DNA of 64,000 bases. It comes from an uncultured Gemmatimonadaceae bacterium (GTDB taxonomy: Bacteria; Gemmatimonadota; Gemmatimonadetes; Gemmatimonadales; Gemmatimonadaceae). The notes under the pieces are model-generated. The model saw only the letters and a list, made by a program, of their open reading frames with translations. It ran no database searches and had not been told where the DNA came from. The position numbers and the translations under genes were made by a program. Of this stretch, positions 1 through 64,000 are shown one piece after another (position 1 is the stretch's first letter; each line of letters opens with the position of its first letter). Location: contig CAWHHI010000003.1 of assembly GCA_963829055.1 (NCBI GenBank), positions 32,001 to 96,000 of the forward strand, read 5' to 3'.

Positions 1-2
1 TC

Positions 3-383
3 CAGGCAAATCGCATCGAGCGCCTCGAACGTCGCGAGCGTCTCGAGCCCGACGATCACCGTACGCGCACCGGCATCCAGCACCGCCGCCACGTCGGCCG
101 CTGTCGACGTCCCGGCGTCTACCCAGAGCGGCACGCCCAGCGCCGCCAGCTCACCGAGCACGCCCCTGTGCATCGCACTCACACCGCGTTCGATGGCGTC
201 GAGATCAGCGACGTACAGCTCGCGGACGCCGAGTGCGTCGACGTACGCACGCCCGAGAGCGACCGCATCGCCATTCACACTCGCTCCCGCGGCCATGCCG
301 ACCGGCGCGTAGGAATCACGTCGGCCCCCACGCGCGTGAACCGCGTGGCCACCCTTGAGATCGATGACGCCGACGACACGCAC
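3..383 (-). CDS. HisA/HisF-related TIM-barrel protein (Orf17-like, H4MPT-linked C1 clusters); runs off the window start
   Basis: Not in ORF track; hand translation from GTG at 383 (GAGG RBS upstream): VRVVGVIDLKGGHAVHARGGRRDSYAPV...ELYVADLDAIE...LWVDAG...VIVGLETL, typical of HisA/F-related proteins; neighbours are C1 cofactor genes. Confidence 0.85.
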   Translation of the reverse strand, partial: MRVVGVIDLKGGHAVHARGGRRDSYAPVGMAAGASVNGDAVALGRAYVDALGVRELYVADLDAIERGVSAMHRGVLGELAALGVPLWVDAGTSTAADVAAVLDAGARTVIVGLETLATFEALDAICL

Positions 384-466
384 GGTCGCGTTACCTCGAA
401 GATGAACAGTGACGGACGATGCCGGCCGCCTCACGTCCTCACGAGCACCTGAATATCATCCACCGC

Positions 467-2140
467 ATGCGCAATTCCAGCGGCACGAGCGGCGTGATTG
501 GGTGGGACATCGGCGGTGTGAACACGAAGGTCGCGCGTGTACAGCACGGTCGCGTACTCGTCGCGCATTCTCACCCGTATGAGATCCAGCGCGATCCGGC
601 CGCGCTCGGCCCTCTGCTCACGACGCTCGCCATGCAGGTCGAATCCACCGCGGGCGACCGGCACGCCGTGACGATGACCGCCGAGCTCTCGCAGATGTTC
701 CGGACGAAGCGAGATGGCGTGGCGTTCGTCCTCGATGCCGTCTCGTCCGCGTTTCCGTCGTCGGACATCCATGTCTACAGCGTCGACGGCCGCTTCCTCT
801 CCCCCGCCGACGCGCGATGCGAGCCGCTCGCCGTTGCGGCGTCCAATTGGGCCGCCACCGCCAGAGTGGTTGCCGCGAGCTACCCTAACGCGATTCTCAT
901 CGACATCGGCACCACCAGCACGGACATCATCCCGATCGAGGACGGAGAGGTCGTCGCCGTGGGAACGACTGACCCGGCGCGTCTCGCCAGCGGGGAGCTC
1001 GTGTACTCCGGCGCGCTTCGCACGGCAGTCGAGGCCATCACAGCGGTCGTCCCGCTCGGCGACACGACGGCAAGCGTGTCGGCCGAGGCGTTCGCGCTCG
1101 TCGGCGACGTCCATGTGTGGCGCGGCGATCTCGCGAGCGACGACTACTCGGTTCCGACTCCCGATGCGAGACCGACGTCGCGCGAGTTCGCCGGCGAGCG
1201 CATCGCCCGCATCGTGTGCGCTGACCGCGAGATGCTGGACGATCGCGCGATCTCCGCGATCGCCGACGCCGTCGCGAGCGCACAGGTGGACGTGATCAGC
1301 AGGGCGATCACACGCGTTCGCGCGCGTCACACGCGTCTCCACACCGCCGTCATCACGGGGCTCGGCTCCTTCATCGCCGCGCGCGCCGCTCGTCAGGCAG
1401 GACTCCACGTCGTTCGCCTAGCCGATTCCATGGGCGACGACGCGTCGCGGTGTGCCCCAGCCGCTGCCGTCGCGCTGCTGCTCGATGGCAGTCTGTCCCA
1501 CCATGCGCCAAGCGCACGGAGGCCGCGTACCACGCCACCTAACGTCGACAGGGCCACGTACCCGGGTATGGCGGACATGGTCGTCAAAGTCGGCGGCGCT
1601 CTGCTCGCCTACCCCACCCTGCTCGACGCCACGCTCCGCGGCATCATCGATGCCGGCACCGACGCGCGCATACTCATTGTCCCCGGCGGCGGTCCATTCG
1701 CCGACGCGGTTCGCGACGCCGATCGACGTATCCACCTCGCCGACGACACCGCGCACTGGATGGCGATACTCGCGATGGACCAGTACGCGCACCTGCTTGC
1801 CGCGCGCCATCCGAGCCTCGCCCTCGCCGTCACCATCGCCGAAGCCGAGGCGATACTGACGCAGCATCGAGTCCCGGTGCTCGCACCGTATCGCTGGCTG
1901 CGACAGGCAGACCCGCTACCGCACTCGTGGGACGTCACGAGCGACAGTATCAGCGCGTGGATCGCCGGAGCCGTCGGCGCTACTCATCTCGTGCTCGTCA
2001 AACCTCCAGGCGCGGATGTCAGCGCGGCGGTCGACCCCCAGTTCTCCCACACACTTCCGACCGGCATTTCGTCACTTACGGTCACGGCTGATGCGAGCGA
2101 TGCGCTCGTCGCGGCGCTGCGCGTCCCCGCGCGACGCTGA
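467..2140 (+). CDS. mfnF-mfnE: Fusion of hydantoinase/oxoprolinase-like MfnF (Orf9) and amino-acid-kinase-family MfnE (Orf21); methanofuran-type cofactor biosynthesis
   Basis: N-part: IGWDIGGVNTK, AVTMTAELSQMF, AASNWAATA, IDIGTTSTDIIP, GELVYSGALRT. C-part from ~1568: VVKVGG, IVPGGGPFADAVR, AHWMAILAMDQY, LPHSWDVTSDSISAW. Start placed at ATG 467. Confidence 0.8.
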   Translation: MRNSSGTSGVIGWDIGGVNTKVARVQHGRVLVAHSHPYEIQRDPAALGPLLTTLAMQVESTAGDRHAVTMTAELSQMFRTKRDGVAFVLDAVSSAFPSSDIHVYSVDGRFLSPADARCEPLAVAASNWAATARVVAASYPNAILIDIGTTSTDIIPIEDGEVVAVGTTDPARLASGELVYSGALRTAVEAITAVVPLGDTTASVSAEAFALVGDVHVWRGDLASDDYSVPTPDARPTSREFAGERIARIVCADREMLDDRAISAIADAVASAQVDVISRAITRVRARHTRLHTAVITGLGSFIAARAARQAGLHVVRLADSMGDDASRCAPAAAVALLLDGSLSHHAPSARRPRTTPPNVDRATYPGMADMVVKVGGALLAYPTLLDATLRGIIDAGTDARILIVPGGGPFADAVRDADRRIHLADDTAHWMAILAMDQYAHLLAARHPSLALAVTIAEAEAILTQHRVPVLAPYRWLRQADPLPHSWDVTSDSISAWIAGAVGATHLVLVKPPGADVSAAVDPQFSHTLPTGISSLTVTADASDALVAALRVPARR

Positions 2141-2830
2141 CGCCGTACGAAGCCCACGCACGAGATCGGCCGACACGCGTCCACTCCGCCCCCCGATGCA
2201 CGCGGCGCCGCGAACCCCCGCCACGTCCGCGCCGGCATCACGCACGCGACCGAGGTCGTCGACACCAAGCTTTCCGGCGACGGCGGCGATCAACTTGAGC
2301 CCGCGCGCTCGCCCCACCCAGGCGGAGAGCTCGATGCGCGACCATAGCGTGGTCAGCCCCGCACCCTCCTTGTCCGCCGTGTCGACCAGCACGCCTCGCG
2401 CACCCGCATGCGCCGCAATCGCGAGAAGCTTCGTCGCGTCGATGCTCGTTCCATGCTCGGCATCGGCGTACGCGACCGCGACGACGCCGCTCGCCGGATT
2501 GCCTCGCTCGCACCCGCGCACACACGCGACGATCAGCCGCTCGACACGGCGCGCATCGGCGATGCCGGCAAAGCCCACTTTGACGAGGCCGGCCCCGCTC
2601 GCCGAGTATTCAAATGCGAGACGCCCGATCGCGGTCTCATCGTGTGCGTCCCCGAGCGCCGCCGTCACGAGTCGAGCCGGAGGTGTCGCAGCGCGAATTT
2701 CACGCAAAACGTCCGGGCTCACGGCACCGAGCGCCCCCCGCGCCGGCTCTTTCGCATCTATCACGTCCGCACCACCCTCGGCCGCCGCGACCGCCTCGTC
2801 GGCGGACCGCACACTCACCAGAAGTCTCAT
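2072..2830 (-). CDS. mfnB: (5-formylfuran-3-yl)methyl phosphate synthase (4-HFC-P synthase, Orf22/DUF556)
   Basis: MRLLVSVRSADEAVAAAEGGADVIDAKEPARGALGA, LVDTADK, AGKLG, GVRGAACIGGR signature. Confidence 0.9.
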   Translation of the reverse strand: MRLLVSVRSADEAVAAAEGGADVIDAKEPARGALGAVSPDVLREIRAATPPARLVTAALGDAHDETAIGRLAFEYSASGAGLVKVGFAGIADARRVERLIVACVRGCERGNPASGVVAVAYADAEHGTSIDATKLLAIAAHAGARGVLVDTADKEGAGLTTLWSRIELSAWVGRARGLKLIAAVAGKLGVDDLGRVRDAGADVAGVRGAACIGGRSGRVSADLVRGLRTASASRGDAQRRDERIARISRDRK

Positions 2831-2902
2831 CGCGCCCTTCGCTCGAGGGTAAGGAACTCAGCGGCGATTGTAGGCGCCGAGCTACCCGCTGTCAAAGCCG
2901 TC

Positions 2903-3021
2903 GTCATTCCGAGCGGAGGCCCGCAGGCGGAGTCGAGGAATCGCGATTGTCCGCGATAGAGGGCCCTCTATCGGGACGATCGCGATTCCTCGACTCGCCT
3001 TCGGCCTCCGCTCGGAATGAC
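2903..3021. repeat. Palindromic GTCATYCCGAG-type repeat element (long hairpin)
   Basis: GTCATTCCGAGCGGAGGCC...GAGTCGAGGAATCGCGAT...ATCGCGATTCCTCGACTC...GGCCTCCGCTCGGAATGAC, a near-perfect 119-bp fold-back. Confidence 0.85.
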
Positions 3022-3086
3022 AAGCCTCGTTCATTGCTCGCGCTTCGCGCGCGAGACACTTTCCTCGCGTCACTCCACGGAGATCC

Positions 3087-3866
3087 TTGTTGGCGACGCC
3101 GAGCGCCCCCCCGTTGCTTGCCGGAATGCGTGTGCTCGTCACTGGTGCGTCCAGCGGAATCGGACGCGCCATCGCGATAGCGTCGGCCCGCGCCGGCGCC
3201 GACGTCGCGGTGACGTACCGGCTCAACGAGCGCGGCGCCCGCGACGTCGCCCGCGAAGTCGAGGCCATTGGCCGACGCGCCCGCGTGGTGCGCCTCGATC
3301 TCGGCGACGTCGCCTCCGTGAACGCCCTCGGCGGCGCCGTTCGCTCCGGCCTCGGTGGCGTGGACGCTTGGGTGAACAACGCCGGAGCCGACGTCCTCAC
3401 CGGTCCCGCCACGACCATGAGCGTGATGGAAAAGCTGGATCTGCTCATGCGCGTCGACCTGCGCGGCACCATGCTCGCGTCATGGCAGGCAGCCGAGCTC
3501 ATGGCAGCGCAGGACAAGGGCGGCGTTATCATCAACATGAGTTGGGACCACGTGCTCACGGGAATGCCGGGCGTCGAAGCACAGCTGTTCTCGGCCGTGA
3601 AGGGCGGCGTGTTGTCGTTCAGCAAGTCGCTCGCGCGTACCGTCGCGCCACGAGTACGCGTCAACGTGCTCGCACCCGGTTGGATCGAGACGGCATATGG
3701 CACCGAAGTCGACGAGACCATTCGGCGACAGGTCGTCGCGTCGACGCCGCTCGAGCGATGGGGAACGCCCGAGGATGTCGCGAGCGCAGCCGTCTATCTC
3801 GCATCGCCCGCAGCATCGTTCGTCACGGGCCAGACGATGCTCGTTGGCGGCGGCGTCGTGATGTGA
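3087..3866 (+). CDS. SDR family NAD(P)-dependent oxidoreductase, atypical (FxxxK in place of YxxxK)
   Basis: TGASSGIG, VNNAG, INMSWD, LFSAVK, VNVLAPGWIET, FVTGQ. Confidence 0.85.
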   Translation: MLATPSAPPLLAGMRVLVTGASSGIGRAIAIASARAGADVAVTYRLNERGARDVAREVEAIGRRARVVRLDLGDVASVNALGGAVRSGLGGVDAWVNNAGADVLTGPATTMSVMEKLDLLMRVDLRGTMLASWQAAELMAAQDKGGVIINMSWDHVLTGMPGVEAQLFSAVKGGVLSFSKSLARTVAPRVRVNVLAPGWIETAYGTEVDETIRRQVVASTPLERWGTPEDVASAAVYLASPAASFVTGQTMLVGGGVVM

Positions 3867-3934
3867 TCGATCTTGCCATTGAGCGCGCGCACTCCTGTCG
3901 CGGTTAGGCACGCAGCCACTCTCGGAGATTTGCC

Positions 3935-4297
3935 GTGTCCAAAAAAGAACCGACGTACGACGACGCCCAGATCGCGGAACAGCTCGCGACGCTCCCGGGC
4001 TGGTACTATGAGGACGGCTGGATTCGTCGCTACTACAAGACGGACGGCTGGCCCACGACGCTCATGCTCGTGAACGCCATCGGCTACGTAGCCGAGGCCG
4101 CGTACCACCACCCCGATCTTTCGGTGACGTGGGCGCGTGTGGGCGTGAAGCTCATGACGCACAGCGCTGGCGGCATCACGGAGAAGGACTTCGCGCTCGC
4201 GCGCCGCATCGAGGAGATCGTGCTCTGGCGCCCAGCGGAAGGCGGTGCGCTCACCGGCACGCCTAACAAGTTCGTCCGGAGCGGCGACCCGCGGTGA
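3935..4297 (+). CDS. pcbD: Pterin-4-alpha-carbinolamine dehydratase
   Basis: AEAAYHHPDL, THSAGGITEKDFALA motifs; GGAG RBS upstream. Confidence 0.9.
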   Translation: MSKKEPTYDDAQIAEQLATLPGWYYEDGWIRRYYKTDGWPTTLMLVNAIGYVAEAAYHHPDLSVTWARVGVKLMTHSAGGITEKDFALARRIEEIVLWRPAEGGALTGTPNKFVRSGDPR

Positions 4298-5712
4298 CCG
4301 AACGACCCGGCGCACCCCGCCGCATCCTGTTCGTCACCGGGAAGCTCGCGGAGCCGGCGCTGCGCCGTGTGCTGTCGGACATGTCGCCGTCGTTCACGTA
4401 CGACGTGTCGGTCCTTGGAATCACTGTCGCGGCGCTGATGACCACGACGTGGATTGCCCGTCACCTCGATGCGGTGCCTGACGACACGGATCTCGTGCTC
4501 ATCCCCGGGCTCTGCGAAGGCGATCCCGAGATCGTTCGCGAGAAGGTCGGACGTCGCGTCGAGAAGGGCCCCAAGGATCTCCGCGAGATCCCGAGGTATT
4601 TCGGCCACCAGCCACCGCGCGACTACGGCGCGTGGGACATTGAGATCGTCGCCGAGATCAACAACGTTCCGCGCCTCACGCGAGAGGCGACGCGTCGCGC
4701 CGCGGACTACTTCCGCGACTCAGGCGCGGATCTCATCGACATTGGGTGCACGCCCGGGCTTCCCTTCCCTCACCTCGCGGACGTCGTGCGCGAGCTCGTG
4801 TCCGCCGGCATGCGCGTGAGCATCGACAGCTTCGACGTCGACGAGATTCGCGCGGGCGTTGGCGCGGGCGCAGAGCTCGTGCTGAGCGTGAACAGCTCGA
4901 ACATCGACGTCGCACCGGATCTCGCTGCCGCAGCGGCACGAGCCGTCGTGGTGCCTGACGCCGGCGAGTCGTTCGAGAGCATCGACCGCACGATCGCAGA
5001 GCTCGATCGACTCGGCGTTCGATACCTGATCGACCCGGTGCTCGAGCCCATCGGCTTCGGCTTCATGGCGTCGCTGGAGCGCTACGCCGAGGCGCGACGA
5101 CGATATCCGGATGCCGAGTTGATGATGGGCATCGGCAACATCACGGAGCTCACTGCAGCCGACTCCACGGGTGTGAACGCGCTGCTCATCGCGATCTGCC
5201 AGGAGTTGGGCATTCGCACGGTGCTCACGACGGAAGTCATTCCGTGGGCTCGCGGCTCGGTGCGCGAGGTCGGCATCGCGCGGCAACTCATGCATCACGC
5301 GATCACCGCGCACACAATCCCGAAGCACCTGGACGATCGTCTCGTGACGATAAAGGATGCTGAGATCTTCGCGTACTCCGAGGACGAGCTTCGCGATCTG
5401 CAGCGCCGCATCACGGACCCGAACTTCCGCATCTTCACCGATCGCGATGTCATCACCGTGCTCAATCGCGAGCACTTCGTGCGCGGCACGGACATTCAGG
5501 ACATCTTCGCGCAGCTCGGCGTCACGGAAGCGACGCACGCCTTCTACCTCGGCAAGGAGCTCGCGAAAGCGAAGCTCGCGATCACACTCGGCAAGACCTA
5601 TCGGCAGGAAGGATCGTTGTCGTGGGGGTATCTCACGCCGCCGGACGACGTGAAGTCCGAGCACGTGCGGCTGACGCAGCGGTCGGCGCGAGCGGGCGAG
5701 CCGCTGCGATGA
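4294..5712 (+). CDS. Dihydropteroate synthase-related protein (Orf20-like, DUF6513 N-terminus), methanopterin biosynthesis
   Basis: LFVTGKLAEPAL, VAALMT, GPKDLRE, GADLIDIG, SIDSFD, GNITELTAADSTG, HAFYLGKELAKA; GTGA overlap with pcbD. Confidence 0.85.
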   Translation: MTERPGAPRRILFVTGKLAEPALRRVLSDMSPSFTYDVSVLGITVAALMTTTWIARHLDAVPDDTDLVLIPGLCEGDPEIVREKVGRRVEKGPKDLREIPRYFGHQPPRDYGAWDIEIVAEINNVPRLTREATRRAADYFRDSGADLIDIGCTPGLPFPHLADVVRELVSAGMRVSIDSFDVDEIRAGVGAGAELVLSVNSSNIDVAPDLAAAAARAVVVPDAGESFESIDRTIAELDRLGVRYLIDPVLEPIGFGFMASLERYAEARRRYPDAELMMGIGNITELTAADSTGVNALLIAICQELGIRTVLTTEVIPWARGSVREVGIARQLMHHAITAHTIPKHLDDRLVTIKDAEIFAYSEDELRDLQRRITDPNFRIFTDRDVITVLNREHFVRGTDIQDIFAQLGVTEATHAFYLGKELAKAKLAITLGKTYRQEGSLSWGYLTPPDDVKSEHVRLTQRSARAGEPLR

Positions 5713-6287
5713 TCATCGAGACCATCGTCACGACCATGGACGCCACCGGCGCGGTGAACATCGCTCCCATGGGCGTGGAGTGGGACGGCGGCGATGATCC
5801 GCCGGTACTCAAGCCGTTTCTCGAGACCACGACGTTCCGTAACGTGACCGCGACTGGCGTCGCCGTCGTGAACCTCGTGGACGACGTGCGCATCTTCGCG
5901 CGTGCGGCTATCTCGAACCCGGATTATCCCGTCGTGCCCGCCGTCGCTGTACGCGGCGTGTGCCTGGAGGCGGCGTGTTCGTGGCGTGAGCTGACGGTGC
6001 GCTCAATGGATAGCACCCCTCCGCGATCGCGCATCGAGACGACGATCGTGCACCGCGGCTTTCGGCGAGAGTTCATCGGCTTCAATCGAGCTCGTCACGC
6101 CGTGCTCGAGGCCGCGATCTACGCCACGCGCGTGCACATGCTCGACCGGTCGTTCATCGAAGCCGAGCTCGCGCGCCTACAGGTGATCGTCGACAAGACT
6201 GCCGGCCCAGCCGAGCATGAAGCGATGGCGCTCCTCACGGAATACGTGCGCTCCGCGCCAGGCACCCGTCCGTTGGCCAATCGTTAG
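5709..6287 (+). CDS. DUF447 family protein (Orf19-like)
   Basis: MIIETIVTT...NIAPMG...LKPF...FNRARHAVLEAAI..TR; ATGA overlap with the upstream gene. Confidence 0.85.
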   Translation: MIIETIVTTMDATGAVNIAPMGVEWDGGDDPPVLKPFLETTTFRNVTATGVAVVNLVDDVRIFARAAISNPDYPVVPAVAVRGVCLEAACSWRELTVRSMDSTPPRSRIETTIVHRGFRREFIGFNRARHAVLEAAIYATRVHMLDRSFIEAELARLQVIVDKTAGPAEHEAMALLTEYVRSAPGTRPLANR

Positions 6288-7328
6288 GTGAGCGGCGACA
6301 CCGTCACCGTCGAGGCTCCGGCGCGCCTGCACTTCGGACTGCTGGACCTCCGCGGCGCGTTAGGGAGGCGCTTCGGTGGCATCGGTGCACCGGCACCCGA
6401 GGTCAGCGCGCGCGTTTCCGTGTCGCTCGCGGATGACGTCGAAGCCGAGGGGCCGGACGCCGGCCGCGCGGTGGAGTTTGCGCGCCGGTTTCTGACGCAC
6501 CACGCGCTCGCCGGCGGTGCTCACGTCCAGGTCGAGCGAGCCATCCCACCACATTCGGGGCTCGGATCCGGAACGCAGCTCGCGTTGTCGATCGCGCGCG
6601 CGTTGGCCGATCTGCATGACGTGAGGGCAACACCACCGGACCTGGCGCGAGCCGTCGGACGCGCGAAGCGATCGGCGGTAGGCACGTGGACGTTCGCCGG
6701 TGGCGGGTTCGTGGTCGAGGGTGGGCGACGCATGGATCAGAACGACGACACCGGCCCGCTGCTCGCGCGCCTCGCGTTTCCGACCGCCTGGCGTTGTGTC
6801 GTAGCGGTACCGAAAGCGCAACCCGGTGTCAGCGGTGCCGCGGAGGCTGAGGCGTTCGCGTCACTGCCATTGCCGGCCGAGCGTGAGGTGGAGCGCGTGT
6901 CGCATCTCGTGCTCATGGCCATGTTGCCCGCGCTCGCCGACGGTGACCTCTCGACATTCGGCGCGGCGCTCACCGAGGTGCAGGAGATCAACGGACGCTG
7001 GTTCTCTCACGCGCAGGGCGGCACGTTCGCGCCGGGCGCGTCGAGCGCCCTCGTGACGCGCATGCGCGAGTGGGGCGCGGCCGGCGTTGGCCAGAGCTCG
7101 TGGGGACCCGCGGTGTACGCGATCGTCGACGGCGATGACGCGGCGCACGACCTCTCGCGCCGCGTGCGTGACGCGGTGGGCGACGGCGGCGCGGTCTACA
7201 CGGGTGCGTTTCCTCCGCATGGCGCGACGTGTCGTCCCGAGCGCAGCAGCCGTCATCCCGGGCGCCAGGGATTGTCATCCCGAGCGCAGCGAAGCGACAG
7301 CGAGGGATCTTCCGTGAAGTACCCATAG
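6288..7328 (+). CDS. mptG: Beta-ribofuranosylaminobenzene 5'-phosphate synthase (GHMP kinase fold)
   Basis: APARLHFGLLDL, RRFGGIG, IPPHSGLGSGTQLAL, RSAVG..TFAGGGFVVEGG, GQSSWGP. Confidence 0.92.
   Translation: MSGDTVTVEAPARLHFGLLDLRGALGRRFGGIGAPAPEVSARVSVSLADDVEAEGPDAGRAVEFARRFLTHHALAGGAHVQVERAIPPHSGLGSGTQLALSIARALADLHDVRATPPDLARAVGRAKRSAVGTWTFAGGGFVVEGGRRMDQNDDTGPLLARLAFPTAWRCVVAVPKAQPGVSGAAEAEAFASLPLPAEREVERVSHLVLMAMLPALADGDLSTFGAALTEVQEINGRWFSHAQGGTFAPGASSALVTRMREWGAAGVGQSSWGPAVYAIVDGDDAAHDLSRRVRDAVGDGGAVYTGAFPPHGATCRPERSSRHPGRQGLSSRAQRSDSEGSSVKYP
7230..7310. repeat. Partial copies of the GTCATCCCGAG repeat inside the mptG 3' end
   Basis: TGTCGTCCCGAGCGCAGC (7230), CGTCATCCCG (7251), TGTCATCCCGAGCGCAGC...CGAGGGATCT (7273-7310); match the left arm of the element at 22013. 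Confidence 0.7.
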
Positions 7329-7571
7329 CCGACGCCGCGGAAAGACGTTAGGCATTGGTCCGATTGCTGCTGACTGTCGGCCATTGTCGCCGGTCATTAC
7401 TTCCGTCGCGGCGGTCATTCCGTCCTCGCAGGCTGGCGACCATTTCGCGCGTGGGTTCCGTCACCGCGCGACGCCGTGCCGTGGGCGACCGTAAGCATGA
7501 TGCCCGGATCGGCACCACACGGCGGCGCTCCACCGGTCCCGGCCTAACGTGTACCCACGGTCGGAGAGACC

Positions 7572-9241
7572 ATGCTTCCTATCTCGTCATCAACCCCTGC
7601 GCGCCGGTCAGACGATCGCGGCGTTACTCTCTGCGCGTCACGTCTCCCGCTGCGTCCCGCTGCTGTTCGTGCTCGCGGCATGCAGTGACGGCGGCATCGT
7701 CGAGCCACCGGCCAGCGTTGTGCGCGGCAGCCCGGCTCATGCCGCGGTCGTCGTGACGCCTGACTACTCCACGTTCGACACGCGCGCTGAGTTCGCGGCG
7801 GCTGGCGTGGTCGATCAGCTGAACGGCTTCGACGAATTCACCGGTGACCCCGTGTACCCGCAATCCACACCGTGGACGACGCATGGCGTGACCTACACGT
7901 CGGCGCCGAACTTCGTGTTCGGCCCCGGTGTCGGCCTCGGCGTCTCGAGCAACGCCGTGTCCACCGAGTTCGGCGCGCCACTATCGGGCACGTTCGCCTC
8001 GGCCGACGCCGTCACCCTGTTCGGCGCCGACATGAGTCTCATCGTCACGGCGGCGCCAGTGAAGCTCGTGCTGTCCACCAATCTGAGGACGTACACGTTC
8101 GACAATCTCGACATTCCGCTCGCCGACGTCGGTCGACGCTTCTTCGGCGTCGCGCTTTCGACACCTGGCGAGTATCTCACCGGATTTCGGTTCGTGGTCG
8201 GCCCGGCGTCGACGCTGCTCCTCGACAACGTTGCCATCGGCCACACCGGTGTGCCAAACGCCCCTCCCGTAGCAACGGCTGGCGGGTCATACACTGGTCA
8301 GGAAGGATCGGCGGTTGCGCTCTCGCTGAGCGGCAGCGACAGGGACGCCGACGCCCTCACGTTTTCGTGGGATCTGGGCGACGGCACCAAGGGCTCGGGA
8401 GCAACTCCTCCGTCGAGCCACGTGTACGTGAACGATGGATCGTACGCCATCACGCTCGCGGTCTCCGATAGCCGCGGTGGCGTCGACACTGCACGCACCA
8501 CAGCCGCGATCTCGAACGTCGCGCCGGTTCTCGCTCCGTTCTCGGTGCAGGCCGCTCCGCTGGCGCTCACGGCCGGCGGCGTGACGCTCTCGGTCTCCGC
8601 CACGTTCACCGATGTCGGCGTCGCCGACGCCCATACCGCCACGCTCGACTGCGGCGTCGGAGCTGTTGCTCCCGCCATCGGCGCCTAACGGGACCGTCGG
8701 TGGCACGTGCCTGTTCACGACCCCGGGCGTCTATACCATCCAACTGACCGTGCGCGACGACGGAGGCGGTAGCGACACGCGATTCGCGACAGGTCAGGCG
8801 GTGGTGTACGACGCGAGCGCCGGGTGGGTGACCGGCGGCGGGTGGATCGCGTCGCCAGTAGGAGCCTACGCTGCGGCTCCGGCGCTGACCGGCAAGCTGA
8901 CGTTCGGCTTTGTGGCGCGCTATCAGTCGTCGACCACGCCGGGTGGGAACGCGGAGTTCAAGCTGAACCTTGGGAAGCTCAGTTTCCGAAGCAGTGCACT
9001 GGACTGGCTGGTGGTCGCCGGGAACACGGCCCAGCTACGGGGCCGCGGTATGATGAACGGTGGCGGCGACTACGCGTTCGAAGTCCTCGCGGTCGATGAT
9101 TCACCAGGTGATGGGGCCCGCATCCGCATCTGGGATCGCACGACGGGCGCGGTCGTCTATGACAACCAGAGGGGCGAACCGCTCGACGCCGGCGCCGTCA
9201 CGGCGCTCGGTGGCGGCAGCATTCAACTCCATCAGCGGTAG
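7572..9241 (+). CDS. PKD-domain lipoprotein (frameshifted near 7.6 kb and ~8.67 kb)
   Basis: Lipobox LLFVLAAC; PKD motifs NAPPVATAGGSY, FSWDLGDG, HVYVNDGSY; continuation frame PGVYTIQLTVRDD...VTGGGWI...TFGFVARY. Confidence 0.7.
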
Positions 9242-9289
9242 GACCGCGCCTGTTGAGTTCTTGATCTTCGCCGCGACCGGCATTATCAA

Positions 9290-9805
9290 ATGGTTGGAAC
9301 GCCAATTGTTACCAGGCGGTGGCAGGCGTTCGCGGCGGGCAAGGTGCTTATGGCGTCTCGAGAGTTCGAAGGCACAGACAGCACGTCGCCCACGACAGCA
9401 AGCGGCCGTTCAACGAGCCGCGATCCGGGGGCGCCTAGCCAGGCGCCCCCGGATCCTGTCGTCGGCACCCCGGAGCATCTGCAGTCCACGTTCGCTCGCG
9501 CCGCGGCTGCCGCAGACCGAGCCGTCGGGATCTGGCTGGCGCGCACGGCGGAGCAGCGGACCCCGGACGACGTGCCGCCAGCCCCAACTGACCGCGCCTC
9601 CGTGGAGTTCCGGGCGCTTCGTGCGGTCGTGCGTGCTTCGGCCACCGCCTACGCGCGGCAACTACGCAGCGAAGGCGCGACTCCTGAGGGAATGCTCGTG
9701 CTCGTTAAGGCAGCGACCGTGAACCACCGCATTCCGAGCTTTGGAGCACAAGAGTTGACGAACGACCTCATTCGGTGGAGTATCGAAGCATATTTCGATG
9801 AGTGA
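9290..9805 (+). CDS. Hypothetical protein
   Basis: ORF co-oriented with PAS/MarR genes; C-terminal helical segment PEGMLVLVK...LIRWSIEAYF; start uncertain. Confidence 0.55.
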   Translation: MVGTPIVTRRWQAFAAGKVLMASREFEGTDSTSPTTASGRSTSRDPGAPSQAPPDPVVGTPEHLQSTFARAAAAADRAVGIWLARTAEQRTPDDVPPAPTDRASVEFRALRAVVRASATAYARQLRSEGATPEGMLVLVKAATVNHRIPSFGAQELTNDLIRWSIEAYFDE

Positions 9806-9836
9806 GATGGCAGTATCGCCCTAGCGCGAGGCACCT

Positions 9837-10463
9837 ATGAGCGCCGAACCGAGACCCGACTTCGGAGAGTTCGCCGAGTTTGCCGAGACGCTTCGAGGCC
9901 AGCGAGTCCACACCGCGCGCGTCGTTAGGCGCGCGCTGCGCCGGGCCAGCAGTCGCTACCCCGAAGGGTTCGCCGAGGAGTTGAACGACGTGTCGCGTGC
10001 GTTCGACGGCACGTTGGGCGATCTGGATCGCGCGGCCGAAGAGCTTCGCGCCCAGAACGAGGCACTCTTCTCGGCGCGCCTCGAGCTCGAAGGGTCGGCG
10101 GCGGTGTTTCGAGATCTGTTCGAGCTTGCCCCGTGCGCCTACGTGGTCACGGATGCAGACACCGCGATCATCTATGCGAACGACGCTGCCTGTACATTGC
10201 TCCATCGTTCCAAGAACGCCCTCGCGGGTAAGCCGCTGATCTGTTTTGTACCACTCGAACACCGAAGCTCTTTCCGGGCAGCGGTGTTGAGAAGTAGTGT
10301 GAATACGGCAGTGACTAGCTGGCCGGCCGTGCTGTTCCCAACTGGCGCCCCGGCGGAAATCGCCTGTCGAATGCGGGTCAGGCCTGCGACCGCTCCCGGT
10401 ACGCAACAGCCTCGCGCGCTCTACTGGAACATCACGGAGGAGTCCGATGAAGACCTCTTCTGA
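9837..10463 (+). CDS. PAS domain protein with N-terminal coiled coil
   Basis: EELRAQNEAL...FRDLFELAPCAYVVTD...IIYANDAACTLL...GKPL; GAGG RBS. Confidence 0.8.
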   Translation: MSAEPRPDFGEFAEFAETLRGQRVHTARVVRRALRRASSRYPEGFAEELNDVSRAFDGTLGDLDRAAEELRAQNEALFSARLELEGSAAVFRDLFELAPCAYVVTDADTAIIYANDAACTLLHRSKNALAGKPLICFVPLEHRSSFRAAVLRSSVNTAVTSWPAVLFPTGAPAEIACRMRVRPATAPGTQQPRALYWNITEESDEDLF

Positions 10464-10944
10464 CACTGTGACGCCGACGCGAACAGCGCCGGTGTCGACC
10501 AGCTCAGAACGGAGCGAGGACGTAGGCATCATCCTGGATGCACTTCGCTCGATCGTGCGCGAGCTCCGGCTCGCATCACGGGAAGCCGAACAACGCGTCG
10601 GAGTTCACGGGGCCCAGCTTCACGCCCTCCGTCAACTCGCTGATGCACCATCAATGTCACTCACCGAGCTCGCGGACCGCACGCACACCGACATCAGCTC
10701 GGTCAGCGTCGTCGTGAGCCGCCTGGTCGAACAAGGCCTCGTTGCCAGAAAATCGGCGGATGATGATCGGCGCCGACTGTCGCTTGGCCTCACCGCCCGC
10801 GGGCGTTCGCTGCTGCGGCGTGCACCAGAAACCGGCACGTCCCGACTCCTTCGGGCCGGTGCACACCTGAGCGACCGGGAAGTCCACACGCTCGCGAGCG
10901 GACTCGAAAAGCTCGTAAGCGGACTGGAGCGTTCAGACGGCTGA
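10447..10944 (+). CDS. MarR family transcriptional regulator
   Basis: SLTELADRTHTDISSVSVVVSRLVEQGLV..DDRRR..LTARG. Confidence 0.88.
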   Translation: MKTSSDTVTPTRTAPVSTSSERSEDVGIILDALRSIVRELRLASREAEQRVGVHGAQLHALRQLADAPSMSLTELADRTHTDISSVSVVVSRLVEQGLVARKSADDDRRRLSLGLTARGRSLLRRAPETGTSRLLRAGAHLSDREVHTLASGLEKLVSGLERSDG

Positions 10945-10972
10945 TTCGCAATACGTGACGACCGATCACCTC

Positions 10973-11008
10973 AAGGCCCCCGAGAGCGTACGCTCTCGGG
11001 GGCCTTTT
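10973..11008. terminator. Intrinsic terminator between convergent genes
   Basis: AAGGCCCCCGAGAGCG-TA-CGCTCTCGGGGGCCTT-TT hairpin plus T tract. Confidence 0.8.
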
Positions 11009-11116
11009 CACTGCGGGACCATGGGATGCGAATTGGCGGACTTATGACGGACGTTTTGGGGCGTGTTCAAAACTCTGTGGAGAATGTTCAAAACTTTGAA
11101 CCGACCCTTCATAACT

Positions 11117-12922
11117 TCAGTCATTCGCCCGTTCAGAGCCGTTACCAGACTCCTCTGTAACGCCGACACCCGCCTTCTCATAGTAGGAGCCGCGCTTCTC
11201 CCCGCGAACCACCAGCTCGCCTCGACGCACCAGCTTCTCGAGAACTCCACGCGCCTCCCGTCCCTCGACACCACAGAGCTCAGCTGCTGCCGAGCGGGTG
11301 ATGCGGCCGTGTAAGTCCACGTAATCCATGATCTTCCGCTCGCGCGCCCCCGCATGCTCGGCCGCCACATCCTCGTCGAAGTCCTCGACCCCGAGCGTCT
11401 GCGCGACCGCTGACGTGAAGTAATAGACCCGCTCACGCCTGTCCTCCCAGGAGTCGAGCAAGCCGGACTCGACTAATCGATCCAGCACTGCCCGAGTCGG
11501 GCCCTCCAAACGCTGAACGAGCGCCGCTGCCCGCCCGATCCCCATGGGCTCCTGCTCCCGCGCCATGGCATTGAGCAGCAGCAACGCGTCCAGCGACAGC
11601 CGCTTGCCCGGCACATCCCGCTCTGCCACCAACCTCGTAATGGCCACATTTGCTGGGCCATCATGCAGAATTACTTGCACTGTAGCGACAGTAGAGCGCG
11701 AGTAATCCGGCACTTGGCGCCCGTATCGAAGTTGCCCCTCGAAGATCGTATCAATGCCGCGCCCGGTCCGCTCGACCAGGCCAATACGTTTGAACGCGTC
11801 CGCCAAAACAGGATTTCTGGGCCGAGGTGGCGCGACGAGGATGTTGTCGAGCTGCACCTGATCGGGGAAACCGCCGGGGTTTGATACTTCGATCTCGTCG
11901 CCGGATCCGCCGGGAATGCCCGCCTCGCGCAGCTGAACGTGTACCGCTCCGGCACGGGTGTAGTCCCGATGGACGAGTGCGTTATGGAGCGCCTCGCGAA
12001 ACCCGGATGGGCTATGCGCCGGAACGCCCACGCGCACCATCCCCACCGCTAGCTCGTCCTCCTGGTTCCGCGCGTCGAACCGGAGCGCCACTTCTTCCGC
12101 CGTGCGCACGAGCGGCCATCGCACGAACTCGTTGACTGCCACTCGCGTCCCTCGAAGTACCTGAAACGCGACTTCGTGGTTCGGCACGTAGCGCTTGATC
12201 GCCTCCTCGCGCCCGACCATCAGCAACGCCGCGACGCGCACCCGGTCGAGTCGATCGCCATGCTCCCCCGCCCCCTCCGCGAGTCCGAGCGCGCGGACAA
12301 TCTCCGCGTCCGAGAGGTCGAGCAGGGTGGCGTCCGCTCGCCCGCGATTGAGTGCAACCGTCCGGCGAACGCGCTCGATCTCCAGCGGATCGAGATCCTC
12401 CCACCGTGCCTGCGGGACAACGAGCGCCGTGTAGTCCAGCGCTCCACGGGTCGCTTCGCGACTCTGGATCTCGTGGACGAGAAAGGGAACGCACATCGGC
12501 TTACCATGCGCGTCGGTCCCGCGACGCCGGTATACGCCATCGCTCGTGGAAGTTACCGGTCGACCAGCTGGTATCTCGATCGCCAGGATCTCCACACCAT
12601 CGACCGTGAGCAGGCTGCACTCGACCGGGCAACTCGGCACCGTCCGCCCCGCGATCATGAGCGCGACCCGATGCGGGTCGGTATACGTGCCGTGGCGATG
12701 AGCGATCCCGGTCGGACGACCATCGTCCGTCACGCCAGCGAGCACGACACCGCCATGGCCATTCGCGAGACACACGACGGCGTCCACGAGTTGATCATCG
12801 CGCAGCGGCGCTTCCGCTTCGGCGATGAACTCGGTGGTGAACTGCTCGCCACTCGCGAGGAGCCGGCGAAGCTCGGCGTCGGTGAGCACGACGGGCGGCG
12901 GGTGAGGGCGGAGGTACGGCAT
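11117..12922 (-). CDS. Schlafen/AlbA_2 domain + HATPase_c_4 + C-terminal HTH protein
   Basis: GEQFTTEF, VVCLANGHGG..GVTDDG (AlbA_2); REALHNALVHRDY, EVSNPGGF, PRNPVLADAF, VERTGRGID (HATPase_c_4); GRITRSAAAELCG (HTH). Start placed at ATG 12922. Confidence 0.8.
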   Translation of the reverse strand: MPYLRPHPPPVVLTDAELRRLLASGEQFTTEFIAEAEAPLRDDQLVDAVVCLANGHGGVVLAGVTDDGRPTGIAHRHGTYTDPHRVALMIAGRTVPSCPVECSLLTVDGVEILAIEIPAGRPVTSTSDGVYRRRGTDAHGKPMCVPFLVHEIQSREATRGALDYTALVVPQARWEDLDPLEIERVRRTVALNRGRADATLLDLSDAEIVRALGLAEGAGEHGDRLDRVRVAALLMVGREEAIKRYVPNHEVAFQVLRGTRVAVNEFVRWPLVRTAEEVALRFDARNQEDELAVGMVRVGVPAHSPSGFREALHNALVHRDYTRAGAVHVQLREAGIPGGSGDEIEVSNPGGFPDQVQLDNILVAPPRPRNPVLADAFKRIGLVERTGRGIDTIFEGQLRYGRQVPDYSRSTVATVQVILHDGPANVAITRLVAERDVPGKRLSLDALLLLNAMAREQEPMGIGRAAALVQRLEGPTRAVLDRLVESGLLDSWEDRRERVYYFTSAVAQTLGVEDFDEDVAAEHAGARERKIMDYVDLHGRITRSAAAELCGVEGREARGVLEKLVRRGELVVRGEKRGSYYEKAGVGVTEESGNGSERAND

Positions 12923-13036
12923 GCACCAGCCGTAATGCGCGCGTCGCGCGAGCCGGTGCGTCGGGTCTGGCAAGCTACCCGGTCGCACGACGTGGTCAAG
13001 CTGAATCGCTACCGGTCATGACGTCGCGCGGCGCGA

Positions 13037-14484
13037 TCAGCGCTGCGGAACGACGACTCCGTCCTTGATCACGGTTTTCCCGGCCAGCACCGCCTCGGGA
13101 TCCTCGAGTGGGTTGCGATCGAAGATGACGACCTGCGCCTTGCGGCCGGGCTCGATCGTTCCGTAGTCGTCCTCGCGTTCCATCACGCGCGCGCCACCGC
13201 GAGTCGCAATGCACAGCACGTCGGCCATCGGGATTCCCGCGCGCTGGAGCAGGATCATCTCCGGAAAGCACCGCATGGCCGGGGTCGAGCCAGTCGGTAC
13301 CGACCGCCAACCCAACGCCCGCCTCGTGCATGCGCCGGACATAGCCGGCGAGGATCTCGTACCCGCGCCGCGCGCGATCGCGCTGCGCCGGCGTCCACGC
13401 GTCGGATCGATCGAACGTGCCTAACGACTTCGTCGTGTACGGCGCGAACCCCACCCGCTGCGCGAAGATATGGAGCGTCGGCGTCACCGTCGCTCCGCTC
13501 CGTGCGAGGTCCTCGATGAGCGCGAGGAGTCCAGGGTCGTTCGGCCCGAGCGTATTGAACTGTTCGAGAACACCCCAGTAGAAGCCGGCCGGAGTGTCGG
13601 CGCCCAGCTCCTGACGCATCCGTGCCCAGGCCGCCCGACCCTCACTCGGCGAGATGACCTCGACCCCGAGCGTGTAAGCGTGCTCGAAGTGCCTGACGCC
13701 GAGTGTGAGGGCGCGACGCACGGACATGACGCCGAAGTCAATGTGCGTCGTCACGTGCATGTGGAGGCGCTGCGCTTCTCCGAATGCCGCTACGTATTCA
13801 GGCTCGCGCAGCCGCCAGTACAGCTTGACGTCACGAAGTCCCGCGTCGTGGTAGCGTCGCACACGCGCGACGGCGTCCGCGGAATCCCGCACGATTGCGT
13901 GCCCGACGTACGGTACGCGCCCTTCCTCATGCGACACGAGCGCCCCGCCGCTCGGGAAGAAGTCCGGAGCGCTCGGCGTCGGTCGCATCCACGCCGTCAT
14001 GAGCGCGAGATAGCGCTCGTCACCACCCACCTCACGAACCGCGGTCACGCCAAACGGCAAGTACGCACTGGCCCAGCGGGCGCGGTAGCTGGCGATGGAA
14101 TCCGGCGCGCATGACGAGTCGCGAAACCGCGCCACCTCCCGGCGTGATCGAGTCGGGAAAGACATACGCCGTGTGGTGATGCACATCGATCAGTCCAGGG
14201 ATGACGAGCCGTCCGCGCGCGTCGAGAACCTGGGCCCCACGAAGATCACCGCGCAGCGTGTCCAGCGCAGAATCGGCCACGACCTGGATGATGCGATCGC
14301 CACGCATGACGATGGCGCGATCGGGCAACGTCTTCGCGGTCCGCGTGTCGAGCACGGTCGCGTGCCGCACGACGAGTGCGCGCGGCTCCTGTACGCCCTT
14401 ATCGGGTGCCCCTTCCGACGCGCGACACGCCGCTGCGACGGCGATGCCAGCAGCGACACAGGTAACGCACGTACGTAGGCTCAC
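13037..14484 (-). CDS. Amidohydrolase family protein (split by two frameshifts)
   Basis: DARGRLVIPGLIDVHHH; FGVTAVREVG, HFEH; ATRGGARVM..YGTIEPGRKA spread over three frames. Confidence 0.75.
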
Positions 14485-14531
14485 ACCACATCAACCCGCC
14501 GCGGGCTCGGCGAGTCACGCCGTCGAAGCGG

Positions 14532-16200
14532 TCAGCTGATGGCGGATCGCTGATGGCTGATGGCTCCGCGCTCCGCGCGGCCTAACGCGTTATCCCCACG
14601 CCCGGCGTGATGCCCGCGTAATTGCCCGTCATCGACCGCCACCTTGCCGTTCACGACGACGTACTTCATGCCCGTCGCCAGTTCGGTCGGCTTCTGGTAG
14701 GTCGCGCGGTCGCGGAACGTCGCCCCGTCGAACACCACGACGTCGGCGAACTTCCCGCGCGCCAACACACCACGATCCTTGATGCCGAACGTCTCGGCCG
14801 TCAATGCACTCGACTGCTTCACGAACGCCTCGGGCGTCAGGATCTTCTTCGCCTGCACGTACTCCGCCCACTTCTTCGGGAACGTCCCGTACTTCCGCGG
14901 ATGGCCGGACGAGCCGTCGGAGCCCGTCATGACCCACGGGCGGCGCATGAACGCCTCGATGTCCTTCTCGTTCATGTTGAACGACGCCACCGACGCATCA
15001 CCCGCCACCACGATCTGAATCGCCGCTTCCACGGGCGTGATGTTGCGCGCTTTCGCGACCTGCTCGAGCGTCTTCCCGAGAATGGACGTATCGCGCGTCG
15101 AGCTGATGAGGAGCGCGGCCGCCCCGCCGCGGCGACGGAGATTCTCCGTCATGTCCGTGACGAGACGCGCCTTCGTTGCGGCATCCGCGACGCGTGCTCG
15201 CAACGAGTCGCGTCCGCCCACTTCGGCCCAGCGCGGCAACAGCGACGCGCCGACGGACGATCCCGATGCGGTGTACGGGTACTGGTTCGCGGTGACCTTC
15301 TGGCCACCCGCCTGCGCCGCCTCGATGATCGCGATCGCGGAATCGGACCGGCCCCAGACGTCGGTGCCTAACGCCTTGATGTGCGAGATGTGCACCGGCA
15401 TCCCGGCCTCGCGTCCGATGCGAATCGTCTCGCGAATCGCACCCAGCAGACCGACCGTGTACGAGCTCTCGTCGCGAAGGTGGGTGTCGTAGATCCCGCC
15501 CTGCCGAGCGGCGACCTTCGCCATCTCGATCACTTCCTCGGTCGTGCTGTAGCTCTGCGGCGCGTAATACAATCCGGTCGACATGCCGAGCGCGCCTTCG
15601 CGCATCCCCTTGTCCACGAGCGCGCGCATCGAGTCGAGTTGCGGGCCCGCGGCCGCCACATCGGACATCTTCATGACGGCCTGTCGAACCGTACCGTAGC
15701 CGACGAGCAACGCGCCGTTGGACCCGATCCCGTCGGCGCGCCACTTCTCCAGCGTGCGCGCGACTTCGTACGGCCCGCCACCGTCGTTTCCAGTGATGAC
15801 GGTCGTCACCCCCTGCATGAGGTAATCGACGTTCGCCCGACGCTTCGGGTCGTTGCTGGACAGATCCTCGAGGGCGTGCGTGTGCGGATCGATGAACCCC
15901 GGCGCGACGATCAGTCCCCGCGCGTCGATCGTGCGCCGCGCGGTGACGTTCGATTTCGCCGCGTCGCCCACGAACGTGATCCGGTCGCCCGTAATCGCGA
16001 TATCAGTGGTCCGCGCCGCGGCACCTGTCCCGTCGATGACGCGCCCGTTCCGGATCAGGAGGTCCGCCGGGCCACCTTGGGCGCCTTGGGCGTGCGTAAC
16101 GGCGCGGGAGAGCGAGCAGCAGCGGGCCGAGGGCCGAAACGGCGGCGATCCAGCGCATGCGTCGGCGCACGCGCTCGAGGGGGCGGGGAGGAATCATCAT
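14532..16200 (-). CDS. N-acyl-D-amino-acid deacylase (D-aminoacylase); ends affected by frameshifts
   Basis: APGFIDPHTH, QGVTTVITGNDG, GMSTGLYYAP, THLRDE, HISHIK, HPRKYGTFP. Confidence 0.85.
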
Positions 16201-16388
16201 CGCGCAAAATTGCAGCGCCGTACCGGTGCCTTGCCAGTGGCGGGCTGGTCGTACCGGGACACCGTGAACCCTTTACGGCCGTAGGGTTATCCAATCGCGG
16301 GCGTCTGCGACCATGATTGTGGTCGTAGCAACCAGCCCGTGTTCTCGTCTGTCCCAATCGGAGATTCCTTCCACCGAGGCGCCGCGAC

Positions 16389-17208
16389 GTGCACACGACG
16401 ACCGCAACCGCTCTCCCACTTCCGCCTACGCTTGCCGCCGACCTCGGCAAGCATGTCCGCTCGGATATCACGACGGGCGAATCCGGCGCGAACGTCGCTC
16501 GCTTCGAGCGTCCAGGCGGCACCACGGTCTACCTGAAGTCTCGCGCGCTCGGCACGACGCCGCATCGCCCGCTCTTCGAGGAAGGCGAACGGCTCGGATG
16601 GATGCACGCGGTGGGGCTGCCGGTGCCGGCCGTGCTCCAGTACCACGAATGGAAAGGCCGCGAGTACCTGCTCCTGACAGCCGTCCCAGGTCAGGACGCC
16701 TCGGCCCCGCGGCCCGCCGAGCAACATGGGGCGATCATCGCGGCGCTGGCGGCGGGCATGCGGACGCTCCATGCGACGAACATCAGCGCCTGCCCGTTCG
16801 ATCATTCGATTCGCGTGCGCCTGGCCGAGGCCGAGGCGCGTGTCCGGGCGGGCGACGTGGATGAATCGGATTTCGATGACGCGCGGCAAGGGCGGTCGGC
16901 GACGGACCTGTACGCCGAGCTGACCGCGTGTCCGCGACCACCGGAAGACCGGGTGTTCACGCACGGCGACTACTGCCTGCCTAACGTGCTACTGGTCACC
17001 GATGGCGCCGGCGTGCACGTGAGCGGTTTCGTCGACTGCGGGAACGCCGGGATCGCTGATCGCTACCAGGATCTCGCGCTCTGCGCGCGGAGCGTCGTGC
17101 AAAATCTCGGGCCCGAGTGGGTTCCGGCCCTGTTCGCGCGCTACGGTCTCGAACACGTCGATGAGGCGAAGGTCCGATACTATCAGTTGCTCGATGAATT
17201 CTTCTTGA
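16389..17208 (+). CDS. aph(3'): Aminoglycoside 3'-phosphotransferase, APH(3') family
   Basis: GESGANV, HGDYCLPNV, GFVDCG..GIADRYQDLAL, YYQLLDEFF; a TGA lies one base out of frame at 17206-17208 right after the canonical LLDEFF end. Confidence 0.88.
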
Positions 17209-17250
17209 GAACGATCCCTGCCACGCACGTAGGTCGAGTTGGACGTGGCA

Positions 17251-17568
17251 GGGCCGGTGGGAACTACGATTGCGCGGATGAACTGCAAAACAGCCGGATA
17301 CTGCTTTGCATTCGTACTGGCTCTCGCCGGACCCTGAGTGAAATGGGAACGGCCGCTCGGGGACGTCCGGCGTCTCCCGAGCGGCCGTTCCCAAGAATTC
17401 CCGGCTCGTTGCGAGCGGAGCCGTCCCCTACGGGGCGCTATCCTGCTTCTTCCGCGTCATCGCGCGCGATCGCCGTTCCCCTGGCCGCGGCGCGATGATG
17501 CCTGAATGCAAAGGTGTATCCGGTAGTTTCGCCGTACAGATCCGCCCAATCGTAGTTCCCACCGGCCC
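17251..17568. repeat. 318-bp element bounded by 29-bp terminal inverted repeats (MITE-like)
   Basis: GGGCCGGTGGGAACTACGATTGCGCGGAT (17251-17279) vs ATCCGCCCAATCGTAGTTCCCACCGGCCC (17540-17568), 1 mismatch; internal hairpin at 17345-17392. Confidence 0.65.
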
Positions 17569-17734
17569 CGGCGCGATGATCTGTAACGCCTAACGATGCG
17601 ACACGATCGGCGTCCTCACATCCATGGCTCGTCCCGCGACGGACCATAGATCGCGGGACTCAACTCATCATCCGCAGCACTGAGATCTGCTCGCGACGGT
17701 CAGATGCGATCACTCACGTCCTTCGCATACATAG

Positions 17735-17764
17735 TTGACTTAGGTATAAGCCGTGCTCTATACT
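17735..17764 (+). promoter_or_regulatory. Sigma-70-type promoter for padR-ADOP
   Basis: TTGACT-N18-TATACT in an AT-rich patch about 85 bp upstream of padR. Confidence 0.55.
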
Positions 17765-17847
17765 CAGTTCAAATAGGGGTGCGCGCTGGCACGCGAGCGG
17801 CCGCACGTGGAGCATGAACGACTCATCGCACTCTCTCGAACACGCTC

Positions 17848-18180
17848 ATGGCCGGCTCCGATCTCTTCACGGGTACGCTCGACATTCTGATCCTCAAGGC
17901 ACTCACCTGGGGACCCCGACACGGCTACGCGATCGGCCGCTGGATTCGCGAGACCACGGAAGACGTGCTCGCCGTCCAGGAGGGCGCCCTCTACCCCGCC
18001 CTGCACCGGCTCGAGCGACGCGGCGTGATCTCCGAGGAATGGGGCCAGACCGACACCGGGCGTCAGGCGAAGTACTACACGCTGACCGCCGCGGGCCGCG
18101 CGCACCTGAGAGCCGAGGCCGCGCGCTGGACGGCGTACTCACGCGCGGTCACGCGCGCACTCGCCGTCGCCTCGGCGTGA
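17848..18180 (+). CDS. PadR family transcriptional regulator (ADOP-associated type)
   Basis: GTLDILILKAL..GPRHGYAI...EGALYPALHRLE...AKYYTLTAAG. Confidence 0.92.
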   Translation: MAGSDLFTGTLDILILKALTWGPRHGYAIGRWIRETTEDVLAVQEGALYPALHRLERRGVISEEWGQTDTGRQAKYYTLTAAGRAHLRAEAARWTAYSRAVTRALAVASA

Positions 18181-18231
18181 GCCCAACACGGTCAACGACA
18201 CGACGCGACCCTAACGATTGGTAGCGGCATC

Positions 18232-20971
18232 ATGAAGCGCACCTTCCGACTGAGCGACACGCGGCCGGATCCACGGCGCGACGTCAGCGACGAGATCCGG
18301 TTTCACCTCGACATGCGTGCCAACGAGCTGATCGAGCAAGGCATGCCACGCGAGGATGCGTGGCGCGAGGCGCGGCGCCAGTTCGGCGACGTGGCGGCGA
18401 TAGAAGCGGAGTGTCGCGACGTGCGCACGGTGCGCACGCGTGAACGGGGCCGTCGCGAATGGCTCCGCGGGCTCACGATGGATCTGCGCTTCGCGCTGCG
18501 CTCGCTGCGGACGAACGCTGGATTCACGCTGGCGGCGGTGCTCACGCTGGGGCTCGGAGTCGGCGCGGCCGCGGCGGTATTCACCGTCGTCGACGGCGTG
18601 CTGCTTCGCCCGCTCCCCTACGCCGAACCGTCACGGCTCGTGATGGTCTGGATGAGGAGCTCCACGGCCCAGAGCATCGGGTCGGAGCTCCCGCTGTCGA
18701 GCGGCTTCTACGTCGACGCGCGTGAGAGCGTGAAGGCACTCGCCCCAATGGCCGCGTTCCGCTCGTGGCCATTCGTGCTGGGTGGAGCGGACGCGAGCGC
18801 GGAGCCCGAGCAGATCCCCGGATCGCGAGTGGAACCCACCCTGTTCGAGACGTTAGGCGTGCGCCCGCTGCTCGGACGCACGTTCACACGCGAGGAGTCC
18901 ACCCCTGGAGCTCCACGCGTGGCGGTGATCTCGTACTCACTCTGGCAGCGCCGGTTCGGCGGCGCTCGCGACATCGTCGGCCGAACGGTGACGCTCAGCG
19001 GCGACCGCTATTCGGTCATCGGCGTTATGCCGCGCGGGTTCGCCTTCCCGCGTGGTGCCGAGCTGCCGCCCGGACTGCAGTTCGGACCGCGAACCGACAT
19101 CTGGACGCCGCTCTCGTTCTCTGGCGCCGACCTCACGAACTACGGAACATTGAACCTGGCTGCCGTCGCGCGACTGACGCCGGGAATCGCGTCTCGAGCG
19201 GCCGAGTCGGAGCTCGGGACGTTCGGCGCTCGACTCATGCGTGAGCTCAAGGTGCCAGCGGGCCAGTTCGCGTACTCGATGGTCGGCCTCGAGGACCAGG
19301 CCGCGAAGTCGGTCCGCCGCGGACTGCTGGTGCTCCTCGGCGCCGTAGGGTTCGTGCTGCTCATCGCCTGCACGAACGTGGCGAACCTGCTGATCGCCCG
19401 AACCGGCGCGCGCGAGCGTGAGTTCGCCGTGCGCGCCGCGCTGGGCGCCGGTCAGCTGCGTATCGTCCGCCAGCTCGTGACGGAAAACATTGTCCTCGCG
19501 TTAGGTGGCGCGGCGGTCGGCATGGGTATCGCCGTCTGGGGGTCGCGCGTCATGCTCGCGCTCGTTCCCGGCAGCTTGCCGCGCGCGGACGATGTCAGCG
19601 TCGACATCCGCGTGATCGGCTTCGCGTGTATCGTGTCGATCGTGGCAGGGATCGCGTTCGCGATCGCCAGCGCCGTGCACGTCGCGCGGCAGAGCGTCGC
19701 GGCCACGCTCCAGAGCGCGGGGACGAGGCTCACTGGCAGCACACGCCGACGCTTCGGCCGGCGTGTCATCGTGGCCGCCGAAGTCGCGCTGTCGGTGATC
19801 CTCCTCGTGGGCGCCGGGCTGCTCGCCGGCAGCTTCGCCCGCCTGCAGCGCGTGACGCCGGGCTTCGACCCGCGTGGCGTGTTGACGGGAAGCGTGTTGC
19901 TACCGGTCGGTGAACGCTTCGACCCGGTGCACGACGGCCCGCGCTGGGTGCAGTTCTTCGAGCGCTACACCGCGCGTCTCGACGCGTTGCCCGGTGTGAG
20001 TGAGGCTGGGGCGGTGAGCTCACTCCCGCTATCCGGCGCCGTCGAGTCGGGGGATTTCACGATCGTCGGACGTCCAGCGCCAGCGCCGGACGCGAGGCCT
20101 AACGCCGAATACGACGTCGTCGCCGGTGACTACTTCGCGGCCATGGGGATTCGGCTCCTCGGCGGTCGTCGCTTCGATAGTCGCGATCGCGGGGATACAC
20201 CCGGCGTGGTGATCGTGAACCGCGAGCTCGCGCGCCGACACTTCCCCGGCATGAACGCGATCGGCCAGCACATTCGCACCGGGTTCGATTTTTCGAATGG
20301 CCAGACGTCGCGCGAGATCATTGGCGTCGTCGACAACGTCAAGCAGACGTCACTGGACGCCGAGGCGGTGCCGGCGGCGTACGTGCCGGTGTCGCAGAAT
20401 GCCGTATCCGTTCATGAGCATCGTCGTGCGGGCGGCATGTGCGAAGGACGCCCGTGAGTGTGATGCCGCGACGACGCTACCAGCCGTGCGCCGCGAGCTC
20501 GCGAGCATCGATCCCTCGCTCGCGCTCGCGAGCGTGCGTCCACTCGAGGCGGTCTTCGCGGACTCGATCGCACGGCAGCGGTTCAGCATGGCGGTGCTCA
20601 GTGTGTTCGCGGCGCTGGCGTTGCTGCTCGCGCTGGTGGGTCTCTACGGAGTGATCGCGCTCAGTGTCGCGCAGCGGCGGCGCGAAATCGGCGTCCGGAT
20701 GGCGCTCGGCGCGCAGCCTCGCGACGTGCTGGCGATGGTCCTTGGCGAGGGAATGCGGGTAACGCTGCTGGGTGTGGCGATCGGTCTCGCTGGGGCGCTC
20801 GTGCTGACGCGGGTTCTGCGAAGTCTGCTGTTCGACATGAGCCCGACCGATCCGCGTTTCTTCGCGGGATCGGCGTTGCTCGTCGCGGCGGTGGCGCTGG
20901 TAGCGACGTACGTGCCTGCGCGCCGTGCCGTCGGCGTGGATGCAACGTCCGCCTTACGAGATGCGACGTGA
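18232..20971 (+). CDS. ADOP family duplicated ABC permease (MacB/FtsX domains); frameshift at ~20398
   Basis: EIRFHLDMR, DLRFALRSL, VLLRPLPY, LLIACTNVANLL, EIGVRMALGA, YVPARRA. Confidence 0.88.
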
Positions 20972-21053
20972 CCCCGGATGTGTGGTTTCGTTAGCCGTTC
21001 GCAGTTAGCCGTTCGCAGTTTTGGCTGATGGCTCGATGGCCGCTGGCTGATAG

Positions 21054-21969
21054 CTATTTGCTGAGGCTCGCCCACAGGTGGATCGTCGCGTACCCGCGCC
21101 ACGGGCGCCACGCCTCGGCGACATTCGAAGATGGCGCGTCGCTCGACACCAGCGGCGGCGAGCGCCTTGATGACGCCGAGGTCTGCGCCCGGAAACGCGT
21201 CGCGGTCGCCTAACGCGCGCATGCGAACGTACGACGCCGTCCATGGCCCGATGCCTGGCAATTGCTCGAGTGCGGCCTGGGCGTCGTCGGCCGAAGCGTG
21301 GCGAAGGCCCTCGAGGTCGAGAGCGCCGTCGGCGATCTGACGTGCCACGCCCGCCATTGTCGCAGCGCGCGCACGTGTGAGGCCGATGGAACGCAGTCGA
21401 TCCGGACCCGCGTCGGCAACGTCGGCAGGCGTGGGGAAGGCGAGGAACGAACCATTCCGCGGGCCGGGAGCGCGCAACGCGAACAGCTGAACCAGGCGAT
21501 CAGTGATGGTGCTCGCGCCGGCAACGCTCACCTGCTGTCCGAGGACGGCCCGCGCGAGACCTTCGAACGGATCGAGGAGTTGCGGCAGCCGAATCCCCGA
21601 TCGACGTCGTACGATGCCCGCGAGAATTGGGTCGCGTCGTGCAAGCCGACGAAAGCGCTCGAGATCGGCATCGAGGTCGAGCATGCGCCTAACGGCGGCC
21701 GCGAGCGTATCGGGGGCGAGCGTCGGACGCGACGTCACGATCAGCTCGCGCTCGCCGCGGAACCGAGCCGTCTCCGGGTCGACTGCGGCTTCGGCGATCG
21801 TGAGCATGACCGGCTTGCCGTTCAACCGTACGGACCGCCGGTACTCATTCCCGCCAACCGCCTCGAGCGAGGGCACGGTGCGCGCCGCGAGAAACCCGAG
21901 CACCCAGGCGAAGTCGAAATCGCGCGGGAGCGGAACGCGGACGCCGGCGTCTACGGAGTTGGGCATCAC
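21054..21969 (-). CDS. alkA: DNA-3-methyladenine glycosylase II (AlkA N-terminal + HhH-GPD); frameshift near the C-terminus
   Basis: DPFEGLARAVLGQQVSVA, LPGIGPWTASY, DAFPGADLG; the shifted frame gives AEAWRPWRGYATIHLW, then TAG at 21054-21056. Confidence 0.88.
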
Positions 21970-22012
21970 CGGAAATTATCAGGGGTGCACCGATGCGCGA
22001 CCCGATTCGCGC

Positions 22013-22123
22013 CATGTCATCCCGAGGAGCGCCCGCGACGAGGGATCTTGCTCGATGTCATCGTAGCCGGTCCAGCCACGAATACTTCACAGGAGATCCC
22101 TCGCTGCCGCTCGGGATGACATG
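22013..22123. repeat. Palindromic GTCATCCCGAG-type repeat element
   Basis: CATGTCATCCCGAG...CGAGGGATCT...AGATCCCTCG...CTCGGGATGACATG nested inverted repeats. Confidence 0.85.
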
Positions 22124-22165
22124 TTCCTCCTTCCTCGGGCCTCCTTCCTCCTTCCTCAGGCCCCG

Positions 22166-23296
22166 CTAGTACCTGCCGCCCGCCCCGCCACCGCCTGCAG
22201 ATCCTCCGCCGAAGCTGCTGCCGCCGCCACCTCCGCCACCGCCGCTCGACCCACCGGAGCCACCTGAGCTCTGCACGATTCGCGGGATCGTCCGCATGTA
22301 CGTTCGCGTCCACGCGCAGTTCCGACAGCGCTCGGTGATCTGCTGCTGCCCCGCACTCATTGTCGTGGCGGGGATCAGCGTACGCGACTGCGTCTCCAGC
22401 GTGCGCCGGTGGCACGACTTGCACATGGAGTAGCGGCTGAACCACGCCTTGTGCGGGATCGTGAGCGCGTACTGACAGGTCGGGCACACCCACACGTCGT
22501 AGTCGACGCTCTCGAGCTGCTCCTCCATCCGCTGCCCCGCGTCGAGGTGTGCGTCGTCCGCGCGCTCGTCGAGTCGAACCATGTTGCCATGGCCGTTCGG
22601 ACATTTCTTCGGCCGGCGACGACGGTAGCGCGCGGCGCCGGCAGCGCCTCCGAGAAGCGCGAGCCCCGATCCGATGGTGCCGAAGACGATCCCGGCTCGG
22701 CGCCCCACCTTTCGTCCTTCGCGAGGCTCCGCATCGCGCTCGACCGGCAGACCCTTGTTAGGCGGCGGGTTCGTCGTCGACATCGTCGAGCCACGCGCAT
22801 CCTTCTCCTCGCGCGCGATGGCCGCGATCGCCTCGACACCCGCGAGCATGCCGGCATCGAAGTCACCACGCCGGAACGCGGGGAAGATCGTCTGATCTCT
22901 CACGCGACCCACGCGCGAGTCCGGCAACACGCCCTCGAGCCCGTAGCCGACGCTCACCTGCACCGCGCGCTGCGTCGGCACCCAGAGGAAGACGATGCCG
23001 TTGTCCCGACCCTTCTGCCCCACGCCCCACATGCGATGCAACGCGAGCGCGACGTCGAACGGCTCGAAGCCCGACGTGGAGTCGATGGCGACGACGGTCA
23101 TCTCCGTCCCGGTCTCTCGACCGAGCGCCGACAGGAGCGCGTTCAGCGAGTCGACCGTGGCCGGCTTCAGATGGTGTGACGGATCGGCGACCCACGTGCC
23201 GCTCGCCGTTCGCGGATTGGGAACCCATCGCAGCCGCTCGGCCTGCGCCGGCGTGATCTGAACCAGCGCGAGTACCGCCAGCAGAAACGTCATCAT
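22166..23296 (-). CDS. TPM domain protein with transmembrane helix, CxxC Zn-ribbon motifs and Gly-rich tail
   Basis: WGVGQKGRDNG, VGYGLEGVLPD, CPNG/CPTC/CKSC/CRNC, FGGGSAGGGGAGGRY. Confidence 0.85.
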   Translation of the reverse strand: MMTFLLAVLALVQITPAQAERLRWVPNPRTASGTWVADPSHHLKPATVDSLNALLSALGRETGTEMTVVAIDSTSGFEPFDVALALHRMWGVGQKGRDNGIVFLWVPTQRAVQVSVGYGLEGVLPDSRVGRVRDQTIFPAFRRGDFDAGMLAGVEAIAAIAREEKDARGSTMSTTNPPPNKGLPVERDAEPREGRKVGRRAGIVFGTIGSGLALLGGAAGAARYRRRRPKKCPNGHGNMVRLDERADDAHLDAGQRMEEQLESVDYDVWVCPTCQYALTIPHKAWFSRYSMCKSCHRRTLETQSRTLIPATTMSAGQQQITERCRNCAWTRTYMRTIPRIVQSSGGSGGSSGGGGGGGGSSFGGGSAGGGGAGGRY

Positions 23297-23302
23297 GCGT
23301 GT

Positions 23303-25468
23303 CTACTTCCGCTCGCCGGGGTGGTAGCTGGTGGACGCGCTCGCGATCACCGCCTGCTTCGTCCACGGCATCGGCTTCATTCGGCCTCGCGCGTAGAGCG
23401 GCGCCTGGTCGAAGAAGTGCGGTGACGACGCGACCCCGCTCTGGCCGAACGTCACGACCGATCGCTGCCGGAGCGTCGGCGCGAACTCGACGACCGACAC
23501 GTAGGTGTTCCCGCTCGTACCGTAGATCTTCTTCGTTCCTGAGCTGCCCGCGTTGAACGCGAAGATGATACCTAACGCCGGCGGCCCGCCCGCGACCGCC
23601 AGACTGGGCTTCGCGTCGTCGAACGGCTCATGCCCACTCGTGCCGGGACGCTGGAGGCGATTCACGTCGCCCCACTTGACCTTCCACGTCCCGAAGTCGG
23701 CCTCGAATTCACGGCGCACGTCCACCAGCGCTACCAGTGCGGCACGGAGCGCCACGCTATCCGCCACGCCATCACGACCAATGGCGTTAGGCATCGACCG
23801 GAGTGCTCGCCCGAGCAGCTGATTCCACTCGAAGAATACCGTCATGCCCACCGAGGCTGTATCGCTCCGGCGATCCCAGCTCTGCAGCGCCTCCACGAGC
23901 GGCTGCGCCGCGACCGTGATCGAGTCGCGCCGCGAGAAGAACAGCGTCCGCTGCGGCAGGAACGTCTTTATCAGTGAGTCGGCGACGTACACGCGTCGAT
24001 CGAAGCCGGCCCTGGAGAGCTCCTCGAACGAGAACTTCCCTCCCGCGCGCAAGTGCTCTCTCATGATGCGCTGCGACGACTGCGCACGCGCGTTATACGG
24101 CTCGGGCGCCACGTACGCGGGCCAGCGCGTGCTATCCGGGTTCTCGCCATCGCCCGTCATGCGCCAGGGCGTCGAGTTCGTGTTGATCAGGTAGCCGCTC
24201 TTCGGGTTGAGACGCTGCGGCAACGAATCCAGTGACCAGTATCCAGCCCACTCGGTGCGCGGGTCACTGCCGTCGAGCGCCACCGCGGGATCGACGGCCG
24301 GCGCGCGCTTCGGAATCGCATTGCCATGGACGTAGAAGATGTTCCCCGCCACATCCGCGTACATCGTGTTCGAGCCCACGATCGTTCCTCGCGACATCGC
24401 CCGCTTCCACTCGGCGAACGTGCGCGCTTTCCCCATGAGGTACCGCTGCTCGAGCGCGCCGCCGTCCTCGCGAGCGAGCCGCACGGCCAGCGCCTGCCCG
24501 CCACGCGTGGCGACGATCGGCCCGTGATGCGTCTTCCGTAGCGTCAGGTACCGCGTCACGATGCCGCCGCTGGTCTTCACACGCACGCTGTCGCGCCACT
24601 CCGTCGCCATCCGGTACTCATCGCCATAGCGGTAGGCAAGCGGCCGCGCCACATCATCGAAGCGCTCGATGTAGACGTCGCGCGCGTCGGCGTAGTTGTT
24701 CGTGTGACTCCACCCGAGTCGGCCGTTGTGGCCCGTGCGCGGGATCGGGGTGCCGAGGATGGTGAAGCCGGAGAAGCGCCACCCTTCGCCACTCTCGATG
24801 TGCAGCTCATAGCGCTGGCCAGCACCGAAGAAGCCGACGTGCGGGTTGATGAACAGCATGGCGCGGCCCGTCGTCGTCTTCGACGGCGCGAGCGCCCACA
24901 TATTCGACCCTTCGTCGGGCTCCGGCGCCTGCCTCGCCTCCACGCGCTGCCAATCACGGAGGCGAATGCCGTCCAACACCGTGTTCGAGTCGATGCGCAC
25001 CGTCGCCAGGTCCACCGTCAACGCCCACCACGGCTCCCAGTGAGTCAGCAACCGTGGCGTGACCTCGGGATGCGTGGCGAGATACTCGTTCACGCCAGCC
25101 GCAAAGGCGTCGTAGATCGCTCGCATCGCTGGCGTTGCCTTGGCGTATGCGTCGCGCGATTTCCGCTCGACCTCGAACAATCGCGTCGCCACGTCACCCG
25201 CAACGGCGGTGTCCCCATATACTTCCGCGCGCCGGCCGAGGTCTTCGAGGTAGTCTTCCTCGAGCTGCCAGAAGTTGTCTTCCGCCTGAGCGTACATCAG
25301 GCCGAACACGACGCTGGCGTCGGTCGGGCCGTAGATGTGTGGCACCCCGAACTTGTCCCGGTGTATGGTGACCGTCTTCGCCACGCGGTCCCACTGATCG
25401 CGCTCGGCGGCGGAATACGGTGGGCTGGCGCTGGCCAGTTGTAACGCGAGCGCGAGAATCATAGACAT
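23303..25468 (-). CDS. Penicillin acylase family Ntn-hydrolase (peptidase S45)
   Basis: RDKFGVPHIYG, YAQAEDN, GSNMWAL (beta-subunit N-terminal Ser), INPH, GQSG..SSPHFFDQA. Confidence 0.9.
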   Translation of the reverse strand: MSMILALALQLASASPPYSAAERDQWDRVAKTVTIHRDKFGVPHIYGPTDASVVFGLMYAQAEDNFWQLEEDYLEDLGRRAEVYGDTAVAGDVATRLFEVERKSRDAYAKATPAMRAIYDAFAAGVNEYLATHPEVTPRLLTHWEPWWALTVDLATVRIDSNTVLDGIRLRDWQRVEARQAPEPDEGSNMWALAPSKTTTGRAMLFINPHVGFFGAGQRYELHIESGEGWRFSGFTILGTPIPRTGHNGRLGWSHTNNYADARDVYIERFDDVARPLAYRYGDEYRMATEWRDSVRVKTSGGIVTRYLTLRKTHHGPIVATRGGQALAVRLAREDGGALEQRYLMGKARTFAEWKRAMSRGTIVGSNTMYADVAGNIFYVHGNAIPKRAPAVDPAVALDGSDPRTEWAGYWSLDSLPQRLNPKSGYLINTNSTPWRMTGDGENPDSTRWPAYVAPEPYNARAQSSQRIMREHLRAGGKFSFEELSRAGFDRRVYVADSLIKTFLPQRTLFFSRRDSITVAAQPLVEALQSWDRRSDTASVGMTVFFEWNQLLGRALRSMPNAIGRDGVADSVALRAALVALVDVRREFEADFGTWKVKWGDVNRLQRPGTSGHEPFDDAKPSLAVAGGPPALGIIFAFNAGSSGTKKIYGTSGNTYVSVVEFAPTLRQRSVVTFGQSGVASSPHFFDQAPLYARGRMKPMPWTKQAVIASASTSYHPGERK

Positions 25469-25620
25469 GCGTCGGGCATGGGTCTCGTGTACGTGAGCGA
25501 AGCCGGAATGGTGTCCGGCAGGGCCGTCGTCGGGTACTGCCGTCCGGCTTCCCGCGGTGTGTGCGTCGCCGCATACTAAGGAAGCACAACTCATGGCCTG
25601 GTAACCCCTTCACGTAGCCG

Positions 25621-27081
25621 TTGCATGCGTGCTTCTATTGTCATCCGTATCACTTTTCGCTCGCCGGCATTGTCGCCGGCGTTGCGCCTCGTTCCCTGAC
25701 CGCTCAACAGGCCGGTCTTGCCGGCGTTGCCGGTAGCGTCACCGACAGCATCCACGGCGGTATTCCACTGCCGGGCGCCGTAGTGAAGATCAGCGGAACA
25801 ACTCGCCAGGGCACTACCGACGCTAACGGGCAGTTCCGGATCGACAGCATTCCGGTGGGCGATCACAGCCTGTCGCTGATCCATCCGCTACTCGACACGC
25901 TCGGTATCCAGATCAACACACGCGCGGTCCCGTTTCAGGCCGGCAACGTGCTCGCGGTCGAGCTGGCGGTTCCATCAGCACAGACCGTCCTCGAGCGCTC
26001 CTGTCCGGCTGCGTGGCGCGCGCGCGGACCATCGGCTCTCGTCGGCAAGGTTCTGGATGCTGACAACGACACGCCCCTTGTTGGCGCGAAGGTGACGTTG
26101 GTATGGCAGGAGCTGAGCCTCACTACCCTTCGAAAAGAGCCGCGTGTTCGTACACAGCCAGTTGGTCCCGATGGCACCTATCGAATCTGCGGCCTCCCTG
26201 GGGGTGTGAACGGTACCGTCCAGGGTGAGTTCAACGGCAGGAAGACGGCGGAAGTCCACGTGGTCATGGATGAGGCGAACCCTCTCGGGTTCCAGAGTCT
26301 GCGCATTGGAATGACCGCGGTCGCCGACGCACCGGTCGACACCACGCCTCGCGCGCCTGGGACAGTCGCCAAGGCCGATTCCGGACCGCCGAGACTGCGA
26401 GGGCCTGCCCGGCTGACCGGTCGTGTCGTGAACGCCGCCGGTGCGCCTATCGCGAACGCTCGCGTCGACGTCCAGGGAACCGGTGCCGCAACGCTGAGTC
26501 GGCAAGACGGGACGTTCGGCTTCACCGACCTGCCGAGCGGCACTCAGGCGCTCGTGGTCCGCCAGCTCGGATTCGAGCCGGTGGAAACGCCGGTCGAGCT
26601 CTCGGGACGCACGCCCAGGGAGGTGACCGTCACCATGTCCAAGCCAGCTCGCGTCCTCGAGACGGTCGCCGTGACAGCGGAGGCGTCGAAGGAAGGACTC
26701 GACCAGGTCGGATTCAACCGGCGGCAGAAGACCGGCTTCGGTTACTTCTTGAGCACGGAAGACATCGAGAAGCGCCAGGCAACGCGCATGACTGATCTCT
26801 TCCGCACGGTGCCGTCGTTGCGGGTCGTGCCGTCGGGGATGGACTACGTGGTCGAGAGCGGCCGGGACGTCCAGGGTGGCTGCGTCCGGTACGTCGTGGA
26901 CGGCGCGCCGTACAACGCGCTCTTCCCCGGTGACATCGATCGCCTGATGCCACCGAACGATGTCGCGGCGGTCGAGGTGTACGCCGGCTCGTCGACGCCC
27001 GCCGAGTTCCAGGCACCCGGCAACACATCGTGCACGACCATCGTGATGTGGAGCCGCTTCAAGGTGAAGAAGAACCGCTAG
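25621..27081 (+). CDS. Carboxypeptidase-regulatory-like domain protein with C-terminal TonB plug-like domain
   Basis: Repeated G.V.D...PL.GA.V modules; C-terminal DLFRTVPSL...CVRYVVDG...VAAVEVY...PAEF...CTTIVMW; start uncertain. Confidence 0.75.
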   Translation: MHACFYCHPYHFSLAGIVAGVAPRSLTAQQAGLAGVAGSVTDSIHGGIPLPGAVVKISGTTRQGTTDANGQFRIDSIPVGDHSLSLIHPLLDTLGIQINTRAVPFQAGNVLAVELAVPSAQTVLERSCPAAWRARGPSALVGKVLDADNDTPLVGAKVTLVWQELSLTTLRKEPRVRTQPVGPDGTYRICGLPGGVNGTVQGEFNGRKTAEVHVVMDEANPLGFQSLRIGMTAVADAPVDTTPRAPGTVAKADSGPPRLRGPARLTGRVVNAAGAPIANARVDVQGTGAATLSRQDGTFGFTDLPSGTQALVVRQLGFEPVETPVELSGRTPREVTVTMSKPARVLETVAVTAEASKEGLDQVGFNRRQKTGFGYFLSTEDIEKRQATRMTDLFRTVPSLRVVPSGMDYVVESGRDVQGGCVRYVVDGAPYNALFPGDIDRLMPPNDVAAVEVYAGSSTPAEFQAPGNTSCTTIVMWSRFKVKKNR

Positions 27082-28199
27082 CCGATTCGCTCGCCGAGGC
27101 GATGCGATCGCCGGTGGTCTGATCGAACCAGTGCACTTTCGTGGGCGCGATCCCGAGGGTCACGGTCGCGCCCACGTCCGGGAGCTGGCGCTCCAACACG
27201 CGCGCGGTGAGCGCATGTGACCCCGCCGTGGCATGAACGAGTGTCTCGTTCCCGAGCGGCTCGATGAGGTCGACCCGCGCGGGAACAGGCACGAAGGGGT
27301 CGGAAGCCTGCCGGGTGCCGATGACGCCGCCGTCACCGTGATATCCTCCGGACGAACACCCATCACGAGCTGGCGACCGGCGCGATCTGCGCAGCCAGTG
27401 CCCCGACCGGGATCACGAACGCGTCGCCGCGAGCGGTGAACGCCCTCCGGTCCGAGACCGTGCCCTCCACGAAGTTCATGGCTGGGCTGCCGATGAAACC
27501 GGCGACGAACCGATTGGCGGGACGGTCATAGAGCGCGAGCGGCGTGTCCACCTGCTGCACGCGTCCCGCGTTCATCACCACGATGCGGTCACCGAGCGTC
27601 ATGGCCTCGACCTGATCGTGCGTCACGTAGATCATCGTCGCGCCGAGGTCGCGGTGCAGCTTCGCGATCTCGCGCCGCGTCTGCACGCGGAGCTTCGCGT
27701 CGAGGTTCGATAGCGGCTCGTCGAACAGGAACACCGCTGGCTCGCGCACGATGGCGCGCCCCACCGCGACTCGCTGGCGCTGCCCGCCGGAGAGCTGCCG
27801 CGGCTTTCGGTCGAGCACCTCATCGAGTCCGAGCGTACTCGCGGCCAGCTGAACGCGCCGTTCGATCTCGGCCGCCGGCAGCTTCCGGAGCTGGAGCGCG
27901 AACGCCAGGTTCTCGCGCACCGTCATGTGCGGGTACAGCGCGTAGTTCTGAAACACCATCGCGATGTCGCGGTCCTTGGGCGGCACGTCGTTCACGAGCC
28001 TGTCGCCGATGAAGAGCCGGCCCGCGGTGATCGACTCGAGTCCGGCGATCATGCGCAGCGTCGTGCTCTTGCCGCACCCCGACGGGCCGACGAGCACCAC
28101 GAACTCGCCGTCGGCGACGACGAGGTCCACGCCGTGAACCGCCACGTGGCCGCCGTCTTGATATATTTTGCGCACGCCTTCGAGGCGGACGTTGGCCAT
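27059..28199 (-). CDS. Sugar ABC transporter ATP-binding protein (MalK/UgpC family); frameshifted in the C-terminal part
   Basis: [46 protein letters not shown]-terminal IEPLGNET in another frame. Confidence 0.9.
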
Positions 28200-28269
28200 T
28201 GGTCCCGATCGAAAATGGTTAGCGACAGCTCGCCGATCGTCGTTGCATTCCCGCCGTCACACCGCCGCC

Positions 28270-32894
<4,625 letters not shown>

Positions 32895-32898
<4 letters not shown>

Positions 32899-33745
32899 CC
32901 CTTGACGCTGCCCGCCATGACGCCCTGGATGTAGTAGCGCTGCAGGAACAGGAACACGAGCAGCACCGGCAGGATCGTGAGCACCGAGCCGGCCATCATC
33001 AGCTCGGTGTCCTGGACGTGCTCGCCGACGAGGTTCGCGAGCGCGACGGGCAGTGTGTAGTGCGACTCGTCGCTCAGCACGATCAGCGGCCACATGAAGT
33101 CGTTCCACGTCGCGAGGAACGTCCAGATCGCGAGCGTCGCGAGAATCGGAACGATTCCCGGCAACACGACCGATCGGTAAATCCGCATCTCCGACGCTCC
33201 GTCGATGCGCGCGGCGTCCAGCATGTCGTCGGGAATGCGATTGCGCGTACTGCCGGATGAGGAAGATGCCGAAGATGCTCGCCAACCCGGGAATGATCAC
33301 GCCCCCAGTAGCTGTTGATGAGCCCGAGTTGCTTCATGAGCAGGAAGAGCGGAAGCATCGCGACCTGCACCGGGCAGCACGAGCCCGGCGGCGAGCACTC
33401 GAAACAGTCCGATCGCGTCCACGAAAGCGCAGCTTGGCGAACGCGTAGCCGGCCATCGAGTTGACGGCGAGCGAGAGCAACGGTGACGACGAGCGAGATG
33501 AACGCGCTGTTCAGCAGATAGCGACCGAGGTTCAGCCGCGTGAACAGTGCCCCGTAGTGCTCGAACGTCACTCGGCTCGGCAGCACGCGCGGCGGGTACG
33601 TGCTCGCTTCACCCGTCGGCATCAGCGAGGCGGAGACCATCCAGAACAGTGGGAAGAGAGCGAGCAGCGCCCCGGACGATGAGCGCGACGTACAGCAGAA
33701 TCGCGTCGGACGCTGCGCCGGACTGCGGAACCGCGATCCGCTCAT
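32895..33745 (-). CDS. Carbohydrate ABC transporter permease (MalG-like; frameshifted)
   Basis: LDAARIDGAS, WNDFMWPLIV, TLPVAL, LQRYYIQG. Confidence 0.85.
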
Positions 33746-34652
33746 CACCGCTCTCCCTCTGCAAGTCGGAGCTGGACCAGCGTGGCGACGAGGATCACGA
33801 CGAACAGCACGAACGCGATCGCCGCCGCGTAGCCCATCCGCCACCAGCGGAAGCCTTCCTCGTACATCAGCAGCACCACGCTCGTCGTGCTTCTGCAGCG
33901 GGCCGCCCTGCGTCATCACGTACGGCTCGGCGAACAGCTGGAAGTAGCCGATCATCGTGATCACGCCGACGAAGAGCAGCGTCGGGCCGAGCATCGGCAA
34001 GCGTGACGCTGCGGAACGTGCGCCACGGACCCGCGCCGTCGATGTTCGCGGCGTCGTACAGCTCTTCCGGAATGCTCTGCAGGCCGGCGATGAAGATCAG
34101 CATGTTGTAGCCGAAGTTCTTCCACACCGCCATCAGGATGATCGCCGGCATCGCCCAGCGCGGGTCGCCGAGCCAGTCGACCGGCGCGACGCCGACGGCA
34201 CTCAGCGCGTAGTTGAGCAGGCCGTAGCGCGTGTGGTAGAGATAGCGCCACACGATCGCCACCGCGACGAGCGTCGTGACGAATGGCGTGAAGTAGATCG
34301 TCCGGAACAACGACTTCCATCGCACGAGCTTCGCGTTGAGCAGCAACGCCGCGCCGAGCGAGACGGCGATGGTGAGCGGGCCGCCGACGACCGCGAAGTA
34401 GAACGTGTTGCGAAGCGCCGACCAGAAGAGCGGCGTCTCGAGCAGCGTCGCGTAGTTGCGCAGCCCGACGAAGCGCGTGTTCGACGCCGACGCGACTGCG
34501 TAGATGTCGAAGTCGGTCACACTGAGCAGCAGCGCCGCGACAACGGGAAGGAAGAAGAAGACGCCGATGAGCACGAGCGCGGGCGCGACGAACAGCCACG
34601 CGGCCGACGTACCGTCGGCTGGCATGCGCACGCGTTTCGCGCTCGACGTCAC
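33743..34652 (-). CDS. Carbohydrate ABC transporter permease (MalF-like; frameshifted)
   Basis: WLFVAPAL, WKNFGYNMLIFIAGLQSIPEELYDAANIDGA, YVMTQGGP; 3' end approximate. Confidence 0.85.
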
Positions 34653-35981
34653 CGCGCCGTGCTCCGCGCCGGCTGTCCGCTCCGCTCGGCCATCCAGCGA
34701 CGCTTCTCGAGCAGGCCGTTCACATCACGATCGAGGGCGGTGAGCGTCGCGTCCACCGTCAGGCGGCCGCGGATGGCCTGTTCGCCGTACTCGTACACTT
34801 TGGTCGCGATCTGCTCCCACTCCGGCACCTGCGGGAGTGGCACGACGCGTTCGAGCTGATCGTGGAACGCACGCGCATAACGATTACCGGCGAGCGCGGG
34901 CTCGTTCCACGACCGCGCGGTGCGCCGGCAGGTCGCCCGTGAGCTCGTAGAAGCGCAGCTGCACATCGGGCCGCGACAGGTACTCGACGAGCTGCCAGCT
35001 CTCGGTCTTTCGCTTCGACCCGCGGAATACGACCAGACTCGCACCGCCCGCCATCGAGACGCCGAGCCCGTCGGGACCGGGCAACGGCGCGGTCATCCAC
35101 GTGCCCTGCGATTCGGCCGGCAGGCGGTTGGTGAACTCACCGATCTGCCACGGCCCGCTGATGTACATGGCAATGTTGCCGCGCGCGAACTCCTGATAGA
35201 GGTTGGAGATCTCGGTGCCGCTCACTTTCGGCGCGAGTCCGTCGTTGAACAGCCCGACGTAGAAGTCGAACGCCTTGCGAAAGCGCGGATCCGAGAACGC
35301 GCCGTAGTGGCCGTCGTCACGAAGCAGCGGCGCGCCCGTCTGGAGACCCGAGGATGACTGGCGGTGGCCACTCGTTCGTCGGGAGAAGGATCGGGTACTG
35401 TCGCGCGCCCATGCGCGCCTTGATGCGTACCATCGCCTCGCGCCACGCGGCCCACGTCGTGGGCATGCTGTCGTACCCAGCGGCACGCAGCAGGTCTGTC
35501 CGGTAGAACATCACGCGCGTGTCGACGTACCACGGAATACCGAACGTCGTATCGTCGACGACGTTCGTGCTCCAGATGCCCGGGAAGAAGTCGGCGCGCG
35601 CCAGTGACTTGGAACGCGGCGACCTGTGCGTCGAGCGGCTCGAGCGCGTCGAGCGCGACGAACTCCGGAACCCACGTGTTGCCGAGCATGCGCAATGTCC
35701 GGCGTCGCTTCGCCGACGAATGCCGTGAGCAGCTTCTCGTGCGCGGCCGTCCACGGGATCTGCTGCACGCGAACGTGCACGCCGGGATGCTCGCGCTCGA
35801 AGTCCGGGATGAGTTGCGCGACGACTTCGCCCTCGCGCCCCATGGCCCAGAGGCGAATGTCGTTGGTCTCCCGGCCAGATGCCGTGGTGCACGCAGCGCA
35901 TCGCGACAGCCAGCGAGCACCAGCGACGCATGCACGACCACGCGACGATCGCGTCGCGACTCGACAGGCCTCACTGCTCAA
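34649..35981 (-). CDS. Sugar ABC transporter substrate-binding protein (frameshifted)
   Basis: WAMGREGE, QQIPWTAAHEKLLTAF, GNTWVPEF, IPWYVDTR, YISGPW, SMAGGASL; start approximate. Confidence 0.8.
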
Positions 35982-37471
35982 GCCAACCTCCGGTGAAGCC
36001 CGGCCCGCTTCAGTCCGCCCTCGATGTACGGGTTCGTTCGCATCACACGCCAGACGAGGCCCGAGCGGTGATTCTCGACCATCGCGATGATCGGGCCCTG
36101 ATCGATGCCGAGGTAGTCCGATGTCGAACCAGCGCGACGCCGGGGACGACTCGACCAGCTTGCGGCGTTAGGCCGGAGCGCGGAAACGTCGGCGTTGAAC
36201 GCATCGAGAAAGCCGTATTTCGTGAACAGATTGTCGCCGTACTTCTCGCGCATGGCGATCAGCGCCGGAATCGCGATCTCCGGCGCGAAGGCAACGGAGC
36301 CGCCAGCGGCCGTCGGTGCAATCGTGCCGTCGTCGCGAATCTCGCCCCACGCCGCGCCGCGCGCCGCGTAGGTGTAGAACACGCGCGGAATACCGTCGAT
36401 GGTGATGGGGCCATCGCGCGGTCCGTCAGACGCCGTGAGTCCCCACTCGTTCGCCCCGTACCCCGCCCATCGGTACGGATTGTCGATCGCGTACAGCGCG
36501 TTGCGAGATCGTGGCGCGCCGCGAGTTCTCGAAGTAGTCGATGCCCTTGCCGCGCATGTAGGCATCGCGGATGCCGCGGAAGTCCACCCACGTGTGCGAG
36601 TACTGATGGCCGAACAGCGGCGCGAAGTTCACGTGCTGCTGCCCGTAGAAATCCTGCCAGCGGTAGTTCTTCGTCCACTCCTCCCACGCCGCCGGCTCGA
36701 GCGCGTGCGTCGGCGAGCCGAACGCGAGGATGTAGACGATCATCGCCTCGTCGTAGCCGCGCCAGTCGAATGGCAGGAAACCTTCCTCCGGCTTCCAGCC
36801 CATGTTGACGGCTGGTGGACGATTGCGCGGCCACGTCCATTCCACTCGGCGATACAGCGAGTCGGCGTACGCCCGCACGGACCGTTCGACCTGGCGTCGT
36901 GTCGGCGAAGTACGACTGACAGAACAGCGCGCCGGCCAGTAGCAGCGACGTGTCGATCGTGGAGAGCTCGACCTTCTCGAAGCGATGGCCCGTTCTCGAA
37001 GTCGAGGAAGTGGTAGAAGAATCCCTTGTAGCCGGCGACGCCGGTGGCCGCTTCGCCCTGCGGCAGCTGCCAGAGAAAGCGGAGCGTCGTGAGCGTGCGC
37101 TCGGCGGCGGCCGTTCGCGTCACGTACCCGCGCTCGACGCCGATGGGATACGCCGTGAGCGCGAAGCCGATGGCCGCGACGCTCGAGAACGTGCGACTGG
37201 GCCACCGGTCCGGCGTTAGGCCCGTGCGGGCATCGGTGTTGTCCCAGAACCACTGGAACGTGCGCTGCTGGAGCGTGTCGAGAAACGCGTCTTGCCGACG
37301 CGCATCGATGCGCGTCGGCTCCGGAGCGGTAGTCGGTGGCCGGTGGGTTACACGCGACGACGCCGGTCCCGAGGAGCGTCGTCGCACCCGCGACGCGGAC
37401 CAACCGGGCGACGCGCGATCAGCTGCGTCGCCCGGTCGAACTCGCCGTGCTTCGACACCCCTCGCGATCAT
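35978..37471 (-). CDS. Glucoamylase-like (DUF3131/GH144-type) protein, putative beta-1,2-glucanase (frameshifted)
   Basis: TGLTPDRWPS..SSVAAIGFALT, GYKGFFYHFLD, WRGYDEAM, PLFGHQYSH, WGLTASDGP, DDGTIAPTA, YGFLDAFN, LGIDQGP. Confidence 0.8.
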
Positions 37472-40400
37472 TGCCCCTGAATCGCGCGCGGCGAGATCGG
37501 TTGCAAGCCGTACCGGAGTCCTACCTGAAGCCGCCGTCCGAGTCCGGCGCAGCCCGGCGTGTTGTAGTTCGGATTTGGAGTCGACTCGATGGTCGCGTTG
37601 TAGCAGCCGTAGTTCGCGTTGTTGAACGTGTTGAAGACGTCCGCCACGATACTCACGCGCTGGGCGTCCGCAAACCCGAACGCCTTCTCGACGCGAAGGT
37701 CGACGGTCTGCGTGCTGAAGACGTGCCCGATGCCGAGGAAGGGCTGCGTCGGCGGGGAGTAGACGTACTTTCGCTGCTGGCCGAACGCGCTGCCGGCCGA
37801 GTTGTCATCGGCGTTGATAGTGAGCCCCGTCCCGAGGTTCACGATCGTGCTCGCATAGATCTGTCCACGGAAGCCTGACGATTCCGTTCGCGACGATCGG
37901 TATGTACCTGATTCCCCGGCGCGCGCCGCCGCGGCAAATCGCCGACGGTCGGATATTTGTCGTCGAATCCCCAGAAGATGTCGGTCGTTTGCCCCTGCTC
38001 GTCGGATCTGGCCAGCGTGTACGCGATGGACCCGCCCCAGCGTGTATCGGCGAGAATGGGCCGGTCGATCTGCACCTGCATGGCGTCGTACCAACTCTTC
38101 ACGCGATCGTCGGTGACGAACGCCGTCGCGTAGTTCGGTCCGAGGCCACCGAATCCCGACGCACGAACGAAGTTCATGCCGTTGTCGCCACGCACGCCGT
38201 TGTACGACAACGTCACGAGCGCGCGGCCGACGCCCTGCCGCAGACCGCCGCTGAACTGGTAGGTCTTGGGTGGCTTGAGATCGTTCGCGACCAGGAAGAT
38301 TTCGGGGACACCGGCGGTCCCTGACAATGTCTTCAGCTGCGCCGGATCGAGATACTTCGGATCCCAGACGACGCAGTTGACTGGAGAGCCTGCCGGGCAC
38401 GACGTTCGGAAATCAATGCGCGGAACGTTGTACTGCCGGCGGAAGCGCTCGTCGAACAGCGTGTTCCAGTAGTTGCGATCATAGTAGATGCCCGCGCCGG
38501 CGAACAGCACGCTGCGACCGCTGCCGGTGACGTCGAACGACGCACCGACGCGAGGCTGCCACGCGTTCTTGAACACGGGGCGATCGCTGCTCCCGGTGGT
38601 GATGTACCGATCGAGTCCGCCGAGCTCGTCGATCACCCGCACCTGCTGGGTATTGCAACACGTGCCATCGGACTTCAACACGGGACGATCGACGACGAGC
38701 TTGCTGTTGAGAGCCCCACGCAGCGAATCCGCGAGCGGTGCCGGCGTGACATAGTCGTTGTTGATCATGTTGGTCTCGACGTCCCAGCGGAGTCCGAGAT
38801 TCAACACGAGTCGGGGCGTGACCGTCCAGTCATCCTGGAGGTACGCGCCGAACTGCTGATTGTCCGTCGTTACTTTCGGATCGCCGAAACCGTATACGGC
38901 TTCGAACGGACGGGCGTAGTTCTCATCCTTCCGGTAGCGATAGACCGGCGTCGCCTGCTGGTTCTTGATCGCTTCGTAGCTAAGGAAGTCGACCGACGCG
39001 CCGCCTTTGAACACGTGGTCGCCGCCGAACTGGACGCCCGACCGCGTTAGGTCGTTGCGCAGCGTAAGGCGTGTCTGGGTGAAGTCCTGGCTCGCATCCT
39101 TTCCGCCGACTCTCAGAAGGCCCTGATAGTCTTGCACGATCGGCGTCTCCGACTTCGGGATCGCGCCCCACGTGAAGCGCTGGCCGCTCAGCTGAGCCTC
39201 GTTCAACCATCGGTCACCGGCGTACTTCCAGTTGCGCGACGCCCGTGTAGACGTTGACGTCGAGGTTTTCGGCCGCCTGGAAGCTGGTCTGATTTCCGAA
39301 TCCGCGGAAATCGGTTTCTCGTCGAATGTTCGCGCTCGCGTCGATGGTGCTGCGATCGGACTTCTGCCACGTGAGCTTCCCGAAACCGAGGTGTTCGCGG
39401 AACTCACTCGTGAACTGGCCGGTGAGCGGCTGTAGTTGCGCGATCAGTGAAGGTGGTGCGCTGAGTCGTGTCGCCGCCGAGACGCACGTATCCGGGCTCA
39501 TCTCGCGCGTTCAGCTCGTAGGTTCCGAAGAAGAAGAGCTTGTCCTTCGCGATCGGCCCGCCGAGGCTGCCGCCGGCCTGGAGCCGCTTGTAATCGGGAC
39601 GCGGTTCGCCGCGCTGAGCGGAGATGGCATCTCGGGCGACGTACGACTTGCCGACACCGAACGCGAACGCATCACCCTCCCACTGATTGGTGCCGCTTCG
39701 CGTGGTGGCCGTGATGATCGCGCTGGCGGCCTTCTGGTACTCCGCCTTGTAGTTCTGCGTGATGACGCGGAACTCCTGCACGGCGCCCTGCGGGAATGGA
39801 TTGCCCTTGCTCGCATCCTGACCGACGACACCGCCTCGCAGCACGTCGTTCTTGTAGCTGGCGCCATCGACGAACACGTTGACGGCTTCAGGAGGCTGAC
39901 CGCCCGCCGAGATGAACTTGTCGCTGTTGTTCACGGCGGTCGCCGTCATGCCCGGCGCGAGTCGAGCGAGGTCGAGAAAGTTTCGCTCGAACGTTGGCAG
40001 GTTCTGGATCTGCTCGCGTGTGACGTTCGTGCCGACTTCCGACGTGCGCGACGTTTCCGTGGAGGTCGTGACCACGGCGACCGCGGCAAGCTGGGTCGCT
40101 GTTTCCTGAATGGAGAGATCGAGGGTGATGGTCTGGCCGATGCCGACGGTCACGGTGCGTGTCTGTGGCGTAAACCCGATGCGCCGCACCGTGACCTCGT
40201 ACGTGGCGGGCCGAAGTCCGGCGAGGTTGTAGAAACCGCTGGCGTTCGACACGGTGCCGCGATTCATGCCCATCGCCACGTTGCTCGCGGCGACCTGTGC
40301 GTCGGGGACGGCCGTATTGTTCGGGCCGCGGATGTAGCCGCGGATGCTGCCGGTCGTTGTCTGCGCGCTCAGCGTCGTCGGTGCCGCCGTCGTCATGGCG

Positions 40401-40513
40401 AGCCACATCACCGCGCCAGCGCTCACGCATCGGGTGATCGTTCGGCGCAGCGTTCGGCGCGGCGCTCCGCACGGCGTTAGGCGGCGTGATATCACACGTA
40501 CGTCATTCATCAT
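37468..40513 (-). CDS. TonB-dependent receptor with N-terminal carboxypeptidase-regulatory domain (frameshifted)
   Basis: RNFLDLARLAPG, AVQEFRVITQNYKAEY, TRSGTN, YLQDDW, LNLGLRWD, GRRLQVGLRY. Confidence 0.88.
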
Positions 40514-40598
40514 GGCTCCCTCGCTCCCGTGAGTCTGTCGTTCCTTCGAGCATTCAGATGATTTCGCTCACTCCCCCATCAGCGCCGGCAGGTTGTCG

Positions 40599-41624
40599 TT
40601 AGGTAGGTGGCGGTCGCTCGCTGGGCAGGCGCGTGCCGCAGGATTGGCGGATGACGAGCCTCGTCTCCAGCCGCTGATGCCGTCGCGTGTGCTCGTTCTT
40701 GCGAACGATCGCATGCAGCACCGTCTCCACCGCTCGCGTCCCGAGTTCCGCGATGGCCACGTGCACAGAGGACAGAGGCGGATTCATATATCTGGCGAGC
40801 GGGATATCGTCGAACCCGACCACAGCGATGTGATCCGGGACGCGTACGTCCGCATCGCGCAGTGCACTTAGCGCGCCGATGGCCATCGCATCGTTGGCCG
40901 CGAACACGGCGGTCGGCCGCTCGCCAAGGGCGAGCAGGTGTGTGACTGCACGGAAGCCCGCCGTCTCCGTGAAATCGCCTGGTAATTCCCACTCTGGTCG
41001 CGGATCGATGCCGGCGTCGCGCAGCGCGGCGCGGTAGCCACGCAAGCGCTCTTCGGCGTCGTAGTTCCCCGCCGCACCGCGGATGATCGCGATCGACCGA
41101 TGTCCGAGCCCGATCAGATGCTGGATCATCTGGTAGGCGCCGCTCTGGTTTTCGATGGTGAGCGCGTCGTAGCCGTCGCCGCTCACGTGGCAATTGAGCA
41201 GTACGACGGGGAGCGTGGCGGGTACGTTCGCGACCAGTGCGGGGGCGTCCAAGTGCGGCGACATTGCGATCAAACCGTCCACCCGCCCCCGCATTGCCCT
41301 CAGCGCGGCCTCGATCTCGGGCTTCGCGTCGTGCGAGCTCGAGACGAGCAGATGGTAGCCGCTCCGTTGGGCGGTCTGGTCCATTCCCCGGATGACTTCG
41401 GAGAAGAATTCTCCGTAGAGGTCGGGCAGGAGGACGCCGAGGGTATTCGTCCGGCTGGTGATCAGGCTGCGGGCGACGCCGTGCGGCGAATAGCAGAGCC
41501 TGGCAGCAACCTCCTGAATCCGGACGCGCGTCTCCTCACTGACCGGCCCGCTGGAGTTGAACACGCGGGACACGGTGGCGACGGACACGTTGGCCTCACG
41601 CGCGACGTCCTTGATCGTTGCCAC
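40599..41624 (-). CDS. LacI family transcriptional regulator
   Basis: ATIKDVAREANVSVATVSRV HTH; AVFAANDAMA, VVGFDD. Confidence 0.95.
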   Translation of the reverse strand: MATIKDVAREANVSVATVSRVFNSSGPVSEETRVRIQEVAARLCYSPHGVARSLITSRTNTLGVLLPDLYGEFFSEVIRGMDQTAQRSGYHLLVSSSHDAKPEIEAALRAMRGRVDGLIAMSPHLDAPALVANVPATLPVVLLNCHVSGDGYDALTIENQSGAYQMIQHLIGLGHRSIAIIRGAAGNYDAEERLRGYRAALRDAGIDPRPEWELPGDFTETAGFRAVTHLLALGERPTAVFAANDAMAIGALSALRDADVRVPDHIAVVGFDDIPLARYMNPPLSSVHVAIAELGTRAVETVLHAIVRKNEHTRRHQRLETRLVIRQSCGTRLPSERPPPT

Positions 41625-41682
41625 GTCGAAAAAGCGCCGTTGAGGGGGACTCGCTCGGACGAAACCTCTATCGTCGGCGAGG

Positions 41683-41716
41683 TGTAATCGTTTACATTGC
41701 GCCAGAGTTCTGTCAA
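41683..41716 (-). promoter_or_regulatory. LacI-type operator next to a -35 box upstream of lacI
   Basis: TGTAATCGTTTACA (41683-41696), near-palindrome with central CG typical of LacI-family sites; TTGACA on the minus strand at 41716-41711. Confidence 0.7.
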
Positions 41717-41897
41717 TAGCACAACTTCTGCAACGCGGAACTTTCGCTAAGCCCTTCGGCTTATTTGATTGTAGCGTTCATGGTTGTAGCGTTCTGGCGC
41801 CCGCGGCTGGATCCCAAGGGGTCCGCTCGCGGGCGCTCTCCAAATAGAGAAAACAGGGCAATGCAGAGCATTTCGCCCTTTTCGAGGTGAGCCGACG

Positions 41898-42824
41898 ATG
41901 GCAACGACAAAATCCCGGACGGCATCAAAGCCACGCCCGGTAGCGATCGCGGATACGACCCCGCCCGACCTTCTCGATCTCTACATCGAGGAGCTGTCGA
42001 ACGAGCCGGTCGCCACCGCGGAAGCGCAGAAGGTGCTCGCGCGCCGGATGCGCAATACAAAGCTGAGCGCCGAGGAGCGCGAAGCGGCACGGGATGAGCT
42101 CATCCGCGCCAACCTTCGGTTTGCCTTCTCGGTAGCGAAGCAGTACCAGAACCGTGGACTTCCCCTCGAAGATCTCGTGGGTGAAGCCAATGGTGGTCTC
42201 TGTCGCGCAGCGGATAAGTACGATCCCGACGTCGGGGTGAACTTCATCAGCTACGCCGTGTGGTGGATTCGCCAGGCGATCTTCTCGGCGATCTCCACCA
42301 AGACGCACACCGTGCGCGTGCCCCTCGGGCGTGCGACCGACGTGCGGAAGATCGCGCGCGCCCGCACGGCACTCCGCGAAGTGCTGGAGCGTGAGCCGAC
42401 GATCGAAGAGTTGGCCCGTGTCGCCGAGTTGCCGCTCGACGTCGTTCGTGAGCTGAGCATCGCGATTCAGCCCGAGCGCTCGCTCGACGAGCCGCTTGGC
42501 AACGGCGCCGGTCGCTCTGAAGCACGGACGCTGGCGAGCATTCTGCCGGCCGAAGCCGACGAGCGCACGGATGTCGATGCTCGATTGGAAGACGAGTCGC
42601 GTCGCGAAGCGCTGCTTCGGGCCCTCAGCCCGCTGCCGCCGCGCGACCGGAAAATCCTCCTGATGTACTATGGATTGGAGACCGGCGAACCGATGACGAT
42701 GGAGCAGATCGCCACCGTTTTCGGCGTGACCCGAGAGCGTGTTCGACAGCTCAGGGACCGCGCACTCGCCGCCGTTCGCGATGGCGAAGCAGCGAAGGCG
42801 CTGCGACGCGATTGGGCGGCGTAA
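41898..42824 (+). CDS. RNA polymerase sigma-70 factor, short RpoD/RpoS-like paralog lacking region 1.1
   Basis: ANLRFAFSVAKQYQNRGL, FISYAVWWIRQAI, REPT..ELA, GVTRERVRQL. Confidence 0.92.
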   Translation: MATTKSRTASKPRPVAIADTTPPDLLDLYIEELSNEPVATAEAQKVLARRMRNTKLSAEEREAARDELIRANLRFAFSVAKQYQNRGLPLEDLVGEANGGLCRAADKYDPDVGVNFISYAVWWIRQAIFSAISTKTHTVRVPLGRATDVRKIARARTALREVLEREPTIEELARVAELPLDVVRELSIAIQPERSLDEPLGNGAGRSEARTLASILPAEADERTDVDARLEDESRREALLRALSPLPPRDRKILLMYYGLETGEPMTMEQIATVFGVTRERVRQLRDRALAAVRDGEAAKALRRDWAA

Positions 42825-42849
42825 CCGCTCCAGTAACAACCAGTTAGAG

Positions 42850-42881
42850 AGGCCCCGCCGAAAGGTGGGGCCTTTGCTTTT
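42850..42881 (+). terminator. Intrinsic terminator
   Basis: AGGCCCCGCC-GAAA-GGTGGGGCCT followed by TTGCTTTT. Confidence 0.8.
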
Positions 42882-43005
42882 CGGCAACCGCGAATGTGAA
42901 AAAGCTCACAAATCGGGCAAGTATCGGCAGGACTGTTGAAAAGGGTCAGCCCGTTGTGTTGCACCTCTCGGATTGTACGCGTCGATGCTTCACCGAGGAG
43001 GTGCA

Positions 43006-44390
43006 ATGGCTGACACATCTACCAACAGCTGGAAGCTTCTGTACGAGGCCGGGCGACAAGCGCTCCAGGCCCGGAAGCTTCAAGAGGCCGAGCAGTCTTT
43101 CTCGGCCGCGCTGCAGCTCGCCGAGGATTTCGCCGGTGGCGATCCGCGGCTTGCTGCGACACTCAACGCGCTCGCGCGCATCTATTCGCTGCAGCGACGA
43201 TATCTCGCCGCCGCCGCGCTGCTCAATCGATTGCTCGAAGTCACCGAGCGAACACTCGGCCCTTCACACGTGCAGGTCGCCGGCGTTCTCACGAACCTCG
43301 CCGAGATGTACACGCACCTCGGTGCGGCGCGCGAGGAGCTCGAGCTCCGCGAACGTGTGCTGAGCATTCGGGCCGACGACGCCAATGCGGATGCGACGTC
43401 GGTTCAACGACTGCGCGACCGCATTCAGGAGCTTCGCGCGACGCTCGCCGCGCAGGAACCGCCAATCGTCGACGACGAATTCGACGTCCCGCCGGTGGTA
43501 CGGACAGCCGAGTACAGCTCGCCGATCACGATGGGAAGCGAGCCCGAGGTGGCGGTGGTCGCGGAGCCGTTCGCCGCGCAACCCGCCGAGACGGCGGAGA
43601 CAGCGACTGACATCGAAATGCCGGCGCCTGCCGGTCGCGACGATGCGTATAGCATGTCGCCGTATCCCGTGTCACCAGCCATGGCGCAGCTCTCGATCGC
43701 ACCATGGCCCGGTGCGGCGGCAACTGGGACTACGCCGACGAGCGGTAAGACGATCGAGATGGAGCAGCCGATGGCGGCGGCCGCGGTCGTCACGCCTGCG
43801 CCGGCGGTGGAGATCATTCCGGTGACCGAGCGATCAGCGATGTCATTCGTCGGCTCGCATGGACCACGGATTCTCCGACATGGGACGCGACGAGCTTCAG
43901 CTACCCGCATCGCGCCGGATGAGCGGTCGCTCGAGCCTCTACTCGATCGCGGCGGGCGTGGTGCTCGTTGCGGGCCTGATCGCGGCGCGCGGCTACGTGA
44001 AGAGCGCGGATGATCCGAGCATTTCCGCGGGCTCGGTGAATCTGGCGAGCTGTGGCACCGGCCAGACCTGTCGCGCCGCCGGTCGCTGCGCCGGTCGCTG
44101 CGCCGGTCGTTACTCCGGAGCCCGAGGCACGGACGGTCGAGCGGCTCATCGCAGATCACCGCGCAGAGAAGGAAGCGCGCCGTGCCGCGACCGAGTCACC
44201 GGATCGCGATGTGACCAACCTTGATTCAGCACCCCGAATCCCGAGCGCCGCGGACCTCGAGCGCACGCTGCGGAGCGTTGACGGCGCGGTGAAGGCCATC
44301 GACCAGCGCACGAGGGCGGCGACGGATTCCGCATCGCGCCTGCGGTTACAGACGCCGACCTTCAAGAAGGTGAAGGTCGCGGATCCCTGA
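43006..44390 (+). CDS. TPR-repeat membrane-anchored protein (frameshifted)
   Basis: GGAGG RBS; DPRLAATLNALARIY, LGPSHVQVAGVLTNLAEMY TPR repeats; transmembrane-like LYSIAAGVVLVAGLIAA in a shifted frame. Confidence 0.65.
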
Positions 44391-44478
44391 GCCTCCGCGG
44401 CGTGATGGCGCAGCACGGGACGGCACGTGAACGAGCTGTACGGCACGTTGCACCCTCGGTGATCTCGGTGATCTCGTG

Positions 44479-44509
44479 AAAGGCGGCGCCTCTGGAGGCG
44501 CCGCCTTTT
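44479..44509 (+). terminator. Intrinsic terminator
   Basis: AAAGGCGGCGCCTC-TG-GAGGCGCCGCCTTTT. Confidence 0.8.
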
Positions 44510-44595
44510 GCCATCGCGGCCAAATCGCGTCAGATGAGGGCCTAAAGGTGCTGTTTCGCCGGTGCGGTCCCGGAGGCACATTTCGCGGCTCGCCA

Positions 44596-46400
44596 TGTAC
44601 CAGCTACGCATGATGCATCGCCACTTGTTGTTGCCGCTGCTTGCCGCCGGAGTCGTCGGTGTCCTGGCGCGGCCCGCCGCTGCACAGGTCACGTCCGTCC
44701 GCAGCGGCAGCGAGAAGTTCGATCGCGACTCTGCACGCGGTTCCGAGGTGCTCCTGGACGCGGACGCAATCGCGAACGCGGCGCGCACGTCCCAGCTGCA
44801 GTTCGAGCAGTTCCGGAGGACCAATCTCCCGGAGTCGCACTCATCGCGTGGCGGTGGCTCGTGCGATGAGCAGGTGGGCCGATTCTGCTACTGGTACGAC
44901 GAGAAGGAACCGCCAGCCCCGCGCGAGCCCGATCGCATTCGTGACGCGCGAACGCGATTGATCTCGTTGTTCGATTCGGCGGCGGCGGCGAATCCGGCGA
45001 ACTTCTGGGTGGCATCGCAGCGCGTTCGCTATCTGTCCGAGGCGGGCCGCGCGCGCGATGCGATCGCGGCCGCTCTGGCGTGTAAAGGCGAGACCTGGCG
45101 CTGCAGCACGCTCGTTGGGTTCGCGTATCATGAGGCGGGCGATTACGTGCACGCGGACAGCACGTATCAGGCGGCGCTCCGCGTCATGCCCACGCGCGAG
45201 CGCTGTGACTGGGAAGACATCTCGCTGCTGCTCGACGAAGAGCTGCTGCCCCGGTACCGTGCGCAGCAGTGCGGGGACTCGACGCGACTGGCGTTCGAGC
45301 GGCGCGTGTGGTGGCTCGCGCGGCCGCTGTTCGCGATGCCGGTGAACGATGCGCGCACTGAGCACTACGCGCGCGTGACGATGTCGCACATGCTGGCCGA
45401 GGCGCCATCGGCGCACGAGGGCGGGTTCGACCAGGACGAGCGTGAGCTGTTGCTGCGCTACAGCTGGCCGCGCGCGTGGTCCCGCACGGGAGGCGGGTTC
45501 GGCGGCGGCCCGTCGTCGGTCGTGGGGCACGAGCCGACCCCGGCATACCCGTATCTGCCTAACGCGTTGGTGTACGACAACCCGGTGAACACCGACTCGC
45601 TGCGGTGGACGACACGACCGGGTGTGGTACACGCGCGGTACGCGCCGGCGTACGCGACGCCGTTGCTGCGCCTCGAGCATCAGTCGGCGCTGTTCCGCCG
45701 CGGCGATTCCTCGCTCGTCGTGCTCGCGTACGACCTGCGCAGCGACTCGGTGCTGGCGCGGGCGAACGACGTGCGGGCGGCGCTCGTGTTGACGCGCGGC
45801 GACGAGCACGACGCGACGATCGTCCGCGCGCCTAACAAGTCCCGCGGCGTCATCACGGCGCACAGCGTGTGGGCCCCGCTGCTCATGAGCGCCGAGGTCA
45901 CGTCGCCGACGGTGCAGCGCAGTGCGCGGGCGCGCTACGGGATCCGCCCGCCGTACGCGGTGGGCGCGCGAGTGTCGCTCTCGGACCTGCTGTTGTTCGA
46001 GCCGTACGGTCAGCTGCCGGCGTCGCTCGACGAGGTCATCCCGCACGCGATGCCGACACTACGCGTGCGTCCGGACCGGAAGGTCGGGTTCTACTGGGAG
46101 GCGTACGGCACGAACCCGGCGGGCGAGGTGATGAACATCAGCGTCGTGGTGGCGCCGGAGGTGACGGATGAGCCGACGCGCGCGCAGCGTCTCAAGCGCG
46201 CGCTGCGCGTGTGGAAAGAGGCGAAGCCCGTGAGCATACAGGTGCAGGATGTCTCGGCCCGTGGCCAGACGACTTCTGCCCGCGCGGTCGAGGTGGACAT
46301 CTCGACGCTCCCGCCAGGCCCGTATCTCGTGGAGCTCGAGATCGAGGTCGCGCAGCAGTATCACATTAGAGCGGAGCGTCGGATCGTCGTCGTCGAGTAG
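44596..46400 (+). CDS. Secreted hypothetical protein, possibly a divergent GWxTD-domain protein
   Basis: Signal peptide (..AAAQ); WWLARP...NDARTEHYARV and ELLLRYSWP resemble the GWxTD core; C-terminal SLSDLLL...YWEAYG...LPPGPY. Confidence 0.55.
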
Positions 46401-46403
46401 TCC

Positions 46404-46968
46404 GCTGCGGGCTGCTCGCTGCGTGGTTGCATTGGGGCGCGCGGGGCTGGTCTAGACCGTCGCGGCGCTAGGCGCGGGCACTCGGCTCCGGTGGCCACGC
46501 GCTTACACGCCTCGAGCCAGGGGTACCGAACTCCGTGGCTGTGAGGGTGGCTCGGCCCCGCTCGTCTCGGGGCTACGCGCGAGGCCCCCTACGCCGAGCG
46601 CCCGCGCCCCACGGTCATAGCACGCTCCGGGGCCGGCCGCTCGTCACCGCCCACGCATCGCGACTACGCCCAGCGCGCAGCAAGTCCGCGTCTCCTCTCC
46701 GCCCGTACGGCCCGCGTTAGGGCGCGCACTTGCTGGGTGCTGCGCGCTGCTTACCCTGACGTTCGGGATGCGTACCAGGAGGCGGGGGTGTCGCGTCGTA
46801 GGCGTCGTTGGCGCGTAGCCCCGAGACGACGGGGCCGAGCCAGTCTGCCCTACACGGAGCCCGGTACCCGTCGGCTCGAGGCGTGTAAGCGCCTACGGCG
46901 CCGGAGACGCGATGCCCCCGCCGACAAGACAGCGATCCCGAACGTCGAACCACCGAGCAGCACGCAGC
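46404..46968. repeat. Large imperfect fold-back element filling a convergent intergenic region
   Basis: Arms 46486-46594 and 46797-46906 are reverse complements over ~110 nt with internal mismatches; outer (46404/46954) and inner (46671/46729) stems also pair. Confidence 0.8.
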
Positions 46969-46971
46969 GCG

Positions 46972-48423
46972 CTACTGCGCCGCGTACTTTGCCGCGAGCG
47001 ACGCCAAGCCCGCGTCGATCTCCGCGGCCGGGACCCAGCGACCGCGCACCATCACACCCGCGCGCTTGGTGAGGTTGTCCAGCGATTGCAGCGGGTTCGC
47101 GTCGAGCAGCACGAGGTCCGCCCAGTTGCCGACCGCCACCGTTCCGAATTTTCCGTCCTGCTTCAGATCGCGCTCGACGTACAGGCCAACGTTTTTCGTG
47201 CCCGACTCGAGCACCTGGTACGGTGTCAGGCCCGCTTCACCCATGAGGCGCAGCTCGCGATGCAGGGCGAAGCCCGGGACGTTGAACATCTGCGGCGAAT
47301 CGGTGCCCATGAGGAGCGGCGCGCCGGCGTCGGCGAGCGCCTTGAGAAATTTCCGACGATGCGAGAGCAGCTGCTGCGCGAGCTCCGGCGTCACGCCGCC
47401 CTGCGTTAGACCTTGCGCCTGATTCCGCTTCTGCGTGATCCAGCCGTTCACCCATTGCTTCGGCGCGTACTTCATCTCGGGGCGCTGTGCGGCCGACTCC
47501 GGGGCGAATGTTCCGTACAGGCTCTCCCAGAGGAACACCGTCGGCACGTTCCAGACGCCAGCGTCTTTCGTCCGGCGCGCGAGCTCGCGGAGCTTGTCGT
47601 CGGTAACGCCCGCCATCCACTCGCTGAACGGCACCTGCTCCGTCGGCGACATGATGCGGCGCTTCAGTGGGTCGGGGACCGCGCCTTCGATGTAGCCGTC
47701 GAGGTGATCCACCGTCGATTGACGTACCTCGAGCGTGCGGTCGATCCCGACCTGCTGGGACACGTGGCCGCCGAACGTGATGCCGACTTCGCGCGCGACG
47801 CGCACGGCGCTATCGTACGTGGCCCGCGTTAGGCCCGGGTGCAGCTTCAGGAGGTCGTAGCCGGCCGCTTTGTGCGCGCGCACGAGCTTCATGGCCGTAT
47901 CCGGGTTCGGCGCGCTGTTGCCATTGAGTGAGGGCGCGGCGACGAACATCGTGGGCCCGAGGACTTCGCCCTTCTGCAGCTGCCCGCGCAGCACGAGCTG
48001 GTTCGGAGCGCCAAGCATGGCGCGGATGGTGGTGACGCCGTTCGCGACGTACAGGAACATGATGTCGCGATTCAGCTCCTGCGGCTGCGCCGGGCCGAGC
48101 ACGTGCGCGTGCATCTCGGCGAGGCCAGGCATGAGGTACTTGCCGCGACCATCGATGCGCTGCGCGTCAGGCGGCACACGAACCGAGGCTGACGGTCCGA
48201 CGGCGGCGATACGTCCGTCGCGCACGAGCACGGTCTGACCGGTGAGCACGCGATCGCGGTCCATCGGCAGGACGCTGACGTCGACGAACGCGAATGTCCC
48301 GGCTGCCGAGCTTCGGTGCGCCGGCGTTGGCGTCCGGACTTTCACGCCGGGCGAGAACGCCGTCGCGGCGAGTATGCTCGAGCCAAGGAATGCGGCTGCG
48401 ATGAGACGTGTTCTGTTCGACAT
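46972..48423 (-). CDS. Secreted amidohydrolase family protein
   Basis: DGRGKYLMPGLAEMHAH, NGVTTIR, GTDSP, ADLVLLDANPL. Confidence 0.88.
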   Translation of the reverse strand: MSNRTRLIAAAFLGSSILAATAFSPGVKVRTPTPAHRSSAAGTFAFVDVSVLPMDRDRVLTGQTVLVRDGRIAAVGPSASVRVPPDAQRIDGRGKYLMPGLAEMHAHVLGPAQPQELNRDIMFLYVANGVTTIRAMLGAPNQLVLRGQLQKGEVLGPTMFVAAPSLNGNSAPNPDTAMKLVRAHKAAGYDLLKLHPGLTRATYDSAVRVAREVGITFGGHVSQQVGIDRTLEVRQSTVDHLDGYIEGAVPDPLKRRIMSPTEQVPFSEWMAGVTDDKLRELARRTKDAGVWNVPTVFLWESLYGTFAPESAAQRPEMKYAPKQWVNGWITQKRNQAQGLTQGGVTPELAQQLLSHRRKFLKALADAGAPLLMGTDSPQMFNVPGFALHRELRLMGEAGLTPYQVLESGTKNVGLYVERDLKQDGKFGTVAVGNWADLVLLDANPLQSLDNLTKRAGVMVRGRWVPAAEIDAGLASLAAKYAAQ

Positions 48424-48652
48424 AATGCTCTCGACCGGTGAAGTTGTCCGAGCGCCCCTGCTGCGCGTGGCAAGACAGCGCGATCAAGCTACGCCGTGAT
48501 GGCCGTGATGTGGGCCATACAACGGTTCATCACACCACAGCGTTACGTTTTTGCTGTCCCTGTCCATGATGGACCGGGGCGTTTGTCGCCTCCGATCCGG
48601 TCGTCTCCGACCAGGCAGTCCGGTTCGCGCAGTCCCCCTCCCGTTACAGTCC

Positions 48653-51600
48653 ATGCGACCCATTTCCATTCTCCCGTTTCTCGCCGCAACGGCTCTCGCG
48701 GGCTCAGCGGCGTTTGCACAGTCAGCGCGTCCGCCGCTCGACTCGGCGACGGTGGCCGGCTTTCGTTGGCGCACCGTCGGCCCGGCCAATTTCGAAGGCC
48801 GAGTCGCGGACGTCGTCGGCATCCCGAGTCCGTCGAAGACGTTCTTCGTGGCTGCGGCGGGCGGCGGCATCTGGAAGACGACGAATGCGGGCACGACCTT
48901 CCGCCCGGTGTTCGATGACTATCCCGTGGTGGCGATGGGCTCGCTCGCGATCGCGCCGTCCGACACGCAGCAGGTGTGGGCGGGCACCGGCGAGCAGAAC
49001 TCGCGCAACACCATCGAGCCCGGGCAGGGCATCTACAAGTCCACCGACGGTGGGCTCAAGTGGAAGCTCATGGGTCTCGAAAAAACGCAGCACATCGGGC
49101 GCATTGTGGTGCATCCGACCAACCCCAACATCGTCTACGTGGCGGCGCTGGGCGCGGCGTGGAAATCGAATCCCGAGCGCGGCCTCTACAAGACGGAGGA
49201 CGGCGGGACGACCTGGAAGCTCATCAAGTTCGTCAGCGACAAGGCCGGGTTCATCGATGTCGCGCTCGACCCGAAGAACCCGAACGTCGTCTGGGCTTCG
49301 AGCTACGAACGGTCGCGCGGTCCGTACTTCCTGAAGTCGGGCGGTCCGGGCTCGGCGCTGTGGAAGTCGACCGACGCGGGCGCGACGTGGACCGAGGTGA
49401 AGGGCGGCGGCTTCCCGGAGACGCAGAAGGGCCGCATCAGCTTCTCGATCTTCCCCGAGAACACGGACATCGTCTACGCGATGGTCGAGGCCGACTCCAT
49501 TCGCGGCCAGAAGGCGGCGCCCGGCGCGAAGCGGCAGAAGCTCGGGAACGGCCTCTATCGCACGAAGGACGGCGGCAAGACGTGGGAGAAGATGAACGAC
49601 GCGAACACGCGGCCGTTCTACTACTCGCAGGTGCGCGTTCATCCGAAGAACCCGGAGAAGGTGTGGTTCTCGTCGACATCGGTGCTCGTGTCGAACGACG
49701 GCGGCAAGACGGCCCGCACCGCGACGCAGGGCGTCCACGTCGACCACCACGCAATGTGGATCGACCCTAACGATCCCGATCATTTCGTCGTCGGCGACGA
49801 CGGTGGCATCTCGATGACGTGGGACGGCGGCGGCAACTACGACTTCGCCGCCACGCTGCCGCTCGCGCAGTTCTACTCGGTGAGCTTCGACTTCGAGACG
49901 CCATACAACATCTGCGCTGGGGCGCAGGACAACGGGTCGTGGTGCGGCCCGAGCCGCCGGAAGCAGGGCCCGGTGACGAACGCGTACTGGTTCACGTACT
50001 CCGGCGGCGACGGCTTCTGGACGGCGCAGCACCCGACCGAGCCGCACATCATCTTCGGCGAGTCGCAGGGCGGCAACATCCAGCGCTGGGACACGAAGAA
50101 CGGGACGACGACCAATCTCGTCAAGCCGTCGTGGCGCCCGCGTTATGCGATGTACGAGGACTCGATTCTCGTCACGCGCGGCGACAGCGCGACGCCAGCG
50201 AACAAGGATCAGCAGTCGCGGATCGCGCAGTACCGCTCGAAGCAGAAGGCCGACTCGGCCGAGCTCGACGTGCGCTTCAACTGGGAGACGCCGTATTTCC
50301 TCTCCCCGCATAACGCGGACGTCATGTACGTCGGTGGAAACCGCGTGCTCAAGTCGACGCAGCGCGGCGACAACCTCTATCCGATCTCGCCCGATCTTTC
50401 CAAGAAGCAGATGGCGAAGATCGATACGAGCATGAACAAGACGGGCGGCATCACGCTGGACGCGACGGGCGCCGAAACGTACGGGACAGTTGTCGCGCTG
50501 GCGGAGTCGTACGTGCGCCCTGGCTTTCTCGCGGCGGGCACGGACGATGGCAACTTCTGGGTCACGAAGAACGACGGCGCGACGTGGGAGCAGATTCCCG
50601 CCGCGCGGTTCGCGGGACTCGCATCGGGCGACGTCTACGTGAGCCGCATCGAGCCGTCGCACTTCGATTCGCTGACGTTCTACGTCACGTTCGACAACCA
50701 TCGCTGGAACGATTTCACGCCGTACCTGTACGTGACCAACGATTACGGGAAGACGTTCCGCTCGCTGGTGAACAACCTCCCGAAGGAGAGCGTCGCGGAC
50801 TTCGTGCACACGGTGCGTGAGGACCCGTACAACCGCGACCTGCTGTTCGTCGGTACGTCGCGCGCGGTGTACACGTCGCTCGACCGCGGACAGAGCTGGC
50901 AGCGGCTCATGTCGGGGATGCCCACGGTACCGGTGTACGACCTCAAGATCCACCCGCGGGACCGCGAGCTGATCGCGGCAACGCACGGGCGCGGCGTCTG
51001 GATCGTCGACATCACGCCGCTCGAGCAGCTGGCCGGTGCCAACGGGACCAAGGTCGTGGCCGATGCGGCGTATCTGTTCCAGCCGAAAACGGCGTACGAG
51101 TACGGTCAGGGTCCGGCGTTAGGCGCCTCGGCGAACGGCGAGGGTCATAAGGTGTTCAACGCGCCGAGTCCGGCGTATGGTGCCGAGATCGTCTATCGTG
51201 TAGGGGCGGGCGCGATGGCGAACGCGTCGTCTTCGGACAACGACGGGAACAATGCCGCACCGGCCGCGGCAGCGGCACCTAACGCTGGAGGCTCGGCGGC
51301 GCGCGGCCAGGGGCAGCGCGGTCAGCGGGGCCCGCAGGCGCAGATTCTCATCACGAACGCGAAGGGCGACACGGTGCGGACGCTCACCGGCCCGGCGTCG
51401 GCGGGTCTGCATCGCGTGACGTGGGACTTCCGCGGCCGCGCCGCACCGCGGGCTCCGCTCTCGCCGTCGCAGTTGCGCGACAGCGTGATCGCGGCGCGGC
51501 GGATGGACTTCGTGTTCGACTCGCTCGAGAAGGCGGGGACGATGCCGAAGCCGGCGCTCGACCGAATCCGGCAGGCGATGGCCGGCGGCGACATCGGCGC

Positions 51601-51994
51601 GTTGTTCCGCGGCGGCGGTGGCCGAGGCGCCGGCGGTGGTGGTGCATGGAACCCGCGCCCCGGTGAGGGCGCCGTCATCGGCGCGGCAGGTGCCCGTGGC
51701 GGAGAAGGTGCCGCCGAGGGTGCCGCCAGCGACAATCCGGCTGATGCGTTGAACGCATTCCCGGGCGGTGCGCAGGAACTGCAGCAGTTGCTGCGTCCAC
51801 CGGGTCAGCAGGGTGGACGTGGCGGTGGCGGCGGTGGGCGCGGCGCACAGGCGCCGGTGGTCAATAGCGGCGACTACCTCGTCACGCTCACCGTCGGCGG
51901 CAAGACGTACAAGCAGCTGCTGCGAGTCGAGCGCGTAAGCGGCGGCGACGACACCGGCGGCGGCTTCGGCGGCGACGACGACAAGGAGCCGTAA
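48653..51994 (+). CDS. VPS10/sortilin-like BNR-repeat beta-propeller protein (putative glycosyl hydrolase)
   Basis: WRTVGPANFEGRV, repeated S/TxDGGxTW Asp-boxes, HVDHHAMWIDP, ATHGRGVW. Confidence 0.85.
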   Translation: MRPISILPFLAATALAGSAAFAQSARPPLDSATVAGFRWRTVGPANFEGRVADVVGIPSPSKTFFVAAAGGGIWKTTNAGTTFRPVFDDYPVVAMGSLAIAPSDTQQVWAGTGEQNSRNTIEPGQGIYKSTDGGLKWKLMGLEKTQHIGRIVVHPTNPNIVYVAALGAAWKSNPERGLYKTEDGGTTWKLIKFVSDKAGFIDVALDPKNPNVVWASSYERSRGPYFLKSGGPGSALWKSTDAGATWTEVKGGGFPETQKGRISFSIFPENTDIVYAMVEADSIRGQKAAPGAKRQKLGNGLYRTKDGGKTWEKMNDANTRPFYYSQVRVHPKNPEKVWFSSTSVLVSNDGGKTARTATQGVHVDHHAMWIDPNDPDHFVVGDDGGISMTWDGGGNYDFAATLPLAQFYSVSFDFETPYNICAGAQDNGSWCGPSRRKQGPVTNAYWFTYSGGDGFWTAQHPTEPHIIFGESQGGNIQRWDTKNGTTTNLVKPSWRPRYAMYEDSILVTRGDSATPANKDQQSRIAQYRSKQKADSAELDVRFNWETPYFLSPHNADVMYVGGNRVLKSTQRGDNLYPISPDLSKKQMAKIDTSMNKTGGITLDATGAETYGTVVALAESYVRPGFLAAGTDDGNFWVTKNDGATWEQIPAARFAGLASGDVYVSRIEPSHFDSLTFYVTFDNHRWNDFTPYLYVTNDYGKTFRSLVNNLPKESVADFVHTVREDPYNRDLLFVGTSRAVYTSLDRGQSWQRLMSGMPTVPVYDLKIHPRDRELIAATHGRGVWIVDITPLEQLAGANGTKVVADAAYLFQPKTAYEYGQGPALGASANGEGHKVFNAPSPAYGAEIVYRVGAGAMANASSSDNDGNNAAPAAAAAPNAGGSAARGQGQRGQRGPQAQILITNAKGDTVRTLTGPASAGLHRVTWDFRGRAAPRAPLSPSQLRDSVIAARRMDFVFDSLEKAGTMPKPALDRIRQAMAGGDIGALFRGGGGRGAGGGGAWNPRPGEGAVIGAAGARGGEGAAEGAASDNPADALNAFPGGAQELQQLLRPPGQQGGRGGGGGGRGAQAPVVNSGDYLVTLTVGGKTYKQLLRVERVSGGDDTGGGFGGDDDKEP

Positions 51995-52021
51995 CGTCCT
52001 CCGGCGATTGATGCAATGTGT

Positions 52022-52049
52022 GAAGGGCCGCCTAACAAGGCGGCCCTTC
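52022..52049 (+). terminator. Terminator-like hairpin whose loop overlaps a CCTAAC motif
   Basis: GAAGGGCCGCCT-AACA-AGGCGGCCCTTC just after the stop codon; T tract weak. Confidence 0.6.
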
Positions 52050-52347
52050 TGCATCTTGCGTCACTGCCGCGTTAGGTGTGAGCGACGTCACGCGCGTCGT
52101 GAAGCGCGGGATGGTGGGGGCGTTCGACACCGAGCATCACGCGCTTGGACCTCTGCCATACCGATGGCGATCTGCACTAGGTCGTGTTTGCCGGCAAGCC
52201 GGTTGAAGACGAGTTGAGTGCGTGGAATTCGAAGCAACGATCGCGAACGGCTGAGGCACGTGTATTGACTTGCTTCTGGGTCGCGAAACCTGTCGACGCT
52301 GTCGTCGCGGGTTGACGAGAGGCCCACCAGAAGGAGTCGAACGCCGG

Positions 52348-52554
52348 ATGACTAACCCTCGCCTTTGCTTCGTCGACTCGTTGGGAACCGATTGGCGCAT
52401 CTATGAAGTCGCGTCGGCGAATGTCCCTGCTCCGCGCGGCCGCAATTGCCTGATCTTCGAGTCTTCCCAGGCCGTTCGCCGCGTCTGGAATTATCCGAAC
52501 AACTGGCACAACCTCACGTCCGATGAGCTCAGTGCGCTGAGCTGGAATACCTGA
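52348..52554 (+). CDS. Small hypothetical protein (68 aa)
   Basis: AAGGAG RBS; FVDSLGTDWRIYE...CLIFES...RRVWNYPNNW...LSALS looks like a folded protein rather than a shadow ORF. Confidence 0.65.
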   Translation: MTNPRLCFVDSLGTDWRIYEVASANVPAPRGRNCLIFESSQAVRRVWNYPNNWHNLTSDELSALSWNT

Positions 52555-52973
52555 TTCGGCATACCTGAATCCTCCTCGATCTGCTCGCGACACCGATCGA
52601 CACGTTACGCCGGGACGTACCGCTACCGTGCGCCTCCTCGACACCACTCGGTAAGCTGCTCTCCTCTCACCGCCCGGTAGCGGTGCTTCTTTCCCCCGGA
52701 ACCTTTCCGGTTCCGAGGGATTTTCTCGTCTCTCAAGCACCGGGAGCCTGTGACGTCTGACCGCTGCCATAGGTCGGTCAGTACACCCGTCCGTCAGTGC
52801 CATCGGGTCACCGAAGGTCGGCACGGGTTGCCTAGGTCATTTGACGGATGTCATCCCCGGTGCCACGGCGATATCGTTGCACATCGCCCAATGCCGATCC
52901 AGCGAGGGCACGCAGCCGTCACACGAGTGTACGACTGAACAAGCGGTCCTGTTATGAAGCGAGGCAGTCGGAA

Positions 52974-53816
52974 ATGGCTGTAACACATAGAGTTGTGAGA
53001 CACGTGGGGGTGGCGCTCGTGGCCCTGGCTTCCGTTGTCGCTGCGCCTCGGGCGCGAGCGCAGGATGTCGGGCAGACGATTGCCGCGAGCCTTCCCAGGC
53101 TTCAGCCGCGGAAGGTGGTCCCGTTCGATACCGGCGAGAAGCTGACGTTCGACGTCCGCTTCGGCGGCTTGAAGGTCGGCAGTGGCCGCATGGAAGTGGT
53201 TGGCATGCAGGACGTCCGCGGCCGCGAAGCCTGGCACACGCGATTCACCGTGAAGGGCGGAATTCCGTTCTATCGCGTGAACGATCGCATGGAGAGCTGG
53301 ATCGACACGCGCACGTTCGAGTCACTGCGGTTCGTTCAGGATCTCGAAGAGGGCCGGCGGGACAAGGAGCGGACGTTCGAGATTTACCCCGATCTCGCGA
53401 CCTATTCCGAGAACGGTGCGAAATCGACAGCGAGCGTCGAAGACCCCCTCGACGACGCGGCGTTCATGTATTTCGTGCGCACGATCTCGCTCGAGGTCGG
53501 GAAGACATACGACTTCAATCGCTACTTCCGGCCCGATCGAAACCCGGTCCAGATCCGCGTGTTGCGGAAGGACACGATCAACGTTCCGGCCGGCAGATTC
53601 CAGACGGTCGTGATTCAGCCGGTCATCAAGTCGAAAGGCATCTTCTCCGAGAAGGGCCATGCAGAGATGTGGCTCACGGATGATCCGCGCCGTCTGCTCG
53701 TGCAGATGAAGACCGACCTGTCGATCGGTTCACTCAGTCTCTACCTGCGCGGCTACGTTCCCGGAAACGTGGCGATGGCCACGGGTGATGACGGCCAGGC
53801 AGCGAAATTGCCCTGA
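52974..53816 (+). CDS. DUF3108 domain protein
   Basis: Signal peptide; PF..GEKLTFDVRFG, INVPAGRF, MWLTDDPRRL. Confidence 0.8.
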   Translation: MAVTHRVVRHVGVALVALASVVAAPRARAQDVGQTIAASLPRLQPRKVVPFDTGEKLTFDVRFGGLKVGSGRMEVVGMQDVRGREAWHTRFTVKGGIPFYRVNDRMESWIDTRTFESLRFVQDLEEGRRDKERTFEIYPDLATYSENGAKSTASVEDPLDDAAFMYFVRTISLEVGKTYDFNRYFRPDRNPVQIRVLRKDTINVPAGRFQTVVIQPVIKSKGIFSEKGHAEMWLTDDPRRLLVQMKTDLSIGSLSLYLRGYVPGNVAMATGDDGQAAKLP

Positions 53817-54001
53817 GCGATCCGACACGTCCGTCCAATCCTGCATAACGAATCGAGGCCGCCTGACTCAGGCGGCCTCTCCGTTTTCGCGCACGAACCG
53901 ACCACATCGTCAACGAGATCGCCGTATGCTCGGTGCGCTTGTGAGCGCCCCAGCCGATGCCCATACTGGGGGCTTCCGACTGTCACCCAGTGAGTCATCC
54001 A

Positions 54002-54655
54002 ATGCGCGTCACGCCTCTCGAGCCGTCAGCCCCGTCATCACCCGCGCACAGCCCGAGGCGCGCGTTCGTCGCCCGACTCGCTGGCGTGATCGCGACGTGG
54101 CCGTTCGTTGGCAGCCGACTCGGCGCCATCGTGGCGAGCCGATTCGGCATCATGCCGGCCAGCGAGCGCGAGCCTAACGCCAGCCTGCTCGACGCGCTAG
54201 GCGACGCGGTATTGCCCGCGGAGCTCGGACCGTCGGGGATGACTCGCGCAGTCGGCGCGTTTCAGCAGTGGATGGACGAGTATCGGCCCGGAGCGGAGGC
54301 CAACCACGGGTACGGCACTGGCCGTATAGAGAGCGTGCCGGCCGACCCGCGGCCGCACTGGCGAGATCAGCTCGCCGCGCTCGACTCCGCCGCTCGGCGC
54401 GAGGGCGCTTCGTTCGCTCGCCTCTCCCGCGAGCGCCGTCAGGCACTGGTGCGTACGGCGCTCGCGGGAGAGCGCGGCGAGTCGCTGCCGTCGCCGCTCG
54501 CGGCGCGTCACGTCGCGGTCGCGCTGCTCGCACACTTCTACGACTCGCCCGCGGCCACAGATCTCTGTTACGAAGCGGAGATCGGCCGGCAGCAGTGCCG
54601 TCCACTGGCCGCGCAGACCCAGAAACCGGTGGCGCTCGCGCGGAGGGGCCGATGA
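54002..54655 (+). CDS. Gluconate 2-dehydrogenase subunit-3-like protein (Tat-type signal)
   Basis: SPRRAFV; DAVLP; FARLS.ERR; FYDSP; ATGA overlap with the GMC gene. Confidence 0.65.
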   Translation: MRVTPLEPSAPSSPAHSPRRAFVARLAGVIATWPFVGSRLGAIVASRFGIMPASEREPNASLLDALGDAVLPAELGPSGMTRAVGAFQQWMDEYRPGAEANHGYGTGRIESVPADPRPHWRDQLAALDSAARREGASFARLSRERRQALVRTALAGERGESLPSPLAARHVAVALLAHFYDSPAATDLCYEAEIGRQQCRPLAAQTQKPVALARRGR

Positions 54656-56286
54656 CGCTCGTTAGGCTCCAGGGCCGACCAGAGGTGATCGAGAGCGACA
54701 TCTGCATCATCGGCTCGGGGATCACCGCGGCGATGGTCGCGGAGAAGCTGGCGGAGGAGCGGCAGGCGCGGATCGTCGTCGTGGAGGCGGGCGATGACAC
54801 CGTGCCACTCCCCGAGCGTGCGGCGAACCGGGCGAGGTTTGTCGCCTACGGCGAGAACCCGTGGGGACGCGACCACATCGACGGCATGACCGCCGAAGGG
54901 ATTCAGTCGCGGTCGATGCAGGTCGGTGGGCTGGCCATGCACTGGGGCGGTGTCACGCCGCGGTTCTCGCCGGAGGACTTCCGCGTGAAGTCGCTGTACG
55001 GCGTCGGCCACGACTGGCCGGTGAGCTACGACGAGTTCGAGCCGTTCTATCAGGAAGCCGAGCAGCGGATCGGTGTGGCGGGCGAGCAGGGGCCGACGGA
55101 GTTGGATCCGCGGTCCAAGCCGTTTCCGATGCCGGCACTGCCGCTGACGTACAACCTCGAGAAGCTCAAGGGCTGGACGGACGCTGCCGGCATCGCGATG
55201 TGGAGTCAGCCGTCGGCGAAGAACTCGGTTGCGTACCGCGGTCGGGCGGTCTGCTGCCGGAACGATACCTGTTCGCCGGTGTGTCCGGTCGGCGCCAAGT
55301 ATTCGCCGGACTTCACGTGGAGCGCGCTCAAGGCGTCGAAGCGCGTCGAGCTCGTGACACGGACGCTCGTTAGGCGACTGGTCGTCGAACCCGGGTCGAA
55401 CCGGGTCGTGCGTGCGGAGGCGGTGCGTCGTGATCGTGGCGGTGCTGCCGGTGCGCCGGTGGAATTCAGGGCGAAGACGTTCGTCGTCGCCGCCGGGTAC
55501 GCGTGGAGCCCGCATCTGCTGTTGCTGTCACGAAGCGCGCGCTTCCCGAACGGGCTCGCCAATCGGTCGGGCACGGTCGGGAAGTACATGACCGGACATC
55601 GGAACGTGTCCGCGTTCGTGAAGCTTCCCATGCGCCTGTATCCGGGAATGAACGAGCAGCACAGTCTCGTCACGAAGCAGTTCATGCGGCCCGGAAAGCT
55701 CGATCGGTACATGCGTCACGATCTGCGGGTGTGGGAGTCGAGCGTTGGTCGGCGTCCGCGTCTCAAGGGCGATGACGGTGGCGTGCTGCTCGGCGATGAC
55801 CTACTCGGCGATTGGCGGCGGCGCAGTATCGAGGGCACGGCGCGTGTGCGGGCCTACTACGACGTGATTCCCGATCGCGAGAGCGCGCTCACGCTCAATG
55901 AAGCTGCGTCGAACCAGTACGGCGATCCGCAGCCGAAGCTGACGTTCCGTGACAGCGCCGAGTCGGCGGCGGTGCGCGGGCATACGGAGGATTCGATCAA
56001 GGCCCTGTTCCAGCGGATGGCGCGTGCTGGTAACGGCGAGATCATCCGAACGGCGGTCGACGACTTTCAGGATCATCCGGCCGGCGGGTGTCGCATGGGT
56101 GATGATCCCGCGACGAGCGTGGTGGATAGCCACGGGCGCGCGCACGATCACGAGAACCTGTTCGTGGTTGGCGCGCCGACGAGCGTGAGCGGTGGCTGTG
56201 CGAACGCGACGTTGACGTTTCTGGCGGTCGCGCTGCGTCAGGCGACGGCGATCGGGCAGGCGTTTCCGGCGCGGCGGTCGACATGA
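54652..56286 (+). CDS. GMC family FAD oxidoreductase
   Basis: IIGSGITA, VGGLAMHWGG, CSPVCPVGAKY, HPAGGCRMG, HDHENLFVVG. Confidence 0.9.
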   Translation: MTLVRLQGRPEVIESDICIIGSGITAAMVAEKLAEERQARIVVVEAGDDTVPLPERAANRARFVAYGENPWGRDHIDGMTAEGIQSRSMQVGGLAMHWGGVTPRFSPEDFRVKSLYGVGHDWPVSYDEFEPFYQEAEQRIGVAGEQGPTELDPRSKPFPMPALPLTYNLEKLKGWTDAAGIAMWSQPSAKNSVAYRGRAVCCRNDTCSPVCPVGAKYSPDFTWSALKASKRVELVTRTLVRRLVVEPGSNRVVRAEAVRRDRGGAAGAPVEFRAKTFVVAAGYAWSPHLLLLSRSARFPNGLANRSGTVGKYMTGHRNVSAFVKLPMRLYPGMNEQHSLVTKQFMRPGKLDRYMRHDLRVWESSVGRRPRLKGDDGGVLLGDDLLGDWRRRSIEGTARVRAYYDVIPDRESALTLNEAASNQYGDPQPKLTFRDSAESAAVRGHTEDSIKALFQRMARAGNGEIIRTAVDDFQDHPAGGCRMGDDPATSVVDSHGRAHDHENLFVVGAPTSVSGGCANATLTFLAVALRQATAIGQAFPARRST

Positions 56287-56331
56287 TCGGGAATCGGGAA
56301 TGGGGAATCGGGAATCGGCGGCGGCGGCAAC

Positions 56332-58341
56332 ATGTCCCTTGGCGCGGGCACGGTCGCGATCTGGCACTTCGGCGCTGGTAACGGGCTGCGCACCATCGTC
56401 CGGCAGCCAGGCGGCGCCTCAGGACAGCCTCGACGGCTCCGTCTCCGCGAACGGCCTCGGCCGGAGCCGACCGGAAGCCTAACGAGTGGCCGGTGTACGG
56501 CGGAGATGCCGGCGGGCTCAAATACTCGCCGCTCACGACGATCGACCGGTCGAACGTCGCTCGACTCGCCGTCGCGTGGACGTGGAAGACCGGCGAGCAG
56601 GCAATTCCCGCGAGCGGCACGACGCTCGCTGCGCGCCCGGGACAGTTCCAGGTAACGCCGCTCGCGATCGGCGATACGCTCTATCTCAGCACGCCGTTCA
56701 ATCGCGTCGTCGCGCTCGACGCGGCGACAGGGCGCGAGTACTGGTCGTACGATCCAAAAGCGTATGAGGCCGGTCAGCCGTCGAACGGTACCGGCTTCGT
56801 TCACCGTGGCGTCGCGACGTGGACCGATGGTAAGGAGCGGCGGATTCTCATCGCGAGCCGCTGGCGATTGATCGCGCTCGACGCGGCGACCGGCAAACCG
56901 ATTCCGACGTTCGGCACGAATGGCGAGGTCGATCTCACGGCGAACATCCTGTGGAGCGTCGAGCGAAAGCACTACACGAACACGTCGCCGCCGGTCGTCT
57001 ACGGCGACCTCGTGATCGTCGGCAACGGAGTCGGCGACCGGCTCGTGTACAAGCGCGATCCCCCAGGCGACATCCAGGCGTTCGACGTTCGCACGGGCCG
57101 TCGGGTGTGGCGTTTCAATCCCATTCCGCAACCGGGCGAGTACGGCAACGAGACGTGGGAGGACAGCTCGTGGTCGCGCATGGGACACACGAACGTATGG
57201 GCGCCGTTCACCGTCGACGTTAGGCGGGGGCTCGTGTACCTCCCGTTCGGTACGCCGAGCAACGACTGGTACGGCGGTGAGCGACACGGGCGACAATCTG
57301 TTCGCCGAGTCGATCGTGTGTCTCGATGCGAAGACGGGGCGGCGCGTGTGGCACTATCAGATCACGCACCACGGCCTGTGGGACTACGACCTGCCGTCGC
57401 CGCCGGTGCTGGCGACGATCCACAAGGATGGCCGCGCGATCGACATCGTCGCGGTCGTCACCAAGCAGGGATGGGTGTTCGTGTTCGATCGCGTGACGGG
57501 ACAGCCCATCTGGCCGATCCAGGAGCGCGCTGTGCCGGCGAGCAGTGTTCCGGGTGAACGCGCGGCGGCGACGCAGCCCTTTCCGACGAAGCCGCCGCCG
57601 TTCGCGAAGCAGGGATTCACGGAGGACGATGTCATCGACTTCACGCCCGAGGTGAAGCGGCTCGCGCTGGCGGAGATCCGTCAGTATCGCACGGGGCCCT
57701 TGTACACGCCGCCGTCGCTCGAGGGGACGATCGTGATGCCGGGCGCGATCGGGGGTGGCGGATGGGGCGGCGGCGCGTTCGATCCCGCGACGGGCATGTT
57801 GTACGTGAAGGCGACGAACAATCCGGCGCTGTTCAAGCTGTTCCCGGTGGAGAGCCCGTCGGACACCGTGCAGGCACGGTACATGGTGGAGCTGGGTCGC
57901 GCGTTAGGCGCGCGAGCGCCCGCGACGGAGACGAGCGAGCGGACGGCGGAGCTTCCGGTGCACAAGCCGCCCTACGGCACGCTGACGGCCATCGATCTCA
58001 ACCGCGGCGAGCAGCTCTGGCAAGTCCCACTCGGCGACGAGCCGTCGATCCGGAATCATCCGTTGCTCCGGGGCGTGACGCTTCCGCCGTTGTTAGGCGT
58101 GCGCGGTGCGCCGGGACCGATCGTGACGGCGAGTGGGCTTCTGTTCGTGACTGGAGGCGGTCAGGTGCTGTACGCGATCGACTCGCGTGACGGTCGGACG
58201 CTCTGGCAGCACGACTTCGGCCGCGTGGCGTATTCCGTGCCCATGACGTACGCGACGCGGGATGGTCGGCAGTTCGTGGTGGTCGCGACAGGATCTGGGG
58301 CGAATGCGGAGCTGGTGGCGTTCTCCGTTGCTGCTCGCTGA
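56332..58341 (+). CDS. PQQ-dependent dehydrogenase (quinoprotein glucose dehydrogenase-like; frameshifted)
   Basis: YGGDAGGLKYSPL, FQVTPL, HRGVATW, HHGLWDYD, WGGGAFDP, PPYGTLTAIDL; start approximate. Confidence 0.85.
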
Positions 58342-58359
58342 CTGCGCTGCCTGGAGGAA

Positions 58360-58584
58360 GCAGGACAGGATTGGCGGGAGGCCTCGAGCAACCTATCGCT
58401 GAGACAGACCGACAGGAGTGAAAAACGAACTGCGGGAACTACGGGAGCCGCGGGAACGGCATGACAGGATTGCCAGGATTGGCAGGATTAACAGGATGAC
58501 ATCAGGGGGTGCGGCCACTCGCCGAGGCATAAAGCCGACGCCCTCTATGGTGTCAATCCTGCAAATCCTGCAATCCTGTCCTGC
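58360..58584. repeat. 9-mer tandem repeats (CAGGATTRN) with inverted copies
   Basis: ACAGGATTGCCAGGATTGGCAGGATTAACAGGATG opposite AATCCTGCAAATCCTGCAATCCTGTC; 14-bp inverted repeat 58360-58373 / 58571-58584. Confidence 0.7.
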
Positions 58585-58696
58585 CGTTCGTCGTTGTTGT
58601 TTGTTCTCAGCTGCGGCGGACGGTCGCTCGCGTTAGGTGACACGAAACGCGCGGGGATCAGGTGCGCTGATCCGCTCGTTCGTTCAGGCGGTCATG

Positions 58697-60017
58697 TCAC
58701 TCAGGCTTGAATGCGACCGTCTTGTCCAGGCCGTCGCCGCCGCGGTGCTGCGCGTGGACGAACAACGCGTTGCTGTTCAGGTCGAAGTAGATGCCCGTCG
58801 GCTCCGCGCTGCAGTCCGTGAGTGATGCGAATCGCACGACGCTCGCCGCTGGCTGGTGCGGCTGGCCGGTTGGTGGGGTTGCGACCCAGAATGTCGTCAC
58901 CACGCTTCGTCGATGACGCGGTGCCGGGATCCTCGGTGATGTACAGGTTGCCGGAACGATCGAGCGCGAGATTGTCCGGCATCTCGAAGTCGCCCTGCAC
59001 TGCGTTCACGCCCCACTTCACGTAGTCGTACACGAACGCGGTGGCGTGCGCGCTGCCGCCCTTCGGCTCGCGCAGATCGATGGCGATGACGCGATTGTCG
59101 GCCGGGTTCGACGGACCGGTCAGTGCGACGTAGAGGACGTTCGCTCCACCGCGGTTATTGCCGGTGGAGGTTGCGAGCTCCACATCCTCGGGCCGGTTGT
59201 AACCCGTCGCGCCAGCAGCCAGCGCGGCCGCGTTCGCGTCAACCTGCACCGCCGTCCGATCGAGCGGGATCCATTCGGCGTCGCCTACGCGATCGCCCGT
59301 CGGGTTCGTGATCTCGAGCGCGTACAGCTGGCCGCTCGAGAGATCGCCGCGCGAGTCCGGAACGAAGCGGAAGATGAATCCGGGGTTCGTCTCGCTGATG
59401 CCGTAGACGTTGCCCTGGGGATCGATGCGCATGCCTTCGTGTGACTTGATACCGAGTGCCGGGCGCGCGTTGAGCTCGCTGGTGGACGGGTTCAACTCCC
59501 ACACCTTGCCGGCGGCGCGCTCTTCCGCGATGAGCAGCGTTCCCCATGGCGTCCAGGCGATGCCGTCGAGCGAGCCCCAGTCATTGCGTTGCACGAGCAT
59601 CTTCGTCGTCCCGGTCACGAGGTCCGTCACGCTGACACCGGTGTTCGTGTTGAGGCCGAGCTCGTGTGTCTGGTAGATGAAGCGGCCCGCTTCAGGTCCC
59701 GTTTCGTTCTGCGTGATCATGTCGGGATTGCCCATGTAGTCGGGCTCCGACGCGATGTTCGCCTGCGTGAAGCCGGCGGGAATCGTGAACAGCGCGTTCA
59801 CGTTTCCGCCGGTGGTGCACGCGGCGGACGATGCGAGTGGCGAGAACTGGAACGCGCCGGTGGTGGCGGAGCCGGCCTTGGCGAACGTAGCAGTGCGCGC
59901 GGCGATCGGCGCCGTGGCCGCGTCGTCGGCACAACCGGCGAGTGTCATCACGGCGAGCGCCGACAGCGCGAGCGCGGTGGACTGCATTTTCGTGGAGATC
60001 GGGAACATCGGGAACAT
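58697..60017 (-). CDS. PhoX-family (DUF839) alkaline phosphatase-like lipoprotein; frameshift at ~58890
   Basis: LAGC lipobox; WTPWGTLLIAEE, HEG, RPED, PDNL, EPTGIYF, HAQH. Confidence 0.75.
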
Positions 60018-60332
60018 GAAGTCTCCGGGCGGGGTGGTCGATCCGAGACCGGTATCGGCATCGCGCTACCGGCTCGCGTGAGCGGGGAACATCCACTCGT
60101 TAGGCCACGGTTCTGGCAGCGTTGCGTCGCGACTGTGTCAAGAACCGGTTTCGAACGTGACCGTGCGTGACCGCGGCAGTGGTTGGACATCACGCCCGTC
60201 TGGCGCCGGGACTCCTTCCACGCCCTTCACCGTGCCAGCGAGGTCCTTGGCCGCTCGCGCGCACGTGACGGCACGGGCATTGATGCCAATGGCCTTTCGT
60301 CGCACGCCTCAGCTTCTCCAGCTCCCCGTCGT

Positions 60333-61466
60333 ATGGACTCCCCAACCCGCCAACCTCCCGCATCGCTCGGCGCCACTACGGCTTACGCCGCGATAACAGC
60401 AGCCGGGGGCGCCGTACCCGCGGGACGCGCATCGGTTCGGGTCCTCATCGCCTCGGTCATCGCGATGGTCATCGTCGCCGCTGGCGTAGCGATAGATCTG
60501 TCGTCGCGGCCCGCGCTCGCCGCCTCGCCGCTGCGCACGACCGCACGCGCGTCACGGCACGTGTCGGTCGACACGCTGCCGCGCACCTGGATCGAGATGA
60601 AGAACGTCGACCTCCGCATCGCGACCGACGCTGTCGTCGGAATTCGTCAGCTCCGCGGCGAGGTCATTCCCGCGGAACGCGGCAGCAGCGCGATCCTCGA
60701 CAGCACCAGCTCGTTCGCGATACGCATCACGTCAGGCACGGTGGCGATCCAGAGCGCGGACCTGAGCGTGATTCTCAACAAGTTCGTGTTCGGCTACAAA
60801 GGCTCGCCGCTCAAGCATCTGCACGTTCGCATGGCCGGCGCGCAGATGGTGCAGTCGGGGGTCATGCACAAAGGAGTCGACATCAAGTTCGAGATCACGT
60901 CGTCGCTCTCGCTCACGGACAGTGGCTTCATTCGCCTGCACCCGACGAAGGTGCGTGTGTTAGGCGTGAACGGGGAGTCGCTGCTGCACGCGCTGGGAAT
61001 GAAGCTGGATGACCTGCTCGATCTGAGCGGGTCGAAAGCGGCCCGGGTGAAGGGCGACGAGATCTTCCTGGACCCGACGAAGATCCTGCCACCGCCGGCA
61101 ATCGATGGACGCCTAACGTCTGTCCGCGTCGAGGGAGACGCTCTGGTGCAGGAGTTCGCGCGGCTGCCTGACGATTCGTTGTTCACAGGCTATGCGCGCC
61201 CCGACTCGACGGCGCCGAACTACCTGTTCTTCCGTGGGGGCCGCCTGCGATTCGGACGCCTCGAGATGCGTGACACGCAGCTGCAGATCCTCGATCTCGA
61301 CCCGTCCGACCCGTTCGACCTCTATCTGGCCGAGTACAACAAGCAGCTGGTGGCGGGCTATTCGCGAAATCGGCCGAATCTCTCACTGCAGGCGTTCTTT
61401 CCCGATTTCCCGGATATCGGTCGTGGGGTAACGCCACCCATCGCGAGACTGCCTAACGTGCCGTGA
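60333..61466 (+). CDS. Hypothetical membrane-anchored protein
   Basis: Long ORF with GC-type codon usage and an N-terminal hydrophobic segment VLIASVIAMVIVAAGVAI; start uncertain. Confidence 0.65.
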   Translation: MDSPTRQPPASLGATTAYAAITAAGGAVPAGRASVRVLIASVIAMVIVAAGVAIDLSSRPALAASPLRTTARASRHVSVDTLPRTWIEMKNVDLRIATDAVVGIRQLRGEVIPAERGSSAILDSTSSFAIRITSGTVAIQSADLSVILNKFVFGYKGSPLKHLHVRMAGAQMVQSGVMHKGVDIKFEITSSLSLTDSGFIRLHPTKVRVLGVNGESLLHALGMKLDDLLDLSGSKAARVKGDEIFLDPTKILPPPAIDGRLTSVRVEGDALVQEFARLPDDSLFTGYARPDSTAPNYLFFRGGRLRFGRLEMRDTQLQILDLDPSDPFDLYLAEYNKQLVAGYSRNRPNLSLQAFFPDFPDIGRGVTPPIARLPNVP

Positions 61467-61826
61467 TCGATCGCGGTCATAACCTCCAGACGGACTGCTT
61501 CGACACGCCATCCAGAACGACGGTGTTTCCAGAAAAAGCCGGAAACAACTGAAACGGCCCGATCCGATCGCGACCGGGACAGATCGTGGCGCGGGGCCCG
61601 TTTGAAAGGGGACGGCCTAGGACACTGCGTCCCAGGCCGTCCCCTTCCATCACGGCTCGTGGAGTGCCGGCACGGACCGCGATCGGTTTCCGGCCGTTTC
61701 CGTTCACACCCTCGGTTCTGGATGCCTCCCAACAGCATCTCAGACGAAGGGTGAGCGGATGCTGCGGATCCAGCGGATTGGTTCCGTTGCGGCCGTGTCA
61801 TCCCGAGCGACGGCTCGGCCACCACA

Positions 61827-64000
61827 TCACTTCCGCGCCCCCAACTCGGCAGCACCGAGGCTCACCACGTCATCCGCCGCAGTGACCAGCGTTTCCAGCT
61901 GACGACTCAACCGCTTCAGGCGCGCGCGGACGACTGGATCCAATGTCGCAGTCGCCGTGTCCAAATCATGATCGGTCGCCATCGGCGACCCGCGCACGAC
62001 GTCGGCACCGCCGGCGACGGCGGTGAGCCGCGCGGCCGCCTCGTCGAGCCGCGTGGTCGTGCGCTCCGAGAATCGCTCGAGCACGTGCGCAGTCGAGGGG
62101 TCCACCGCATGACGACTCACCGCGAGCGCCGCCGTCGACACGGTGAAACGGCGCACGTACGTGAGGAACGTCATCACCGGCGCAAGCGCCCCGACGGAAC
62201 CACCGTGCTCCCCCAACAGCCGCTGGAACGATTCCTCGGCGTTGATGGCCGCCAACGCCGCCTGACGCCGACGCTCGCGCATGAGGTGGCCGGCCGCATC
62301 ACTCCGATCGGCGAAGATGCTGACGACCGTACGGAGGTAGTCGCGATTCGCCCGCAACGCGGCCGCCATGTACGACGGCAGCCGCGCCCATTCCGGAGCG
62401 GGCCACAGTAACCGCGCGCCTAACAACGCGAGCACGCCGCCGAGCAGCGTGTTGGTCACACGAACGCCCGCCAGGTGCCAGTCTCCCGCGCTCGCCTCCG
62501 CGAGCAGAACGAACGTCGGTGTGAGGAACGCCGAGAACGCGGTGTAGCTGATCGGGAGTACGGCGACGCTCACGGCCGCGAAGATGAACGACAACACGAG
62601 AATCGCGCGCACGTCGTGGAACAGCGCACCGAGTGCGGCCGTGAGAATGCCTCCGACGATCGTGCCGAGCACGCGCTGCATCGCCTTGACCGTCGTGACA
62701 CCGGTGTACGGCTGCAGGATGATGACCGCCGTGATGGTGACCCAGTAGCCGCGCGAGAGGTGAAGCGCGCCGGTCAGCCAGACCGCTCCGGCGGTCACGA
62801 TAGCCACACGTAGCGCATGACGCAGCACGAGCGAGTCGCGATCGAGCACGGAGCGCAGCGGCGCCATCAGCGCGACGGGCTCTACGAGCTCCTCGGCCTC
62901 GGGGATGACGACCGGCCACTCGGCGGTCGTGCCGTCGAGCGCCGCGACGTTCGCGGCAGCGACGCTGGCGAACTGCGCGATCCGATCGAGCAGCGCGGCG
63001 GCGTGCGCATACTGCGCCGTCACGTAGTTCGCTTCGCCGGTCCGGTCCAGACTTCCGCCGGTGTTCGCGGGCAGTGGCGTTAGGCTGGCCAGTAGGGGCG
63101 CCCCCGAAAACTGCACGGTCGAGGTGCCGGTCTGACGCTCCTCCTCCACACGGTCGGCCAGGCTCGCGGAGCACCCGGACCACATCACGGAGCGCGGTGA
63201 CGATGATGACACGGCGGTCGCGATCGCGTGCCGAGGGTGGGATCGCCTCGATGGATTCCACGAGCGCGATCAGGTTGCCGAACATCTGGTCGGCCGTCTC
63301 GCGCAGCACGATCAGGCGTTCGCCGCGCCCGCTTTCGCCCGATCGACCGCGTCGAATCGTGGCGAGCGTCGCGCGCGCGTGCTCCAGCGCCGCGCGAACG
63401 GTGAGGCTGCCGGCGGGCAGGTCATCATCGCCCAGGTGTTCGGACGCGAGCGCGTCGATGACGTGCGCCACGTGGTCGCGCAAGTTTCCGGAACGCGTCC
63501 GCGACGGCGAGCCGAGCCGGCCGATATGGGCGAATCGGCCAGAGGACGAGTGCGATCAGTGCGGCCCACACACCTCCAATGATCGTGTAACCGGAGCGAC
63601 CGAGCGCTTCGGCGAACGTCGCCGCCGGATAGGCGAGCGAGATGACGAACATGTTCAGCACGGACCCACCGACGATCGCGCCGTTGTTCCCCCATGCGCG
63701 CCCGAGCGAACAGACGAGCGCGACCGCAAATGTCAGCACGACCGCGGTCGTGAGGGTGTGCAATGCGCCCCCACCGACGAACACGGCAATGGCACCGAAC
63801 GCCGTGAGCGACGCGATGGTGACGGCGCGCGAATCGTAGGCGCCGCCTTTGTCGGCTAGCGCGCCACTGAATCCGGCGAGGCTCATCCACGTGCCACCGC
63901 TGAGGTGGAACACCTGCGCGACCAGGAGCGGTACGACGGTAGCGAGCGCGGCGCGAAATCCCGCCGCGTACGCTGGACGTGCCTTCGCCACAGCCGTCGC
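61827..64000 (-). CDS. FUSC/YccS-YhfK family membrane protein (frameshifted; 5' end near or beyond the window end)
   Basis: RHALRVA, RGYWVTITAVIILQP, QRVLGTIVG, RVTNTLLG, LLWP; N-terminal LWPIRPYRP. Confidence 0.82.

Follow-up and report, generated by a model that had tools for sequence, protein, structure and literature searches.

The question raised by the 64,000-nucleotide window, by which the whole analysed stretch of DNA is meant, is why a soil bacterium writes one short word about once per kb into its genes, stop codons and spacers, against its own codon habits. The recount of CCTAAC/GTTAGG, the 6-mer core of the word, agreed exactly with the 59 copies, the 28 versus 31 split by orientation and the positions given in a preliminary description. 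On the + strand the core is an exact match at 884..889, 1538..1543, 4262..4267, 7543..7548, 8684..8689, 13420..13425, 14581..14586, 15367..15372, 17589..17594, 18210..18215, 20098..20103, 21209..21214, 21688..21693, 23571..23576, 28273..28278, 28615..28620, 30472..30477 and 61452..61457, and on the - strand at 3903..3908, 6359..6364, 7347..7352, 9924..9929, 18852..18857, 19500..19505, 22757..22762, 23786..23791, 31258..31263, 31586..31591, 32167..32172, 32839..32844, 36167..36172, 37215..37220, 39046..39051, 40476..40481, 40598..40603, 46716..46721, 58632..58637 and 60099..60104; the other copies are given below. None of 100 dinucleotide-preserving shuffles of the window reached 59 (mean 6.72, sd 2.62, largest 17). 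The 7-mers CCTAACG, CCTAACA and CCTAACC numbered 51, 7 and 1, identical to the earlier split, and the corresponding 8-mers were GCCTAACG (37), ACCTAACG (9), GCCTAACA (7), CCCTAACG (5) and GCCTAACC (1). In full, the word is an 8-mer, GCCTAACG, with the loose form RCCTAACR. Neighbour words were scarce in the window, as had been noticed for GCTAAC (4) and ACTAAC (1); TCTAAC, CCTAAT, CCTAAG and CCTAAA occurred 2, 0, 1 and 1 times, respectively.

The proposed comparison with Markov models was performed with the whole genome (G000; 7,784,024 bases in 20 contigs, 66.7% GC, 86% complete), which contained 7103 copies of CCTAAC, 6391 of them CCTAACG. GCCTAACG was found 5004 times on both strands, compared with 297, 131, 102 and 258 copies expected by Markov orders 0 to 3, resulting in a 19- to 49-fold excess and the first rank among 8-mers. 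An excess of this size, tens-fold, is known only from tags of the DUS, USS and HIP1 kind. The core was present in 20 of 20 contigs at 0.75–1.22 per kb, and the flanks of the genomic sites held almost zero information past two bases. Three points had been overlooked in the preliminary description: the 8-mer length, the identity to the integron attC core and the presence in phages.

The G000 assembly bears indel errors, with rpoB and several genes of the window split, and 1-base differences from independent contigs were located at 53968, 56434 and 57292. These errors are what an artefact of assembly or base calling in a long-read metagenome would lead one to expect; however, the word is not such an artefact, because independent assemblies contain the sites. 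Absence from other assemblies had been named as a possible refutation, and the word was present in six other same-genus genomes of 260–1170 contigs each, at 2500–5100 copies apiece. At least half of the words sampled from positions 50001–58000 were recovered in 18 of the 24 listed public runs (14 studies). Logan contigs from four public runs of four studies covered window sites with no differences, and contigs of run X1 spanned the sites at 51118..51123 (-), 52031..52036 (+) and 52071..52076 (-) with 0 differences. The residues encoded at the sites also agree with conserved positions in homologues, and the artefact reading is refuted for practical purposes.

The placement of the word in genes was evaluated by 20 codon shuffles of 6765 crude gene calls of our own, keeping the amino acids and the per-gene codon usage. 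As the calls are rough, covering 73% of the DNA of an assembly with frameshifts, the division into genic and intergenic copies is approximate. The motif survived this amino-acid-preserving control: in-gene GCCTAACG was counted 3197 times versus about 151 in the shuffles (approximately 21-fold), the two orientations giving 1493 versus 100 and 1704 versus 50. The values for the in-gene core were 2098 versus 362 with CCTAAC and 2395 versus 188 with GTTAGG. The use of rare codons reported earlier was evident from the TTA codons, 1869 of 2765 falling inside the word, and TTA was used in 19.5% of xxG-Leu-Gly contexts versus 0.1–0.3% where the preceding codon had A, C or T in third position. CCT-AAC spelled 39% of the Pro-Asn dipeptides, CC-TAA-C made up 319 of 857 TAA stops and GT-TAG-G 234 of 1752 TAG stops. 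In the window, the stop of the DUF447 gene (5709–6284) is indeed supplied by the motif, the core on the - strand at 6283..6288 reading GT-TAG-G on the + strand, and the core described for the APH-family gene (16389–17495) lies at 16980..16985 (+). The word was found in all four stop-free frames and on both strands. Frames, spacers and stops agree with the earlier view that the signal resides in the DNA and not in the protein; it may be kept by selection or by a transmission drive.

The orientation and spacing of the sites were compared with those of chromosomal signals. The 8-mers Chi and KOPS are enriched in the core genome, function as marks on the cell's own DNA and are strongly polar relative to replication. 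The word is likewise an over-represented 8-mer, but its excess is far larger and replication polarity is absent, with 524 intergenic sites in one orientation to the leading strand and 493 in the other; the earlier argument from strand balance against Chi- or KOPS-like signals holds. Gaps below 200 bp were present at 0.18–0.59 and gaps of 400–1500 bp at 1.2–1.4 of the Poisson expectation, and the coefficient of variation of the spacing, with gaps above 10 kb excluded, was 0.89, i.e. more even than chance. Blocks of 31–48 kb without the word had 66–73% GC and look foreign. A GTTAGG within the 160 bp after a CCTAAC was counted 90 times in the genome and the other three arrangements 122, 103 and 94 times; inverted pairs like those of Neisseria terminators were not detected in this count, and the genome-wide sites are solitary. 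Even spacing, together with the retention described below, would be expected if the word were the site of a protein acting on resident DNA, direct selection maintaining about one site per 0.4–1 kb. Such a protein might belong to the nucleoid or handle the chromosome, it might be part of a nuclease or defence system that leaves tagged DNA intact in either orientation, or it might be related to the integron integrase or otherwise recognise the R-box half-site. Genes with top codon scores show no drop in word density, in accordance with such a protein. On the other hand, the known abundant chromosome signals are either polar, as Chi and KOPS, or palindromic, and the word is neither.

The origin of the sites was followed in codon alignments of rpoB and rpoC, where they resulted from synonymous substitutions at residues that are conserved (xCG-CTC-GGC to xCG-TTA-GGC, CCG-AAC to CCT-AAC, GGC-CTC-ACG to GGC-CTA-ACG and GTG-CGG to GTT-AGG) and no indels were observed at word sites. 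The rpoB/rpoC region (5.8–9.7 kb) had zero sites in 12 of 20 genomes. The proposed check of conservation at orthologous sites showed that 46 of 82 site–genome pairs were retained within the genus, versus 27–31% for all 6-mer windows. Among the relatives aligned in the window (G001–G005), the core was kept in 5/5 at 56478..56483 (+) and 57903..57908 (-), in 4/5 at 58092..58097 (-), in G001–G004 at 51278..51283 (+), and in G001, G002, G003 and G005 at the X1-spanned - strand site 52071..52076. It was kept in G001, G002 and G005 at 45558..45563 (+, GCCTAACG), 45831..45836 (+, GCCTAACA) and 60959..60964 (-), in G002–G004 at 54173..54178 (+), in G002 and G005 at 49766..49771 (+, CCCTAACG) and 61112..61117 (+), in G003 and G004 at 55369..55374 (-), and in G001 and G005 at 62419..62424 (+) and 63079..63084 (-). 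The core at 54661..54666 (-) was mostly CGTCAGGC in relatives, that at 47828..47833 (-) was missing from the four relatives aligned there, and that at 57219..57224 (-) was absent from 5/5.

The most frequent orthologous alternatives were the single-step neighbours CGTCAGGC and GCCGAACG. This, the substitution-only origin, the foreign-looking blocks devoid of the word and its occurrence in phages are all compatible with a functionless word produced by mutation or repair bias, in which a very-short-patch-like mismatch or other templated correction would convert near-matches to the word in whatever DNA replicates in these cells. Such a bias is nevertheless improbable, since it does not predict the scarcity of close pairs, and no match to the Vsr, C5, N6_N4 or N6_Mtase families was found in the 86% complete G000. 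TTA arises from CTC or CTG by two changes. Moreover, the neighbours inside the core were not directionally depleted: GCCTGACG and GCCGAACG, with single mismatches, were at 2.4 and 1.47 times the expectation, and the CTAA-bearing neighbours were all at 0.2–0.4 times, as in a word-poor genome.

In the suggested survey of related genomes, the word was present in the same genus and patchy inside the order, where several genera share it at graded densities and scattered relatives in separate branches carry it; it was not seen in other classes of the phylum. A quick rpoB tree required at least 4 gains or losses of the trait. The recurrence in separate branches would be easily explained by a conserved protein reading the word on resident DNA.

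GCCTAACG is the R box of the attC sites of the order's integrons. Bona fide attC arrays with exactly this word were detected in three genomes (G027, G025 and G000), their R'' end being GCCTAAC-G and their R' end T-GTTAGGC. The word consists of the R'' box and the base after it, and its second commonest variant, GCCTAACA, equals the R' side. A folded attC structure is supported by 27 predicted pairs, 8 of which have compensatory changes. The canonical inverse core RYYYAAC and core GTTRRRY, as given in PMC3053210, match the word, and integrases are able to insert cassettes at genomic GWT sites according to bioRxiv 10.1101/2022.09.11.507474. The sites could accordingly be taken for integron products, namely decayed attC, attG cassette scars or cassette landing pads, but this is very improbable, and judged from the indel-free rpoB and rpoC alignments it appears close to refuted. 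Unlike attC, the genome-wide sites are solitary half-sites with no partner arm, L boxes or cassette and are located within housekeeping genes. The 90 CCTAAC/GTTAGG pairs do not exceed the other arrangements, the flanks are nearly information-free, and the published attG sites require GWT only. IntI matches (E up to 1e-40) were obtained in 29 of 41 genomes and were as common in word-poor as in word-rich ones, which counts against integron products and also against a protein acting on resident DNA. The identity of the word to the R'' box and of GCCTAACA to the R' side is, in contrast, in favour of such a protein.

Tailed-phage contigs carried the word within portal, terminase and scaffold genes at 1.2–2.5 per kb, at or above the density of the host, although these contigs were selected by a pattern demanding two word copies, a choice that gives no measure of their share among phages. 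Contig L301, encoding a major head protein, scaffold, portal and terminase, had 43 sites over a length of 16,975 bases. Within its ORFs there were 27 sites, versus a mean of 3 and a largest value of 8 in 200 codon shuffles. Phage genes were also found on L255, L262, L279 and L252, and L255 carries an integrase. As phage DNA is injected, the word in phages fits an intracellular reader better than an uptake receptor, unless these phages live mostly as prophages. With a protein acting on resident DNA, phages would mimic the tag so as to be taken for self. Such a protein is possible, if rather unlikely.

The closest resemblance is to uptake tags. DUS of Neisseriaceae and USS of Pasteurellaceae are short non-palindromic clade-restricted words, present about once per kb in both orientations, written into genes via point changes, evenly spaced and missing from foreign-looking blocks. 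The word shares all of these properties, including the restriction to one clade. It differs in being patchy within the order where DUS and USS are family-wide, in having no terminator-type inverted pairs, in reaching host density in phages and in coinciding with the integron core site. HIP1 (GCGATCGC) of cyanobacteria, as described in PMC5861425 and PMC13756078, is similarly an octamer in tens-fold excess in genes and spacers, spread via substitution, conserved between genomes and polyphyletic; it is 15- to 300-fold over-represented (PMC5861425) and has lately been proposed as an uptake tag (PMC13756078). A 10–90 kb periodicity has also been reported for HIP1. HIP1 is, however, a palindrome and the target of two known methyltransferases, whereas the word lacks symmetry and a cognate methyltransferase was not detected for it.

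The earlier interpretation of a signal at the DNA level is supported, and the three refutation tests named with it were run and did not overturn the finding. GCCTAACG may be a genome-wide self-tag of the DUS, USS and HIP1 type under biased DNA acquisition, the best reading at a probability of roughly 0.4. The size of the excess, the substitution-only origin, the use of both orientations and all four stop-free frames with no replication polarity, the even spacing, the retention within the genus and the foreign-looking blocks devoid of the word speak for the self-tag, as do the several genera carrying the word and the presence of ComEC, DprA, an HHH_3 protein and a secretin. The co-occurring genes proposed earlier did not emerge, as none of the DNA methyltransferase and competence genes tested tracks the word. 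ComEC (31 of 32 genomes) and the secretin (32 of 32) do not explain the patchiness because they occurred regardless of whether a genome was rich or poor in the word. This distribution counts against the self-tag, as do the repeated gains or losses in the rpoB tree, the phage contigs with the word, the lacking inverted pairs, and the R-box identity, which an arbitrary uptake preference would not predict.

For the organism, the self-tag would mean that some DNA-handling machinery favours word-bearing DNA, at uptake or just after entry and before recombination, with biased acquisition as the driving force. Alleles gaining the word by point mutation would therefore spread through the population via homologous recombination and be retained against codon preference where the protein permits. 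Given the identity between the word and the R box of the order's attC sites, the candidate reader may recognise DNA in the way that integron recombination does, or the tag may also allow cassettes to be accepted as own DNA.

The 59 exact CCTAAC/GTTAGG hexamers of the window (28 on the plus and 31 on the minus strand), counted by hand in the preliminary description, were reproduced exactly, including their coordinates and their division into 51 CCTAACG, 7 CCTAACA and 1 CCTAACC. The dinucleotide-preserving shuffles of the window resulted in a mean of 6.7 hexamers, the largest value being 17. In the whole genome (G000; 7.78 Mb in 20 contigs, 66.7% GC), of which the window is C3:32001-96000, a total of 7103 hexamers was determined, and each of the 20 contigs carried 0.75–1.22 per kb. 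In the position table of the genomic sites, 79% had G at -1 and 90% had G at +6, with almost nothing beyond, the flanks holding less than 0.2 bit past positions -2 and +7. This defines the 8-mer GCCTAACG, called the word below, as the unit, and a longer repeat or a mobile element as the unit was ruled out by the same empty flanks. The Rfam and tRNA scans of the window gave no match.

The word was detected 5004 times in G000 (2457 forward, 2547 reverse) against 102–297 copies expected under Markov models of orders 0–3, and was the top-ranked 8-mer. The resulting 20- to 50-fold enrichment differs from the state of a restriction-modification target, which the host genome avoids or to which it is neutral. 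GCCTAACG differs from its own reverse complement and is thus non-palindromic. The minor forms ACCTAACG, GCCTAACA and CCCTAACG exceeded their expectations 13-, 10- and 5-fold, respectively. Neighbours with CTAA but a broken core were found at 0.2–0.4 of expectation, as CTAA words generally are in these genomes. Among the 4-mers of G000, TTAA (0.15 of expectation) and CTAG (0.22) were strongly avoided and GTAC was 1.9-fold enriched; a 4.4-fold enrichment of GCATAACG was recorded without explanation.

The signal had been proposed to lie in the DNA and not in the protein. With our own rough gene calls (6765 genes, 73% of the DNA, in an assembly that has frameshifts), all four stop-free frames were found to be occupied, namely xCG-TTA-GGC on the antisense strand (1869 sites), CCT-AAC (1312), xxC-CTA-ACG (785) and GTT-AGG (525), and 2612 sites were located outside the called genes. 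When synonymous codons were shuffled within each gene, 2098 observed CCTAAC compared with 362 and 2395 GTTAGG with 188. The corresponding values for the two orientations of GCCTAACG were 1493 against 100 and 1704 against 50, so that 3197 words in genes stood against about 151. The excess thus persisted under the codon-shuffle control, and the occupation of every stop-free frame and of the spacers speaks equally for the proposal. The use of rare codons was also confirmed: about two thirds of all TTA codons (1869 of 2765) lay within the word, and 39% of the Pro-Asn dipeptides were spelled CCT-AAC. Leu-Gly was written with TTA in 19.5% of the cases after a codon ending in G versus 0.1–0.3% after other endings, and Leu-Thr with CTA in 22.4% after a codon ending in C. 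The word also contained 319 of the 857 TAA and 234 of the 1752 TAG stop codons. Avoidance in well-adapted genes was not observed, as there was no trend across codon-score quintiles and the density was not lower in the best-scoring genes.

The G000 assembly is 86% complete and contains indel errors. The gene rpoB is split at C19:51343-51350, and the split genes of the window at 13037-14367, 18232-20968, 32895-34649 and 35978-36875 code for an amidohydrolase, a MacB/FtsX permease, an ABC permease and a glycoamylase. One base is missing at 53968, 56434 and 57292 in independent contigs from two to three public runs. Errors of this kind could suggest that the word itself is an artefact of assembly, yet six further genomes of the same genus (260–1170 contigs each) held 2500–5100 copies, and 18 of the 24 public runs listed, from 14 studies, contained half or more of the words sampled from positions 50001-58000 of the window. 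The contigs of one run (X1) spanned the sites at 51118, 52031 and 52071 without a difference, and the core hexamers were hit by none of the 40 differences listed against independent contigs (194 further differences were counted). The presence of the word in other genomes and in independent contigs disposes of the concern about basecalling, and the probability of an assembly artefact is negligible.

Three word-free blocks of 31–48 kb were located at or near contig ends, two of them at C6:6854-55038 and C6:591809-623330 (both 70–73% GC) and one at C11:7377-44055 (66% GC). They hold housekeeping genes, among them those for chorismate synthase, DAHP synthase, GreA and glutamine synthetase, and probably represent large foreign segments or chimeric joins. 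The word is usable as a watermark which marks foreign or chimeric stretches in assemblies of the clade. A separate feature of the window is a tandem heptamer array of GGGAATC-like units at 56287-56317, just after a gene ending at 56283. In the bin 56142-56408 the summed contig depth rose from about 10, reaching 800–1560 in the metagenome runs X1, X4 and X8; in X2 it reached about 30. Many contigs break at the array, which is therefore a widely repeated element. Related 9-mers such as AATCGGGAA were about 2-fold enriched across G000.

The distribution was surveyed with a threshold of twice the count of the reversed-word control for GCCTAACG. Among 40 relatives, 13 reached or exceeded it: all six of the genus, G014 and, lower, G010, G019, G020, G036, G038 and G040. 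In the 5.1 Mb of G014, 6360 8-mers and 10,682 hexamers were counted. When 300 further genomes were sampled from the phylum, the threshold was reached by 9 of the 69 belonging to the same family and by 2 of the 125 belonging to a sister family, and none of the 103 genomes outside the order exceeded the reversed-word control. The survey tables include four unpublished genomes (G013, G086, G125, G204), on which no result rests. In 200 kb of G305, 161 copies were counted where 2.7 were expected; the word-poor G008 had, over 200 kb, one copy and no alternative hyper-abundant word, CCTAAC being as rare there as its neighbours. Within one genus, G241 and G298 had about 4000 copies each and G294 had 66; over a shared 2.2 kb of rpoB with 85.6% identity, G294 had none of the five G241 sites.

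A quick rpoB tree needed 5 state changes, of which the well-supported branches force at least 4. Some rpoB sites were common to nearly all rich lineages, and GCCTAACG itself recurred across several genera. The DUS/USS words are common to a whole family and occur with dialects. The gene rpoB was used as the orthologue probe because the first protein of the tetrahydromethanopterin (H4MPT) cluster, a Hydantoinase_A/AA_kinase fusion, could be recovered from no more than 7 of 25 related genomes. The cluster itself, a C1 gene cluster at 419-7325 of the window, further comprises 4-HFC-P synthase, pterin dehydratase, DUF6513/pterin-binding, DUF447 and GHMP kinase genes, and the same distribution of its first gene indicates that it is accessory. 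A search for related loci with the penicillin amidase returned only homologues of 42–55% identity, none of them word-rich.

The origin of the sites was followed in rpoB and rpoC, whose codons were aligned across 20 genomes. The region (5.8–9.7 kb) had no hexamer in 12 of the 20 genomes, 9 in G000 and 26 in G014. In G000, G004, G005 and G014 the sites were located at conserved residues and had been spelled by synonymous point changes relative to the remaining genomes; the exceptions were a few sites at variable positions, which were accompanied by an amino-acid change. No indels were detected at the sites in these alignments. The spread within genes by point substitution and not by insertion is a feature shared with DUS/USS. 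Among same-genus genomes, the one-step neighbours CGTCAGGC and GCCGAACG were the commonest alternatives at turned-over sites. Conservation at orthologous sites was above background, as in HIP1: the hexamer was retained in 46 of 82 site-genome pairs (35–71% per genome) versus 27–31% for all hexamer windows, as determined with a small sample of 23 sites in five same-genus genomes of 79–81% nucleotide identity over the aligned parts, these relatives not being independent.

The spacing of the sites was more even than chance. Gaps below 200 bp occurred at 0.18–0.59 of the exponential expectation and gaps of 400–1500 bp at 1.2–1.4, with a coefficient of variation of 0.89 when gaps over 10 kb were excluded. 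Signals of the Chi/KOPS type have a strand skew that switches at the origin and terminus. Such a polar signal was rejected, since neither 50-kb bins on four contigs nor the leading-strand test revealed a skew (intergenic sites 524 versus 493); the two orientations are about equally frequent, and the earlier argument against Chi/KOPS is thereby sustained.

The families PF00145, PF01555 and PF02384 (C5, N6_N4 and N6 methyltransferases) and PF03852 (Vsr) gave no match in the 86% complete G000. A motif IV regex screen yielded 52 ORFs, 5 of which were then scanned against Pfam; the only DNA-methyltransferase-like one among these 5, a D12-like gene at C8:134573-135439, was present in 20 of 31 genomes, both rich and poor. 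A methylation or VSP ratchet was rejected on these two grounds. A repair bias writing the word into the genome is improbable in general, because the spacing is even and neither a methyltransferase nor Vsr was found among the families searched. HIP1 is a palindromic octamer with a cognate DNA methyltransferase; GCCTAACG differs from it in not being palindromic and in that no cognate enzyme of the three methyltransferase families was found in the G000 assembly at its 86% completeness.

An IIG-like methyltransferase gene (MmeI/Eco57I-like) followed by a SNF2 helicase was located at C8:73494-78300 (L214:5495-10315), split over three frames. When its first part was used as a 519-aa query, 39 of the 41 genomes searched within the order gave matches of 33–76% identity, mostly in ORFs of 1000–1200 aa. 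The pair was discarded as a correlate, as rich and poor genomes both have it without a presence/absence link. The gene is unusually conserved for a restriction-type gene.

ComEC, DprA, an HHH_3 protein and a secretin were all found in G000. The possession of these transformation genes is in line with DUS/USS but is not discriminating, as they also occur in word-poor genomes; ComEC and secretin, equally present throughout the family, were therefore rejected as an explanation. In Neisseria, the word-specific uptake receptor is ComP. Further features in common with DUS/USS are an asymmetric short word at about 1 per kb, far above composition, and about equal orientations without replication polarity. 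Judged from these comparisons, the word has the anatomy of a DUS/USS/HIP1-like self-tag. The most likely force, with a probability of roughly 0.4, is biased acquisition, in which tagged DNA would be taken up preferentially and would then be recombined into the genome.

The word was also found in phages. The viral contigs were picked by two copies 400–430 bases apart, a choice that favours word-rich contigs. One of them (L301; 16,975 bases), coding for the major head protein, scaffold, portal and both terminase subunits, had 43 hexamers, of which 31 were full 8-mers. They occupied every frame and both strands, and the ORFs of L301 held 27 hexamers versus a mean of 3 and a maximum of 8 in 200 codon shuffles. 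The contigs L255 (with integrase, primase, helicase, holin and tail spike), L262, L279 and L252 carried phage genes and 1.2–1.8 hexamers per kb. As a watermark, the word also links phages to their hosts. Two viral contigs of 118 and 199 kb and about 42% GC (L238 and L261) contained a one-strand repeat, TCCCATCGCCTAACGGC, which includes the same 8-mer and is placed just upstream of many small genes with ribosome-binding sites. This repeat has the appearance of a regulatory element or promoter of the phage that shares the 8-mer by coincidence, a phenomenon distinct from the genome-wide word.

The attC site of integrons consists of paired R''-L''...L'-R' arms which fold into a hairpin 57–141 nt long. 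In the word-poor G027 and G025, most copies of the word lay on one strand, 0.4–1.3 kb apart, each marking the start of an approximately 90-nt repeat with the sequence GCCTAAC-G ... T-GTTAGGC. Seventeen repeat copies folded into a hairpin of 27 pairs with bulged bases, 8 pairs having compensatory changes. By sequence and predicted fold, these repeats are assigned as integron attC sites with the word as R box. Similar same-strand runs of GCCTAACG, 0.3–1.1 kb apart, were noticed in G147, G097, G101 and G091. G000 has an integron at C20:190000-209000 with an integrase gene at C20:208041-208958 (265.7 bits, just above the TIGR02249 cut-off), directly followed by an inverted GTTAGGCGGC...GCCGCCTAAC pair and, 3' of the gene at C20 about 190–207 kb, by a short cassette array whose attC sites begin with GCCTAACG. 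A second integrase-like fragment (C4:2862-3170) lies next to small ORFs within a word-free 4.4 kb (C4:1-4400). IntI was rejected as a correlate since 29 of 41 genomes had matches to it and these comprised both rich and poor ones, so that its presence does not separate the two.

The integron core has been published as RYYYAAC/GTTRRRY (PMC3053210). A chance match of the 7-mer core to it amounts to about 1 in 8000, and the identity of the word with the integron core is real. Integron cassettes can also insert at genomic sites (bioRxiv 10.1101/2022.09.11.507474), so the genome-wide sites might be direct integron products of attC or attG origin. This is very unlikely, given that the rpoB/rpoC sites lack indels and that inverted pairs within 160 bp numbered 90 versus 122, 103 and 94 for the other three arrangements. 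With inverted pairs no commoner and with uninformative flanks, the sites spread over the genome are not attC sites; paired arms of the attC type were seen only in the arrays of G000 (C20 about 190–207 kb), G027 and G025. Cassette insertion cannot give indel-free sites, and integrase activity as such is therefore not their writer.

A reader acting on the DNA within the cell, perhaps a relative of the integron machinery, is a tenable explanation, though less probable than biased acquisition; that phages carry the word and that exactly the integron word recurs in separate branches both point to it. It is conceivable, if rather doubtful, that tag and integron form one system, in which the core site has been turned into a genome-wide self-mark read by an integrase-related or cassette-recognising protein. 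Gene cassettes, having the word at both attC ends, would then be accepted as own DNA, and the host chromosome and the phages would be rewritten to the same mark. If true, this would tie integron biology to uptake-tag biology and would account for separate branches of the order reaching exactly the same word.

No description of GCCTAACG, CGTTAGGC, CCTAACG, CGTTAGG, GTTAGGC or GCCTAAC as such a word was found in the literature searched, in agreement with the preliminary description, which knew of no system for the motif. The occurrence of rich and poor genomes within one family, and even within one genus (G241 and G298 versus G294), amounts to a natural experiment, in which the reader could be sought by phylogenetic profiling. 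That the word is identical with the integron core and is copied by phages offers two new approaches to the old question of whether such words serve as uptake tags, mark self internally or arise as by-products of repair. To our knowledge, few groups have hyper-abundant self-tags, namely the Neisseriaceae, the Pasteurellaceae and cyanobacteria, and a self-tag in these genomes, which the best protein hits place probably in the Gemmatimonadota, would add an abundant but little-studied soil lineage to them.
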